DNA from: an uncultured bacterium
GTDB lineage: Bacteria > Armatimonadota > Abditibacteriia > Abditibacteriales > Abditibacteriaceae
NCBI GenBank assembly: GCA_963843795.1
Contig: CAWJLW010000006.1
Location: forward strand, 372,001 to 436,000
Length of the DNA stretch: 64,000 bases
Direction of reading: 5' to 3'
Made by a program: the position numbers and the translations under genes. Below are positions 1 to 64,000 of the stretch, piece by piece. How positions within the stretch are numbered: the first letter of the stretch is position 1; every line of letters starts with the position of its first letter. The notes under the pieces were generated by a model. That model was given only the letters and a program-made list of their open reading frames with translations, was not told where the DNA came from and did not search any database.

Positions 1-1164
1 AGAAGCCACGCTAGAAAAACGTGGCGCGGCAGGCTGAGATAGGGCGCGGAGTAAAAACACAAAGCCGCAGCGATGGCAGCCAGCGAATATACGATTTCGG
101 TGGCGTGCGGTCGCGGTCGCAAGTACTCTGCAGGCCCATAACCCAAAGCCCGCCATCGCCCAACCCAGCAGCCAGTCAATATACAGCGCATAAGCGGTGG
201 GAGTTTCGGAAAGGGGAAACGCCTTAATTAAACGCAAGGTTTCCAGAAACGGTTTCCATGGCGTGCTCAGGCCCGAACCCGGCACTACTAATCGAGTGGA
301 AGGTGACACAATCCAACTTTTCACCAGAGCGCCCGCTCCGCTGTCGCTTTCGACTTCGCCCAGAACGAGCACGCGATAAATCGAATACGACGCATAAGCC
401 AAAATCGGCAGCGACAAAGCGAAAATGCTGGAAGTTTGAAAGCTATGGTGTTTGCTGGCGCTTCGATTTTCGCGCCACATTTGCCACCATTGCCATGCCA
501 AAGGCAGCAATAAAACCAAACCCTGCTGGCGCGCCAGCGTGGCAGTTGCCGCCAGCGCACCGGCCAGCCACAAGCGCCGCTCGCGCATCGCCCACAGCGC
601 GCCGATGGACGCGGCCAAAAAAGTGCTTTCGGTGTAAGGCGCGAGCAAGACCCAGCCCAGCGGCCCCAAAACCAACGCCCACGCCGCGCCTTGAATCGCA
701 GAATGTTGAATTCCAACCGTCAGTTGCGGTGCATAGAATTTGGCGACGTAGCGCGCGATCAAGACACAACAAATCCAGCACGCGAGCGTGGAAACGATGA
801 GCAGCGAAAGTTGGGCGTTGCCGGTCAAGGCGTAAAAAGGTTTGGCCAAAAGCGGAAACAACGGATGAAACGAAGCGGTGCCATCATCGAGACGATAACC
901 ACGCGTCACGATGCGTTCATAATATTCGTAATCGTAGCGCATCCATGGCGAAACCCACACGCGATGCCACCAATCTCCGCTGAGCAGATGCGGCGGCCAC
1001 ACCAGCACGCGTTCTTCTAAAACCGTGTCGGGGAACATGGCCGAAATAAACGCGCCCCACGCGCCCCACAGCACGCGAATCAGCAGCAGCATTCGCAGTG
1101 CGCTGAGCCAGTTCGTCCAATCAACCAGAATTTTTGGCTTCGGTTTCATAGCGTCAGATTGCAT
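1..1164 (-). CDS. GT-C fold mannosyltransferase (PIG-V/GT76-like) membrane protein, 3' end outside window
   Basis: Hand translation (not in ORF track): MQSDAMKPK...WMRYDYEYYERIVTRGYRLDDGTASFHPLFPLL...APYTESTFLA...LARQQG, matching PIG-V-like motifs. Removing one extra base at 119-131 restores the frame to ...CKYLRPR...YLSLPRHVF. Confidence 0.7.
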   Translation of the reverse strand, partial: MQSDAMKPKPKILVDWTNWLSALRMLLLIRVLWGAWGAFISAMFPDTVLEERVLVWPPHLLSGDWWHRVWVSPWMRYDYEYYERIVTRGYRLDDGTASFHPLFPLLAKPFYALTGNAQLSLLIVSTLACWICCVLIARYVAKFYAPQLTVGIQHSAIQGAAWALVLGPLGWVLLAPYTESTFLAASIGALWAMRERRLWLAGALAATATLARQQGLVLLLPLAWQWWQMWRENRSASKHHSFQTSSIFALSLPILAYASYSIYRVLVLGEVESDSGAGALVKSWIVSPSTRLVVPGSGLSTPWKPFLETLRLIKAFPLSETPTAYALYIDWLLGWAMAGFGLWACRVLATATARHRNRIFAGCHRCGFVFLLRALSQPAAPRFSSVAS

Positions 1165-1234
1165 AATTATCGAAGAGTTGCCACTACGGTGAGCCACTAC
1201 AGTGCGCCACTTATTACAACAAAAAACAACAAAA

Positions 1235-1278
1235 AAAGCGCGCTGCAAGTACTTGCGCAAGTACTTGCAGCGCGCTTT
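1235..1278. terminator. 44-bp perfect palindrome holding two tandem GCAAGTACTTGC cores; probable terminator of the ATP-grasp/transglutaminase operon
   Basis: aaagcgcgct-gcaagtacttgc-gcaagtacttgc-agcgcgcttt; the A-run to its left is a U-tract on the minus strand. Confidence 0.65.
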
Positions 1279-1296
1279 AGATTGAGCTGAGATATT

Positions 1297-2292
1297 TTAA
1301 ATCGGGTCGGCCCATACGATCATTGACTTCAGTTCGGCGCTGCCGTAAGTCGTAATCATCGCGCAATCGACGGCATCGCGACCGCGCGCAATCGGCACGC
1401 GACCGATGCGCGGAAAATTATGACGCGCATCAAAAGTGTGCCATGCGCCATCGAGCCACACTTCAAACCACGCGTGAAAATCCATCGGCACGTTCGGCGG
1501 CTTGACACCAACATCAGGCATATAGCCGAAACAATAACGCGCAGGAATATTCAAGGCACGGCAGAACGTGATGCCCATGTGCGCGAAATCACGGCAAATG
1601 CCAGTTCCCTGATTCAAAATATCGACCGTTGTCGTGAACGGATTGCTGGCGCCTTTTTGATAACTGATGTTTTCGTGCAGCCAATCGCAAACCGCTTGCA
1701 CGCGCGCCCAGCCCGGCTTGGTGTTGCCGAACAGTTCCCACGCCTTGTTGCTCAAAACATCTGAAAAGCAGTAGCGGCTGCTCAAGGTGTAAACCAGCAC
1801 ATCATCAGGCAACTCTTCTAACGGTTGTTGAATCGCATCAGGAACTTGTGGGTCGGGCGAAGTCGGCACGCGAAAATTTGCGTTGTAGGTAAACTTTGTG
1901 GTTCCCGCGCCGATAGTGAAACGCGTGACATGATTGCCGAAACCGTCCTGATACGAAGTGAAAGGAATCTCTGGTTCGATTTTCCAACTTTCGCTTTCAA
2001 TTTCATAACGGTCAGCAGTGGGAACTGGCTCGCGACGCGCGTATACCTGCACAATGGCAGGCGTTTCATAATTCGATTCGTAAATAAATTCGCAGCCGGC
2101 ATTCAAGAGAAAGCTTTCGCCGGGTGGAACGGGAATGATGTGGCGTGTTTCCGATTGATTGATATCATCGACCGCTTCTGTGTCCTGTGGCGGTGGAAAA
2201 TCGCCCTGAGGTTGCAGCGAAGTGCGGTGCGATTCATTGGAAAGAGAGGAAGTCATAATTAAGGATAAACAAAAGGCGAATAAACGTGGCAA
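1297..2292 (-). CDS. Transglutaminase-like family protein
   Basis: GICRDFAH, PARYCFGY, DFHAWFEVWLDGAWHTFD catalytic motifs; true start may be the Met near 2256. Confidence 0.9.
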   Translation of the reverse strand: MPRLFAFCLSLIMTSSLSNESHRTSLQPQGDFPPPQDTEAVDDINQSETRHIIPVPPGESFLLNAGCEFIYESNYETPAIVQVYARREPVPTADRYEIESESWKIEPEIPFTSYQDGFGNHVTRFTIGAGTTKFTYNANFRVPTSPDPQVPDAIQQPLEELPDDVLVYTLSSRYCFSDVLSNKAWELFGNTKPGWARVQAVCDWLHENISYQKGASNPFTTTVDILNQGTGICRDFAHMGITFCRALNIPARYCFGYMPDVGVKPPNVPMDFHAWFEVWLDGAWHTFDARHNFPRIGRVPIARGRDAVDCAMITTYGSAELKSMIVWADPI

Positions 2293-2318
2293 GTACTTGC
2301 GGTCGTTTTGAAGCGGCT

Positions 2319-3242
2319 TTAGCCAACGAGTTGCGGTTGTTCTTGCGTAGCGTCTTCACCTTCAATTTGGTTGTAAATGCGAACCAGCAGTGTGGTTTGG
2401 CCGGCCATACCGCGATATAAACCGCGTGTGGGTGTGACATCGCGATAATCGCGCCCAACTGCGATTTTGATGTAGTAATTGTTGGCGAGAAGATTATTGG
2501 TCGGGTCGAAACCGACCCAGTTGCCGCCCGGTAACAGCGTTTCGGCCCATGCGTGCGTGGCGACGCCGCCTTCTGCCGAGCGCGATTTATTGGTGACTAG
2601 ATAACCACTGACATAGCGCGAAGGTAAGCCCGCCGCGCGACACGCCGCGATAAAAATGTGGGCGAAATCCTGACACACGCCTCGTCGCGTTTCAAAAACG
2701 TGCGAAATTCGGGTGTCGATATCGGTTTCCATGGGCGCATATTGAAAGCGCTCGCGAATCAAACCGTTGAGCTTTTGCGTGCCGCCAAACCAATCGGTGA
2801 AAATCGTTTGCGCCTGGCGCATTGTGCCCATCACTTGCTCCTGGCTCAGGCCGCGCGCATCCAAACCCGCATCGCGCGCCAGTTCGTGCACCTGGGGAAT
2901 GTCCTCAATCGGCCCATCGAAATGCAGGAAATCGACGCGTGCACGTTTGACATCCCAGTCGCTTAAGGGCGGTTGCATTTTAAACGGTTGGCGATCCACT
3001 TCCACTGTTGAACGGGCCGTGACCACAAGATTGCGATGTGGCTTTAAAATATTGAACGAATGCAGCGAGTTGCCGAAATAATCAATGCCGGTCGTCATTG
3101 GCGCGTCGGGATCGACCGAAAGCGAGAAATCGTGGCAGGTTTGATGATCGTCACTGCATGGATGCAAACGCACTTCGTTGAAAGCTGCGTGCACGGGGTT
3201 TTCATATTCGTAGCGCGTCTCGTGCAAGGTGGTAATTTTCAT
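2319..3242 (-). CDS. Transglutaminase family protein (Bact_transglu_N plus core)
   Basis: N-terminal HETRYEY and DYFGN; GVCQDFAH, SRYVSGY, HAWAE, GFDPTN, AVGRDY. Confidence 0.92.
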   Translation of the reverse strand: MKITTLHETRYEYENPVHAAFNEVRLHPCSDDHQTCHDFSLSVDPDAPMTTGIDYFGNSLHSFNILKPHRNLVVTARSTVEVDRQPFKMQPPLSDWDVKRARVDFLHFDGPIEDIPQVHELARDAGLDARGLSQEQVMGTMRQAQTIFTDWFGGTQKLNGLIRERFQYAPMETDIDTRISHVFETRRGVCQDFAHIFIAACRAAGLPSRYVSGYLVTNKSRSAEGGVATHAWAETLLPGGNWVGFDPTNNLLANNYYIKIAVGRDYRDVTPTRGLYRGMAGQTTLLVRIYNQIEGEDATQEQPQLVG

Positions 3243-3279
3243 ATTTCTGCGAAACAGGTCGCGTGATTTGAAGCTGCTT

Positions 3280-4260
3280 TTAAGCCGCGTGACGCAGTGC
3301 GCCTTGAAAATAAGTCTGAGAAATTTTGCCCGAAATTTCGTTGCAATAACTTTGCAACTGTTGCATATATTGGTGCATTCCGAACTGAATAATGCCGCTC
3401 ATCGTGGTGTCGGTCAGCATGTGACGCACATGCGAAGCCACGATTTCGGGTGCGCCTTCGTGCAACGCGCCGTGCTCGCTACCAATAGCGCGCAGCGACC
3501 AGTGAATCTGATCGAAACAAAAGCGCACCGAGCGCGGAAAAATCGGGTTTAAAACCAAAAACTCCGCCACGCGACTGGGCGTAATTTTCGCCACATAACG
3601 CCGTTGATAAGCTTCATACGCCGAACACGATTTTAACACCGCAGCCCACTGAGTCTGGTCGATTGGCCCGCCGACTTCGGACAAGTTGGGTAGCAAAATG
3701 TAATATTTCACATCCATAAGCCGCGCGGTCGCATCGGCACGTTCGAGATACTGGCCCAATGCAATCCAACGATAACCTTCGTCGTGCGGATAAGTCGATT
3801 TCACCATGCCTTGAAACAACTGCGAAGCTTCGCGAATGCGGCGGAAATAACGCGATTCGCCTTCACGGCGCACATCATCCATCGAGGTGTTGCGCACATC
3901 GTGATAAGTCGTGTTAATTTGTTCCCACATTTCCGAAGAAATCGCGTCGCGCATGGCGCGCGCGTTTTCCCGCGCGGCACCGATACAATTGAGAATCGAA
4001 TTGGGATTTTCGCGCGCAAACGTCAGCCATTCAATAGCACTGTTAGCGGTGGTTTTAGGATGGCTGGCGCGAAAATCGTCGAACGAAGACACCATGCGCA
4101 CAATCGGATTCCAGTAAGAGGCCGTACTATTGGCGTTAAAAAGCGTGTGGCCGACATCAAGTGTCATGTTCATATTGACATCAATTAAACGCGCGTTGTT
4201 TTCGGCGCGTTCGTAGTAACGCGCCATCCAGAAAAGAGCGTCGGCTGAACGTGAAAGCAT
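3280..4260 (-). CDS. Alpha-E domain protein (DUF403)
   Basis: MLSRSADALFWMARYYERAEN, ARENAR, GQYLERAD, FPRSV: repeated ER motifs of the alpha-E family. Confidence 0.92.
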   Translation of the reverse strand: MLSRSADALFWMARYYERAENNARLIDVNMNMTLDVGHTLFNANSTASYWNPIVRMVSSFDDFRASHPKTTANSAIEWLTFARENPNSILNCIGAARENARAMRDAISSEMWEQINTTYHDVRNTSMDDVRREGESRYFRRIREASQLFQGMVKSTYPHDEGYRWIALGQYLERADATARLMDVKYYILLPNLSEVGGPIDQTQWAAVLKSCSAYEAYQRRYVAKITPSRVAEFLVLNPIFPRSVRFCFDQIHWSLRAIGSEHGALHEGAPEIVASHVRHMLTDTTMSGIIQFGMHQYMQQLQSYCNEISGKISQTYFQGALRHAA

Positions 4261-4324
4261 ATATTGTGTTCCTTTGGTTGAAATTTACGGGTGCAAGTAC
4301 TTGCGAGCGCTTCGCCGCCTTAAT

Positions 4325-5986
4325 TTACTCGCTCAAAACCCAAGTATCTTTGCTGCCGCCGCCCTGACTGGAGTTCACGACCAAACTGCCCTTGCGCATC
4401 GCAACGCGCGTTAATCCGCCGGGAAGGACTTTGATGTCATCGGGGTCGTAGATAATGAACGGGCGCAAATCGATGTGGCGCCCCTCGAAGTGACCGTCGC
4501 CTTCATCGATGTAAGACGGGTGACGCGACAATGCAATCGTGGGTTGTGCGATGAAGCCGCGCGGATTATCCAGAATCTGGTCGCGCATACTGTCGCGCTC
4601 GGCCTGAGTGGAAAACGGGCCGGCCAGCATTCCGTAACCACCGCTGGCGTTGGTCGGCTTGACAAACAGTTCGTGCAGATGTTCCAGAACATATTTGCGG
4701 TCGTCCTCGCGTGCGGGCCAATATGTCGGCACAATCGGCAACAAAGGTTCTTCGCCGAGATAATATTTGATAATTTGCGGTGTGAATGAGTAAATCGCTT
4801 TATCATCGGCGACGCCTGTGCCAATTGCATTCGCCAGCGTGACGTTTCCGGCGCGCCACGCATTGACCAAGCCCGGAACACCAAGACCAGAATCGCTGCG
4901 GAAAGTCAACGGATCGAGCCATTCGTCATCTACGCGGCGATAGATCACGTCTACGCGGCGCAAACCCTGCGTGGTGCGCATGTAAACGTGAGCATCGTCA
5001 ACGATTAAATCGCGCCCTTCGCACAATTCAACACCCATTTGTTTGGCCAGGAACGTGTGCTCGAAATACGCCGAATTATAAATGCCGGGTGTGAGTAAAA
5101 CAATGGTCGGGTTTTCGACGCCGTTCGGCGCAACTTTGCGCAGGGCTTCGCGCAAATCCAGCGCGTATCCATCGACCGAGCGCACGCCATAGCGCTCGAA
5201 GGTCATCGGAAACGCGTTCTTCATCACCTGACGATTTTCCATCACATAGCTCACGCCCGAGGGGCAGCGCAGGTTGTCTTCGAGAATATACCAGACGCCT
5301 TTGGCGTCGCGAATCAAATCGGTGCCAGTGATGTGAATATAAGTGTCTTTGGCGACTGTCGCACCGAAAATCTCGCGGCGATAATCGGCGCTGCCTAAGA
5401 CCAAATCGGCGGGCAAAATGCCGTCTTTGAGAATTTTCTGATCGTGATAAACATCATGCACGAACAAGTTCAATGCGTGAATGCGCTGCTTTAAACCGGC
5501 TTCGATGGGCGCCCAATCTTCCGCCGTGACGATGCGCGGCACCAAGTCAACGGGCCAAACGCGTTCGGTGTTGTTATTGTCATCGTCATAAACCGTGAAG
5601 GTAATGCCTTGATGCAACAAGGTCAAATCGGCGCGACGGCGACGCACCATAAAATCATCGGGCGACATCGTTGATAACTGATCGAAAACGCCGCGATACA
5701 TCGGACGCGGTTGGCCATGCTCATCGAACATTTCGTCAAAGAATTGATCTTCGGTGTAATCTTTGAACATGCCGACTTTGGCATTTTGCGATTGTGATTG
5801 GCTTTGCGACTGATTGCCACCACCGTTTTGACTTTGGCTTTGAGACTGACTGTGGGAACTGCCCTGATTTGAACTGTCATGCGCTTCGACAGGAACCACC
5901 GTCGCCGGAGAAGTTGTGGTATCGGTTTCCGTAGGGTTGGTGAAATTTTCGGTGGATGGGTTGGAATTTTCGGAAGCTGAATTCAT
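4325..5986 (-). CDS. Circularly permuted type 2 ATP-grasp protein
   Basis: GITFTVY, DLVPR, LEDNLRCPSGVSY, LTPGIYNSAYFEH, VADDK, RHIDLRP, VVNSSQGGGSKDTWV; Q/S-rich N-terminal extension. Confidence 0.93.
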   Translation of the reverse strand: MNSASENSNPSTENFTNPTETDTTTSPATVVPVEAHDSSNQGSSHSQSQSQSQNGGGNQSQSQSQSQNAKVGMFKDYTEDQFFDEMFDEHGQPRPMYRGVFDQLSTMSPDDFMVRRRRADLTLLHQGITFTVYDDDNNNTERVWPVDLVPRIVTAEDWAPIEAGLKQRIHALNLFVHDVYHDQKILKDGILPADLVLGSADYRREIFGATVAKDTYIHITGTDLIRDAKGVWYILEDNLRCPSGVSYVMENRQVMKNAFPMTFERYGVRSVDGYALDLREALRKVAPNGVENPTIVLLTPGIYNSAYFEHTFLAKQMGVELCEGRDLIVDDAHVYMRTTQGLRRVDVIYRRVDDEWLDPLTFRSDSGLGVPGLVNAWRAGNVTLANAIGTGVADDKAIYSFTPQIIKYYLGEEPLLPIVPTYWPAREDDRKYVLEHLHELFVKPTNASGGYGMLAGPFSTQAERDSMRDQILDNPRGFIAQPTIALSRHPSYIDEGDGHFEGRHIDLRPFIIYDPDDIKVLPGGLTRVAMRKGSLVVNSSQGGGSKDTWVLSE

Positions 5987-6231
5987 AAGATAATGAGAAA
6001 TTATTTCAATATTATGCGGAACATTCGAGCAAACTTTGCACCGCCGGGTGAGTTCTCAGCGCAGCATTAACGGAGAGAGTAAAATTTAGGCAAATTTTAG
6101 CAGACGCAGATTACGGAAATATTAACGTGAGGTTTCACGTTGTTTCTATTGCTGCAAGTCGCTGCCACAGGCTGCAAGTACTTGCAGTGCAGTTTCATTC
6201 GGTTCGCGATGTCGCATCACGGAGAAAATTT

Positions 6232-8052
6232 ATGCTCGATCCCACTCAAGCACCCGCCACTCTGGCCGAATTAGCTCAACGCTCTTTTGTTGGTTTTGCC
6301 TCGCGGCCCTGTCTGGGCCACAAATCTGGCAAGGAATATGAATTTCTAACCTATGAGGCTGCCGCGCAACGAGCGCGCAACTTGGCCGCATCGTGGCAGG
6401 AACTGGGTTTGGTGCGCGGCGAACGCGTCGCGATTTTAGCTGAAAACGCCCCTGAATGGGGCATCGTCGATTTCGCCTGTCAACTGCTGGGTGCGATCTC
6501 CGTCCCACTGTTTTCCACGCTGCCAGCCGTCCAAATCCAAGGGATTTTACGCGATTGCGGCGCGAAATTTCTCGTGGTGTCCGACCAGGGCCAATGGAAA
6601 AAAATTGTTGGAATTCGGGAACAATTGCCCGATTGCGAACAGGTTTTTTCGATGAGCGAAATCGAAAACGAGGAAGTCCAAACGTTGGCCGCACTCGAAA
6701 TTGCGGGCAGCAAGTACTTGCAGGAGCATCCTCAAGCGATTGAAACCAGCTGGCCCGCCGCCGACCCCGACGACGCGGCCACAATTATTTACACCAGCGG
6801 CACGACAGGTGAGCCCAAAGGCGTGGTTTTGTCGCATCGCAATCTGGTTGCGAATATCGAAGCGATTTGCGATTGGTTGCGCCAGGCCTTTGCGATGGAC
6901 GAAAACGAAAGCTTTCTTTCTTTTTTGCCGCTCGCGCATATTTTCGAGCGCACCGCTGGTTTTTGGGTGCCAATGCGTTTGGGCGCAAGCGTGGCGTTTT
7001 GCCAGAATTTGCGCACGGTTGACAAAAATATGCGTGAAGTGCGCCCGACTTGCATGATGGCCGTGCCGCGCTTTTACGAAATGTTGCACGACAAAATTGT
7101 CAGTGCTGCCGAAGATTTGCCTGCCGATAAACGGGGCAAGTACTTGCACGCTCTGGCGTTGGCGCGCAAAAGTGGCGCGTATCGTGGCAAAGTGCCAGGT
7201 GCGACGACGCCCAACTTGTGGGAGCGCGTGCAGCTAGCCATTTACGATCGCTTGGTTTATTCAAAAATCCGCGAGCGTTTTGGCGGTCGTCTCAAAGCCT
7301 TTATTGCCGGTGGTGCGCCGATGCCGCCCAGTCTGGCGCAATTGTTTCTGGGCATGAATATCACGATTTTGGAAGGCTATGGCCTGACGGAAACTTCGCC
7401 GGTTATTTCGGTCAATCGTCCGTCGGACATTCGTTTGGGCACGGTGGGTGAAGTGTTGCCGAACGTGGAAATCAAAATCGAAGGCGACGGCGAAATTTGC
7501 GTGCGCGGACCGTCAATTACGCGTGGCTACTGGCAGCGCGAAACCGAAACGCGCGAAGCCATTGATGGCGAAAATTGGTTTCACACCGGCGACATTGGCC
7601 AATTGATAGAAAAAAACGGGCGCAAGTACTTGCAGATAACCGACCGCAAAAAAGATTTGCTGGTGCTGGCCAATGGCAAAAAAGTCGCGCCCGCGCCGAT
7701 TGAAATGCGCCTGAGCCAATCGCCGCTCATTTCGCAGGTAGTTTTATTGGGTGATCATCTCAAAGCGGTTTCCGCCCTCATTGTGCCGCAAATGGAAGCG
7801 CTGCGCTTGTTTGCCGCCAAGCAGAATTTGGCTTTGGAAAGCGACGAAGCGATTCTGCAATCGCCCGCGATTTTAAAACGCATGCGCGAAGAAATTGATG
7901 CGGTCTCGAGCGATTTGGCCGACTTCGAAAAAGTGAAAAGATTTACGCTACTGCCAGCGCCCTTTTCGGTCGAAAATGGTGAGATGACACCGACTTTGAA
8001 AATCAAACGCCGCGTGGTAGCTGAGAAATATGGCGAACTTTTGGAAGTTTGA
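6232..8052 (+). CDS. Long-chain fatty acid--CoA ligase (AMP-dependent, FAA1-like)
   Basis: YTSGTTGEPKG, FLPLAHIFER, EGYGLTET, FHTGDIG, TPTLKIKR; GGAG RBS before ATG 6232. Confidence 0.92.
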   Translation: MLDPTQAPATLAELAQRSFVGFASRPCLGHKSGKEYEFLTYEAAAQRARNLAASWQELGLVRGERVAILAENAPEWGIVDFACQLLGAISVPLFSTLPAVQIQGILRDCGAKFLVVSDQGQWKKIVGIREQLPDCEQVFSMSEIENEEVQTLAALEIAGSKYLQEHPQAIETSWPAADPDDAATIIYTSGTTGEPKGVVLSHRNLVANIEAICDWLRQAFAMDENESFLSFLPLAHIFERTAGFWVPMRLGASVAFCQNLRTVDKNMREVRPTCMMAVPRFYEMLHDKIVSAAEDLPADKRGKYLHALALARKSGAYRGKVPGATTPNLWERVQLAIYDRLVYSKIRERFGGRLKAFIAGGAPMPPSLAQLFLGMNITILEGYGLTETSPVISVNRPSDIRLGTVGEVLPNVEIKIEGDGEICVRGPSITRGYWQRETETREAIDGENWFHTGDIGQLIEKNGRKYLQITDRKKDLLVLANGKKVAPAPIEMRLSQSPLISQVVLLGDHLKAVSALIVPQMEALRLFAAKQNLALESDEAILQSPAILKRMREEIDAVSSDLADFEKVKRFTLLPAPFSVENGEMTPTLKIKRRVVAEKYGELLEV

Positions 8053-8078
8053 GTTGATACTCAAAGATTCAGCAACCG

Positions 8079-10037
8079 ATGTGGCTGGTAACAAGCATTA
8101 TGAATAATTTAACTTTCCTCGCAATCGCCGCCTTTACATGCGCGCTCACGTTTTCCGCATCTGCAGCGCCTGAACCGGTGACAGAACCCGCGCCCGCCGC
8201 GCCAATTTTAGCTACGCTTAAACCCACACACCCGCGCCTTATCGCTTCGAGCGCGAGCTGGGATGAAATCAAAGCGCGGCGTGCGCAGGACGTGGCTTTG
8301 GATGCGTTTCTCACGCGTGGCGAAATCGAGGCGCGCGCTCTGTTAGATGTGCCGCCTATTGCGTACAAAAAAGATGGCCGTCGCTTGTTGCAAGTCTCGC
8401 GCGTTGTGCTGCGTCGTGTTGTGCTGCTAAGCATGCAATATCGGCTTACCAATAATGAAAAATTTTTACAGCGCGCTGAAGCCGAAATGCTCAATGTCGC
8501 GGCTTTCGCCGATTGGAATCCAAGTCATTTTCTCGATACCGGCGAAATGACTCTGGCATTGGCCTTTGGCTACGATTGGCTTTACGACCAGTTGTCGCCT
8601 CAAACGCGACAAACTATTCGTGCGGCGATAATCGAAAAAGGTTTGCGCGCGGGCTTGGCTAATGGCGGTTGGATGAAAACGCAGAACAATTGGAATCAGG
8701 TGAATTTCGCCGGCTTATCGCTGGGCGCGCTGGCGATTGCCGAGGATGAGCCAGAGTTAGCGGCGCAGATTTTGGAACTGGCGAAACAGAACAATCATTT
8801 TGGCCAGATGCCGTATGCACCTGCTGGCGTTTATCCCGAAGGTGCGATGTATTGGGGATATGGAACGACTTTCGAGACGGTTTTACTTGGCGCTTTGCAG
8901 TCCGCTCTGGGCACCGATTGGGGGCTCAGTCAGAGCGCAGGATTTCTGCAAAGTCCCGAATTTTTGTACCAAATTAGCGGGCCGACCGGCACCTTTTTCA
9001 ATTATTCCGATGGTGTTGAGCGCCCCAGTCTTGAAGGCGGCGTCTACTGGTTCGCACACACCCTGAATCGACCCGAACTTCTGCGTTTGGAAACCGAGCG
9101 TTTGAAGCAATACAGCGATCCCAAACGCGCCGCCAAACCCTTGAGCGCCGATGACCGTTTGTTGCCCTTGGCCGCGCTGTGGTGGCCACAGGCCACGGCC
9201 AAAGCCGAAACCTTACCGCGCTTTTGGTATGGCCAGGGTTCGGTTCCTCTGGCGGCTTTTCGCAGCGCATGGGACGATCCGAATGCGATGTATCTGGCGC
9301 TCAAGGGTGGCAAAGCGACTTCAAGTCACGGTCACATGGACGCCGGTTCGTTCGTTTTTGAATCCGATGGTGTCCGCTGGGCGCGCGATCTGGGAATGCA
9401 GGATTACCTTTCGCTCGAATCAAAAAACGTTGATTTGTGGAACTCGAAACAGGACGGCGGACGCTGGCAAGTTTTTCGTCTCGGCCCGTTTAGCCATAAC
9501 ACGCTCACCATTAATGGCCAGCTGCATCGCGCCGATGGCGATTCGCGAATCACGCACTTTTCCGATGATGAGAGAAGCGCGGGTGCGATCGTTGACTTGA
9601 CACCGGTTTTTCAGGGCCAAGCCACGCGCGTGCAGCGCGGTTTCGCGTTTCGTGCCAGTGAGCATGTGATGATTCGCGATGAGTTGGAAGGTTTGAAGGC
9701 CGGCGACAAAGTGCGCTGGGCGATGTTGACGGGCGCTCAAATCGAAATCGGGCAGGGCGGTCGCCGTGCGGTACTCACGCAAAACGGAAAAACTTTACGT
9801 GTGAGTTTACAGGGCGTGCCGGATGCGAAATTTGAATCCGTTTCCGCCGATCCGCCGCGCGAAACTGATGCGCCTAATCCCAATTCGCGTTTTTTGATCG
9901 TCAACTTTTCCGCGCCCGAATCTGGCGTGCTGAGTTATTCGCTGATGTTGGAACCCGGTGCCGGCACCGATGCCGAAATTATGGACGAATGGTGGCAAAC
10001 GCCTTTAGCACAGTGGCCGCTGGCGCGGGTGAAATAA
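8079..10037 (+). CDS. Secreted heparinase II/III-like polysaccharide lyase family protein
   Basis: Signal peptide; HPRL, WNPSHFLD, YDW, NNWNQV, YPEG.YW.YG, HGHMDAGSFV, HNTLTING; start may be 8100. Confidence 0.82.
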   Translation: MWLVTSIMNNLTFLAIAAFTCALTFSASAAPEPVTEPAPAAPILATLKPTHPRLIASSASWDEIKARRAQDVALDAFLTRGEIEARALLDVPPIAYKKDGRRLLQVSRVVLRRVVLLSMQYRLTNNEKFLQRAEAEMLNVAAFADWNPSHFLDTGEMTLALAFGYDWLYDQLSPQTRQTIRAAIIEKGLRAGLANGGWMKTQNNWNQVNFAGLSLGALAIAEDEPELAAQILELAKQNNHFGQMPYAPAGVYPEGAMYWGYGTTFETVLLGALQSALGTDWGLSQSAGFLQSPEFLYQISGPTGTFFNYSDGVERPSLEGGVYWFAHTLNRPELLRLETERLKQYSDPKRAAKPLSADDRLLPLAALWWPQATAKAETLPRFWYGQGSVPLAAFRSAWDDPNAMYLALKGGKATSSHGHMDAGSFVFESDGVRWARDLGMQDYLSLESKNVDLWNSKQDGGRWQVFRLGPFSHNTLTINGQLHRADGDSRITHFSDDERSAGAIVDLTPVFQGQATRVQRGFAFRASEHVMIRDELEGLKAGDKVRWAMLTGAQIEIGQGGRRAVLTQNGKTLRVSLQGVPDAKFESVSADPPRETDAPNPNSRFLIVNFSAPESGVLSYSLMLEPGAGTDAEIMDEWWQTPLAQWPLARVK

Positions 10038-10084
10038 GGCTGCAGTACTTGCCACTGTGATTCGGTGATTCCAAGCGAGGTTTT

Positions 10085-11782
10085 GTGCGATTCTACTGGT
10101 TAATAACTGTGGCCTTGTTGATAGGATGCAATGATGTAGCGCACGCCCAAAATCCGATGCCGCGTTATCGTTGGCTGTATGCCAGCTTCAATCTACAGGT
10201 CGATGATAATGTGCCAAAATTGCAAAATTTAATGAGGCGTGCCAGCGCGGTTGGTTATAATGGCGTGTTGCTGGCCGACTATAAATTTGCGATTTTGGAT
10301 CGTGTGCCGGAGCATTACTTCGCCAACGTCGAAAAAATTAAAGCCACCGCGCGCGAACTTCAAATGCAAATCGCGCCCTCGGTTTGCCCTCTCGGCTATT
10401 CGTCGGGCTTGCTGGCGCACGATCCGAATTTGGCCGAAGGCTTACCCGTCCGCGATGCGCCGTTTCGCGTGCACAATCAAACTGCCGCTATTGCGCCTGA
10501 TCCGGCGCTCGATTTCTCTCCCGGTGAGTTTGAAAAAGCTGAAAACAACCGTTTCATCGGCTGGGATTTTCAGGACGGAATCGGCCAAAGTAGCTTTCTC
10601 GACCGCGCTACCAAGCATGGCGGAAATTCTTCGTTGCGCATGGAAAATATCGGTGCTACCGATAAAGAAAACGGGCATGGGCGCGTGATGAAAACGATCA
10701 AGGTCAATCCGTGGCGTCAGTATCGGCTTTCGGTGTGGATTAAAACGAGCGACTTTGAAACGCCAGGCGACGCCCGCGCCGCGATTCTCACTGAAGAACG
10801 CGCCCTTTTGCATTCCTCGTGGCAAATCGAAAAAACGCAGGATTGGACGCAGTATCACCTAGTTTTTAACAGCCTGAATTTTTCGCAGGTGCGCGTTTAT
10901 CTGGGCGTGTGGGGCGGCAAAAGCGGTAAGATTTGGTGGGACGATGCCCGAATCGAAGAAGTCGGTTTGCTCAATGTTTTGCGTCGCGAAGGTTGCCCGC
11001 TAACGGTGCGCGGCGAAGATGGCACAGCTTACGAAGAAGGCCGCGATTTCGAAACTGTGCGCGATGAAAAATTGGGCGTTGTGCCGTGGCCCGGGGAATA
11101 CGATTTACTAGACGACGCGCCCCTGCTGCGCTTATCGGCTAATTCGCGCATCAAAGACGGCCAGACATTGCGCGTTAGCTTTTATAGCGTGATTCCCGTC
11201 GAAAACGGGCAAGTCGGCTGCTGCCTGAGCGACTCGAAAGTGTATGAATTGCTGCGTGACCAGATTCAGCGCGTCAATAAATTGTTCGAGCCGCAAATTT
11301 TCTTTATGAGCCACGACGAAATGCGGCAGGCCAACTGGTGCGAAACCTGTCAAAAACGCAAAATGACGCCTGGCCAGCTGCTGGCTGATAACGTAAAGCG
11401 CTGTACACAATTCATTCGCGAGGTCAATCCCAAAGCTGAGATTTTTGTGTGGAGCGATATGTTCGACCCGCATCACAATGCTCACGATAACTATTATCTG
11501 GTCAATGGCAGTTGGGCTGGTTCGTGGCAAGGCTTCCCTCAAGACGTGATTATTGCCAACTGGAATTTCGACGGACGCAAGCAAAGTTTGCCTTGGTTTG
11601 CCAACTTGGGGAATCGTCAGCTTTTGGCAGGCTATTATGACGATTCACCACAACGCATTTTGACTTGGCTTGAAGACGCGCGCGCAGTAAAAGGTGTGGA
11701 TGGTGTGATGTATACGACCTGGCAAAATCGCTACGACGATTTGGAAGCCTTCGCGCAAAATGCGTGGGGCGGCAAGCCATAA
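10085..11782 (+). CDS. Secreted putative glycoside hydrolase with inserted CBM4/9-like domain
   Basis: Signal peptide; CBM-like segment (YRLSVWIKT...IWWDDARIE); GH20-like MSHDE and WSDM motifs. Confidence 0.6.
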   Translation: MRFYWLITVALLIGCNDVAHAQNPMPRYRWLYASFNLQVDDNVPKLQNLMRRASAVGYNGVLLADYKFAILDRVPEHYFANVEKIKATARELQMQIAPSVCPLGYSSGLLAHDPNLAEGLPVRDAPFRVHNQTAAIAPDPALDFSPGEFEKAENNRFIGWDFQDGIGQSSFLDRATKHGGNSSLRMENIGATDKENGHGRVMKTIKVNPWRQYRLSVWIKTSDFETPGDARAAILTEERALLHSSWQIEKTQDWTQYHLVFNSLNFSQVRVYLGVWGGKSGKIWWDDARIEEVGLLNVLRREGCPLTVRGEDGTAYEEGRDFETVRDEKLGVVPWPGEYDLLDDAPLLRLSANSRIKDGQTLRVSFYSVIPVENGQVGCCLSDSKVYELLRDQIQRVNKLFEPQIFFMSHDEMRQANWCETCQKRKMTPGQLLADNVKRCTQFIREVNPKAEIFVWSDMFDPHHNAHDNYYLVNGSWAGSWQGFPQDVIIANWNFDGRKQSLPWFANLGNRQLLAGYYDDSPQRILTWLEDARAVKGVDGVMYTTWQNRYDDLEAFAQNAWGGKP

Positions 11783-11809
11783 AGCCATGTGGCACGTACT
11801 TGCCGCATC

Positions 11810-12745
11810 TCACTGATCCTGATTTTTTATCCAACGTAACAAGTCCGCACGCGCCAATAATCCGCCGCGCCCACCACGAAACTGAGCTTTCCGGGCCGCT
11901 AATGCGGTGGCGATTTGCAAGCGCGTTTCCACTTTGCTGCCACGCGCCAGTTCCGCTACATAAGCGCCGTGAAATACATCGCCGCAGCCTGTCGTATCAA
12001 CCACATTGACAGGGTGTGATGGTACAGCAAGTACTTGCTGGTCGGTTTCTTCTCCGCACGCTACGCAGCCGCGCGCGCCGCAAGTGACAACAGCCAACTT
12101 TCGCGATGCGCCCAAACGTTGAACGGCCATTTGGGCGTTTGCGCTTTGTGTCCACTCGCACGCAAAATGTTCGCCCACAATCAGGTGATCGACGAAGTTG
12201 AACCAGTCGCGAAGATGAGGTGCATCGCGTTCGATGTCGGCCACGAGTGGAATTGCGAGCGCTTGGGCAATTTCGGCGATGAGCGTGCCGTTGGTTTCGA
12301 CCGTGTGATCGAGAAAAATTATTTTCGCGTTTTGCAACAATGATGTTGAAATGTGCGCCACAGGCAAGATTTGGCGGCCTGTGGAATCAGAAAAAATCGT
12401 GCGCGTGCCATTGAGTTCATCGACGATAATTGTTGAATGCGCCGGTCGCGCGTCGGGCGTGGGAAGTACTTGCGAGCAATCGACGCCACTGTTTTCCAGT
12501 TCGGACAGAGCAAACCGCGACCATTCGTCGTCGCCCAGTGCGCCCACGAAAGCGCAACGCGCGCCTAAGTGGGCCGCAGCGACCAGAGCCGTCGCGCACA
12601 AACCTCCGCCCTGCCGTTCGCGCAGTTTTACGCGCGCTTTGCTATCAGGCGCGGGATATTCATCGACGTAAAGAAAATCATCGACGGTAATGGCACCAAA
12701 ACCCAACACGTCCCAAATTTTCGTTGCGCCGGAGTTTCGAGTCAT
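11810..12745 (-). CDS. PfkB family carbohydrate kinase
   Basis: GGG..ATA, GALGDD, VVTCGARG, VVDTTGCGDVFHGA. Confidence 0.92.
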   Translation of the reverse strand: MTRNSGATKIWDVLGFGAITVDDFLYVDEYPAPDSKARVKLRERQGGGLCATALVAAAHLGARCAFVGALGDDEWSRFALSELENSGVDCSQVLPTPDARPAHSTIIVDELNGTRTIFSDSTGRQILPVAHISTSLLQNAKIIFLDHTVETNGTLIAEIAQALAIPLVADIERDAPHLRDWFNFVDHLIVGEHFACEWTQSANAQMAVQRLGASRKLAVVTCGARGCVACGEETDQQVLAVPSHPVNVVDTTGCGDVFHGAYVAELARGSKVETRLQIATALAARKAQFRGGRGGLLARADLLRWIKNQDQ

Positions 12746-12929
12746 AAAGTTTGGGTCAAGTACTTGCCGCGCATTTTCGTCATACTTGGTGTAGTGCTTG
12801 CAACCGCAGTATAAACGACAGTTCAGGGTATACAGAAAAAAGCCGCGTGCACGTTACTTGCGATGGTTTTTTGCGGGTTCAAATTTGCACCATGCGAGCA
12901 ACTGCAACGATTTAGAGGGAGAAACAATT

Positions 12930-13694
12930 ATGGCAATTGGAGATGTTTTGGGACGAGTCGGCTCGATTTTATCGGCCAACGTGAACGATATGTTGGATCG
13001 GGCCGAAGACCCAGTGAAAATGAGCGCCGAATTTCTGCGTCAGGGCAACCAGCAGTTGTCCGAAGTGCGTCACGAAGTCGCGATGGTCATCGCGTCGTAT
13101 GAAGATACCAAGCGCGCCTATAATGAAAACGAGCAAGACATCGTCGACTGGACGAAAAAAGCCGAGATGGCTTTGACGGCAGGTCGAGAAGATTTAGCAC
13201 GCAAAGCTTTGGCCGAGAAAAGCCGTGAACAAAACGAAAATCGCGAACTCGAATCGGTTTTGGAAGAACAAAAAAAACAAGTCGATGTTTTGAAAGAGGC
13301 CGCCGACAAACTGGCGCGCAAAATCGCCGACATGGAAAATCAGCGCAACATTCTGGTCGCCCAGCATCGCACCGCGATTGCGCGCCAACATGTGCAGGAA
13401 GTTTCGACCAATTTGGGCAAAAGCAAAGCTTTGGACGGCTTCGACCGTTTGAAGAAGCGCACACAGATGGAAATGAGCAAAGCTACCGCTTTGGAACAAT
13501 TGTCGGGTCAGAGTTTGGAAGATGAATTCGCCGCTTTGGAAGCCTCAAGTGGTGCTACACCCGTCGATGACGAACTCGCCGCTATGAAAGCTCGCATGGG
13601 CTTGGGCGCACCACGCGCCACGCCAGAACTGCCCGAAAGCGCTTCCAGTTCGCCCGATAAGCCCGCCGCACAATGGGCTGACGGCGATAAATAA
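12930..13694 (+). CDS. pspA: PspA/IM30 family protein
   Basis: ANVNDMLDRAEDP, GREDLARKAL, LEDEFAALE, VDDELAAMKARMG; coiled coil; GAGGGAG RBS. Confidence 0.88.
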   Translation: MAIGDVLGRVGSILSANVNDMLDRAEDPVKMSAEFLRQGNQQLSEVRHEVAMVIASYEDTKRAYNENEQDIVDWTKKAEMALTAGREDLARKALAEKSREQNENRELESVLEEQKKQVDVLKEAADKLARKIADMENQRNILVAQHRTAIARQHVQEVSTNLGKSKALDGFDRLKKRTQMEMSKATALEQLSGQSLEDEFAALEASSGATPVDDELAAMKARMGLGAPRATPELPESASSSPDKPAAQWADGDK

Positions 13695-13727
13695 TAGCTG
13701 CAAGTTCTTCAAAGCTTCGAGCCAAAA

Positions 13728-13763
13728 AAAAGCGCTCCGATCTATTCAGATCGGAGCGCTTTT
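13728..13763. terminator. Bidirectional intrinsic terminator between pspA and the pilus locus
   Basis: aaaagcgctccgatct-attc-agatcggagcgctttt, with A/T runs on both sides. Confidence 0.8.
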
Positions 13764-13798
13764 GTTTTTGATGTGCCGCAAGTACTTGCAGCGTAGTT

Positions 13799-16700
13799 TT
13801 AACCGGGCAACAAGTCGGGCAACACTGGCAAACGCAAACCAGTATCGGTAACGCTGCCGCTACTGACAAAAATATTAGCGGCGCTTGGATCCATTACAGC
13901 TGGATCAAAATTATAGGAAATGTTACCAAACGTTGCAGACGCGCCGGGCGCGGGTGGCGACTGAATGTAAGATGCTTGAGAAACCAGAGAGCCGTCGGTC
14001 TTCAATGCTGCCGATTTGGTGTCATCAAAATCGCTACCTGCCGGACGTGCCGAGTCGAAGTTGAATGTTGCCCACTTATCCATCCAATCGGATACAGAAG
14101 CCGTGTTGGGCAAACCTTCGCTGCTCACCAGCGCGGCGCTTTTCTCCATGATAGCGCCGGTGAATACGACCTGATAATTATAGCGACGCATACGATAAGC
14201 CGCTAATTTTTCTTCTCGCGAAATAACGCCATCGCGATTCAAATCAACGCCCACTTTGCTTCCGCTGACCAAAGTTCTTACGGGAAGTGGATTGGCCGGG
14301 TCAGTCGGATCGGTGGTTATACTCGCGTCGAAATAGCCGCCTGGAACTACCAACCAACTTCCATTTTGTGCATATGCAAAAGCGCGAATGTCCATCGTCT
14401 GGCCCGGAAACAGATGCTGAAATTCTCCGGTTGTGGCATCGTAAGTGTCAGTAACACCAGCAATACCATTCGATAAACCTTCCATCTTTAGACCGTTTAA
14501 ACGATAGTAAGGAATTGGAGCATTAGTGGCATCAAAATAGTCTGATACAGTACCTTGATTAGCGCCCCCAGTGCCGACAGCGGTATCATTCAAACGCAAC
14601 GCAAGCACGTTATTTCCATCAACTGCCGGTGTTGTGATGGCGACATTGCGAGCATCCAATGTACTATTGACTGTATCGTATTGTAATCCTGCCTTGGCAC
14701 CTAAAGACGGAGCAGGGGTTGCAACAGCAGTTGGATCGGCAGAATATGTGTAAAAGCTAGCATCTCCTGTCAGAGCGTCTTCTGGCTGGTCATATTGCGG
14801 ATTGAAACCGAATTGGTTCACTGATTCTGTTACTCGCGCGCCAGCATTCGAATGAATACTTGTTAATGCTTGAGGTTGCAATGGATTAGCAGCAACAAGA
14901 TTTGAAAACACGCTTACCGAAGTTCCCATTGGCATTTTTACGTTTGTTGCTGGAGGAGTCGGATTAAGAATGTCTTCGCCGCGCTGCAAGAGTTCTGCAG
15001 GTGTATAGGCAAAAGAATGTCGATTATGAAGAGCTGCCAAGAAAAAGAAAAGTGGCTGTGCGGTAGCACTAGGACCGTAATTATTGAGAACGCCGCTAGA
15101 GGCGTCATAAGACCACGTCACTCCGGTAGAAGGATGTTTGCCTAACATATCCGTAATGACCGCGTTCAGTGAAAAACTCGTTGGCGGGGACGTAAAATCA
15201 GACGCCAAAGGCTCAGGATCCGCGTAAAATTCATTCCCTTCGTCCGAATCAATCTGTAAAATCTTCGAGGTTACAAGCGTTGACTGGGGATCAGTCGAAG
15301 CAGCTGAACCAGTAACAGGCAGTTTGTTCGATACCGTGACCGCAGTTTGCGGCGGAACGCCATTATTGGCTTTCAATTGCACAGCATATTTCTGTTCGGC
15401 GCTATGATTGAAAACGACGCGCATAGCATTGGCGCCGGGAGCCAAGCGAAAACGTCGCTGCACAACATCCAAAAACACACCGATTCGCGTAGGCGAGTTG
15501 TAATAGGGAACTGTGGTCGCACCGCTACCAAAATTCGGATCGAGAGCCGCTTTAAGCGTGCCCGTTGTCGGAGTAAATGCCAAATCCACTGTGACGGTAT
15601 TGTTGGTTCTGCTGACCACACGATGAACCGTGTTGAGCATACGGACCCAATCACCTGGCTGGAACAAAAGACCATCAGAATCTGGCACAGTCAGTGTTGT
15701 GCCAGCTCGAGATAAAACAGTGGTTTGTGCTGTGTTGCGCTGAACAAGAGCCGTAGGGTTGGGCAGCAAGTTATTTTTGGCCAACAAGAGTACTTTGCGT
15801 TTGCCTGCATTGAGCGAACCGTCAATGTAAATATTATTGCCAGAAACGATAGTAATGCTGCGCCCGGGATCGACAGTCGGGTCGAATATTCCATTTCCAT
15901 CGAACGCCCCGCCCCTCACTCGCGCATTGCCTTCGGCGTAAATCACGCCATTCGCTGGCCATGGAAACACTTTGCGAAAGCCCTTAGTTAATGTGCCACT
16001 GGGATCGCGCCAAGCTTTACTATCATCAGGCGGTGTATTTGTGTTTGTGATGTTGTCGCTTAACTCGTCGCGGGTTACTGTGACTGTGCCAGCCCTCGGG
16101 TCGAGTTCGATGAGCGCGCCACGCGCGCGAAACTCGTCTGGCCCGATCCAACCACGCAAATGTTTCTGTTCGAGAGAGGTAGGTGTGGTGCCAGTAGGTT
16201 GCGTGACACCATAAGGTTTGGCTAAACGCGATGGTGACGTATCGACGTTGGCCGCCGCAGCGGTTTCTGTGCTATAAAGCATTCTTTTGAGGCGCGCATC
16301 ATCCATCGGCTGCCACTGACTGCCCGAGGTTGAAACCTTTTCAACATCTTGGGCGTTGTCGATGTAAATGCCTTCGCCATAACCGAAAAGCGATCCGCTG
16401 GGCTGACCCGCAGCGACGGAAGGCGAATATTTGGTTAGGTTCAGATAGCGTGAAAAGTTGCCGCCCGAACTGATATCCGGTGGCTTAATGGAATCGGTAT
16501 CGCGTGCGCCATCGCTGTTTCCTAACAAGCGATCGCGACCGTCGTTCACGATATTTTGTTTGTTAGCTACTGCTGCCGCAAATGGGAAATTTGGATTGTT
16601 GCTGTCCAGTAGATTATCGCTGGTCGCTGTCCCGTTAATATTGAAAGCACGAACGTAAGCATCAACTGGTGTTGCGCTGCCCGTTGCCACCTGCTGACGA

Positions 16701-17972
16701 CTGGTCATCAGGCCCGAAGCCTTGATGAAAGAATTGTTGGCCCCTACACCTCTGGGTATCACATTGCCCATCCATGCCAAGCCGCCGTTGACCAGAATAC
16801 TGGCGGGATTTCTAACATCGGGCGTATAAGCGACTGCTTCGCGTCCAAAAGTGCGCGCGGCACCCGAACCTGTTCCCCATGTCGCTGTTCCATCCGCATC
16901 ATAATCGACCCCGACTGGTGATCCCAAACCTGCTGCGACTTGCACGATATCACCTTGATTGCACAGTCATCGACTTGGAAACTGTCAGCGTCGCACCAGA
17001 GGCAGACGGTGTTACAGCAGTCACTAAGGCCGAATCCAACCGCGTGCTTAAGTTACTGATAGTGACGTAAAATGGCACGGGGGGCAAAATACCACGCATA
17101 TTGCTAATCTGGGATCAGCTAGCGCCCGTCACTGTGGAGTTGATGGCAGCTGAAGGCACTACATTATTGGAAAAATCCCAGTTCGTGACAAAACGTGCCA
17201 CGGAAGTCAGCGGATTTTGCGGGACGCCGGGCTTAGCGCGGACTTCCCGTACGAAAACGCTGGGGTCATCAGAGCTTTGGCCAATGACATCGACACGCAC
17301 CGTTCCATCGGCATTGGGACGCAGTTCGGTCAGAAATTGCGGTGCACCACTGAGCACTGAAGCGCCGCGCGGATCGGGAAATTTGACGAATAAATGTTTC
17401 GTTGGGTCAGTGCGCAATTGGTTGTCGATGAATAGCCATTGTTCTTCGCGCTTTTCCGCCGCATCGCCTGCGCCGTATGTGATGCCGTTCTTGTTCCAGT
17501 CATCACCGGTAGCCGGCACCGTATTGACGTTGTTTGTCCAACCTTGCGCACGGTCAAAAGCCGAATAATAAAAGTTGAAATCGGGATCAGTCGAAGAAGG
17601 TGGTGGGGAAGTCATGTAGGGACGCCAACGTTCGCCAGGGGCGCTGTTATTGAGCTTATCGTTGACGAAGGTTAAACCAGCAGTCGCGGCAGATTGGGCG
17701 CTACCCAAATTCTGCTGGCGCGCGGTTTGGTTCAAGTTCAGCGAAACCACGGTGATAAATGTCGAACCCAGCAGCGCCGCAAACACCATTAAGAGCACGG
17801 CCAGCAGCAATGCCTGACCGCGACGCGAATTGTGCTCGCGCTTCCAAGCCCGACGGCGCTTGCCACGACGCACTGCGCCCGCAGCGGGCGCGTGCAGTTG
17901 GGCTTCGCGCGCCAGACGAGATTGACGCGCCGTCAACTGAAACAAACTGCGTTGCAAGGGAGAAATGGACAT
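13799..17972 (-). CDS. Very large PilX/GspK-like pilin-leader protein (~1390 aa), putative pilus adhesin; split near 17115 and 16950
   Basis: RRG|QALLLAVLLMVFAALLG...AQSAATAGL N-terminus. Reading continues through 17115-16950 into the 1048-aa ORF (GDIVQVAAGLG); NGVIYAEGNARVRG/ITIVSGNNIYI repeats. Confidence 0.65.
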
Positions 17973-18257
17973 AAGAAAACCTCTTGACACCAACACCATC
18001 TCGAACCGAAGCTCTCGTAAATCAAGAACTTTATGAACGGCTAACGGCAAAACGACAGCGCTTTGCCTGAATTTTTAAGTTGTTGCGATTGTATTGACTG
18101 CGCTTTCGTTATTGCAGAAACCCGAGTTTACCAGATGCCAAAATTTCGCCATCGCGCTGATTCGAGCGCAGCGTTTCGAAAGGCTGCACTCGCGATGAAC
18201 GAAAACTGGTGTGACTCTGGTTATGCCACATTTCGCCGCTAATAGAGAAATTTATTC

Positions 18258-18719
18258 TTAGGGCGTAGAATCATCGAGCTTGCGGGTTCCGTAGTCGCGG
18301 TGGTTGGGAACTGTGCTGGTAGCTCCGGCAGCTACAGTTGCGGGCTGCGCGGTCGTCGTCCACACGCGCGGCGAGGGCGCTCCGGTCTGCAAATTTGGGT
18401 TGGCGGCTCCGTTTGCTTGCGAGCCAGCGCTTGCGCCTTTGGTTTGAAAATTAGGATCGTCGGGAATAAGCGAACCCACAGCTCGCGCGGCGGGATGTGT
18501 GGCGTTGTCGAGCTTGTCTTTGACTTGAACGCCATAACGACCCCAGAATTTGCGCGCGATCCACATTGCAACCATCATTTGCCAAGGGGCTAAAACAGGC
18601 AAATTTAAAGGTTGCTTCGAGCGCGGCAACTTGACCGGTGGCACAGCGCCGCGACCACCAAGGCGCTGCCACGCGAAATTGGCTACCATTGTCAATAAAA
18701 ATCGTAGGAAAACTGCCAT
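18258..18719 (-). CDS. Hypothetical protein
   Basis: GGAGG RBS before ATG 18719 (MAVFLRFLL); no recognisable family. Confidence 0.6.
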   Translation of the reverse strand: MAVFLRFLLTMVANFAWQRLGGRGAVPPVKLPRSKQPLNLPVLAPWQMMVAMWIARKFWGRYGVQVKDKLDNATHPAARAVGSLIPDDPNFQTKGASAGSQANGAANPNLQTGAPSPRVWTTTAQPATVAAGATSTVPNHRDYGTRKLDDSTP

Positions 18720-18891
18720 GTTCAAACCTCCATCCGAAAACAACAAGCAACGCAATTCCGTTGCCATAACCGCGCCGCGCCGTGCAAGTACTTGCACGAT
18801 TGTTTAGCCATCAAAATCACAGACGAGCGCTCGGTTAGCCGGTTGCCTGGCTTGCCCTGAGCGCTCGTGGTGCGTGAATGGGAAACGAAAT

Positions 18892-19989
18892 TCAGGAGCC
18901 GAAACGGGTTTCGGTATTGGGCAAGTCGACAACGCGCGTCAGGCGCACCGTTTGGGCGCGATTCTGCGCTCCCGCGCTGTCATATTTGCCGATAACGAGC
19001 GTGATGGTCACGCGGTCGATAACGCCGTTGTTGTTGGTATCTTCGCAGATGAACGTGGTTTCCGGCTCGAATCGGGGCGTGGCTGGCGGCAACACGTTAG
19101 CAGCGGGCGCGTATAAACCAGCGCCTTTGGGCGTGATGCGGGAATCGGAAAACGGCACTGTATCTGTCGCAGGTGTCGCTCCCCCGATTTGATCCGAAGT
19201 GTCGGGATTAAAGCTGCCTAACAGCGGCTCGCCCAATTCGTTTTGCACCAGCCAGCGCGCGCCGCTGTTATAAAAAGCGGCGTTGCCTCCGCAGTCGGTC
19301 GAACTGGGATAGCGTCGGTTATCGACCAGAGCTTGCGGTGTGGTGTTGTTGGGGAAAAGCGTGCCATCGTTGCGCTTGTAGGGCAAGCGCGTGCGATATA
19401 ACCCGAGCGGATTAACTTCTGCATCATACTTGTCGGCAGTCGCAGTCGGGTCTTCGCGCCGCGCATAATAGGTTACGATGGAGTAACTTTTATCGCGACG
19501 GTTAGCGCCCGGATTTTCATCAATACGCGGCAAAAGAAAGCTGAGACGCGAGGTATTTTCAACTGGCGTTAGACCGCTGCACGCATCGGTATTGGTGCCA
19601 TTGGCTTGATAATACGGATAGCCGATGGTTTCTCCACTTTTGGTGTTATTCGTATAAGGTGCTTTATCCGTAATGCCGACCATGCGCTGATTGGGAAATA
19701 CGAAAGTCGCACGGCTTAATTCTCCAACGATACGGTTCATCGTGGTTTGCGCGGCCTGTTGCGAATCGGCGTTGGCGGTGCCGAGCTGCGTCATATTGAC
19801 GCCGAGATTGAGCGGCACAAACAAAATCACCAGTAGCAAAGACAGAATCGCCAGCGCGACCATGACTTCAATTAAAGTGAAGCCGCGCCGCATTGCGCCC
19901 GCCAATTTACGGCCCGCAAGTACTTGCGGAACACCAGCGCGCGCTGTGTTCGCACGGCGTGACGCACGATGAAAAGAATGTTGAATCAT
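18892..19989 (-). CDS. Prepilin-type N-terminal cleavage/methylation protein (PilW-like minor pilin)
   Basis: RRG|FTLIEVMVALAIL class III signal. Confidence 0.85.
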   Translation of the reverse strand: MIQHSFHRASRRANTARAGVPQVLAGRKLAGAMRRGFTLIEVMVALAILSLLLVILFVPLNLGVNMTQLGTANADSQQAAQTTMNRIVGELSRATFVFPNQRMVGITDKAPYTNNTKSGETIGYPYYQANGTNTDACSGLTPVENTSRLSFLLPRIDENPGANRRDKSYSIVTYYARREDPTATADKYDAEVNPLGLYRTRLPYKRNDGTLFPNNTTPQALVDNRRYPSSTDCGGNAAFYNSGARWLVQNELGEPLLGSFNPDTSDQIGGATPATDTVPFSDSRITPKGAGLYAPAANVLPPATPRFEPETTFICEDTNNNGVIDRVTITLVIGKYDSAGAQNRAQTVRLTRVVDLPNTETRFGS

Positions 19990-20082
19990 AGCGTTTCCTT
20001 CAATGACGAATAATGACGATTTCTTGAGACAAAACCTGTCTGCAAGTACTTGCAGCGCGGAATTATGATTTACGGTTGCAAA

Positions 20083-20988
20083 TTACTGATCGCAATCGCT
20101 ACGACGCGGAACGCGCTTCCAATGTTCGAGCGTGGTCGTTTTCGGGTTGCAGGTACCATCCAAGTCGTCTTGAACGCGTGGCAACAACTGGACCGAACCA
20201 TCGAAGAACAGCACGTTGTCATAATCGCGCGTCAGGCGATGATACTGGCACCATGTCACGACCGTGCTTTCCAACGGTGGACGCGGAATCGGATTCGCTG
20301 TCGCCGCTGTTTTTTGCACCAGTTGGCGCTTAAATAATTTCTTTTCTTCGGAAGTGGTTCCCGTAGTGGTGGTGCGCGATGGCAGATATAAGGCTTTATC
20401 GGCATCGAAAGTCGGTGCCGTCGTTGGGAAAACGTAAGCGGGCGGTTCCAGAACGTCCTGACCTTGATAAGACAGGTAATCCATGTTGTATTCGGATTTT
20501 GCCGCGTTGGCGTATAAATCGGCGTGCGATACACCGGCAGCGTTCAGGGCTTCGGAATCGGAAGGGCAATGAAAAACTTTCGAGCTGCGCAGATAGGTCG
20601 CGTTGGGCTTGGTGCCGACTGGTGCGACAATGTCTGGATTGGCATCTGAGGGAAACGTCCATAGCGCCCATAAACCGATGCCGCGTCCGCTGTTGGGATC
20701 GGTCGAGCTATACGCCGGTCGCGACGGATCGTAAAAGGGCGGCAGGCTGTCGTTGTCGGACATATATTGGCGCAAGCCCTGATAAAGCTGCGCCATGTTG
20801 GCCTGACAGCCGGTGCGCTGATTGGTGTCGCTGAGCGAATTGAACGCGCCCAGAGTAATCGCGCTTACCACAGCTACAATCGCCAGCACGACCATCAGTT
20901 CGATAAGCGTAAAGCCGCGACGCACCAAGCTATGCTGCGCCGGTCGAAATGGGAAAGAAAAATTCATTTTCATGATAAAAGACACCAA
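20083..20988 (-). CDS. Prepilin-type protein with C-terminal H-X9-DG-like motif
   Basis: RRG|FTLIELMVVLAIV, CQANMAQL, FHCPSD, YHRLTRDYDNVLFFDGSV. Confidence 0.85.
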   Translation of the reverse strand: MVSFIMKMNFSFPFRPAQHSLVRRGFTLIELMVVLAIVAVVSAITLGAFNSLSDTNQRTGCQANMAQLYQGLRQYMSDNDSLPPFYDPSRPAYSSTDPNSGRGIGLWALWTFPSDANPDIVAPVGTKPNATYLRSSKVFHCPSDSEALNAAGVSHADLYANAAKSEYNMDYLSYQGQDVLEPPAYVFPTTAPTFDADKALYLPSRTTTTGTTSEEKKLFKRQLVQKTAATANPIPRPPLESTVVTWCQYHRLTRDYDNVLFFDGSVQLLPRVQDDLDGTCNPKTTTLEHWKRVPRRSDCDQ

Positions 20989-21065
20989 AGAGACACCTGC
21001 AATATTGCAATCACATCAACATTGCACTGGGCATTAATTGCTTAAAGCGTTGGCTGCACAAAGCG

Positions 21066-23061
21066 TTAGCTGCGGTTGTAACTATCCACATCGAGTGGTC
21101 GATAGCCCACGACCGCAGTTTGCGTGTAACGACTGCCATCGAACCAACCCGAACGCACGCGAATCGAAGCCCCACGAATTTCGGTGATGGCGATAATTTT
21201 GGCATTGGTCGTATTGCCGCCGTTAGATAATGAAGCACCGATGCTGCGACCCTGATTATCGCGCAAATAAGCGATTGAAACTTTGGCGCAGGGCTGTTTC
21301 TGTTCCATTCAAATAATAGTCACCATTGAAAAGTGCGGGCACGACCGCCGGACGATCTTGCACATCGGCTTCAATCGGAATTGGCACATCACGCATTGTA
21401 ATCGGCGGGTTCGAGCCTTCTTGGTAAACGTAGCTGGCCGTTATGCTTTTGCCCGCTTCGCTGGCGTGAAAAAAGAGCGGCTTTTCCGCCAGAGTTGTGG
21501 CGCCAGCCTTGTAAAAATATTCGCGCCACGGTTCGCGTGGGAATGAATTCGGAGCAGTGCCTTCGGTGTAAGGCAAATAAAAGCGCGCTGCGATGGCTGG
21601 TTGCTGAACCCAACCTTCGGCGTTGCGATAAACCACGCGCGCCGAGGGCGAAACCAGATCATTGACATCGAAGAAGACCTGACCACTTTTAGGACGCACC
21701 GCGATGGCACGATTGGCTGTGGTCGCACCGCTCATGCTAGCGGTCGCAGTAGGATATTTGTCCTGGCTCCAATCGTTGACCGCAGGAGCAGCCGGCGCGC
21801 CCGCCGGCGTGCTGCCACGCAGCAACGTGTAAAGTTGTGATGGGCGATTGGTCAGAGTGGCAGCATTACTCAACGGCTCGTCGGCAACGTAACGCGTCGG
21901 TAAAACCAGTTGGCGCGGAGCAACCGGAGTAGGAGTCACACCTTGATCAGAGAAATAGGTCTGGTCTGCCTCACTGATTCGCGTGGTGAGGTTATTGTCG
22001 GTCACGATAAAACGCCAGTCGGGTACCGTGTAATCGACGCTCACCAATTGTCCGGCACGTTGCCACTGCCCACCAAACGACCTACATAAGGATCATAAGC
22101 AGCATTACCTTGTTGCGCATTCGTTGCGGCTGCACTGCTGTAAAACCAGATTTTTACCGGGCCAGGGACGACTGCATTGCCAGCTACGAGCGATTGCGCC
22201 ACTTTGCCTGCTGTTGCACCTGCGCCTGTCCAACGCGAGTCTGAATTGGTGGGAAAAATTTTCGGCTCGTCTTGCACACCATTTGTGTAACTGCTGTTTA
22301 TCCAGTTATATGAAACGTAAAAAGTTACATCTTCGCGGTTGTTGGTGGTCTTTCCGGCAGTTTGGTAATTGGTCGAGTCCGTATTCGGCGGACGACTGAT
22401 GTTGGTGACAGGCAAGGTTGTGTCATTAAAAGCCACACCATTCAAACGAGCGTTGGTGAAGTCTAACGCTCCGTTAATGTCAATCGTCACACCTTCTACT
22501 TCGCGGCGAACTTTGATAACTGGATTAAGAGCAGGATTGAAGGCTCCTGCATCTGCAAAAAGATAGGGGAAATTTAGCACAACTTCGCCAGTGGCTGAAA
22601 CGCGCTGCATTTCACCGTCGATACGACGAAAATGGCCCATCGCCGATTGGTTAAGCGAAGAGTTTTGCGACGTCGAGATCGTCGGCTTCGGGCGCGGCCT
22701 GAGCCAACGACAGGTTATCGTCGGTATTGGTGCCGAAAACCGAGCCGGGAAAATCGCTCCACGCTGCAGGGCTGGTGGTCAAATTGCTGTTGGTATCGAA
22801 AAGCGCGTAGGGAATGCTGCGCGGTTGGGCGAGGAGACGGGCTTGTGTGCTTTGAGCCATGCGCTGACCGATAGCACGCTGCTCGGAATTTTGCACGACA
22901 CCTAAAGCGCCCGGAAAAATGCGCACGATGGCTAAAGCGCCGAAGACGAAAATCGCCATCGCAATCGCCACTTCAATCAGCGAAAAGCCGCCGCGACGCC
23001 CGGCAAGTACTTGCCGACGCAAAGAAGTTTGAGGGTTGCATTGAATTGTCAATCGTTTCAT
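21066..23061 (-). CDS. Large prepilin-type protein (PilV-like), split by about 3 probable sequencing frameshifts
   Basis: RGG|FSLIEVAIAMAIF; fragments 22651-23118, 22041-22640, 21256-22047 and 21066-21308 abut or overlap, with similar composition. Confidence 0.65.
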
Positions 23062-23243
23062 AGCTTTTCCATTGGCTGCGCTATCTTGTGCTCGTAAGTC
23101 AACTCTTGGCACACGCAAATTCTATCCGCAAGCATTCATTACAATAATTGCGCCAGCTTATCAGACAGCGCATCGGTTCGCTTCGTTCCCGTCGCACTAT
23201 AAGCGCAACCTTTTCTTATGCGCATAAAGGTGAATGTCGAAAA

Positions 23244-23274
23244 AGCGCGGGGCGCTATCGCATCCCCGCGCTTC
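23244..23274 (-). terminator. Intrinsic terminator after the DUF1559-like pilin gene
   Basis: aagcgcgggg...ccccgcgctt hairpin followed by a U-run on the minus strand. Confidence 0.6.
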
Positions 23275-23302
23275 TGGCCAGCTTCCGATTTGTGGCCCGT
23301 TT

Positions 23303-24274
23303 TTATTTGCCGCGCTGTGTCGCCCACGGCTTGGTCGGGTCAGATTCCCACGTCGATACATCAACGGTATCTGCCGCACCGCTCAAACGCAAAACGACGT
23401 CTTTGCTGTTGGTTCTGGCTTCGGGTGTGGTGGTAGTCGCATACAACTGCTGCGGCTGGGCCAGGCTGCTCGAAGTTGGAACGCGGTGATAAACGCAGTG
23501 CGTGATGATGGTGCTTTCGGGAGCGTTACGGTTGGCCATGCGCGGAATTTTGCGCGCATCGACTGGGTTGTTAGTTGCATCGTAGGGCTGCGTTGGGTCG
23601 CGCAGGAAAGTGCGGTCGGTGCCGGCTGTAGTTCCAGTTCCGCCGGTAAGTTCCGCGATGTAGGTTGCTGGCAAGCAGTTGGTGGCATCGTTACCGGTAC
23701 CAGTCGCACAGGCTTCGGTTTGCGTGTAAATGAAACCGGCATCGGCGCCGCTGCCTTTGTAACCCCAGAAATTCCACACATAACGGCCCGCATCGGCCGC
23801 CAAAGCTGGCCCAACGGCCAGTTCGGTCGATACGTCGCCATAAGAACCGCGCGGGCCGGTACTTGTGGTGTCGTCATCGGGACACAGCAGTTTGGGTGAT
23901 TTCAGATAGCCGGTGCCACGAGGGTTTGGACACGTTTTGGCGGTTGTGTCGCAGGGCACATTATTGATGTTGGCTGTGGTGCCGGTGATGTTGAGCTTGT
24001 CGTCTTGCGGCAGTAAAAACGCCAGGCTGGACGGATATTTCTTCTCGTCTTGATAATACAACTTCACTGCGACACCAATTTGCTGAAGGTTGGAAGCGCA
24101 ATTGACCTGCTTGGAGTTTTCGCGCGCCGAGTTAAAAACCGGCAACAAAATCGCGGCCAAAATCGCGATGATGGCCAGCACCACCAAAATTTCTACCAAA
24201 GTGAAACCGCCGCGCGCTTGAAAGCGCCGCGCCTGCGTCCTGCGCGCGTCGCCGTGTGAAATTTGCTTGTTCAT
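23303..24274 (-). CDS. Prepilin-type/DUF1559-like protein
   Basis: [30 protein letters not shown]...CASNLQQIG; GAGGAG RBS. Confidence 0.85.
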   Translation of the reverse strand: MNKQISHGDARRTQARRFQARGGFTLVEILVVLAIIAILAAILLPVFNSARENSKQVNCASNLQQIGVAVKLYYQDEKKYPSSLAFLLPQDDKLNITGTTANINNVPCDTTAKTCPNPRGTGYLKSPKLLCPDDDTTSTGPRGSYGDVSTELAVGPALAADAGRYVWNFWGYKGSGADAGFIYTQTEACATGTGNDATNCLPATYIAELTGGTGTTAGTDRTFLRDPTQPYDATNNPVDARKIPRMANRNAPESTIITHCVYHRVPTSSSLAQPQQLYATTTTPEARTNSKDVVLRLSGAADTVDVSTWESDPTKPWATQRGK

Positions 24275-24477
24275 ATTCCGCTCCTCAAATTGTGCTTCGA
24301 GAATTCTAAAAGAACTCCAAGAGAACTTCCAACTTTTCAATTCGCCACTTCAAATTTAATAATGAATACGACTGCTCGACTTTTTGAGTCTATTGTAACA
24401 AATGGATTATACCCATTCTGCCACATTTCTGAACGTAATGTCACATTCTGGCAGCCTCTTAACACGTTAACGCGCGA

Positions 24478-25579
24478 TTAACGCACAAAAGGCGCACCGT
24501 CATTGTACATCAGTGTGCTATCGAAACCGACCCATTGTGCGTAAGCCGCGTTAATTTGCGCGCCGTATAACAAGGCAATGACGGCACCAATAGCCAACAT
24601 CGGGCCAAAAGGCATGGCGCGCCGGAACGCACGTCGGCTCAAACCCGCTGCCAATTTGTTCCAATATTGGGCGCGTTCGACCAGAAATTCCCGATTGAAA
24701 ACTTCGGTGTTCACAGCTTCTCCCGAAATCGCTTCCGTTGCTAATTCGTTCTCGGTTGCCACGCCGTTTTCGTTATTAATTACAACTGGCGTTTGCGAGC
24801 GTTGCAAGTAACTTGCGCGCGCGATTTTTGGCCCAGCGGTGCGCGCGAATCGCGCGTGGAATCTGAATGATCACGCCAATCGACGCGCCGAAGACAACCG
24901 AAGTAAAGGCGAATGTCCACAGCGTCGCGTTCCAGCCCAAATTCGCGGCGATAGCGCCGACCAAAATCACATCGCCAAACCCCAGCGCTTCGCGTCCGTA
25001 CCAGCGCGAAAAACCTTCGCGCAACACCCACAAAACCGCGCTCACTACAAACATCGCCCACAGCGACGAGGGTAGGGGCGCGGGCAAAAGCGCGTGACCG
25101 GGCCACAAACCGCCCAAAGTGCCGCTGGCCTGACCGTGATAAACGAGCCATGCATCGCGCGCAATTCCGGTAAAACCCAGCACAAAAACCGCTTCGAGCG
25201 GAATCAAGCGCGTATCGTAATCGACCCAGAACACGACGACCAGAGTCGCCATGAAAATTAAGCCTTGCAGCAACTTGCCCCAATCGCCGACCCACAAGTT
25301 GCTTTGTGCATCGAAGCCCAGCGGCCCGGCCCAGATTCCGGCCAGCACGAACAAAATCCCGGTCAGAAATTCAATGCCGAAGTAGCGCCACGAAATCGGT
25401 GCGCGGCAGTAACGACAGCGCGCGCCCAGAAAAACCTGCGACCACAGCGGTACCAAATCGAGTGGCTGTAAACGCGTCTGGCAGCGCGGGCAGTGCGATG
25501 GCGGAAAGGCCACGCTCTGGCCCGCAGGCAGGCGATAAATGCAAACGTTAAGAAACGAACCAATGAGCGTACCAAGCAC
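24478..25579 (-). CDS. pilD: Prepilin peptidase/N-methyltransferase (A24), frameshift at ~24810
   Basis: GSFLNVCIYRLP, SHCPRC...RCRYC, WVDYD, GFGDV; C-terminal MPFGPML in the next frame; joins as ARKYLQRS if one A is removed. Confidence 0.88.
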
Positions 25580-25644
25580 GAAAAGAGAAAAAAGAGGAAC
25601 ACGATGAGAGAATGGGTGCGAAAATCAACTGATAAGTTGCTGGC

Positions 25645-25680
25645 AAAATGGCCCCTGCAAGTACTTGCAGGGGCCATTTT
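25645..25680. terminator. 36-bp perfect palindrome centred on the core motif, downstream of pilC
   Basis: aaaatggcccct-gcaagtacttgc-aggggccatttt. Confidence 0.6.
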
Positions 25681-25724
25681 CTGCTGAATTTTGGGTTGAA
25701 CGCCGAGCAATTACACGCCGAAAA

Positions 25725-26964
25725 TTAATCGCTGCCGCCCGAAAGCGAGGAGACAATTTGAATCAGCGGCATGAACATCGCGATAACGATGAAGCCGACC
25801 ACGACGCCCAAAACTACGATCATCAACGGTTCCAAAGCCGCCGCGAGCGATTGCAATTGCGTCTCGACTTCCGATTCGTAAAAGTCGGCGACTTTGGCTA
25901 ACATGGCGTCCAGCGAGCCGGTTTCTTCGCCAATTGAAATCATCTGAATCACCATCGGCGGGAACAAGCCGCTTTTTTCCAGCGGTTCGCCAATCGGGTC
26001 GCCTTCGCGGATGCGGGCGCGCGCTTTCATGATGACATCGGTGAAAGTTTCGTTGTCGATGGCGTGCGCCACGGTTTCCATCGCCTGCAAAATCGGCACG
26101 CCCGAAGTGAGCAGCGTGCCCAACGTGCGCGTAGAAGCGCGCAACCGCGATGTTGTGCGAAAGTTTGCCGAAGATCGGCACTTTCATTTTGTATTTGTCA
26201 TAGACGCGCTTGCCGAATTTGGTTGACTTGAATTTCTTCCACGCGGCCATGCCACCAAAGCCGCCGCCGAGCAGAATGATTGCGCCCTGCTTGGAAGTCG
26301 TGAAGTTGGAAATGTTGATCAGAATCAAGCGTAATCGACCGGCATTTCGATCTTGAAATCTTTGAAGATTTCAATGAACTTGGGCACGATGAAAACCACC
26401 AAGCCGGTCACGATAATGAACGCGACCACCATAACCAAAACCGGATAGGTCATGGCGGCTTTGATTTTCTGGCGCAGCTTCAAGTCGGCTTCCAAGAATT
26501 GCGCCAATCTGTCCAGCGTTTCGTCCAACACACCGCCGACTTCACCGGCGCGCACCAGACCGATAAACAAGTTGCTGAAAATGTTCGAGTGGTGCATCAT
26601 CGCGCGCGATAAGGTTTCGCCCGCCTCGACGCGGTTCTGCACGTCGATGATGGTTTCTTTCAAACGCGGGTTTTCGGTTTGAATCGCCAAAACCGACATC
26701 GCAGCGCACCAGAGAAACGCCCGCGTTAATCATCGTCGCGAACTGGCGACAAAAGATCGACAGATGGTTGAGCTTGACCTTTTTGAAGGCCATCAGCGGG
26801 TTTTTCTTTTTAGATTTACCCGCCGCGTTTTCGTCCGTGACCTGAGTCACCCAATAGCCCGAATCCTGCAGCTTTTTGGTGAGCATTTTTTCGTTGTTGG
26901 CCTCGGCGCGGCCGCGATGAATCTTGCCCGCTTTGTCTTTGGCCACGTAAGCGTATGTCGGCAT
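25725..26964 (-). CDS. pilC: Type IV pilus platform protein PilC/GspF, split by about 3 frameshifts
   Basis: MPTYAYVA, FCRQFATMINAGV, AGEVGGVLDETL, AMTYP, TLLTSGVPIL, IGEETGSLD, ALEPLMI. Confidence 0.9.
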
Positions 26965-27087
26965 CGTGTTCCTCCCAATTCAGAATTTCGCGCTCAACAG
27001 CGCAAAAGCAATCAAATTATGCCACAACGGCCCCGTAAGTACTTGCAAAACCTTTTGCAAGTACTTGCGGGGCGCTGGGTGCGGCTT

Positions 27088-28404
27088 TTAACGGCTGCCA
27101 GCGCCGCCCGCTTGTCCGCCCGAAATCATCACTTCAAGTTCGGCGGCGTTATGCGAGCGCGCGACGGCGTTATCGTAGGAAATTGTGCCTGCTAAGAATA
27201 AATCACGCAAGGCTTGATCCATCGTCTGCATTCCGATTCCGTTTTGCGTCTGGATAATCGACACCATTTGGTGCGCTTTGGCCTCGCGAATCAGGTTGCG
27301 AATCGCCGAGTTAGCGATCATGATTTCAATCGCCGCCACGCGCCCGCCATTCTCCGAAGGCAGCAACTGCTGCGAGACAATCGCCACAATCGAGTTCGAT
27401 AACTGCGTGCGCACCTGTTCTTGTTGTTCGGGCGGAAAGACGCCAACTACGCGGTCAACCGATTCTGCCGCCGAGTTGGTGTGCAACGTTCCAAAAACCA
27501 AGTGACCGGTTTCCGCAGCGGTAATCGCGAGGTGAATGGTTTCCAAATCGCGCATTTCGCCGACCAGAATGACGTCCGGGTCTTCGCGCAGCGCCGCGCG
27601 CAGAGCATTGGCGAAACTTTTGGTGTCGGTTCCCACTTCGCGCTGATTGACAACGCAATGATTGTGCGTGTGAACAAATTCAACCGGGTCTTCGATGGTC
27701 AGAATATGACCGTCGTGGCGACCGTTGATGTAGTTGATAATGGCCGCTAGAGTCGTCGATTTGCCGGAACCGGTCGGGCCGGTGACCAAAAATAAACCGC
27801 GCGGACGGTTGGCCAGGTCGATAATTGCCTGTGGAAGGTTCAAATCTTCCGGCATCGGAATTTTGGACGGAATAACGCGCAGAGCGGCGGCGACGTTGCC
27901 CTTGTCGCGATATGCATTGACACGAAAACGCGCGACGTGCTGCACGGAATAAGCGAAGTCGAGTTCGAGATCGTTTTCAAAGCGCTGAATTTGTTCGTCG
28001 GTGATGACGTCATAAATCATGCTTTGTACGTGCATCGGCTTCATTTCTTCGTATTCTTCCAGCTCCTCGATTTGGCCGTGCAAGCGAATACAAGGCTTGC
28101 GCCCGACCGCGAGATGCAAATCGGAAGCGTCTTTTTCAATAACGCGCGTACACAACTCATCGATGTGAACCTCATCCAAAGATTTCAGTTCAACCGGAAC
28201 TTCGGGTTCGACTTCGGGTTCAGCTTCGGGTTCGGGCATATGAAAGCCGTTTCCGTTGCCATGCGGCGGAGGATACTGTCCCGGACGAGCCATGCCGGGC
28301 ACATTTTGGCCGGGCAACGGGGGACGTGCCATGCCGGGCACGTTCGAGCCGGGAGCCTGACCCGGAACGCTGGGACGTCCAATTGCATTGGGATTTTGTG
28401 CCAT
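27088..28404 (-). CDS. pilT: Type IV pilus retraction ATPase PilT with Pro-rich N-terminal extension
   Basis: ASDLHL, GPTGSGKST, TIEDPVE, ALREDPDVILVGEMRD, AETGHLVFGTLHT, AIRNLIRE. Confidence 0.95.
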   Translation of the reverse strand: MAQNPNAIGRPSVPGQAPGSNVPGMARPPLPGQNVPGMARPGQYPPPHGNGNGFHMPEPEAEPEVEPEVPVELKSLDEVHIDELCTRVIEKDASDLHLAVGRKPCIRLHGQIEELEEYEEMKPMHVQSMIYDVITDEQIQRFENDLELDFAYSVQHVARFRVNAYRDKGNVAAALRVIPSKIPMPEDLNLPQAIIDLANRPRGLFLVTGPTGSGKSTTLAAIINYINGRHDGHILTIEDPVEFVHTHNHCVVNQREVGTDTKSFANALRAALREDPDVILVGEMRDLETIHLAITAAETGHLVFGTLHTNSAAESVDRVVGVFPPEQQEQVRTQLSNSIVAIVSQQLLPSENGGRVAAIEIMIANSAIRNLIREAKAHQMVSIIQTQNGIGMQTMDQALRDLFLAGTISYDNAVARSHNAAELEVMISGGQAGGAGSR

Positions 28405-28425
28405 AAAGAGGTTTCCTTTTCGACG

Positions 28426-28514
28426 CGCTGTCTCGCGCTTTACACGCTGTCTCGCGCTTTACACGCTGTCTCGCGCTTTACACGCTGTCTCGCGCTTTAC
28501 ACGCTGTCTCGCGC
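28426..28514. repeat. 19-bp tandem repeat (CGCTGTCTCGCGCTTTACA) x4.7
   Basis: Four identical units plus a 13-bp partial unit, about 20 bp upstream of the pilT start. Confidence 0.95.
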
Positions 28515-28650
28515 CAGCTGTCTGCGCAATTGATCTGATTATTCGCCCTGCAAGTACTTGCGGTCCATACTTGCCGCGCAACAATTGACAATGTTGCCAA
28601 TTGCGACGTTTTCGGTTCGGTGCGCGCTGCCAACTTTTCCTGAAGCGGTT

Positions 28651-30501
28651 TCAGTGGCCGCCGGTAAACACAACGCGCATCACTTCTTCGACGGTCGTCA
28701 TGCCATCCAAACATTTGCGGAAGCCATCTTCCTGCAACGTTGTCATGCCGTTCGAGCGCGCGGCTTCTTTCAATTCAGACAAGGGCGCACGACGCACGAT
28801 CATTTCAGCGATTTCGTCGTTGATCGTCATCAATTCGTAAACGCCCATGCGGCCTTTGAAGCCGGTTTGTTTGCAATTGTTGCAGCCGCGCCCGCGCCAG
28901 AATTTGAGTTCCGGTTCTTTGTCGATATCATGTCCAAAGCGCAACACGAGTTCGCGCGGCGGTCGGTATTCTTCTTTGCAGTTGGCACAGATGCGGCGCG
29001 TCAAGCGTTGCGCCAGAGCGCCCACCATCGAGGCCGAAATCAAAAACGGTTCCACGCCCATGTCGGCCAAACGTGTCGCGGTCGAAGGCGCATCGTTGGT
29101 GTGAACGGTCGAGAGAACTAAGTGACCTGTGAGAGCGGCCTGCACCACGATTTCGGCAGTTTCTAAGTCTCGAGTTTCTCCCACCATGATAATGTCAGGG
29201 TCTTGGCGCAAAAAGGCGCGCAGGGCAGTCGCGAAGGTCAAACCGGCTTTGCGGTTGACGTGGACCTGACTCAAACCCGGCAGCTGATATTCGACCGGGT
29301 CCTCAACCGTCATGATATTTTTTTCGACCGTGTTGATAATGTTGATGACAGAATATAAGGTTGTGGTTTTGCCCGAACCGGTCGGTCCGCACACCATCAT
29401 CATGCCGTTGGGCTGGTTACAAATATCGAGCAGGGCAACTTGAGTTTCGGGATACAAACCCAACTTGTCCATACCGATCATCACCGAGCTTTTGTCGAGA
29501 ATTCGCATGACGACTTTTTCGCCATGCGCGGTCGGACAACTGTTGACGCGCATATCGAATTCTTTGTCTTGCAGCTTCAAACGAATGCGTCCATCTTGGG
29601 GGATGCGGCGTTCGGCGATGTTCATATCGGCCATGATTTTTACGCGCGAAACCAGCGGGCCAAGGATGTGCGGCGGGATTTTCATTTGCTCGTGCAATAC
29701 GCCGTCGATACGATAGCGGATACGCACGCCTTTTTGCTGCGGCTCGATGTGAATATCGCTCGCGCCGTCTTTGATGGCATACATCAAAATCGTGTTGACA
29801 ATGCGGATAATGGGTGCTTCGTCGGCGTCCTGAGCATCTTTGGCCGTGCTTTCGCCGGTGGCAGCGTTGGCCGCTGCGGTCAGGTTGGCAACGCCATCTT
29901 CGACCACAACTTTTTCTTCGCCGGTCTTTTTGCCGGTCATATCAGTCACAGGCGCCAGTTCTTCCAGCATTCCAGTGATCATATCGTCGTAGTTGGCGCT
30001 GCTGGCGGCTTCGGGCGAAAGTTCGTCGCCATCGAGCAGGCCAGCGTCACTACCACCATTTGAGCGGAGCTTTTCGACTTGCTTGGGTGGTGAAAAAACG
30101 GCACGGATTTGCAAATTGGTGCGCTGTCCCATTTCGTCGATAGCGAAGAGGTCTTTGGGGTTGGCCATTGCAACGGTCAGAGTTTTTCCGTCCGAACGCA
30201 CCGGCACAGCTTTGTAGCGGTCTTGCATATCGCCCGGCAGTAAGTTGAGCGCCTGGGGATCGGGCTTGACTTTGTTTAAATCGAGAAACGAAACGCCCAT
30301 CATCTGCGCATGAGCTTCCCAGACATCGCTTTCATCGACGCCCATATCGATTAAAACCGTTTCAATCGGGTCGGTCGAAGCTTTTTTCTGCTCCATCGCC
30401 TCACGCGCTTGCTCACGCGTGATTTTGCGGCTTTCACCCAGAATCTGAATCAAACTTTTGCGCTCGTTGGGCGCGCTGTTACCATTTGCAGAAAGTGCCA
30501 T
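28651..30501 (-). CDS. pilB: Type IV pilus assembly ATPase PilB/GspE
   Basis: ASDIHIEP, RIPQDGRI, GPTGSGKTTT, LRQDPDIIMVGETRD, HTNDA, CANC...CNNC zinc motif. Confidence 0.95.
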   Translation of the reverse strand: MALSANGNSAPNERKSLIQILGESRKITREQAREAMEQKKASTDPIETVLIDMGVDESDVWEAHAQMMGVSFLDLNKVKPDPQALNLLPGDMQDRYKAVPVRSDGKTLTVAMANPKDLFAIDEMGQRTNLQIRAVFSPPKQVEKLRSNGGSDAGLLDGDELSPEAASSANYDDMITGMLEELAPVTDMTGKKTGEEKVVVEDGVANLTAAANAATGESTAKDAQDADEAPIIRIVNTILMYAIKDGASDIHIEPQQKGVRIRYRIDGVLHEQMKIPPHILGPLVSRVKIMADMNIAERRIPQDGRIRLKLQDKEFDMRVNSCPTAHGEKVVMRILDKSSVMIGMDKLGLYPETQVALLDICNQPNGMMMVCGPTGSGKTTTLYSVINIINTVEKNIMTVEDPVEYQLPGLSQVHVNRKAGLTFATALRAFLRQDPDIIMVGETRDLETAEIVVQAALTGHLVLSTVHTNDAPSTATRLADMGVEPFLISASMVGALAQRLTRRICANCKEEYRPPRELVLRFGHDIDKEPELKFWRGRGCNNCKQTGFKGRMGVYELMTINDEIAEMIVRRAPLSELKEAARSNGMTTLQEDGFRKCLDGMTTVEEVMRVVFTGGH

Positions 30502-31106
30502 TTCCCACCTCGCGTCTCCGGGACGCAACTCGTTTAGTGCTTTTGTCCGCTTCTTTACAGCGCCATAAGCGCTGCAAGTACTTGCAGCGACGCGGCGCAA
30601 AGAAAAACCAAAATGAATGAGTAAATTTTATGACAGATGTGACCGGTAGGGCAAATAATCGCCAACCGGCAGGAGAATTTTGACTTCGCGTTGAGAGCGC
30701 GATCTCTTATCCGCTCATGTGCACAAGTTACATGACACGTTGAGCTGTCAGATGCAAGCGAGTTTACATCATCAGTGCAGCCATTTCGATGCAACTCTGG
30801 CTTCCATCAAATTTCGAATTTATTTTCTACTACGATCCGTTTGCTTACTCCTTAGCTAAATGGCGACTAATCATGTGTTAAAACGAGGACAAATCGGCAT
30901 CCGCTATCATTATATGGCATAAGTCCTTACGGTTGTTCGAGAGTGTTCCCCTCGTGCGCGGGCGCAGCATGGGCGATAATCGCGTAGAATTAAACGCGAG
31001 CCGTCACGAACCCTTGGGTTCAATAGGTCTCAATAATTTTTCAGCATTTCATCACAGCACTGGTTGCCCTCAGGAGTTGCCACCGTCGTTGTCACAGGAG
31101 TTTTCG

Positions 31107-34077
31107 ATGCCCCGTCTGGAGACCGATTCGTCCCGTTCCCCACGTTCGCGCGCCGCCGGGCGCGGTCGTGCGCCGCGCGCTCGCACCAACGCGCGCCAGG
31201 TCGATGCCACTTACCATACCGAGTTGGAATATGAAAACCAGATGCCAGATGATGCGCTAGATGAATTGGCACAGGTACCACCGTTCACGCCCGCCGTGCG
31301 TCACGCGGCACCCGCCCAACGGCGCGCGCCGCGCTCCCAAAAGCCCATCGAAAGCGCACCTCCCACCGCATTTTTTCCGTCCCCCGAAGAATTCGATGAC
31401 GCTTTTGCGCTGGAAGAAAGCTCGACGCCCCAAATAGCAGGACGTCAAGCGCCAACGCGTGTTGCCAAAAAGCCAGCACGCGCCAAAAGCGGAAATGCCG
31501 CCAAAGCCAAAGCCAGTCGTAAAGCGGGCCGCGCCACCAGCAGCGGTCGCACGCCGCCGCGCGGCTTATGGTACGAAATTGGTGGCGTCGGCTGTCTGGT
31601 GTTGGGTGCGGTTTTGGGTTATAACGCGCTGCGCACCGCGCCCGAAGGCTTTGTACCGACTGTCGCTATCGCCGGGTTGCGCTGGGCCTTTGGCATGGGC
31701 GCGCTGATTGTGCCCGTTTTACTCTTAATTCTCGGCGCCGTGCTTATTGTGCGTCGACACGAATCCAACCTCCGTGCCTTCTGGCGCGGCGCGGGAGTTT
31801 CACTGCTGGTTTTATTGACCGGCGTTCATCTCAGCGTGCCGCTGGGCGAAGAATTTTTCGGTTCGCGTTTATATTCTCATGGCGGCATCATTGGCGCGGG
31901 CATCGCTTGGCTGTTGCGCAAGGCAGTTGGCGAAACCGGCGCCGTCATCGCTTTGATTGGTTTGTCGATTGTGGCGTTGTTGTTTTTGACTGAAATTTCG
32001 CTCACCGAAATCGCCGGGCGCAGCGGCGGCTGGCTGAGCCAAAGCGCCGACAAATTGGGAGCTCGCTGGGAAGACACGCACGACAATCTGCGCGAACGTT
32101 TCGCGGGCGACAACGATCCGGAAGACGACAGCGGGGAATATGAAGACGAATATGACGAGGAAGATGAAAGTCTGCTGTCACCGCGTCGCCGTCCAGCGAT
32201 AGTGGCGTCGGTTGTCGCGCGTGCGCTGCCGGAAATTTCCGCGCAGGATTTGGCGCGCGCTCAACGCGCCGAAAGTCAACGCCAGTCACCGTTTTTGGCC
32301 GTTGATGAGCTGATTCATCCCGAAAATCATCAGGAAGACGCGGGGCAAGTACTTGCCCACGAGGGAACGCCCTTCGATTATCCGGAAAACGAGGCCGATG
32401 ATCCCAACCGTGTGCGCGTCGAAATCGACCAAACCGCACCGCCGGTTTCGGTCGTTGACGCCATTGAAAACGAGGGAGTCGAGCTCGTTGCTATGCCGGG
32501 CGAATCAATTTCGGAAAGCGAACCTAACGATGCGGAAAACGCGGAAATGACGCCCAATGAAGCCTTGGAAGCGCAAGCTCTGGCGACCTCGGGTCAGGGC
32601 GAAGTGCGCGCCAAACCGCGCCCACAGCGCATTCGTCGTCACTTTGGTGATGGACCGCTGATGCCGGAATATTTCGATGACGCAGTTCGCGCCTTGGACG
32701 CACCGGTTGTGCCCGACATCGAAGGCGTCGAAGAAGACATCGCGCAAGGCGTGCAATCGGTGCAAGAAACTTTGCAAGCCTTTAAAATTGATGCGCGCGT
32801 GACTGATGTGAAGCGCGGCCCGGTGATTACGCGCTACGAAGTGAAGCCCGCGCCCGGCGTGCGTGTGGCGGCGATTGCCAATCTCGACCGCGATATGGCG
32901 CGCAGCCTTTCGGCAATTGCCGTGCGCATCGAAGCGCCCGTTCCGGGTAAAAACGTCGTCGGCATCGAAGTGCCCAACAAGCGTGTGCATCTGGTGCGTT
33001 TGCGCGATGTGCTGGAATTGCCAGAATTTTTGTCGGCGCAGTCGAAACTTTCGTTCGTCTTGGGCAAAGATATCGCTGGCCAAGCCAAGTGGGCCGATTT
33101 AGCCAAAATGCCGCATATGTTGGTCGCGGGTGCGACCAACTCGGGTAAATCGGTGTGTTTGAACACGATTATTTCCAGCATCATCACGCGCGCTACGCCC
33201 GACGAAGTGAAGTTTTCGCTGATTGACCCCAAACGCGTCGAACTCACGCTTTACCGTGACATTCCGCATTTGTATCATCCGGTTGTCGTTGAACCCAAAG
33301 AAGCGGTTAAAGTGTTGCGCGGCATGATCGTCGAGATGGACAGGCGCTACAAAAAGTTCGCTGAGCGCGGCGTGCGCAACATCGTTTCGTTCAATGAAAA
33401 ATTGGAAGAAGGCGAAAAACCGCTGCCTTATATCGTCATCGTGATCGACGAATTGGCCGACTTGATGATGACCGCTGCGGCAGAATTTGAAAAATTGATT
33501 TGTCGCCTGGCCCAACTTGCGCGCGCGACCGGCATTCATTTAATTGTCGCCACGCAGCGACCGAGCGTAAACGTGATTACCGGCGTCATCAAAGCTAACA
33601 TTCCCGCGCGCGTGGCGTTTGCGGTCGCCAGCCAAGTCGATTCGCGCACCATTTTGGACGCGGTCGGCGCCGAGCGTTTAATCGGTTCGGGCGATATGCT
33701 GTTCGATGCGAACAACGGCGGCAAAGCGGTGCGCATTCAGGGCGCGTTTTTGAGCGAAGAAGAAGTCAATCGCATAGTGGAAACCGTGAAAAATCATTAC
33801 TGGGACGAGCCGCGCGAATACGGTTTGGATTTGTCCTTATTCGATGAAGACGACGAACCCAAGCGAACGCCCCGCGCGCAGTGATGATCGCAAAGACGAT
33901 TTGTATGAAGAAATCCGCGAATTCATCATCGGCCAAAACGAAATGAGCGCGAGCATGATTCAGCGCAAATTCGAAATCGGCTTCCCGCGCGCCGCCCGCA
34001 TCGTCGATCAATTCGAACGCGACGGCATTCTCGGCCCCGCCGACGGGCCAAAACCACGCAAAGTCATTGGTTCGTGA
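31107..34077 (+). CDS. ftsK: DNA translocase FtsK/SpoIIIE (gamma domain frameshifted at ~33875)
   Basis: 4TM region, PHMLVAGATNSGKS, IDPKRVEL, DELADLM, ATQRPS, GAERLIGSGDML; gamma domain SASMIQRKFEIGFPRAARIVD in 33844-34077. Confidence 0.95.
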
Positions 34078-34089
34078 ATTGGAAGGCGA

Positions 34090-34123
34090 AAAAGCGCCCT
34101 GCAAGTACTTGCAGGGCGCTTTT
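34090..34123 (+). terminator. 34-bp perfect palindrome centred on the core motif, after ftsK
   Basis: aaaagcgccct-gcaagtacttgc-agggcgctttt. Confidence 0.65.
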
Positions 34124-34131
34124 GGTTCATC

Positions 34132-34395
34132 ATGAAAATCAGCGGCGATATTCACAGCAAAAAGCTCATTGTCATCAAAGGATTTTTGTTCGCCTTGGTC
34201 GGTATTATCGGCGCGTTGGGAATTTGGCTGCAAATTCCCGACTGGCGCATGGCGTTATTGTTGGCGATTACGATTTGGGCGTGCTGTCGCTTTTATTATT
34301 TCGCGTTTTATGTGATCGAAAATTACGTTGATAGCGAGTTCAAATTTGCCGGTTTGTGGGCGATGGTGATTTGGCTGTGGCGACGCAAAAAATAG
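34132..34395 (+). CDS. Small hypothetical membrane protein
   Basis: 87 aa, hydrophobic, CRFYYFAFYVIENYVD..FKFAGL segment looks conserved. Confidence 0.65.
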   Translation: MKISGDIHSKKLIVIKGFLFALVGIIGALGIWLQIPDWRMALLLAITIWACCRFYYFAFYVIENYVDSEFKFAGLWAMVIWLWRRKK

Positions 34396-34430
34396 CGCTG
34401 CAAGTCCTTGCATAAAAATTTCAAAAGTAT

Positions 34431-34459
34431 TTGACAAATTCCAAGAAGTCATTTATGAT
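34431..34459 (+). promoter_or_regulatory. Sigma70-type promoter
   Basis: TTGACA-17 nt-TATGAT, about 65 nt upstream of GGAG-ATG at 34524. Confidence 0.6.
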
Positions 34460-34523
34460 GAATGCAACCACAAACCCAAGTGACTTGTTGCAGCGGTAAG
34501 TTGACATCAAACGGAGTTCGATT

Positions 34524-35146
34524 ATGATGAAAATGCCTTGCCTTGCCTTGCCTTGCCTTGCCTTGCCTTGCCGCTACAGTTTTGTCTGTAGCTTTCTCCC
34601 CTCCGGCTAAAGCCGGTTGGCACTGACCGTCGGGACTTTCCCGCAGTAAGCTGCCCAGCGGCTTATTCTGCGTCGCCTAACGGCCCCGGGGACGGTGATC
34701 ATAGTACTCCTCCAACAGTACCACACACGGTAGCCGAGTTTAAGTGGAGTGATGCCAACGGCGCGTTGCCACGCAACGCGAGATACAGTCACTCATACTA
34801 CCTTGATGGTAGTGTGGCAGATGTGTCTGCCAACAACGCGACAGCAGAAGCGCAACTCACTGTCTCTGCGCCCGGCGTATTTCGCGTCTACAAGAAGAAG
34901 TTGTCAAACAACGTGCCTGATGGGTTTCAAAATCCAGTTGAGAATTCGGTCACAGCGTATCCGACTGACTATCAGGTGATGGACTTCCATCCCTTCGACA
35001 ACTCTTACACGGCTAAAGTCGATTTCTCGTTTTACTTGCGAACCCAATCTAAAGCACAAATCCAAAACCGAGGCGGTTCAGCCAGCGCACGGGCTGTGGC
35101 GAACAGTATTCAAACGACCGGAGTTACGCTTTACGACGTTCCCTGA
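34524..35146 (+). CDS. Putative secreted protein, currently out of frame at a (CCTTG)7 tract, with further indels near 34620-34640
   Basis: RBS+ATG; signal-peptide-like AATVLSVAFSPPAKA|GW after the repeat; a long open frame 34592-35146. Confidence 0.5.
34536..34570. repeat. Pentanucleotide microsatellite (CCTTG)7
   Basis: Seen directly after ATGATGAAAATG. Confidence 0.95.
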
Positions 35147-35258
35147 CATTAGATTCGGTTCAGCAAATGATGACTGACGCTGAACTGTAATCAGTTGTGT
35201 TGCGATGAAAGTTGCAAGGGTTTGTGGCTTCACTTCGCGATAGTTGAAGGAGAAACTT

Positions 35259-36049
35259 GTGAGAAATGTAAATTGCCTTTCCGGACTGGGCGCGACCCTG
35301 TTTTGCGCAGGTCTGATGCAACCGGTGTGCGCCGATCCCGGTGACGTATGGCGAAAGCCGGTGACAATAGATGTGCGCGACCTGAACACTGATGATTACC
35401 TGATCGAACTGGGGCGCGCCGCAGATATTGACATTGTTGCCGATGTGACGCAGCCATTGGATGACGAGCCTTTGCTGAGTGTGCGGCAAAAAGGTGTGGT
35501 GGCCGGGATAGTCAATCAATTGGTCGGGACGCGCGAGATGATGACCAGTCCTTTTGATGAGCGTACTTTGTTGTGGTGGCCTACACCCGATCGTGCCGAA
35601 ATCGCGCGTCAGATTCGGGCGCAGCGAGGACACGCCACTTGGGGTCTTACCGCTCGCGCCCACAGAGGCTGCGCAACGATGGGAAGAGTATTTTCGGCAG
35701 ACGCACGAAGTGGGACGGCAACTGGCAAAATGTTGATATAAAAGTACCAGTAGACGAATTGCCCGCCGATTTGCGCTCACAAGTCCAGCAGGAAACGCGG
35801 CGGCGGTTGGCAGAAAACCGGCAGGATACGCTGATGCAGCATCGCCTGAGTGATGAGTTTTGGTCTAAAGGAAGTCTATATATTGCCTCGATAAGGCCGC
35901 CTTTCGTTACCTCAATTAGTCCCGCTACGAAAGTCGAACTGCAGCCTCATTTGATGGTGTGGGATTACACCACACCTTTCCCCCGCCAAAAAATTCAATG
36001 GGAATCAACATCGTACTGGGGCCGTTGCCTCAGTAGCTGTGCGACGTAA
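35259..36049 (+). CDS. Hypothetical exported protein with an STN/secretin-N-like domain (frameshifted ~35640)
   Basis: Signal-like N-terminus; KPVTIDVRDL...LIELGRAADIDIVAD; continues in ORF 35573-36049. Confidence 0.45.
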
Positions 36050-36074
36050 GTTCATTTCAAAGTGGGTGCAATTG

Positions 36075-36993
36075 ATGATTCGCAAAATAATTTTCGGGCT
36101 GATAGCTGTCGCTTCGGGCGGCTTTGGCCTTTCTGTTGTTCTGGCCCAACCGGCCAGACCACCGATACAATCGTTCATTCCGATGCCGTTCAATCCCGTG
36201 CCCGAACTGCAAGCTGTGGCGGCTCTGCAAGCCAAAGTTTCGCTCGAAGCCCGACAAATGCCGCTGAGCGAATTGTTGGTCGCCTTGCAACAGCAAAGCG
36301 GTATCGCTTTCGCTGTGGCCGATGAGTTTCCCTCCGCCCAAACCCTGCTCACGTTGCGCTTGAATCAAACGCCTTTGGCGTCGTTGATGGGTTCGCTAAG
36401 TCGCATTTACGGTGTGCACTGGGACGAAGAAAATGGTACTTGGATGTTGCGCGCCAGCGACCAAGGTAGTTTGCAAGTCGCTATCGCGCGTAGCGTCGGC
36501 GCCGATGGACACATGATGCCGCTAAAACAAGCGCGTCAGGCTCAGGAACAAGCCGACTTAGTGGCCGAAATTTACGACAGCGTTGATTCCGAACTGTGGA
36601 AAGCGCCTACAGGCGTGCCGCTCATTAGCTTACCCGCTCAATTGCAACAGCGTCTGCGTCAGAGCCGCGAAAACGAATACTCCCAAGTCGAAAAAACCAT
36701 CAACGCTTATTTAGAACGCAAGCAACTGGCCCAGCAAAAATTGGTGCTACGTTTGGGGCCGCATCACACTGGGTGCTCCGACGCTTTTTAGCCGTGAAGT
36801 GAGCCTGATTGCTTCGAACATAGGGCCGGTGATGGCTCGGGAACTCAAACCACCGCAACTGGCGGTTTACACCAGCGATGGCCGCTTTGTGACTAATATC
36901 TTTCCCTCTTTTCGGCCCGCATTAGAACCGATATTACCTCCGACCGCAGCGGTAAACCAAGTTACGACCAACAATGCCGAAAATGGACGGTGA
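36075..36993 (+). CDS. Hypothetical exported protein with STN-like domains (frameshifted ~36770)
   Basis: Signal peptide; LQAKVSLEARQMPLSELLVALQQQSGIAF; shares VP...LPA.L motif with the upstream gene. Confidence 0.5.
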
Positions 36994-37764
36994 ATGATGC
37001 TCTTGAAGTCACCTAAATTGCAGAATGGTAAGCATCGCGCCGACTCTGTTCGACGCGCGGTTTCACGCTCATCGAAATTTTGGTCGTGCTGGCAATTATC
37101 GGCATTTTAGCGGCGATCTTGATGCCGGTTATATCGGGTGCGCGCGAAGGCGCGCGCCGAAGCAGTTGCGCCAATAATCTACACCAAATCGGACAGGCCA
37201 TTGCGCTTTATGTGCAAGACAACAATCGAACTTATCCGGTGGTTCAATGGCTATGCGGCTGCTGAGCAAGATTATTGTTCGATGTGGGTGGAGCGTGTCT
37301 ATCCTTATGTGAAGTCAGCCGAAGTTTTCGAGTGTCCGAGTGCCGAAAATGGCGAGTATCGCCCCGGATGTCCACCCAACGAAGGTGATGTTGTTGATGG
37401 GAGCACTGAATTTGTGACGAGATGGGATGGCTCTTACGACTACAATCTTCCCCTTGAGAAAGCGAGTTTTGTGGTCAACGATGATGGTTCGGTGGCTGTT
37501 TACCACCCTGGTGGAACCACCATCAATGAAGTGCGCTACACGCGGCCTTCGACGACGATTTTGGTATTGGATGGCGATGGTTATTATGTCAATCCCGGTC
37601 TGCAACAGCCGCCATTTCAGGGCACTGAAGGTTTGCTGAAATACGGCGTCAATCCGCACCACAACAACGGCTGCAACGTGGTTTTCGTTGATGGACACGT
37701 CAAATGGTTGTCGCTCGAAGCGCTCACCAAACGCAGCCTGTGGACAATGAGCGGCCCGGCTTAA
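36994..37764 (+). CDS. DUF1559-like prepilin-type protein with H-X9-DG motif (frameshifts ~37055, ~37250)
   Basis: [69 protein letters not shown]. Confidence 0.82.
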
Positions 37765-37776
37765 CGCGATACAATG

Positions 37777-37814
37777 CAAAACGCGCCCTGCAAGTACTTG
37801 CAGGGCGCGTTTTG
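37777..37814. terminator. 38-bp perfect palindrome centred on the core motif, between convergent genes
   Basis: caaaacgcgccct-gcaagtacttgc-agggcgcgttttg. Confidence 0.65.
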
Positions 37815-37836
37815 GTGTTTGATTGGTTTGAGTCGA

Positions 37837-38031
37837 TTAACCCAAACGGCGTTGGGGTTGTTCTTTGGCGTTGCCAGCGGGTTCTTGTGCGGGCGGCGGC
37901 GTGTGATTGGTCACGTCGCGATTGCTTTGTTCCATCGCTTGCTGGCGATCCGCGACGTTGTCAGTCAAATTCTGCTCGCTGTCGGTGGGATTTTCCGGCG
38001 TTTCGGTGTTGATTTCTTCGGGCGTAGCCAT
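37837..38031 (-). CDS. Small acidic/hydrophilic hypothetical protein
   Basis: AAGGAG RBS before ATG; 64 aa filling the spacer. Confidence 0.55.
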   Translation of the reverse strand: MATPEEINTETPENPTDSEQNLTDNVADRQQAMEQSNRDVTNHTPPPAQEPAGNAKEQPQRRLG

Positions 38032-38070
38032 ATTTTCTCCTTGATTTTCAGGTGCAAGTACTTGCGGCGT

Positions 38071-39192
38071 TCAATAGCGCAAAATGGCGGCGATAGATTC
38101 CTGCTGCGGCAAGCGGTCGTTGTTCGATAACCGACCAGATTCAAAAAAGTTCACGTCGCCGCTGTTACTGAGCACGGTTTCGATAATTTCATCGACGGCA
38201 TCCATCGCGCCCTCGCTGCCTTCTTCGACCATTTTTAAGTGGCTCAAACCGTCTTCACCGGCTTCAGTTTTGTGAGCCGAGCAGTGGAAATTATCTTCGA
38301 CCAAAACCAAATCCACGCGACCGGTTTGCGCGGCGCTCCACACTTCGTCGATGCCAAATGCGGCGCGATTGGCGCCCACGGCATCTTCCAAACGTTGCAA
38401 TACTCGGTCGCGGTCTTGCCCCATCGCGGCTTCGACTAGGGGCCAGATTTTGGCTTCCAATTCGTGCTGCGGCACTTTTTCAAAATTGCCGTGCAAGCGC
38501 GCGACAATCGCGTCGCCGTGTTTAGTGACTTTCTCGAAATACGCCATCGTACGCTCGACGCCAGCGAGAGCCAGTGGCAGTGGATCGCTATCTTGCGCGA
38601 CGGACAAAGCGTGATCGACGCGGTGGAAAAATTCGCGTGCTTCGGCATCTTGTAAACGGCTTAGTTCGACGCCGAAGCTGTTGTCCAATTCGGTTTCGAC
38701 GCCTTCTTGCGTGCTGGCTTTGGGAAAATGGTCGTTGTGAACTTCGCTCAAACCTTCGCGCGTACCTTCATAAAGATGCACGCTTTTTTCTGTGACCGAT
38801 AAGACGCGATAACGTGGGCTGCGCTTGGACGCTAAAACCAGCTCCATCGTGGCGAACGAGGATTCCAAAATCACGCGCTCGGCGACTTCAAAAGGGAGAT
38901 AGCCGACGCGATGCATTTCCTCGTTAGCGAAAATGGCGATGCCGTTGGCGTGCATGGCGGCATCGACTTCGGCAATGGCCGCATTGAGATGCGTGGTGAT
39001 GGATTGACGTTTGGCGTCGTTCAAATCGGCGTGCGCTTTGAGACACTCCTGAGCGCGATTGAAGAGATTTTTCAAGCGAATCGGCGTTTGCTGTTGATCG
39101 TCGGGCGAATTGTTGTAGAGCGGCAGCAAAACGGTGAGGCAAGCGCCATCGCGCACTTTTTGCAATTCGGCGATTTCTTGGGCAGTCATCAT
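38071..39192 (-). CDS. Bacterial archaeo-eukaryotic release factor-like protein (baeRF3-like)
   Basis: CLTVLLP, PIRLKNL, GIAIFA, FFHRVD, PLALAG, GRVDLVLVED, C-terminal IAAILRY. Confidence 0.78.
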   Translation of the reverse strand: MMTAQEIAELQKVRDGACLTVLLPLYNNSPDDQQQTPIRLKNLFNRAQECLKAHADLNDAKRQSITTHLNAAIAEVDAAMHANGIAIFANEEMHRVGYLPFEVAERVILESSFATMELVLASKRSPRYRVLSVTEKSVHLYEGTREGLSEVHNDHFPKASTQEGVETELDNSFGVELSRLQDAEAREFFHRVDHALSVAQDSDPLPLALAGVERTMAYFEKVTKHGDAIVARLHGNFEKVPQHELEAKIWPLVEAAMGQDRDRVLQRLEDAVGANRAAFGIDEVWSAAQTGRVDLVLVEDNFHCSAHKTEAGEDGLSHLKMVEEGSEGAMDAVDEIIETVLSNSGDVNFFESGRLSNNDRLPQQESIAAILRY

Positions 39193-39377
39193 AGAGAGAT
39201 TCCTTTGAAAAATATATTTGAGGAATTGCTTTGTGGGGCAAAACTCGTTCCGTTTAGGTTTTTCAGTTCGCACACGAAGGCAAAGCGGTCGTAGAAGTCG
39301 CAAAGGCTGGTGCGCGAAATTGAATTGACGCATCAGGTGGAATTTTCGTATCCTTATAGCTCGACAAATCGAAAAAG

Positions 39378-39691
39378 GCAGCGACGAGGAGTAGTAAGCC
39401 AACGAGCGTTCGAGAGAATCCATTGATGTGCTGTGAAATGGATAACGCCACGAGCCGAACTCGCCTCCGAGCCGCACAAGTGAAAATCGCCTCGTTTTTG
39501 ACAATGGCGATTGTAGTTTGAGCCGGGAGCGCCCGTCATAGCGTGGTCGCGCGAAAGCGCACAAGAGAGTTTCGCTTTACGGAGCGAAAAACGTGGGTGG
39601 TACCGCGAGAGCTCAAGCTGAAAATTGCTCCCGTCCCGCGACATCGCAAGTACTTGCACCGTACTTTTCGATGCGCGAGGCGGGTTTTTTT
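39378..39691 (+). ncRNA. T-box riboswitch leader, predicted Leu (CUC) specifier
   Basis: Stem I motifs GAGGAGTAGT, AGAGA, GCTG, GAA-CTC (39460-62); T-box GGGTGGTACCGCG (39595-39607) pairing with CGTCCC (39632-37); terminator hairpin plus T7; lies upstream of ilvC-leuA. Confidence 0.88.
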
Positions 39692-39719
39692 GTGTTTGGA
39701 TTTGTGTTGAAAACATCTG

Positions 39720-40028
39720 ATGCGTGAACTGATTTCGCCTGCACAATCAGAACTCGTCGTCTTGATGCTCGCGCTTGGCCTGGCGATTATCGGCGGCGCG
39801 CTGTCGTGGCGTTTGCACAACGTGCGCGCGGGCATTTTAGTCGTCGCGTGCGGCGCGCTAATGTTTGTGTCATGGCAAATGCACAAATGGCTGACGCGTT
39901 TCGACCCGCAAAGCGGATATTTCGGTTTGCAAAGCGTGCAAGTACTTGTGCTGGAAGCGTTCGCGTTTTTGATGTTTGGTGCAGTTGCCGGTTGGTTGTG
40001 GAGCAGAATGACGGCGAAGGACGAGTAG
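39720..40028 (+). CDS. Small hypothetical membrane protein (3 TM)
   Basis: 102-aa hydrophobic ORF between the T-box and ilvC. Confidence 0.6.
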   Translation: MRELISPAQSELVVLMLALGLAIIGGALSWRLHNVRAGILVVACGALMFVSWQMHKWLTRFDPQSGYFGLQSVQVLVLEAFAFLMFGAVAGWLWSRMTAKDE

Positions 40029-40095
40029 GAAATCAGTAAAACCTGCTGCAAGTACTTGCAGGACAAATTTTTAACAGTCAGGGAGAACGAAAATT

Positions 40096-41157
40096 ATGCC
40101 AGAAATTTATTACGATGCAGACGCCAATTTGGGCGATTTGGACGGCAAAACCATCGCCGTTATCGGTTACGGTTCGCAGGGTCGCGGACAATCGTTGTGC
40201 TTGAAAGATTCCGGTTTGAACGTCGTCATCGGCGCGCGTCCGGGCAAGTCGCAAGAAATGGCCAAAGCCGACGGCCATCAAGTCATGGACGTGGAAGAAG
40301 CCGCCAAAGCCGGCGACGTGATCATGTTGCTGATTCCCGATCATCTGCAAAAAGAAGTGTACGAACAGAACATCAAGCAGCATTTGACTGCGGGCAAAGC
40401 GTTGATGTTTTCGCATGGTTTCAACATTCATTACGGCCTCATCACGCCGCCCGAAGATGTCGATGTGTTTTTGGTGGCGCCCAAAGGCCCCGGCCCGTTC
40501 GTGCGCCGGCAATATGAAGAAGGCAAAGGCGTTCCGGCTTTGATCGCGATTCATCAGGACGCGACCGGCAACGCGCGCAAAATCGGTTTGGCGTACGCCA
40601 AAGGTTTGGGCGCAACGCGCGCAGCGGTTTACGAAACCAGCTTCCGCGAAGAAACCGAAACCGATTTGTTCGGCGAACAGGCCGTTTTGTGCGGCGGCGC
40701 GAGCGAACTCGTGCGCGCCGGTTTTGAAACCTTGACCGAAGCCGGTTACGCGCCGGAAATGGCGTATTTCGAGTGCTTGCACGAATTGAAATTGATCGTC
40801 GATTTGATGTACGAAAAAGGCATCACCGGTATGCGCGCCGCGATTTCCGACACCGCCAAATGGGGCGACGTGACGCGTGGCAAGCGCGTGATTACCGACG
40901 AAACGCGCGAAGAAATGAAGCGCATTCTGGGCGAAATTCAAAGCGGCGAATTCGCGCGCGAATGGATGGCCGAAAACGAAGGCGGTCGCCCGCGCTACAA
41001 CCAGATGCTGGAAGAAGAAGCCAACTCGCCGATTGAAAATGTCGGCCAGAAGCTGCGCGGCAACATGAGCTGGATCAAGCACAATCAGGGCGAACGCACC
41101 GCACCGGAAATGGAAACCAAAGCGGCGACCAAAGAAGCCCAAACCCAAACGGCGTAA
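40096..41157 (+). CDS. ilvC: Ketol-acid reductoisomerase
   Basis: [49 protein letters not shown]. Confidence 0.97.
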
Positions 41158-41163
41158 AACCAA

Positions 41164-41201
41164 TCCGCAAGTACTTGCAGCGCGCTGCAAGTACTTGCGG
41201 A
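41164..41201. repeat. 38-bp perfect palindrome with two cores, between ilvC and leuA
   Basis: tcc-gcaagtacttgc-agcgcgct-gcaagtacttgc-gga. Confidence 0.9.
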
Positions 41202-41250
41202 GCAGTGCAGCAAAATTTATTTGTCGGATCAAATTCTCAAGGAGGTAGCG

Positions 41251-42999
41251 ATGTCAGAACAAATTCAAGACAGCAGCGAGGTGATGGCATCGTTGCTTCC
41301 GCAAAACCACGCCATCGAAAACCAGCCGCAAAACAATGGCGCAAGTACTTGCAGCGCCAAATATCGCGCGTTTGCGCCGGTACATCTGCCGGACAGGACG
41401 TGGCCAGACAAGCAAATTACAACTGCGCCGATTTGGTGCAGCGTCGATTTGCGCGATGGCAATCAGGCGCTGGCGATTCCGATGAGCGTGGAAGAAAAGT
41501 TGGAAATGTTCGATCTGCTGGTGCGCATCGGCTTCAAGGAAATCGAAATTGGTTTCCCTTCGGCCTCGCAAATCGAGTTCGATTTTTGCCGCCGTTTGAT
41601 TGAAGAAAATCGAATTCCCGACGACGTTACGGTGCAGGTTTTGGTGCAGTGTCGCGAGGCGCTGATTCGGCGCACTTTTGAAGCGCTGCAAGGCGCGCGA
41701 CGCGCGATTGTGCACATTTACAACTCGACCAATCCCGCGCAACGCCGCATCGTGTTTGGTTTGACGCAAGAGCAAATCAAGGAAATCGCCGTTGAAGCGA
41801 CGCGGTTGGTGAAACAGTTGGCGAGCGAAAATCCGCAAACCGAATGGGTTTTGCAGTATTCGCCGGAAAGTTTCGTCCTGACCGAACTGCCGTTTTCGCT
41901 CGAAGTGTGCGAAGCGGTTGCTCACGTTTGGGAGCCGACTCCGGAAAACAAAATCATTCTGAATTTGCCAACGACTGTCGAAAGTTCAACGCCAAATGTT
42001 CACGCCGACCAAATCGAATGGTTTTGCCGTCATTTGAGCGTGCGTGAGCGCGCGATTATTTCGCTGCACACACACAATGATCGCGGCACCGGCGTCGCAG
42101 CGACTGAACTGGCTTTGTTGGCCGGAGCCGACCGCGTCGAGGGCACGTTGTTCGGTAATGGCGAGCGCACGGGGAATTTGGACATTGTGACGGTCGCGCT
42201 GAATTTGTATTCGCAGGGCGTGGAATCGAATCTGGATTTTTCCGATTTGCCCTCAGTGCGTTCGGTTTACGAGCGCACCACGCGCATGGACGTTCACGCG
42301 CGTCATCCGTATGCGGGCGATTTGGTGTTCACGGCATTTTCGGGTTCGCATCAAGACGCGATTGACAAAGGTTTCAAGGCGCAAGACCCAAACGGCGCGT
42401 GGGAAGTGCCGTATTTGCCGCTCGATCCGCACGATATTGGGCGCGATTATCAGGCGGTGATTCGCTACAATTCGCAAAGCGGCAAAGGCGGCGCGGCGTT
42501 TTTGCTGGAGCAGAATTACGGCTTCACGCTGCCGAAAATGATGCGCGTTGAATTCGGTAAAATCCTGAATTCTGTCGCCGATAAACAAGGTCGCGAACTG
42601 TCGGTCGAAGAAATTTACCAAGTGTTCGAGCGCGAATACTTGCAGCGCCAAACGCCGCTGCAACTTCTTGGCTTTGAAAGCACCAGCGCGGGCAACGGTC
42701 AGGTTGAAGGTCGCGCTCAAGTACTTGTGCACGGCCAAGAACGCGAACTGCGCGCGGTTGGAAATGGACCGATAGATGCGTTTATTGTCGCGGTGAGCGC
42801 CGCTAAAATCCTCAGTGTCGATGTGCTAAATTTCGCCGAACATTCTTTGGAAGGCGGAGCCGAAGCGCGTGCGGTGGCGTATGTGCAAATCGGTGAAAGC
42901 GATGGCGCGACGTATTACGGCGCGGCGATTCATACCAATATCGAAACCGCATCAATTAAGGCCGTGGTGAGCGCCCTGAATCGAGCATTGAGCGCGTGA
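41251..42999 (+). CDS. leuA: 2-isopropylmalate synthase (yeast/actinobacterial type)
   Basis: DRTWP, CSVDLRDGNQAL, YSPESF, SLHTHNDRGT, GNGERTGN, AFSGSHQDAI, GNGPIDA. Confidence 0.96.
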   Translation: MSEQIQDSSEVMASLLPQNHAIENQPQNNGASTCSAKYRAFAPVHLPDRTWPDKQITTAPIWCSVDLRDGNQALAIPMSVEEKLEMFDLLVRIGFKEIEIGFPSASQIEFDFCRRLIEENRIPDDVTVQVLVQCREALIRRTFEALQGARRAIVHIYNSTNPAQRRIVFGLTQEQIKEIAVEATRLVKQLASENPQTEWVLQYSPESFVLTELPFSLEVCEAVAHVWEPTPENKIILNLPTTVESSTPNVHADQIEWFCRHLSVRERAIISLHTHNDRGTGVAATELALLAGADRVEGTLFGNGERTGNLDIVTVALNLYSQGVESNLDFSDLPSVRSVYERTTRMDVHARHPYAGDLVFTAFSGSHQDAIDKGFKAQDPNGAWEVPYLPLDPHDIGRDYQAVIRYNSQSGKGGAAFLLEQNYGFTLPKMMRVEFGKILNSVADKQGRELSVEEIYQVFEREYLQRQTPLQLLGFESTSAGNGQVEGRAQVLVHGQERELRAVGNGPIDAFIVAVSAAKILSVDVLNFAEHSLEGGAEARAVAYVQIGESDGATYYGAAIHTNIETASIKAVVSALNRALSA

Positions 43000-43024
43000 A
43001 TTTCGGGTTTGTTTAATTCTTTGG

Positions 43025-43064
43025 TAATCTTGTGTCCTGCAAGTACTTGCAGGACACAAGATTA
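43025..43064. terminator. 40-bp perfect palindrome centred on the core motif, between convergent genes
   Basis: taatcttgtgtcct-gcaagtacttgc-aggacacaagatta. Confidence 0.6.
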
Positions 43065-43067
43065 GCC

Positions 43068-43877
43068 TTATGGCACGACTTTGAACTTGTAACCGTCGGG
43101 ACCAGTGGCAATTTTATGATCGTTGCCATTATACGCTGCGATTTGAATGCGATAAGTGTCGGAGGTCAGGGGTTTCGCCGTTTGATACGAAGTTCCCTCA
43201 ACGCGCACTTCGTATTCGCTGACGCTGTTGCTCATTTGGTCGGGATACAAGCTGAACTTGTAATAAGTCGCGCCCGCGTACGGCTGCCACTTGATAATAG
43301 CCGTGCCGGGCTTGAGCGTTTGGCTGGCTTTGGGAGCAAGGATTTTTAGGTCGCTTTTGAATAAGTGCGTTGGGTCGATAAAAAGCGTTTTATCGGCTTC
43401 GACCGTGTACTTTTTCGCTTGCAGGATGCCGCTTTGCATGAATACCACCATCGGCGTGTCGAAAACGCGGGCCGTCAATCCCTCGTATTCTTTGGGCGGC
43501 ACATCTTTGATGACGAAATCACCGTTTTTGTCAGTGCGCGCCGTGAAAGTTTTGCCCGAGGCACCCAGAATGCTGCTGAATTTTTCGCTCAGCGTGACTT
43601 CGATATTGGATGCCGGCTTGTCGTTCCACAGCACCTGACCCTGAACGTTACCCTTACCTGCTGCGGGTTTGAACAGTTCCTTTTGCGGTGGGGCCTCGAC
43701 AGCGGTTTCTGCTGGAGTAGCAGAGGTCGTGTCGCTGGACTGAGTTGTGGTGGTTGTGCGATTTTCTTCCGGTGCCGTGGCCGAGTTTTGACAACCAGAC
43801 AACGCGCATATAAAGACAATTGAAATGCCCGTTGCGAGTGCGAAAGCAGTGAGCTGGCGAACCCATGAAATTTGCAT
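43068..43877 (-). CDS. Putative lipoprotein with beta-sandwich (carboxypeptidase-regulatory-like) domains
   Basis: Lipobox LSG|C; Thr-rich linker; GNVQGQV...ARTDKNGDFVIKDVPP. Confidence 0.7.
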   Translation of the reverse strand: MQISWVRQLTAFALATGISIVFICALSGCQNSATAPEENRTTTTTQSSDTTSATPAETAVEAPPQKELFKPAAGKGNVQGQVLWNDKPASNIEVTLSEKFSSILGASGKTFTARTDKNGDFVIKDVPPKEYEGLTARVFDTPMVVFMQSGILQAKKYTVEADKTLFIDPTHLFKSDLKILAPKASQTLKPGTAIIKWQPYAGATYYKFSLYPDQMSNSVSEYEVRVEGTSYQTAKPLTSDTYRIQIAAYNGNDHKIATGPDGYKFKVVP

Positions 43878-44063
43878 AACAGTTTTCCTGGAAGCACGAG
43901 ATATGTTGTATTGTAACCGAAAATTTTCCGATTGTGCTTGGCTCGAAACTTAAATTTAATGCGAAGCAGGAAACTATGCCGCAAGATTGATAAAATAACT
44001 GCTAAGAAACCATTTTTTCTGATAGCCGCGTTTAAAGGCGGTTATCAGTACTCGGAGCCAATT

Positions 44064-45492
44064 ATGTCTGCACCCAAAACCCTGTTTGAAAAAATCTGGG
44101 ACGCTCACGTCGTCCATGAAGACCAGAATCGCGCCTTGCTTTACATCGACTTGCACCTCGTCCACGAAGTGACTTCGCCGCAGGCCTTTGAAGGTTTGCG
44201 TCTCACCAATCGTCAAGTTCGCCGCCCCGAACTGACGCTGGCGACGATGGATCACAACGTACCCACGACCGATCGCAGCCTGCCGATTCTCGACCAAATC
44301 TCCGCTAAGCAGATGCAAACGCTCAAGCAGAATTGCGAAGATTTCGGCGTTACTGTTTTCGATATTCACGATCCGCGTCAGGGCATCGTTCACATCATCG
44401 GCCCCGAATTGGGTTTGACGCAACCCGGCATGACGATTGTGTGCGGCGATTCGCATACTTCCACGCATGGCGCGTTCGGCGCGCTGGCGTTTGGCATCGG
44501 CACGAGCGAAGTCGAACACGTTCTGGCAACCCAAACCTTGCCGCAATCACGCCCCAAGACGATGGAAATTCGCGTTGAAGGCGACGGGCCGTTGCCTGCT
44601 GGCGTAACTTCGAAAGATATCATTCTGGCAATCATCGGCAAAATCGGTACTGCGGGCGCGACCGGCCACGTCATCGAATACACTGGCGCGCCAATTCGCG
44701 CTCTCTCGATGGAAGCGCGCATGACGATTTGCAACATGAGCATCGAAGCTGGTGCGCGTGCGGGCATGATTGCGCCCGATGAAACCACGTTTCAAGTACT
44801 TGCAAGGCAAGCAACACGCGCCGAGCGGTGACGATTGGCAAACTGCAATTGATTACTGGAAAACTCTGCCGACTGATGAAGGCGCAACTTACGACACAAC
44901 GGTGGTTTTGACAGCGGAAGATTTAGTGCCGCAAGTTTCCTGGGGCACTAATCCGGGCCAGACATTGCCGATTACCAGCATGGTGCCCAAGCCGGAAGAA
45001 ATTGTTGACGAAACCGACCGCAAGAGCGCGCAGCAAGCGATTGAATACATGGATTTGCAACCGGGCGCGCCGCTCAAAGGCTTGAAAATTGAGCGCGTTT
45101 TCATTGGCAGTTGCACTAATGGTCGCATCGAAGACTTGCGCTTGGCCGCTCATCTTGTCGAAGGCAAAACCAAAGCGCCGGGCGTGAACGTGATGGTCGT
45201 GCCGGGTAGCGGCGCGGTGAAAATCGACGCCGAAAAAGAAGGCTTGGACAAAGTGTTCAAAGCGGCGGGCTTTGAATGGCGCGAGCCGGGCTGTTCGATG
45301 TGCTTGGGTATGAACCCCGACATTTTGCAGCCAGGCGAACGTTGTGCAAGTACGTCAAATCGCAACTTCGAAGGTCGTCAGGGCAAAGGCGGCCGCACGC
45401 ATTTAGTCAGCGTTCCAATGGCGGTAGCAGCAGCCGTTGAAGGCGAATTGGTCGATGTGCGCGAATGGGACAAGATGAACAAAGGTAAGTAA
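44064..45492 (+). CDS. leuC: 3-isopropylmalate dehydratase large subunit (frameshift ~44790)
   Basis: [58 protein letters not shown]. Confidence 0.96.
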
Positions 45493-45526
45493 ACGCCAAT
45501 CGCGCTGCAACTACTTACTAGAAACA

Positions 45527-45568
45527 TTGAAAGCCCGCAGAGACTTACAAGTCTCTGCGGGCTTTCAA
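45527..45568. terminator. Inverted repeat (20-bp arms) between convergent leuC and phosphoesterase genes
   Basis: ttgaaagcccgcagagactt-ac-aagtctctgcgggctttcaa. Confidence 0.75.
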
Positions 45569-45590
45569 GTGAATGATTTACCAAGTTGGT

Positions 45591-46568
45591 TCAACGCTGG
45601 ATGAAATTGACGTTTGAAATGGTGAATTGCGAGTCGTCGGTTTTGGTTTTATCGTAAAAAGGCGAATACATGCGCGCGGCAATCGTGCCTTTTTCGGTAT
45701 CAATATCCAGTAAACGGATATAGCCACCTCCGGAATCTTCACCCTGATAGTCTTGTAAAATTTGATAAATCGTGTTGCCCTGAGTTCCGACATCGGCGCG
45801 ATGCGCGGAAGAATCGACGTGACCACTCAATACCAAACGCACATTAGCGTGCTGGCTTATCATGCGATGGTAGATTTCCTGGCAGGTCAAGTCGCCATAT
45901 CCGGCGTTGTTGGAATTGATTTCGCCTTTGGAATTAAGATGAAAATGCGTCAGAATAATCGCGTTGTGTTTAGGGAATTGGTCGAGAATCGTGTTCGCCC
46001 ATGCGACTGGAGCCGGGCGTGCGCAAAATTCCAATGTAATCACCAGCCAGTTCAAGCCGCCCGCTTGGAATGTATAAAACGCGTTATCGCTTTTGTCCGG
46101 TTCAAAGCGACCTCGTTGGGCGCGCAGGCGGCTGACGGGGAAAAAAGTGTTGAAAAACAGGGTCTGGCGTACGTTTTTGTTGGTGTTGCCGGGTGCTGCA
46201 CTGCCCGAAAACCGACCCACAGCGGATGTGTCGTGATTGCCGACCGCCAAAGCATAAGGCAGATTTGCTTGATCCAGTTTTTCAAAGGCATCGCTGGCCG
46301 TCTTCCACTGCGTTGTGTTGTCCCAATCGACAATATCGCCGACGTGCAGAACAATGGGAATCTGCAAATCCTGGCGATGCTTGACCAGCCAATCGAGTTG
46401 GCTGTGCAGCATTTCAGGATGCGCGCGCACTTCGATTTGCGTGTCTGGCAAAATTGGCAGCGTGAAGGGTTTGGCGTACAGCGCGCTGCAAAATAATAGT
46501 AGCGCGAGCGACTGAGCGAGCGATAGAAAAAGCGAAAGAAAACTGGTGCGACAGACATTGCGTTTCAT
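45591..46568 (-). CDS. Secreted calcineurin-like metallophosphoesterase
   Basis: LPDTQ, HVGDIVD, GNHD, LTH, SGHV. Confidence 0.88.
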   Translation of the reverse strand: MKRNVCRTSFLSLFLSLAQSLALLLFCSALYAKPFTLPILPDTQIEVRAHPEMLHSQLDWLVKHRQDLQIPIVLHVGDIVDWDNTTQWKTASDAFEKLDQANLPYALAVGNHDTSAVGRFSGSAAPGNTNKNVRQTLFFNTFFPVSRLRAQRGRFEPDKSDNAFYTFQAGGLNWLVITLEFCARPAPVAWANTILDQFPKHNAIILTHFHLNSKGEINSNNAGYGDLTCQEIYHRMISQHANVRLVLSGHVDSSAHRADVGTQGNTIYQILQDYQGEDSGGGYIRLLDIDTEKGTIAARMYSPFYDKTKTDDSQFTISNVNFIQR

Positions 46569-46682
46569 CAAAAAATCTCCGTTGAATTCTTCTGCCTTCG
46601 ATTCAATTGGGGCGCGCAAGTGTCGTAAAATAAAGTTCGCAGTTTCAATTCACTCGAATTTCACTTTTAATCAAGGAAAATT

Positions 46683-47303
46683 ATGCAACCTTTTACCGTT
46701 CTCACCGGCATTGCCGCGCCGCTCGACCGCGCCAATGTCGATACCGATCAAATCATTCCCAAGCAGTTTCTCAAGCGCATCGAGCGCACTGGTTTCGGCC
46801 AATTTTTGTTCTACGATTGGCGTTACGAAGCTGACGGACGCACGCCCGACGCGAATTTTCTGCTCAACGATGCGCGCTTGGCGGGTGCGCAAATTCTGGT
46901 GGCGCAGAAAAATTTCGGCAGTGGCAGTTCGCGTGAACACGCTCCGTGGGCGCTGGAAGATTACGGGTTTCGCTGCGTCATCGCGCCGAGTTACGCCGAT
47001 ATTTTCTTCAATAACTGCTTTCAAAACGGCATTCTGCCGATTGTGCTGCCTGAAGAAACTGTTGTGCATCTGCTCACTTATTTGGCCGAAAATTTAGGCG
47101 CGCGTTTGACAATTGATTTGCCCGCGCAGACGATTGCGGGCGCTGGAATCGAAAACATCCATTTTGAAATTGACGCTTACCGCAAGCATCGCTTGTTGAA
47201 TGGTTTGGACGACATCGGCATGACGATGCAGCACGAAAGCGATATCACCAATTTTGAAGGCGCACGCCCGCATTGGATGAGCCGCGTGCAAGAAAACGCG
47301 TGA
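46683..47303 (+). CDS. leuD: 3-isopropylmalate dehydratase small subunit
   Basis: [44 protein letters not shown]. Confidence 0.97.
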
Positions 47304-47312
47304 ATTTAAAGC

Positions 47313-47350
47313 CAAAAAGCGCGCTGCAAGTACTTGCAGCGCGCTTTTTG
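47313..47350 (+). terminator. 38-bp perfect palindrome centred on the core motif, after leuD
   Basis: caaaaagcgcgct-gcaagtacttgc-agcgcgctttttg. Confidence 0.7.
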
Positions 47351-47567
47351 CATGAGTAGTTATTTGCAGTCTGCCCACCGCAAAAAACGCGCAAGAAAAA
47401 GTCGATGCCGCTTTGAGAAGCCAAGTTTCTCGGTGGCGAATAGAGCAGTGAACGAAGCGAGATTCATCAGTCCTCCGGCACAAAAAACAACCCTTTTTGT
47501 TCATAAAAAGGAATTGCGCGGCAAAAATAAACCGCGTAAGAGTTGTCAATTTCTTAGAATAGAAAGC

Positions 47568-48986
47568 ATGAATTCAGAATTTGATGCGATTGTTATCGGT
47601 GGTGGGCAGGGCGCGAGTCTGGGCATCGCGCTGGCCAAAGCGGGACGCAAAACCGCGCTCATCGAGCGCGCTTATTTCGGTGGCACTTGTGTCAATTATG
47701 GCTGCACACCGACCAAAACAATGGTTGCCAGCGCGCAAGTCGCGCACACCGCGCGTCACAGCGATCGTTACGGCGTTTACTGCGGTGGCGTTACCGTTGA
47801 AATGAAAGACGTCGTGGCGCGCAAAAATGCCGTGGTGGAAGATTTTCGGCAAAGCGTGGAAGCAAATTTAGAACACGAAAACTTGCAGATTTTCTGCGGC
47901 GAAGCCAAATTCACTGGTCACAAAGCCGTGCAAGTACTTGCAGATGGGAAAACGCACGATTTGACAGCCGAAACAATCGTGATTGCCGTTGGCACGCACA
48001 ATAAAGTTCCACCAGTTGAAGGTTTGGATGGTGTGGATTTTTTGGATTCGACTTCGATTATGGAATTGGATGTCGTGCCCGAACATCTGATGATTCTGGG
48101 CGGCGGCTATATTTCGGTCGAATTCGGACAAATGTTCCGGCGCTTCGGTGCGCGTGTCACAATTATCGAAAAAAACCCGCAATTGTTATCGCGTGAAGAT
48201 GCCGATGTGGCGCAGCGTGTGCGCGAAATTTTACAGGAAGACGGGCTGGAAATTCTTTGCGACGCCAAAGTGCAAAGCGTGGCCCAGGATGGCGATGAAA
48301 TCGCGCTGCAAGTACTTGCAGGCGCAGAAGAGCGCGAACTGCGCGGCTCGCATTTGCTCGTCGCAATTGGGCGCGCGCCTTCAACAGGCGATTTGGGTTT
48401 GGAGAAAACCGGCGTCGAATGTGATGAGAAAGGCTATCTCCAAGTCGATGCACAGTTGCAAACAAATGTTGCGGGCATTTATGGATTGGGCGAAGTTGCG
48501 GGCAGCCCGCCCTTTACGCATATCGCCTATGACGATTTTCGCATTCTGTGCGCGAACTTGACCGAAGACAAGAATTGCGACACCAAAGATCGCCTGATTC
48601 CGTGGGTAGTTTTCATGAATCCGCAACTGGGGCGCATCGGTGTGAATGAAAAAGAAGCGCGCGAAAAAGGCGTGGATTACGCAATTGCGCAGATAGAAAT
48701 GGACGCGATTGCGCGGCCTTTGGAAACCGGACAAACGCGTGGCTTCTGGAAAGTTTTAATCGCACCGGACGGAGAAATTTTAGGTGGTTCGTTTTTGTCG
48801 ATGGAAGGCGGCGAAGTGATGGCCATGTTGCAACTCGCGATGATTGGAAAGCTGTCATACGACAAGCTGCGCGACTTGCCGATAGCGCATCCGACGCTGG
48901 CCGAATCGTTCAACAATTTGTTTCTCAAGTTCGACCGCGACCAGCAAAAAGGTCACACAGAACGGCATGGCGCAACCGGCGCATGA
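47568..48986 (+). CDS. Pyridine nucleotide-disulfide oxidoreductase (MerA/RclA/LpdA-like, no C-terminal Cys pair)
   Basis: IGGGQG, GGTCVNYGCTPTK, GGGYISVEF, HPTLAE. Confidence 0.88.
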   Translation: MNSEFDAIVIGGGQGASLGIALAKAGRKTALIERAYFGGTCVNYGCTPTKTMVASAQVAHTARHSDRYGVYCGGVTVEMKDVVARKNAVVEDFRQSVEANLEHENLQIFCGEAKFTGHKAVQVLADGKTHDLTAETIVIAVGTHNKVPPVEGLDGVDFLDSTSIMELDVVPEHLMILGGGYISVEFGQMFRRFGARVTIIEKNPQLLSREDADVAQRVREILQEDGLEILCDAKVQSVAQDGDEIALQVLAGAEERELRGSHLLVAIGRAPSTGDLGLEKTGVECDEKGYLQVDAQLQTNVAGIYGLGEVAGSPPFTHIAYDDFRILCANLTEDKNCDTKDRLIPWVVFMNPQLGRIGVNEKEAREKGVDYAIAQIEMDAIARPLETGQTRGFWKVLIAPDGEILGGSFLSMEGGEVMAMLQLAMIGKLSYDKLRDLPIAHPTLAESFNNLFLKFDRDQQKGHTERHGATGA

Positions 48987-49012
48987 AATTCGTGATTCCA
49001 AAAGGATAAAGA

Positions 49013-49798
49013 ATGTTAATGGCACAAGATTGGTGGCCGCGCAAAGATGAATTTCCGGCTCCGCAACTGTCGGTTTCTCCGGCTGAAAAGCCCAACGGCG
49101 CGGGCGTGCTGGTGATTCCGGGCGGCGGCTATCAAGGCGTCGCGAGCGGTCACGAGGGCGTAGATGTTATGAACTGGCTTAACGCGCGTGGTTACAGCGC
49201 GTGGATGCTGCATTATGCCGTCGCGGAAGATAAACGCCCCGGCCCGCTCTTGTCGCTGCCTTTAGAACAAGCCCAGCGCGCGCTGCGTTGGATTCGTGCG
49301 CACGCGATGGAATGGAAAGTTGAACCTTCGCATATCGGCGTCTGGGGATTTTCCGCAGGCGGTCATCTGACCTCGACTTTAGCCACGCATTGGGATGAAG
49401 GACAAAAAAATGGCGACGAAATCGAACGCTGGGATTCGCGTCCCGCGTTTCAGGTTTTGGGCTATCCGGTTATCACGATGGGAGAAAAGACGCACGGCGG
49501 CTCCAAACACAATTTGCTGGGCGATAATCCGAGTCCCGAGCTTGTTGAAAAATATTCCAATGAATTGCAGGTGAATGCGCAAACGCCGCCTGCATTTTTG
49601 TTTCATACCGCCGATGATTCTGCCGTGCCGATTGAAAATAGCCTTGAGTATTTCAAGGCGCTGCACAAAAACGGCGTGAAAGCCGAAATGCACGTTTATC
49701 AGCATGGCCCGCACGGCGTGGGCTTGGCCCAGAATGATATCAATTTGAAAACCTGGCCAACTTTGCTGGAAAATTGGCTGCGCGTAAACGCGTTGTAA
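49013..49798 (+). CDS. Alpha/beta hydrolase (carbohydrate esterase-like)
   Basis: PGGGY, GFSAGGH, HTADD, GPHGVGL. Confidence 0.88.
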   Translation: MLMAQDWWPRKDEFPAPQLSVSPAEKPNGAGVLVIPGGGYQGVASGHEGVDVMNWLNARGYSAWMLHYAVAEDKRPGPLLSLPLEQAQRALRWIRAHAMEWKVEPSHIGVWGFSAGGHLTSTLATHWDEGQKNGDEIERWDSRPAFQVLGYPVITMGEKTHGGSKHNLLGDNPSPELVEKYSNELQVNAQTPPAFLFHTADDSAVPIENSLEYFKALHKNGVKAEMHVYQHGPHGVGLAQNDINLKTWPTLLENWLRVNAL

Positions 49799-49850
49799 TC
49801 GAGAAAAAGCGCGCTGCAAGTAACTTGCAGCGCGCTCGCATGAAAGCAAC

Positions 49851-51470
49851 ATGAATTCAAAACCGCTCAACTTTCTGTGGTTTTCGATGGAAGACACTTC
49901 GCCGCGTTTTGGTTGTTATGGCGATGACGTGGCGCGCACGCCGAATTTGGATAAATTAGCCACTGATGGCAGGTTGTTCACGCGCGCCTTTTGCACCTCG
50001 GGCGTTTGTGCGCCTTCGCGCGCTTCAATTATCACCGGTTGTTACGCGACGTGGTTGGGTGCTCATCATATGCGCACTTCGTTTGATGGTTTCGGTTATC
50101 AGAAATACGGCACCACTTACGAATGTTGCCCGCCGCATTATGTGAAATGCTTCACTGAATATCTGCGCGCGGCGGGCTATTATTGCACTAACAACAGCAA
50201 AACCGATTACCAATTTAAGCCGCCGCGTACCGCGTGGGACGAATGCGACAATCAGGCTCACTGGCGCAGTCGGCCCGATAAAAATCAGCCGTTTTTTGCC
50301 GTCTTTAATCCGACGATGACGCACGAAAGCGGTATGTGGCGCGAAGGTAGCGAAGCGCGCAAAATTGGCGTTGAAAGCATCACCGATCCACAAGCCGTCA
50401 CAGTTCCTCCTTGGCTGCCCGACACGCCCGAAGTGCGCGAAACCATCGCGCGCCATTACGACAATATCGCGTACAGCGATGGTCTTTTGGGCGAACTTTT
50501 GGCGCAACTCGAAGCCGATGGACTGGCCGAAAACACCGTTGTCATGGTGTGGAGCGATCACGGCGAAGGCTTGCCACGCGCCAAGCGAACGCCTTATGAT
50601 TCCGGCACGCGCATTCCTTTGATCGTGCGCTGGCCGGGCCAAATCGAGGCGGGCAGCGTTTCCGACCAGTTGGTCAGCCTGATTGATTTACCGCCGACGA
50701 TTCTTGCGCTGGCCGGCTTGAAGTTGCCGGTTTATTTGCAGGGTCAGCCGTTTTTAGGTGAACACAACCAGCCGCGCGATTATGTTTTTGCGCATCGCGA
50801 TCGTCAGGACATCGCTTACGATATGCGCCGCTCGGTGCGCGATCAGCGCTTCAAGTACATTCGCAATTATTACGCGGGCACGCCGCTTTTCAACTGGGAG
50901 CCGTATGCCAACAAGCATTTAGCGATGCAAAATTTGCAGCGGATGCACCGCGAAAATTCGTTGCCGGAAAACTCGCAGCCGCTGTTCGCCGCCCGCGCGC
51001 CCGAAGAATTATACGATTTGCAAAACGACCCGCACGAATTGAAAAACGTCGTGGGAAATGCGGAATTTGCCGCAGATTTGGCGCGTTTGCGCCATGCTTT
51101 GAGTGATTGGCGGCGCGAATATGACCGCTGGGGTGATTGGGACGAATGGGCCATGCTCGAAACTTGGTGGCCCAATGGGGTTCAGCCACAAACTGCATCG
51201 GTGGAATTCATTCCGTGGTCGGAAGGTTACGACGCATTGTCGCCCAAAAACGATGGCGCCTTGCGCGGCCCGGTCGCATTGCAGCTACAAAGCTGCACCC
51301 AAGGCGCTTCAATTTCTTATACCTTGGACGAAGGCGAAAATTCGCGTTGGCTGCTGTATCGCTTACCCTTGTTTTTGCCATCTGGAGATGTCAAAATTCG
51401 CGCGCGCGCGATTCGCATCGGCTTTAAAGAAAGCGACGAAACCGTTGCGTGTTATCAGATAGGATCTTGA
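49851..51470 (+). CDS. Sulfatase (formylglycine-dependent)
   Basis: RTPNLD, CAPSR, SDHGE, DLPPT, EELYDL.NDPHE. Confidence 0.92.
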   Translation: MNSKPLNFLWFSMEDTSPRFGCYGDDVARTPNLDKLATDGRLFTRAFCTSGVCAPSRASIITGCYATWLGAHHMRTSFDGFGYQKYGTTYECCPPHYVKCFTEYLRAAGYYCTNNSKTDYQFKPPRTAWDECDNQAHWRSRPDKNQPFFAVFNPTMTHESGMWREGSEARKIGVESITDPQAVTVPPWLPDTPEVRETIARHYDNIAYSDGLLGELLAQLEADGLAENTVVMVWSDHGEGLPRAKRTPYDSGTRIPLIVRWPGQIEAGSVSDQLVSLIDLPPTILALAGLKLPVYLQGQPFLGEHNQPRDYVFAHRDRQDIAYDMRRSVRDQRFKYIRNYYAGTPLFNWEPYANKHLAMQNLQRMHRENSLPENSQPLFAARAPEELYDLQNDPHELKNVVGNAEFAADLARLRHALSDWRREYDRWGDWDEWAMLETWWPNGVQPQTASVEFIPWSEGYDALSPKNDGALRGPVALQLQSCTQGASISYTLDEGENSRWLLYRLPLFLPSGDVKIRARAIRIGFKESDETVACYQIGS

Positions 51471-51552
51471 AATGTGCTTTCCTAACTTTCCCTGTCATTC
51501 CAGCCGATTCGTCTCACAACGTGGCGCTGCAAGTACTTGCAGCGCCATTTGC

Positions 51553-53265
51553 TCAAACTTTGAGGAGCGCCGGTTGCGCATCGCGTGGTTTGGCTGTTGA
51601 ATTGGCGGCTGAGACTTGACCTTTGGGCGCATCTTCTCGTGCATCGACTGGGTGCAATGGGCAGGTAAAAATGAAAGCGGTGCAATCATTTTCTTTGAGT
51701 AAGGTGGGATACGATTCGTCGGCGGTGGAAAACGATTTCGAAGCGGGCGTGCCATCTTCGCGGCCTTCGATATAAATATCGCCCTTATGAGCTTGGGCGA
51801 TGGCGCGTACCGAAAGCAAGCCCAAACCAGTGCCTTCGATATTGCTGTGCGTGTCGAGACGGCCAAAGGGCACGAATAATTTTTGTGCCTGCGCGCGCGA
51901 GATTCCGCGCCCGTGTTTGCCACGATCAATAATTCCAATCAGCAAAGTTTTGTTGTGAGTTTTGTGAGCGATGCGAACCGGGCCATCGGAGTATTTGAGC
52001 GCGTTACCAATAAGGTTCATCAAAACGGTAATGAGTTTCATTTCGTCGGCGAACAGTTCGATATCGTCTTCGGGTAGTTCGATGGAACGGCCCGCGATGA
52101 ACTTGGGCTTTTGATATTGTGCGCCCGCTTCCACGATGCGGCGGAGTGAAACCGGCTTCAGTTCGACGGGAATGGGTTTGCCTTCCAAAACGCGCGTTTG
52201 CTCCATGAGCGAGAGGCGCAAATAATTGAGCATTTGCGCGCCATCGAGAATGATATCGGAAAATTCCAGTATGGTTTCGCGGTCGGGTTCGGAATTCTCG
52301 ACAAAATAGCGCAAGGTTTGCGCGCCGGTTTGCACGTTGGTCAGCGGATTACCCAAATCATGCACGATGCTGCCAATGGCCTGACTCAAAACGTGCAGCA
52401 TCGCTTCGGTGTGCTGTCGTTTGTCGCGTTCTTCATCGCGTTCGCGTTCCAGCAGATAAATTTCCAGAAATTCGCGCCGGTAATAGCGCTCGTTGCGCCC
52501 GCTAAAAAACCACTCGATGCCAAATAAGAAAGACAACAAAATGCCCAAAAAAACGTTCGCCGTCAGCGTGCTGGAAGAATTACTGGTTTCCGGCTCTGGA
52601 ATGGGAATTGGCTCGTCTTTCTTGAGATCGGAGTCAAGAGCTGCGAGATCGGAATCAAGGGCTGTAGGCGCTGTGGGTGCTATGGGCGAGCGCTTCGGAG
52701 GTGGTGAAGTTTCACCCGAAGGCGCGCGCGCGGTTATGGTAGAACGTCGCGACACCATACTGGTTTTTTGCATTTTCACCGTTGCGTTCCAACTCAAAAT
52801 CACGACCAGCGTTATCAAATAAAACGGCGGAATCCAACGGCGTTGCAAGCGCAAATAGCGGCGCATTCCCAGTGACAGCACGCAAATCGTTGAACCGATG
52901 GCGATGAGCACACCGATGTCGGAATCGTTAATAAAGCGAAAGAATAAAAGGCAAAGCAACGCTCCCACTGTCAGAAAAATGGCGCCCAAACCCAGCGGTT
53001 GCCACGGGCGCACGTAAGGTTCGTGGTGCAAACGCCACAGCACCGCACTGTTGCCCAACAAAGCCACCAGCGGTACGCAAGCCAGCGCGTATTGCTGCTG
53101 AAGCACGGAAACGACCGTCAACGCCGCGACAATCAGCACCAAAAACCATAATGTAATGCGGGCCATCGTGCGATGACGCGCGTAATAGTCGCGCTGAAAC
53201 TCGCTTTCGATAGCTTCGGGAAAGCGCAAACGGCGCAGGTCTTGTTGGTGTTCGGCAGAAAACAT
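51553..53265 (-). CDS. Membrane sensor histidine kinase
   Basis: About 6 TM; H-box HDLGNPL; NLIGNALKYS; DRG; GTGLGL. Confidence 0.9.
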   Translation of the reverse strand: MFSAEHQQDLRRLRFPEAIESEFQRDYYARHRTMARITLWFLVLIVAALTVVSVLQQQYALACVPLVALLGNSAVLWRLHHEPYVRPWQPLGLGAIFLTVGALLCLLFFRFINDSDIGVLIAIGSTICVLSLGMRRYLRLQRRWIPPFYLITLVVILSWNATVKMQKTSMVSRRSTITARAPSGETSPPPKRSPIAPTAPTALDSDLAALDSDLKKDEPIPIPEPETSNSSSTLTANVFLGILLSFLFGIEWFFSGRNERYYRREFLEIYLLERERDEERDKRQHTEAMLHVLSQAIGSIVHDLGNPLTNVQTGAQTLRYFVENSEPDRETILEFSDIILDGAQMLNYLRLSLMEQTRVLEGKPIPVELKPVSLRRIVEAGAQYQKPKFIAGRSIELPEDDIELFADEMKLITVLMNLIGNALKYSDGPVRIAHKTHNKTLLIGIIDRGKHGRGISRAQAQKLFVPFGRLDTHSNIEGTGLGLLSVRAIAQAHKGDIYIEGREDGTPASKSFSTADESYPTLLKENDCTAFIFTCPLHPVDAREDAPKGQVSAANSTAKPRDAQPALLKV

Positions 53266-53354
53266 GGTTTTAAATCAATGCGGTAGGAAACTTTGTATCG
53301 ATGCGGAAGTTCGTTCCCCGGTTGCCGCAATTCCCTTTCTATTATGAAACAAAA

Positions 53355-53392
53355 CGGCCCAGCAAGTACTTGCGCAAGTACTTGCTGGGCCG
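53355..53392. repeat. 38-bp perfect palindrome with two tandem cores
   Basis: cggccca-gcaagtacttgc-gcaagtacttgc-tgggccg. Confidence 0.9.
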
Positions 53393-53425
53393 CTGTTAAG
53401 CTTTAAAATGAACGGGCGAAGGTTT

Positions 53426-54292
53426 TCAGGCCAACACAAGTTCGTGTTCGTGTCGACTTTCGCGTTGGTGTATTATAGCTTCAAGCGAATTGAGTTCGCT
53501 GGGCGGGGTTCCGGTCAATTCTTCGATCAGATCGTCGTGCGTCAGAGAATCAAGCGATGCGACAATTTTGCCGGGCGTATAAGCGTAGTTGGCCAGATGC
53601 TCGGTTTTGGTCGAGCCGCTGAGAACCAGCACGGTTTGATAGCCCATTTGCACGCCGCCCAGAATATCGGTTTCCATCGTATCGCCGATCATGATGGTAT
53701 GTTCGGCATCCAAGCCCAGTTCTTTGCGCGCATCGCGCATCATGACAGGACTCGGTTTGCCGACCGAAAACGCTTTGACGCCGCTGGCCGCTTCGATCAT
53801 CGAAACAATTGCGCCGCAACCGGGCCGCGTGCCTTTGCTGGTCGGGCAGTTCGGATCCATATTCGTTGCCACCAGTTTCGCGCCTTTGATGACCAGGTTA
53901 AGCGCGGTTTCGATCATCTCATAAGACAGCGTGCGGCCTTCGCCGATAACGACGAAATCGGGGTCTTTATCGACGACTGCGTAGCCGTGACGGTGCAGAG
54001 CGTTGAGCAAACCGCCTTCGCCAATGACATACGCGGTTCCGTTGGGCTTCTGGCGCGCCAGAAAACGTGCGGTCGCCATCGCACAAGTGAAAACGTGTTC
54101 TTCGCCGACATTGATGCCCAACTGCCGCAATTTGAAAGCGATGTCGCGCCGCGTGCGCTGGCTATTGTTGGTCAAAAACAGGAATGGTACGCCCGCTTCC
54201 TGCAGTTCTTCGATAAAGCGTTGAGCGCCGGGAATAAGCTGGCTGTCGCGGTAAACCACGCCATCCATATCAATTAAATATCCAAAATTCAT
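53426..54292 (-). CDS. HAD-IIA family hydrolase (NagD-like)
   Basis: LIDMDGVVY, LTNNS, GKPS, IGDTMETDI. Confidence 0.92.
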   Translation of the reverse strand: MNFGYLIDMDGVVYRDSQLIPGAQRFIEELQEAGVPFLFLTNNSQRTRRDIAFKLRQLGINVGEEHVFTCAMATARFLARQKPNGTAYVIGEGGLLNALHRHGYAVVDKDPDFVVIGEGRTLSYEMIETALNLVIKGAKLVATNMDPNCPTSKGTRPGCGAIVSMIEAASGVKAFSVGKPSPVMMRDARKELGLDAEHTIMIGDTMETDILGGVQMGYQTVLVLSGSTKTEHLANYAYTPGKIVASLDSLTHDDLIEELTGTPPSELNSLEAIIHQRESRHEHELVLA

Positions 54293-54573
54293 TGTCCACC
54301 TCATGTCACAAACAAATCTGCATCGCAATTGATGCAACGCTATACAAGTTAGCGCACGAGTGTGACAAAAAGATTTCCGACGCTTGAATTCGCGGTGACT
54401 TTTGTGAAGAAAAGGTGAAGAAAAGGCCTTGTGAGCTAATGGCTGCAAGTAATTGCCGGAGGTTTTATCAGTTTCACGACAGCAAAATTGTCAGAGACCC
54501 ACACTCTACGATTTTCACAAAAAAGCGACGCTGCAAGTACTTACAGCGTCGCTTTCGGTATTAATAGCAAATT

Positions 54574-55956
54574 TTAACGTCCGCCCAAACCGCTGAGCGA
54601 TACGCCTTCGATGAAGTAGCGTTGGGTGAAGAAGAAGAGCACGATAATCGGCAAGACAACCAGCGTCGAGGCCGCCATCAATAATCCGGGTTCGCCACCG
54701 TGCTGCTGCTGATACAATTGCAGCGCATAAGACAGCGTCATTTTGTCGGGCGAGGACAAGTAAATCAGCGGGCCTTGAAAACTGTTCCAGGCGCCCATCA
54801 CGCTCATGATGCCAATCGCGGCCAGCGCGGGTTTGACTTGTGGCAGCATGATGCGCCACCATGTTCCCAGTGGCCCACTGCCGTCGATTTTGGCGGCGTC
54901 TTCGAGTTCGTTGGGAATCGACATGAAGAACTGGCGCAGCAGGAAGATATTGAAGGGCGCTCCGAAAAACGCGGGCACCCACAACGGTTTCAGCGTATCA
55001 ATCCAGCCCAGCGAGCGAAAAATCAGGAACTGAGGCATCATTGTGACCGCGCCCGGAATCATCATCGTGGCCAACAAAACCACGAACAACAAATCGCGGC
55101 CGGGCCACACCAAACGCGAAAACGCATAGGCCACGAGCGACGAAGAAAGCAAGGTTCCGATGACGGTCATCAGGGTAAGAAACAGCGTGTTGCCTAAAAA
55201 GGTAAGGCCGTAGTGCGTTTCGGGCGGCAGAAATTCGAGTGCCTCCGAATAGTTTTTCCAACGCGGCGCGGCCTGACGAATTTTCGCCAGTTCGCCGCGA
55301 TTGGCGGTAAACGCTTTGCCGTCGGCCTTCACCTGCGTGCCGTCAAGCGCCATTGAAATCGGCTGCACCCGAATTTCGCCAGAAGGCAAATCGGCGACTT
55401 CGGCGACTTGAATCGGCTGGCCTTCCTTTGGTGTTTCGCCCAACGTTACGCTATCCATTGGCGCTTCGCCCTTGAAATAATATGAAAGTGGAGCCGGGTC
55501 ACCTTCGGTGTTTTTCAACGTATCGGCAGTGACTTGCTGAGTCGGGATCCAAACCGGCGGAAAGACCGCTTGCTCATCGTCAGATTTCAACGAAGTCGAA
55601 ATCAACCAGGCAAAGGGAATTAAAAACAGGAACGAACCGGCCAGCAAAGCGGCGTGCGAAGTCGAAAGCTTCACGACTTCCGCTCGTGTGTCTTTGTTGC
55701 TCGTTAATTTTCTGAGTGCGAAAAACGAAGGCAGCGCGCCTACGAACGCAACCAAACCGATGATAACCGGATTCATCATCGTGACCGCAACGAGCCACGC
55801 GATCATCAGCACGATGCTCATAATCAGCAAAGGCATCATGTCTTTGGTAAAGCCCCGATCTTTGGTGGCGCGAAAAATCGCAATCGGCACGCTCAGTATC
55901 AGCACGGCGCCGACAATTCCCACAGCGATAGCAATGAGCCAGATTAAAGCGTTCAT
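54574..55956 (-). CDS. Carbohydrate ABC transporter permease with extra N-terminal TM segments
   Basis: AYAFSRL, ELEDAAKIDG (EAA loop), FFTQRYFIEG. Confidence 0.9.
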   Translation of the reverse strand: MNALIWLIAIAVGIVGAVLILSVPIAIFRATKDRGFTKDMMPLLIMSIVLMIAWLVAVTMMNPVIIGLVAFVGALPSFFALRKLTSNKDTRAEVVKLSTSHAALLAGSFLFLIPFAWLISTSLKSDDEQAVFPPVWIPTQQVTADTLKNTEGDPAPLSYYFKGEAPMDSVTLGETPKEGQPIQVAEVADLPSGEIRVQPISMALDGTQVKADGKAFTANRGELAKIRQAAPRWKNYSEALEFLPPETHYGLTFLGNTLFLTLMTVIGTLLSSSLVAYAFSRLVWPGRDLLFVVLLATMMIPGAVTMMPQFLIFRSLGWIDTLKPLWVPAFFGAPFNIFLLRQFFMSIPNELEDAAKIDGSGPLGTWWRIMLPQVKPALAAIGIMSVMGAWNSFQGPLIYLSSPDKMTLSYALQLYQQQHGGEPGLLMAASTLVVLPIIVLFFFTQRYFIEGVSLSGLGGR

Positions 55957-56000
55957 AATTGAATGGCGCCCTGCAAGTACTTGCAAGACAATTTTTAAAA

Positions 56001-58518
56001 TTATTTCTTTTCGCTTTCGTAGTGAACCCAGTGTTTCTGTGCCCACAATTGCACCAGCGCGAGCGCTAAGATGACCACGAAAACGACCCACGCAATCGCG
56101 CTGGCGTAGCCCATTTTGAAGAAGCGGAAAGCGTTATTGAACAAATACAACACCGGTACCAACAATGAATCCAATGGCCCGGCGCTGCCGCTGCCACCAC
56201 CCAGCACGTATACGCGGTCGAACTCTTGCAGCGCGCCGATGGTTCCCATAATCAGATTGAAAAAGATATACGGCGAAAGCATTGGAAGGGTAATATGACG
56301 GAACTGTGCCCAACCTTTGGCGCCATCAATTTGTGCGGCTTCGTACAACGTTGGCGGAATGCCCTGCAAACCGGCCAGCCACAAAATCATGCCGCCGCCT
56401 GCGCCCCACAAACCCTGAACAATCAGGCCCGGTTTGGCCCAATCGGCCACGCCGAACCAGCCCGGCGGCAGCCAACCGAACCATTGGGTGAGGGTCGCCT
56501 GCCACAGCGCATTCAATAAACCTTTGTTGGGGTCGCCCGCCAAAATCCACGCCCACAAAACCGCTGAGGCAATCGAGGGCACAATCGAAGGAATGTAAAA
56601 CGCAGTGCGATACCAGGGCATTCCCTTCAAATTCTGGTTCAACAACATCGCGATGCCAAGGCCGGTCGCCATGCCCAGAGGAATGCCAATCACCGAAAGA
56701 TAAGCCGCGTTATAAAACGCTTTGCCGATCAATTCTCGGTCGTCACCGAACAGGGTTTGAAAGTTCGCCATACCCGACATAACGCGGTGCGTGGAGAACA
56801 TCATAATCACAAAACGCCAGCAGAATCGAAGCAATAATTGGCCCGGCAGTCAGAATGAGAAAGCCCAGAATCCACGGACTCGCCATCAGATATCCGGCCC
56901 ACGCTTCTTGCTTGGCCATTGGCGAAGTGCCGACTTGCTGGCGCACACGCACACCGGCAAACGCTAAAGCGCATAGCGAAAGCAAACCGATGATCGCGAC
57001 CGGCGCTTTGAAATCGAACAGCGGCAAATGTTCGCGCTGGAACGATTTGTCAAGCTCTTTCTGCACCAATTTCTGCTGTTCTTCGAGCGCGGCTTTGGGG
57101 GTTTGAACGTGCTGACAGGCGCGCTCGAAAGCGCGCACATGAGCGTCCCACAGGGTCTGACCGATAAATGTGACCGGACGGTATTTGGCAACCGGAAGCA
57201 GGTCGATAAAGGTTTGCTGCGCCATCTTCAAACGCGGATTCGAGGGCGCGAAATCTTTCAACAAACGCGCGTTCACCTGCGGAGAAGCGGTGAGGCTAAA
57301 CACGAACGGGCGACCTTTTTTGCGGTTGAACTCTTTTTGTTTTTGTGCGCCCAGCAGCGCGGCTTCCGTGCTGCTCATCCATTTGAGGAAACGCCACGAT
57401 TCCTGAGGATGACGCGCGCCGCGCGGAATCGCCAGCGAATAACCGCCCGTCCAGGTAATGAATTCCGGCTCGCCCTTGAAACGACCGGTTTGCTCTAAAC
57501 GCTCTTTGGGAACTGGCGCGGGCGCGATGCCGAAATCCAAATCCGGCGCATAACGCGCGATGGCGTCCAAATTCCAGGAACCATTGATGACCATGCCGAT
57601 TTTGCCGGTGAAAAATGGGTCTTGCGCTTCGCCCTGAAAACCAGATTGGAAAATGTTAACTTTATCGTAGCCGCCCAACATATCGTAAAAGTTGGCCATA
57701 TATTGCAGCGCACCGACCGATTGCGGGTTGGCGAGCGTGCATTTGCGGCCATCTTCGCTCATGAATTCGCCGCCATTTTGCCACGAATACAGATAAAGCC
57801 ACGAGTTGCCATAGTTGGGAATAAAGCCGATATGCTCGAAGCCGCCGTTGGGCGTGAGTTTGGTCAGCTTTTTGGCGAATTGTTGCAATTCTTCCCAGGT
57901 GCGCGGCGGTTTGTCGGGATCAAGGCCAGCAGCACGGAACATTTTGCGATTGTAAAACAATGCGCGGTCGTCGATGCCGCTGGGAATTCCATAAATGTGA
58001 CCCTTGTACATCGCCTCGTTCCACGCTGCCGGGTAAAAGCGGTCTTTACCCAGCGCTTCGGGCCCGGTTTCCTGCTTGAGAAATTCGTCCAGCGGCTCGA
58101 AGGCATCGCGCGAAGCCCAGTCGCCAATTGTAAAACGATCTTGGCTGATCAAATCTGGCGGCACGCCACCGACAATCGAAGTCATCAATTTCTGCGGGTT
58201 CATCGAACCCGCTCCCATCGACAGCAAAGACACTTCGATATCAGGATTTCGCTTTTCAAACTCGGCGACTTGGGCGTCCAAAGCTGCGGTTTCTGGCCCC
58301 GATTGCAAACCCCACACGATGAGCTTAGTGCGTTTTGTTTCCTGCGCTTGCGCGAAATGGGTGCAGCAGAAAATCGTAACCAACACGATAAAAACGCTTT
58401 GCAAATAAGTACATGGCAAGTACTTGCCAAGCGTTTTTGAACCGTAGGAACGCCCGGGCGGCGCTGCAAGTACTTGCGAGACGCAAGGGAAGCGAAGTGA
58501 TGAAGAATCGAATTTCAT
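56001..58518 (-). CDS. Fused extracellular solute-binding protein plus sugar ABC permease (frameshift ~56775)
   Basis: SBP motifs (PPDL, LFYNRKMF, PPRTWEEL) run in frame into permease TM1 (AGYLMASPWILGF); remainder (LYEAAQIDGA, MGYASA) in 56001-56834; start codon uncertain. Confidence 0.82.
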
Positions 58519-58585
58519 AGGCGAAGATTGAACAGCAGTTTATATCACATTAGCTGAATATTAGCAGCAGGTTTCCCGACAGTTT

Positions 58586-59239
58586 TCACGCGATAGTATA
58601 GGCGACTGCCTGATGCATTTCGCCACAATGCGGGCAGGCACGTACCGTTTCGCCCAGCGTGTTCTGGGTCTCGAACTTTTGTTGCGGCCCCATATAACCG
58701 CACGATTCGCAGGTCGCCCAGCCCGGCGGCGCGATTTCTTCGCTTGAGGTTTCTCCGTCATCAGTGCTCTGGCGCGCTTGATGATCGTAGCTATAAACGC
58801 GGCGCAGTTGTGCCATCACGTTATAAACCATCAGTCTGGTGTTCCAAGGCGCAACGATAAAAGCGTCGGCGCCTTCCTGCAAACTTTTCCGCTCCGAATT
58901 GGTGTCGCGCGACTTTCCCATCATAATAATCGGCACCGTGCTTTTCTTGCGTATCTGATGACAAACGTGAAAACCTTCGGTGTCGGGCAGTGCAACGCTG
59001 ATTAAAATTAAGTCGGGATTGTCTTGTTCAAAAATTGCCCAGCCTTGAGCGCCGCTGGAAGCGTGATGGCAATCGGCAACGCGCGCTAACAGCGTGCTCA
59101 TGGTTTGTACTAAATCGGCATCGTTTTCGATAATTAAGATGTGGAAACGCTTTTGCGGCGTCGGTGCAGTTTCCTGTGGGGCTTTAATCGTCGGAAGTGA
59201 AGAAACCTTGGAAGCATCGGAATTAATCGGAGAACTCAT
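58586..59239 (-). CDS. Atypical receiver-domain protein with C-terminal zinc ribbon
   Basis: HILIIEND...PDLILISVALPD...VPIIMM...GADAFI; CESCG...CPHCG. Confidence 0.78.
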   Translation of the reverse strand: MSSPINSDASKVSSLPTIKAPQETAPTPQKRFHILIIENDADLVQTMSTLLARVADCHHASSGAQGWAIFEQDNPDLILISVALPDTEGFHVCHQIRKKSTVPIIMMGKSRDTNSERKSLQEGADAFIVAPWNTRLMVYNVMAQLRRVYSYDHQARQSTDDGETSSEEIAPPGWATCESCGYMGPQQKFETQNTLGETVRACPHCGEMHQAVAYTIA

Positions 59240-59512
59240 AACAATAGTTTGCCCGTATCGGCACGCTTTGAATCGCTGTCCAGGGCCTTGGCAAGTACTT
59301 GCTGAAGCGAAGATGCGCGTTGGATTTGTCGAAAGTAGGTGCATTAGGTTAAAATTGAGGAGTTTGTCCGGCGATATTTTGGTAATGAAACGAAAGTATC
59401 GCGCGTGGCGCTGCAATGAAAACGGCCCTGCAAGTACTTGCATCAAGTATCGAGGGCAAGGAATTGCGAGCCGGGCGCGAGAAAAGACCGGACGCGAAAT
59501 AACGGAGAAAAT

Positions 59513-60818
59513 ATGGGTTCGTTAGTAGTCGTAGGCGCGCAGTGGGGCGATGAAGGCAAAGGCCGCATCGTCGATTTATTGGCCCAACGCGCCGATGTCG
59601 TGGTGCGCTTTCAGGGCGGCGCCAATGCCGGTCACACCATCGTCGTCGATGGTGTCGAATATATTTTGCACTTGATTCCATCTGGTATCGTGCGCGGCAA
59701 AACTTGTCTCGTCGGCAATGGCGTCGTGCTCGATTTGAGCGCCCTGTTTGAAGAAATGGCACAAGTCGAAAAACAGGGCATTTCCTTAGAAGGAAAATTG
59801 TTCGTTTCCGACCGCGCGCATCTCACTTTGCCGTATCATCGTTTGCTGGACGCGGCGCGCGAAGCCGACAACAAGTCGCGCAAAATTGGCACCACGATGC
59901 GCGGCATCGGCCCGACTTACGTCGATAAAATGATGCGCATTGGCGTTCGGGTGTGCGACTTGTTCGATCAGGAACTATTAGAAGAAAAAATCGCCGCCAA
60001 CTGGGAAGAAAAAACTCACGGATTGCGTCATCTCACGCCCCAACAGCGCCCACATCCCGGCGAAGTGCTGCAAACTTATCTCGAATACGCCGAAAAGCTC
60101 AAACCCTTTGTCACTGATGGCAGCGTTTTGTTAGACGAAGCGCGGCGCGCGGGCAAAAATATTTTGTTTGAAGGCGCGCAGGGCACTGGTTTAGATATTG
60201 ATTTCGGTACTTATCCGTATGTGACAAGTTCCAACACCATCGCGGGCGGCGCTTGCAACGGTTCGGGTATGGGACCCGACGCACATCGACCACGTCACCG
60301 GCATCGCCAAAGCCTACACCACGCGCGTAGGCGAAGGTCCGTTTCCGACCTTGATGGCCGAAGGCATCGAAGAAAAATGTCGCCAAATCGGTCAGGAATT
60401 CGGCGCCACGACGGGCCGTAAACGCTTGTGCGGTTGGTTCGATGCGGTTCTGGTGCGCCACGCCGCGCGCATCAATGGTCTGACCAGCCTGATTATCACC
60501 AAGTTAGATGTGTTGGATTCGTTCGAGGAAATTCAACTTTGCACCGGCTACAAACGCGGTGACGAAACCGTCACGCATTTTCCGGCTTCGCTGCGCGTTT
60601 TGGGCGAATGTGAACCGGTTTATGAAACCATGCCCGGCTGGAAATGTTCGACTGAAGAAGCGCGCACTTTCGACGATTTGCCGGAGAATGCGCAGAATTA
60701 TATTCGTCGCATCGAAGAAATTTGCGATGTTCCCGTTGCGCTCATTTCGGTCGGCCCTTCTCGCGAAAGCTATGTGATGCTCGATGAATCGCTGTTGAAT
60801 TATAGCTTTGAAAAATAG
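59513..60818 (+). CDS. purA: Adenylosuccinate synthetase (frameshift ~60275)
   Basis: QWGDEGKG, GGANAGHT, FEGAQG, YPYVTSS, EFGATTGRKR, TKLDVLD. Confidence 0.96.
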
Positions 60819-61053
60819 AAGTGGGCTGCAAGTACTTGCAGCGCATCTCGACACTTGAAATCGGATATCCGCCCCAAGCGGATATTCGATTTTTTATTTT
60901 GCGGGTGTTTTTAGTCGTTATTTAGTTGCGATTTCAATTTTCTAAAAACTAAAAATTATCATGGTATAATCAAGCGGAAGAACCTTTGTGCAGAGTTAAT
61001 CGCGAGAGTTTTGCCGGGAAGCAGCGTGATTTTTACTGAGGGAATTGAACGTA

Positions 61054-62112
61054 ATGTCTGATGATTCGTTGCTGGCCTCCAAGATTCTGATCGTCGATGA
61101 CGATGCGAGCATTCTTCATCTGTGCGAAAACATATTACGCATGGCGGGTTATCGCAACATTAAAACTACGCTTGATCCACGCGGAGTTTTGGCACATTTC
61201 GTCGAGGACGACCCTGATATCATGATTATCAATGTCATGATGCCGCATTTGGATGGTTTGCAGCTTTTGAATTTGCTGCGTGCCTCGACGCTCGATAGTC
61301 ACGCGATGCCAATTTTGATGACAACCGCCCTGCCGACTGCCGAAAGGCGTCGGAGAGCTTTGGACGGAGGCGCAGTCGATCTGATTGCCAAACCGTTCGA
61401 TATCGAAGATTTCATCCTTCGCGTGCGCAATTTGCTTCAAATTCGTCTGGCTTTTCGCGAAATGCAAGAGCAAAACCATGTTTTGTTCAAAGAGCTTATC
61501 GAGCGCACCGACGAGCTGGCACTCTACCAATTGGAATTGAAAGAAGCGCAGTTGGAAGTTATCGCGCGATTGGCTTTGGCAGGTGAAAAACACGATGACG
61601 ACACGGGCAAACACACGCAGCGCGTGGCCGCGACTTCGGCTCTGCTCGCTCAGGGCTTGGGCCTTGCTCCGGACAAGGTGGAAATCATCCAACGCGCCGC
61701 GCCCCTGCACGATGTCGGAAAAATCGGCGTCCCCGATTCCATTCTGCGCAAACCCGGCAAACTGACTGCTGTGGAATTTCAATGCATACAGCAGCACTGC
61801 CAGCTTGGCTCGGAACTGCTTTCGGGCGGACGTTCGGAAATTGTGCAACTGGCCGAACGCATCGCCCTGAGCCATCACGAAAAATGGGACGGTGGCGGTT
61901 ATCCACGAGGATTGCAAAAAGAAGAGATTCCTCTTGAAGGCCGTATTTTGGCCGTCGCGGATGTTTTCGACGCTCTCACCCACGAACGTCCTTATAAACA
62001 CGCGTGGTCAATTATTGAAGCCACCGCAGAAATCCGCCGCCAATCCGGTTACCAGTTCGACCCCAAAATCGTCGATTCTTTTCTCGAATTGCCCCACGCT
62101 GATTTAGTGTGA
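61054..62112 (+). CDS. Receiver plus HD-GYP phosphodiesterase (RpfG-like)
   Basis: ILIVDDD receiver; HDVGKIG, HHEKWDGGGYP, ADVFDALT..RPYK, QFDP. Confidence 0.92.
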   Translation: MSDDSLLASKILIVDDDASILHLCENILRMAGYRNIKTTLDPRGVLAHFVEDDPDIMIINVMMPHLDGLQLLNLLRASTLDSHAMPILMTTALPTAERRRRALDGGAVDLIAKPFDIEDFILRVRNLLQIRLAFREMQEQNHVLFKELIERTDELALYQLELKEAQLEVIARLALAGEKHDDDTGKHTQRVAATSALLAQGLGLAPDKVEIIQRAAPLHDVGKIGVPDSILRKPGKLTAVEFQCIQQHCQLGSELLSGGRSEIVQLAERIALSHHEKWDGGGYPRGLQKEEIPLEGRILAVADVFDALTHERPYKHAWSIIEATAEIRRQSGYQFDPKIVDSFLELPHADLV

Positions 62113-62128
62113 AACCCATTTTTCCGAT

Positions 62129-62164
62129 AGAAACGCCGCTGCAAGTACTTGCAGCGGCGTTTCT
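62129..62164 (+). terminator. 36-bp perfect palindrome centred on the core motif, after the HD-GYP gene
   Basis: agaaacgccgct-gcaagtacttgc-agcggcgtttct. Confidence 0.6.
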
Positions 62165-62432
62165 CATTGACTTTTGAAGCGTATGGTTGAGAGTAAGTGC
62201 AGATTGAATTGGTGAATGGGTACAAACAGAAATCTTCAATGCTCGCCAACGCGAGCTAAAGGAAAAGCGGCGCGTTTTGTTTCCGATTCGTCTGACACCG
62301 TTTGAAACGCTACGCAAATGGAAAGCTTTTGACAGCGATACGGGCTGCGATATGGCGCGCGAAATCCGCAAGTACTTGCAGGGCGCATTTTTTGCATTTA
62401 AGCGCGCCGATTAACAAGGGAAGTGGAATATT

Positions 62433-63458
62433 ATGGGTTTGAAAAAGGCGACACTTTGGGCACTTAGCGGCGCGGCGGCGACGGTTGGAACGATGGTGGT
62501 TTTGCAGAAAAAACGTCATTTCGATCTCACCAATCGCGTGGTTCTCATCACCGGCGGCAGTCGGGGTTTCGGTTTACTGTTGGCGCAGGAGTTCGCCAGT
62601 CGTGGCGCGCGCGTGGCGATTTGTGCGCGCGATGGCGAAGAGCTGGAACGCGGGCGCAGGTACTTGCAGCAATTTGGTTTGGATGCGCGCGCGTTCGTAT
62701 GCGATGTGACGCAAAAGGCGCAAATTGAGCATTTGGTGGAAGAAGTCGAGCGCGAGTTGGGTTCGGTCGAAGTGCTGGTCAATAATGCAGGCGTAATTTC
62801 GATGGGGCCGGTCGATGCAATGACCGATGAAGATATGAAAGCGTCGATTGACACCCACATCTGGGCGGCCTGGCACGCTTGCAACGCCGTTTTGCCCGCG
62901 ATGCGCGCGCGGGCTAGTGGGCGCATTTTGAATATTTCGTCTATTGGCGGGCGTGTCAGCGTTCCGCATCTCACGCCTTATGCAGTGGGCAAATTCGGCT
63001 TAGCGGGTTTGTCGCAGGGCTTGCGCATTGAATTGGCGCAATACGGTGTTTTAGTGACGACGGCGTTTCCGTTTCCCATGCGCGTCGGTTCGTTTATTAA
63101 CGCGACAATGAAAGGTCAACATCGCAAAGAGTTCGCGCTGGGCCAAATTGTTGATTCTAATCCGCTGCTTTCGCAAAACCCTGAACGCGCGGCGCGCAAT
63201 GTCGTGGAAGCTGTGATTCGCGGCGATTCCTATATCGTGCCCTCGAATCGCGGGCAACTGGCGATTACATTAGCTGCGGTTTTTCCTGGACTGGCACTGG
63301 AAGCGACTTCGCTGCTGGGCCGTTTTATGCCGTCCAAAGATGGACCGGAAAGCATTGGCAGCGCGGGCGTGAAAGGCAAAGACAGCGAATCGGTGTTCGC
63401 ACCTTCGGTTTTAACGGTGCTCAACGACAAAGCCGCGCGCGAGTTGAACGAGCTTTAA
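62433..63458 (+). CDS. SDR family oxidoreductase
   Basis: TGGSRGFG, VNNAG, NISS, YAVGK. Confidence 0.92.
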   Translation: MGLKKATLWALSGAAATVGTMVVLQKKRHFDLTNRVVLITGGSRGFGLLLAQEFASRGARVAICARDGEELERGRRYLQQFGLDARAFVCDVTQKAQIEHLVEEVERELGSVEVLVNNAGVISMGPVDAMTDEDMKASIDTHIWAAWHACNAVLPAMRARASGRILNISSIGGRVSVPHLTPYAVGKFGLAGLSQGLRIELAQYGVLVTTAFPFPMRVGSFINATMKGQHRKEFALGQIVDSNPLLSQNPERAARNVVEAVIRGDSYIVPSNRGQLAITLAAVFPGLALEATSLLGRFMPSKDGPESIGSAGVKGKDSESVFAPSVLTVLNDKAARELNEL

Positions 63459-63480
63459 ATGCAGATCATGAAAGTCGCAA

Positions 63481-63536
63481 AGTGAAGAGAGAATGGCGCG
63501 CTGCAAGTACTTGCAGCGCGCCATTCTCTCTTCACT
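63481..63536. terminator. 56-bp perfect palindrome centred on the core motif, between convergent genes
   Basis: agtgaagagagaatggcgcgct-gcaagtacttgc-agcgcgccattctctcttcact. Confidence 0.7.
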
Positions 63537-63541
63537 CCCAT

Positions 63542-64000
63542 TTAAAATCTGGTACCCACCATCAGGGCTAACCCGCCGGGATTAACGCCCGCGACGCTGC
63601 CAACGATGTGATATTTGGCTTCCACAAAGAATTGTTTGGGGAATTGATAGCCGACCACACCGTAACCGCCGACGGTAGTTTTGTTTTCGCTTCTAGCACC
63701 GTTCGATGCGCGCACGAAATAGGGGCCAAGGCCAGCGCCGAAATACACGTTGCCGGTCGCGCTTTGCAGCGGGTTGGGCGGCGAAAAATAGCGGCCAATC
63801 GTGACTGGAATCATGCGCAGCTTGCCGCCGTTGCCGCTACTCTGCGAGTAACCGGCGCTCACCAGATATTTGCCCTGACCCAAGTTGGGAATCGCGACAT
63901 CGGCTTCGATGTTGAAAGCAGTTCCGCCCGCCAAAGCTTTGGCATCGCCGGTGCGTTGCAAAATGCCGATTTTGGCACGAACGGGAATGACGCCGGTGCT
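63542..64000 (-). CDS. Small outer-membrane beta-barrel protein (5' end outside window)
   Basis: Amphipathic strands, YFGAGLG, GYQF, FVEAKY, terminal Phe. Confidence 0.7.
   Translation of the reverse strand, partial: STGVIPVRAKIGILQRTGDAKALAGGTAFNIEADVAIPNLGQGKYLVSAGYSQSSGNGGKLRMIPVTIGRYFSPPNPLQSATGNVYFGAGLGPYFVRASNGARSENKTTVGGYGVVGYQFPKQFFVEAKYHIVGSVAGVNPGGLALMVGTRF

Follow-up and report, generated by a model that had tools for sequence, protein, structure and literature searches.

Genome-wide spread, dialects and a predicted methyltransferase partner of a dense GTAC-core palindrome in the Abditibacteriaceae

A stretch of 64,000 nucleotides (the window) from a soil bacterium that protein names place in the family Abditibacteriaceae (genome G000, a 4.3-Mb assembly of 11 contigs) carries the palindrome GCAAGTACTTGC in 43 exact copies, and we asked what kind of repeat this is and what maintains it. 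An initial annotation had proposed a HIP-like or uptake-sequence-like motif kept by a molecular drive and not by a mobile unit, a proposal that the results support. All 43 copies that it reported from 1245 to 63514 were recovered, 18 of them as the 14-mer TGCAAGTACTTGCA, and 100 dinucleotide shuffles of the window contained 0 copies; ten of its 11 near-copies are one-mismatch variants, the one at 42717 carrying two mismatches. Gene calls made for this analysis placed 35 of the 43 copies in intergenic and 8 in coding sequence, with no conserved unit in their surroundings, and a mobile unit was rejected. Two copies called intergenic (19916 and 23003) probably lie within prepilin leader codons.

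Table 1. Copies of the palindrome and associated features in the window
Feature	Position	Strand	Basis or remark
GCAAGTACTTGC starts, copies 1-11	1245, 1257, 2289, 4293, 6174, 6710, 7136, 7622, 12027, 13778, 18784		exact match
GCAAGTACTTGC starts, copies 12-22	19916, 20042, 23003, 25657, 27057, 28550, 30574, 32345, 34101, 37790, 38054		exact match
GCAAGTACTTGC starts, copies 23-33	39646, 40048, 41167, 41187, 41341, 43039, 47326, 47930, 48308, 51529, 53362		exact match
GCAAGTACTTGC starts, copies 34-43	53374, 55973, 58416, 58466, 59291, 59430, 60828, 62141, 62368, 63503		exact match
Tandem GCAAGTACTTGC pair in A-tract/GC-stem/T-tract hairpin	1234..1279		sequence; terminator-like, after gene ending 1297
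Three coding copies (6710, 7136, 7622)	6710..7633	+	inside 606-aa gene 6232-8052
Five other coding copies (12027, 32345 in ftsK, 41341, 47930, 48308)	12027..48319		own gene calls; FtsK by Pfam
Between pilC and pilD: GCAAGTACTTGC copy as perfect hairpin, with GC arms and A/T tails	25645..25680		sequence
Centre-insertion variant with an additional base at GT|AC, frameshifts pilD	24804..24816
Second centre-insertion variant, intergenic	49816..49828		C6:421816
Type IV pilus locus: pilB, pilT, pilC, pilD, four prepilins, PilX-type protein of about 1,300 aa	13799..30600	-	Pfam

Counting over the whole genome revealed 2,567 copies against a Markov expectation below 1 (0.09-0.2), present on 11/11 contigs and not confined to the region: 745 are coding, 1,815 intergenic and 7 at contig ends, which gives 2.9 per kb of intergenic sequence versus 0.20 per kb of genes. 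The density is 47-83 per 100 kb across most of the 3.6-Mb contig, two 26-kb IS-rich islands have zero copies, and contig C6 holds 12 tandem pairs with a spacing of 12. An assembly artefact was rejected because a separate short-read contig and metagenome contigs of relatives carry GCAAGTACTTGC. The short-read contig (run X1, possibly from the same sample) covers the copy at 20042 and is identical there, and in the metagenome contigs, from relatives at about 45-75% protein identity, the exact 12-mer is dense. A plasmid search returned short gene matches only, and a viral scan gave 6 single matches and no enrichment.

In the genomes of relatives the exact 12-mer was absent or at chance level (0-3 copies) in 40/40, but dialects were present in some. 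GTAC-core dialects were identified in 6 other family genomes, so that 7/27 genomes, from two genera, carry such a motif, the spelling of which turns over between and within genera. The sole asymmetric GTAC-core dialect is the non-palindromic AAGTACGGTCGAA of G006, which occurs as single copies and as inverted pairs. A dense CAGCCACG motif without GTAC was found in G007, G016 and G018; the asymmetric words of G006 and G007 are balanced between both strands in the sampled regions. TCGATATCGA of G004, weak and mostly coding, was dropped as a dialect. Motif discovery in 15-100 kb samples, which sparse motifs may escape, gave no comparable word for G002, G003, G005, G008, G010, G013, G014, G017, G021, G022, G023 and G041; G011, G020, G024 and G042 offered too little sequence. 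Elsewhere in the phylum, 0/374 sampled genomes were enriched for such a GTAC motif.

The copies appear to arise through substitution. Alignments of orthologues at the motif were ungapped in 47/56 cases, with a local identity of 30% versus 58% overall, and gapped in 9/56, above the 6% background. The three copies in the 606-aa gene translate as S-K-Y-L-Q, G-K-Y-L-H and R-K-Y-L-Q, and against the G003 orthologue two alignments are ungapped and the third adjoins a gap. Proteins are overwritten at variable positions, and the motif is a DNA signal that measurably rewrites a proteome: the peptide QVLA occurs 562 times versus a permutation median of 36 (about 15-fold), 491 of the 562 being spelled by GCAAGTACTTGC, and ASTC 131 times versus 3 in permutations.

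We asked whether a shared terminator hairpin, or a remnant of a REP or MITE, would by itself account for the repeat. The palindromes of REP/RAYT systems lie between genes and can serve as terminators, and GCAAGTACTTGC resembles them in an intergenic share of 71% and in its terminator potential, 77% of convergent copies having a folding energy below -12 kcal/mol and roughly two thirds an A or T tail; G000 moreover has one RAYT gene. The REPs of that RAYT are, however, GTAG-type, number 24 copies and are unrelated in sequence, and REP/RAYT membership of GCAAGTACTTGC was rejected since it has no GTAG foot and 745 coding copies, which disposes of the earlier concern that a known family with a cognate transposase was at hand. 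The coding copies are evenly positioned along genes and show no excess of arm complementarity (653 deep coding copies), about half of the copies sampled in G009 are coding, and Rfam gave no match in the window. Together with the phased flanks described below, this largely refutes the explanation, which we regard as very improbable. The terminator-like hairpins into which many intergenic copies are extended would, judged from their sequence, be a secondary use.

The flank preference for GCGCT/GCCCT that had been described is right, and the pattern continues outwards: soft arms (GCGCT/AGCGC) around the GTAC core are followed by A-tracts 8-11 bases out and then by periodic, phased A/T. Around 626 deep coding copies symmetric A/T peaks lie about 9-10, 20 and 31 bases out (z up to 12), and the symmetric flanks reach about 40 bp. 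Their period is 10.2-10.5 bp in G000, G009 and metagenome relatives, with two control words flat, and the 10.5-bp value is set apart from the 11.1-bp period of the G000 genome itself. Since symmetric 10.5-bp flanks accompany even coding copies, the motif is likely recognised by a protein as double-stranded DNA. Neighbouring copies are phased at 10.4 bp, the coefficient of variation of spacing is 0.89 versus 1.20+-0.03 under class-matched random placement, and the distance from coding copies to the closest intergenic copy is 1,042 bp versus 694+-33 bp expected at random, a spacing that matches the saturating effect described for HIP1 in the part of 10.1101/2024.09.10.611283 drawn on here.

The dyad-symmetric flanks and helical phase would suit equally well a site of an abundant dimeric protein that organises the chromosome or is linked to replication, bends DNA and perhaps senses GTAC methylation in a SeqA-like or SlmA-like manner, the sites being kept by selection for regularity and not by uptake. 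The even spacing and the presence of copies in 236/448 divergent spacers are in line with this, as is the SlmA site GTGAGTACTCAC, a 12-bp palindrome with the same AGTACT core. According to the portion of PMC3020112 used, SlmA has, however, 52 sites, absent from Ter and with none in promoters; G000 has about 50 times more, with no terminus gap (61 per 100 kb near the presumed terminus versus 65 in the rest) and no 5-150 kb period (peak p 0.23 versus permuted spacings). A small, basic protein that matches AP2 below the cut-off occurs in 7/7 motif genomes and in neither of the two exceptions with an orphan methyltransferase (see below), but 11 motif-negative genomes have it as well; its choice was post hoc, and it was rejected as dialect reader because residue changes in it do not parallel the dialects. 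The turnover of spelling and the asymmetric dialect of G006 would be odd for a structural site, and we consider such a chromosomal site, the main rival reading, rather unlikely. Chi and KOPS differ from the motif in being polar and strand-skewed per replichore, which a palindrome cannot be.

The initial annotation had also suggested a GTAC methyltransferase, and the motif is indeed linked to an enzyme predicted to act on GTAC. One PF01555 methyltransferase, beta-type, was found in G000 (C6:2517365-2518135), and no C5 or Dam-type enzyme was found there. In 3/80 loci an R.PabI-family gene stands directly upstream of the homologue; these homologues are 61-63% identical to the G000 enzyme, with a nearly identical predicted target-recognition region. 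Because these homologues adjoin R.PabI-family (GTAC) enzymes, the likely product in G000 is GTm6AC. GTAC is under-represented (0.09-0.54) in 8/8 outside taxa, all homologue carriers, in which CTAG is likewise depleted (0.14-0.71). The best solved relative is M.RsrI, the target of which is GAATTC; as GAATTC (0.77) and AATT (1.07) are unremarkable in frequency, that target was set aside in favour of GTAC. A representative search added nothing on specificity. The published R.PabI partners are gamma-type methyltransferases, in the material of PMC4615327 available to us, whereas that of G000 is beta-type. Orphan status of the enzyme is supported, and neighbours and depletion point to GTAC as its likely target.

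Within the family, the GTAC motif occurs in 7/9 genomes that have the methyltransferase and no partner found, in 0/13 that have it together with the putative partner nuclease and in 0/5 with neither (Fisher p 2e-4, with kin not independent and the seven positives from two genera). Close contrasts are provided by G017 versus the other five genomes of its genus, and by G020, whose methyltransferase is the closest to that of G000 (75%). Calls of "not found" may stem from incomplete genomes (G001 63%, G019 77%), and stops interrupt the methyltransferase matches of G013 and G022. The enzyme is not sufficient: G004 and G007 carry it without partner and have no GTAC consensus, and the GTAC motif was found at none of 52 Verrucomicrobiaceae loci with a homologue. 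Of the CAGCCACG carriers, G016 is without methyltransferase and G018 has the partner. The putative nuclease has no match in Pfam and adjoins the methyltransferase in some genomes only, and two partner-carrying genomes retain 175 and 285 AGTACT. Insertions at the motif centre number 66 genome-wide versus 1-8 for other internal insertions, GTAC lies near 5/32 predicted +1 frameshifts versus 1.0 expected, and four extra bases in the pilus locus are absent from short-read contigs; that the insertions and frameshifts are long-read errors caused by methylation is only a hint. Literature look-ups retrieved no earlier description of a methyltransferase/nuclease link with such a motif.

An orphan methyltransferase with its predicted target embedded in the repeat, as in HIP1 (PMC4390886, in part), together with the very high ratio of perfect to one-mismatch copies (2,567 to 506) and the overwriting of variable protein positions, would also fit a ratchet of methylation-biased repair or gene conversion, that is, Elhai's HIP model moved to m6A, with no function beyond terminator use. 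The model needs, however, methyl-cytosine at GC, for which no enzyme was found in G000; a search for MutH in G000, G009 and G006 found none; about half of the GTAC sites (3,038/6,374, at least 4 mismatches) are unrelated to the motif; and a local process predicts neither spacing repulsion nor phased flanks. We judge this explanation improbable. Of the three drives first suggested, methylation-directed repair alone fits least, given that no MutH was found in these three genomes and given a 12-base specificity with phased flanks, while uptake and nucleoid-protein binding are inseparable by sequence.

The competence genes named for a co-occurrence check, comEA, comEC and dprA, are all present in G000, as is the pilus locus, a candidate uptake machinery. 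Since the locus is shared by motif-positive and motif-negative relatives (gene order, 21 genomes) and comEC (27/27) and comEA (25/27) are family-wide, these genes do not track the motif. A search for a reader through pilus gene order, pilin charge, methyltransferase neighbourhoods, a screen of small basic proteins by codon bias and two completed pilin trees yielded no motif-tracking gene; the minor pilins are not basic, and ComP_DUS (PF16732) scored below cut-off in 5/5 motif genomes. For the giant PilX-type protein, atlas neighbours carry DUF4900/PilX_N in a minority of their members, and its likeness to ComZ is unsupported, the model (pLDDT 69) giving no PDB match at E<=0.001.

As the motif occurs only where the predicted GTAC methyltransferase was found without its putative partner, it is likely a methylated label of self, with choice in DNA uptake as the most likely use; we give the reading of GCAAGTACTTGC as a methylated self-tag for natural transformation a probability of roughly 0.45. 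The enzyme, probably descended from a restriction-modification pair, would write GTm6AC. With the nuclease present GTAC would be purged, and after its loss the rare GTAC would be free to serve as a signal. A second, lineage-specific protein would read the flanks on double-stranded DNA and bend it, and might, in the most tentative step, act in DNA uptake or processing. If a DNA-binding step of transformation preferred the tag, self DNA bearing the tag would recombine more often, and point mutations would spread the tag, a course compatible with evenly spaced, substitution-like copies missing from two islands and respelled in six other genomes.

The motif may be seen as the HIP1 arrangement outside cyanobacteria, combined with DUS-like dialects. 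As far as the consulted parts of PMC4390886, PMC5861425 and PMC13756078 describe HIP1 (GCGATCGC) and the alternate HIPs, these and the motif alike are palindromes at about 0.6 per kb in genes and spacers, with an apparent origin by substitution, regular spacing, an orphan methyltransferase with embedded predicted target and a proposed link to transformation. In contrast to HIP1, of which G000 has 33 occurrences, the motif belongs to another phylum, is 12-14 bp long, has soft arms and A/T flanks in helical phase, is strongly intergenic, varies in spelling between genera and species, has one predicted m6A GTAC enzyme (beta) and goes with the absence of the putative nuclease partner; the tens-of-kb periodicity of HIP1 (22/50 genomes) was not found in G000. 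DUS and USS, in the sections of PMC3630211 and PMC1626085 used, likewise reach thousands of copies, about one per kb on both strands, and DUS dialects around a common core recall those of the Abditibacteriaceae. USS also shares A/T-rich flank segments at helical spacing, and the Haemophilus core AAGTGCGGT is one base apart from AAGTACGGT of G006, a word that forms inverted pairs (PMC1626085). The family motif differs from both in being mostly palindromic, patchy (7/27) and methyltransferase-linked, with no ComP match. A precedent for a methylated palindromic uptake signal is RAm6ATTY/CtsM of Campylobacter jejuni (PMC10046745, in part), as is HIP1 (10.1101/2024.09.10.611283, in part); in C. jejuni too the site is a palindrome, which an orphan methyltransferase methylates at adenine and which marks self DNA in uptake. 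That signal consists of nothing but its 6-bp methylation site, unlike the predicted 4-bp site of G000, which lies within a motif of 12 bp for which a second reader is needed.

The literature consulted for comparison records repeats this dense in Neisseriaceae, in Pasteurellaceae and, as HIP1, in cyanobacteria; how HIP1 arose and what it does have been questions for three decades. Here one family has the motif present, absent and respelled, its presence following that of a methyltransferase for which no putative partner nuclease was found, and the question of origin thus becomes testable by comparison. It is possible, if doubtful, that the Abditibacteriaceae independently evolved a sequence-specific uptake code from a domesticated GTAC restriction-modification system, nuclease loss having freed a rare, methylated word around which a fast-evolving reader built species dialects, one of them convergent on the Haemophilus USS. 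If so, the family would hold the restriction pair with GTAC purged, the orphan without tag, the orphan with tag and the loss of both, and so would offer a natural series in which to follow the origin of HIP1-like and DUS-like signals.

Analysis of the window revealed 43 exact copies of the 12-bp palindrome GCAAGTACTTGC (core GTAC), as the initial annotation had counted, and none in 100 shuffles. The 14-mer form, put there at about 18, makes up 18 of the 43, while ten of the eleven near-copies listed differ by a single mismatch and one does not. The postulated genome-wide, drive-type abundance was borne out, since the source genome G000 (4.30 Mb, 11 contigs, 92% complete) carries 2,567 copies distributed over all 11 contigs and not confined to the window, against a Markov expectation of 0.09-0.2 copies with the core masked. 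The extended forms TGCAAGTACTTGCA and CTGCAAGTACTTGCAG occur 1,290 and 879 times, respectively. Judged by its protein names, the source organism belongs to Abditibacteriaceae. The main contig holds 47-83 copies per 100 kb across most of its length, with 61 per 100 kb at the GC-skew turning point vs 65 elsewhere, and a scan of motif spacing for periods of 5-150 kb in G000 detected none. The two largest motif-free gaps, 26 kb each, are IS-element islands, one of which also carries a type I restriction system. The REPs of the G000 RAYT gene are its own, have a GTAG foot and are unrelated to the motif.

Using our own gene caller (3,379 genes in G000), we placed 1,815 copies between genes, at 2.9 per kb, 745 within genes, at 0.20 per kb, and the remaining 7 at contig ends. 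A copy is present in 278 of 450 spacers between convergent genes and in 236 of 448 between divergent genes. Copies are spaced more evenly than under random placement matched by class (CV 0.89 vs 1.20; gaps above 4 kb, 3.5% vs 10%), and gaps between intergenic copies are filled by coding copies. Alignment of coding copies with orthologues (52 sites, 56 alignments) gave 47 alignments without gaps and 9 gapped, against a 6% background, with identity around the copies of 30% vs 58% overall. By frame the coding copies read QVLA (491), KYL (141) or ASTC (113), and the QVLA peptide occurs 562 times in G000 against a permutation median of 36. Because the alignments are largely ungapped, local identity is low and the peptide is in excess, an origin by substitution at tolerant positions appears to fit better than insertion.

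In convergent spacers the copies combine complementary arms with A/T tails, and 77% of them fold below -12 kcal/mol, so that they look like bidirectional terminators; arm complementarity was absent from the coding copies of G000. In deep coding copies (n = 626) A/T content peaks symmetrically about 9-10, 20 and 31 bases out, with G/C troughs at 14 and 26. Flank periodicity measures 10.5 bp in G000 and 10.2 and 10.4 bp in the relative G009 and the metagenome relatives, respectively; it differs from the general 11.1-bp period of G000 and was not seen in G012 (a smaller sample) nor in two control words. Close neighbouring copies are spaced by multiples of 10.4 bp (Rayleigh 27.6, n = 227). The phased, symmetric flanks and the helical spacing suggest a protein that reads and bends double-stranded motif DNA. 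Sixty-six G000 copies carry one extra base exactly at the GT/AC centre, other internal insertions being far rarer; some disrupt genes, e.g. pilD, and long-read errors where a base is modified are a possible cause.

The expectation that relatives share the motif failed for the exact 12-mer (0-3 copies in 40 of 40) and held for the GTAC core, which some of them carry in dialects: CAAAGTACTTTG in G001, TCGAGTACTCGA in G009, G015 and G019, CGAGTACTCG in G012 and, on metagenome contigs of 61-70% GC (at least 132 loci, 80 of them among the matches listed), CAAGTACTTG at more than one per kb. The dialect of G006 is asymmetric, AAGTACGGTCGAA, arranged singly and as overlapping inverted pairs, and its 10-mer has 2,981 copies, whereas none of the other 26 family genomes has more than 11. 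AGTACT counts over the 27 family genomes are bimodal (2,813-4,733 in six, 1-285 in 21), and, of 401 genomes from the phylum, the 6 with enriched RAGTACTY all belong to Abditibacteriaceae. Two short contigs of motif-negative genomes, L424 (G024:C98) and L425 (G020:C179), hold 9 and 5 AGTACT, a large share of the totals of G024 and G020; they are either mis-binned or DNA gained from a motif-bearing relative. GTAC is wholly absent from 15-60 kb samples of six relatives (G005, G008, G011, G018, G022, G041), in most of which CTAG is nearly absent, and non-palindromic CTAC is over-represented. Genomes G007, G016 and G018 carry the non-palindromic CAGCCACG, which has no GTAC (2,676-3,503 copies, about 10x control) and may be a separate system; it is balanced between strands, mostly coding in G007 and in inverted pairs in G016.

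The initial annotation had guessed at a GTAC-linked methyltransferase, and G000 does possess an orphan PF01555 enzyme with a predicted GTAC target, whose best solved relative is M.RsrI. No Dam-type or C5 methyltransferase was found in G000, and PF02384 gave seven matches at five loci, at least two adjoining mobile or restriction genes. Among the matches listed (80 of 241 homologue loci), an R.PabI-family gene lies directly upstream of a homologue with 61-63% identity at 3 of 80 (Pfam E 2.5e-13, 6.2e-12 and 8.6e-6; PDB 2dvy E 3.5e-17). R.PabI targets GTAC (PMC7229829; PMC4615327). M.BceJIV recognises GTWWAC (PMC11380664). The predicted recognition region of the R.PabI-adjacent enzymes is nearly identical to that of the G000 enzyme, and GTAC occurs at 0.09-0.54 of its expected frequency in 8 of 8 outside taxa with a homologue sampled, CTAG being also low. 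From these neighbours, the recognition region and the GTAC depletion, the G000 enzyme is predicted to make GTm6AC. In Poribacteria and Puniceicoccaceae the glycosylase is paired with a beta-type methyltransferase; the partners described in PMC4615327 are gamma-type.

At 5 of the 80 loci listed, a 210-aa unnamed gene converges on the methyltransferase homologue. This partner has 490 homologues, no Pfam match, atlas neighbours in unnamed bacterial and viral clusters (including phage and Nucleocytoviricota) and a weak resemblance to nucleases of the ScaI and PvuII types; the family is predicted to comprise putative restriction endonucleases cutting GTAC. It occurs in 13 of the 27 family genomes, every one with the methyltransferase (22 of 27), and AGTACT numbers 1-21 in 11 of the 13, 175 in G017 and 285 in G003. 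The GTAC motif is present in 7 of the 9 genomes that have the methyltransferase alone, in none of the 13 with both genes and in none of the 5 with neither (Fisher p 2e-4, a significance exaggerated by relatedness among the genomes), a profile resting partly on incomplete genomes and on methyltransferase matches that contain stops in G013 and G022. Searches for the partner found it in none of the 7 motif genomes, and R.PabI was not found in the 5 of them tested. Paired, motif-free G017 groups with G012 (PilT tree of 17 rows without an outgroup, support 0.96), and the G020 methyltransferase groups with that of G000 (support 0.81). Against the profile, G004 and G007 have an orphan methyltransferase and no GTAC motif; Verrucomicrobiaceae homologues showed no GTAC motif in 52 loci.

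Feature coordinates in G000 and related loci
Feature	Location	Remark
RAYT transposase gene	C6:751600-752500	flanked by REP doublets with a GTAG foot; 24 similar copies in G000
Small basic proteins, weak AP2 match	C6:1248447-1248965, C6:2124483-2125031	no HNH match
Methyltransferase	C6:2517365-2518135	sole PF01555 match in G000, DPPY motif
R.PabI-family restriction glycosylase genes	L366:9252-9995, L400:9258-9995, L359:6367-6618	beside methyltransferase homologue
Partner family examples	L342:10849-11565 (-), L393:10806-11438 (-)	
CAGCCACG example loci	L062, L064, L299-L305	
Centre-insertion copies in window	24804 and 49816	two of 66 in G000

Within the window, 13799-24340 encodes four prepilins and a PilX-type protein of about 1,300 aa without Pfam or PDB match, a set duplicated in G007, G012, G016 and G017 and missing from the locus in G006. 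Extra bases at 22058, 22068, 22674 and 26703 frameshift pilus genes and are missing from the contigs of short-read run X1; assembly error is therefore the likely source of several split genes in the window. A pattern search of G000 found about 30 proteins of prepilin type whose C-terminus bears an H-X9-DG-like motif, and the AP2-like proteins form two subfamilies in 18 of 27 family genomes.

The motif system of G000 works like HIP1 and resembles DUS/USS, while the motif falls outside both classes by sequence, phylum, enzyme type or symmetry. Searches of open-access PMC and bioRxiv text did not find GCAAGTACTTGC, although k-mer tables in supplements could contain it, nor an account of Abditibacterium palindromes or an Abditibacteri GTAC motif. 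HIP1 periodicity is described in PMC5861425, ComZ in PMC6561018 and the SlmA binding site in PMC3020112.

Alongside the observed abundance, spread, dialects, phased flanks and gene profile, we propose that the methyltransferase would methylate GTAC within the motif, that GTAC would be purged while the nuclease partner is present, and that a second protein, a reader, would recognise the flanks. No reader was found among ComP, MutH, the gene order of the pilus locus and the PilX-type protein, and the competence genes (comEC, comEA, dprA) and pilus locus occur family-wide, so that a site for a chromosome-organising protein is a close, if rather doubtful, rival. A repair ratchet keeping the motif, as modelled in PMC4390886, is the lesser rival and improbable. 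Natural transformation is the preferred setting for the putative reader on several grounds: the dialects share a core, as those of DUS do (PMC3630211); flanking tracts match USS (PMC1626085); methylated palindromes serve in DNA uptake by C. jejuni (PMC10046745) and, in the case of HIP1, raise transformation, a second site adding little (10.1101/2024.09.10.611283; PMC13756078); and competence genes are present in G000. In this family the reader may act in DNA uptake.
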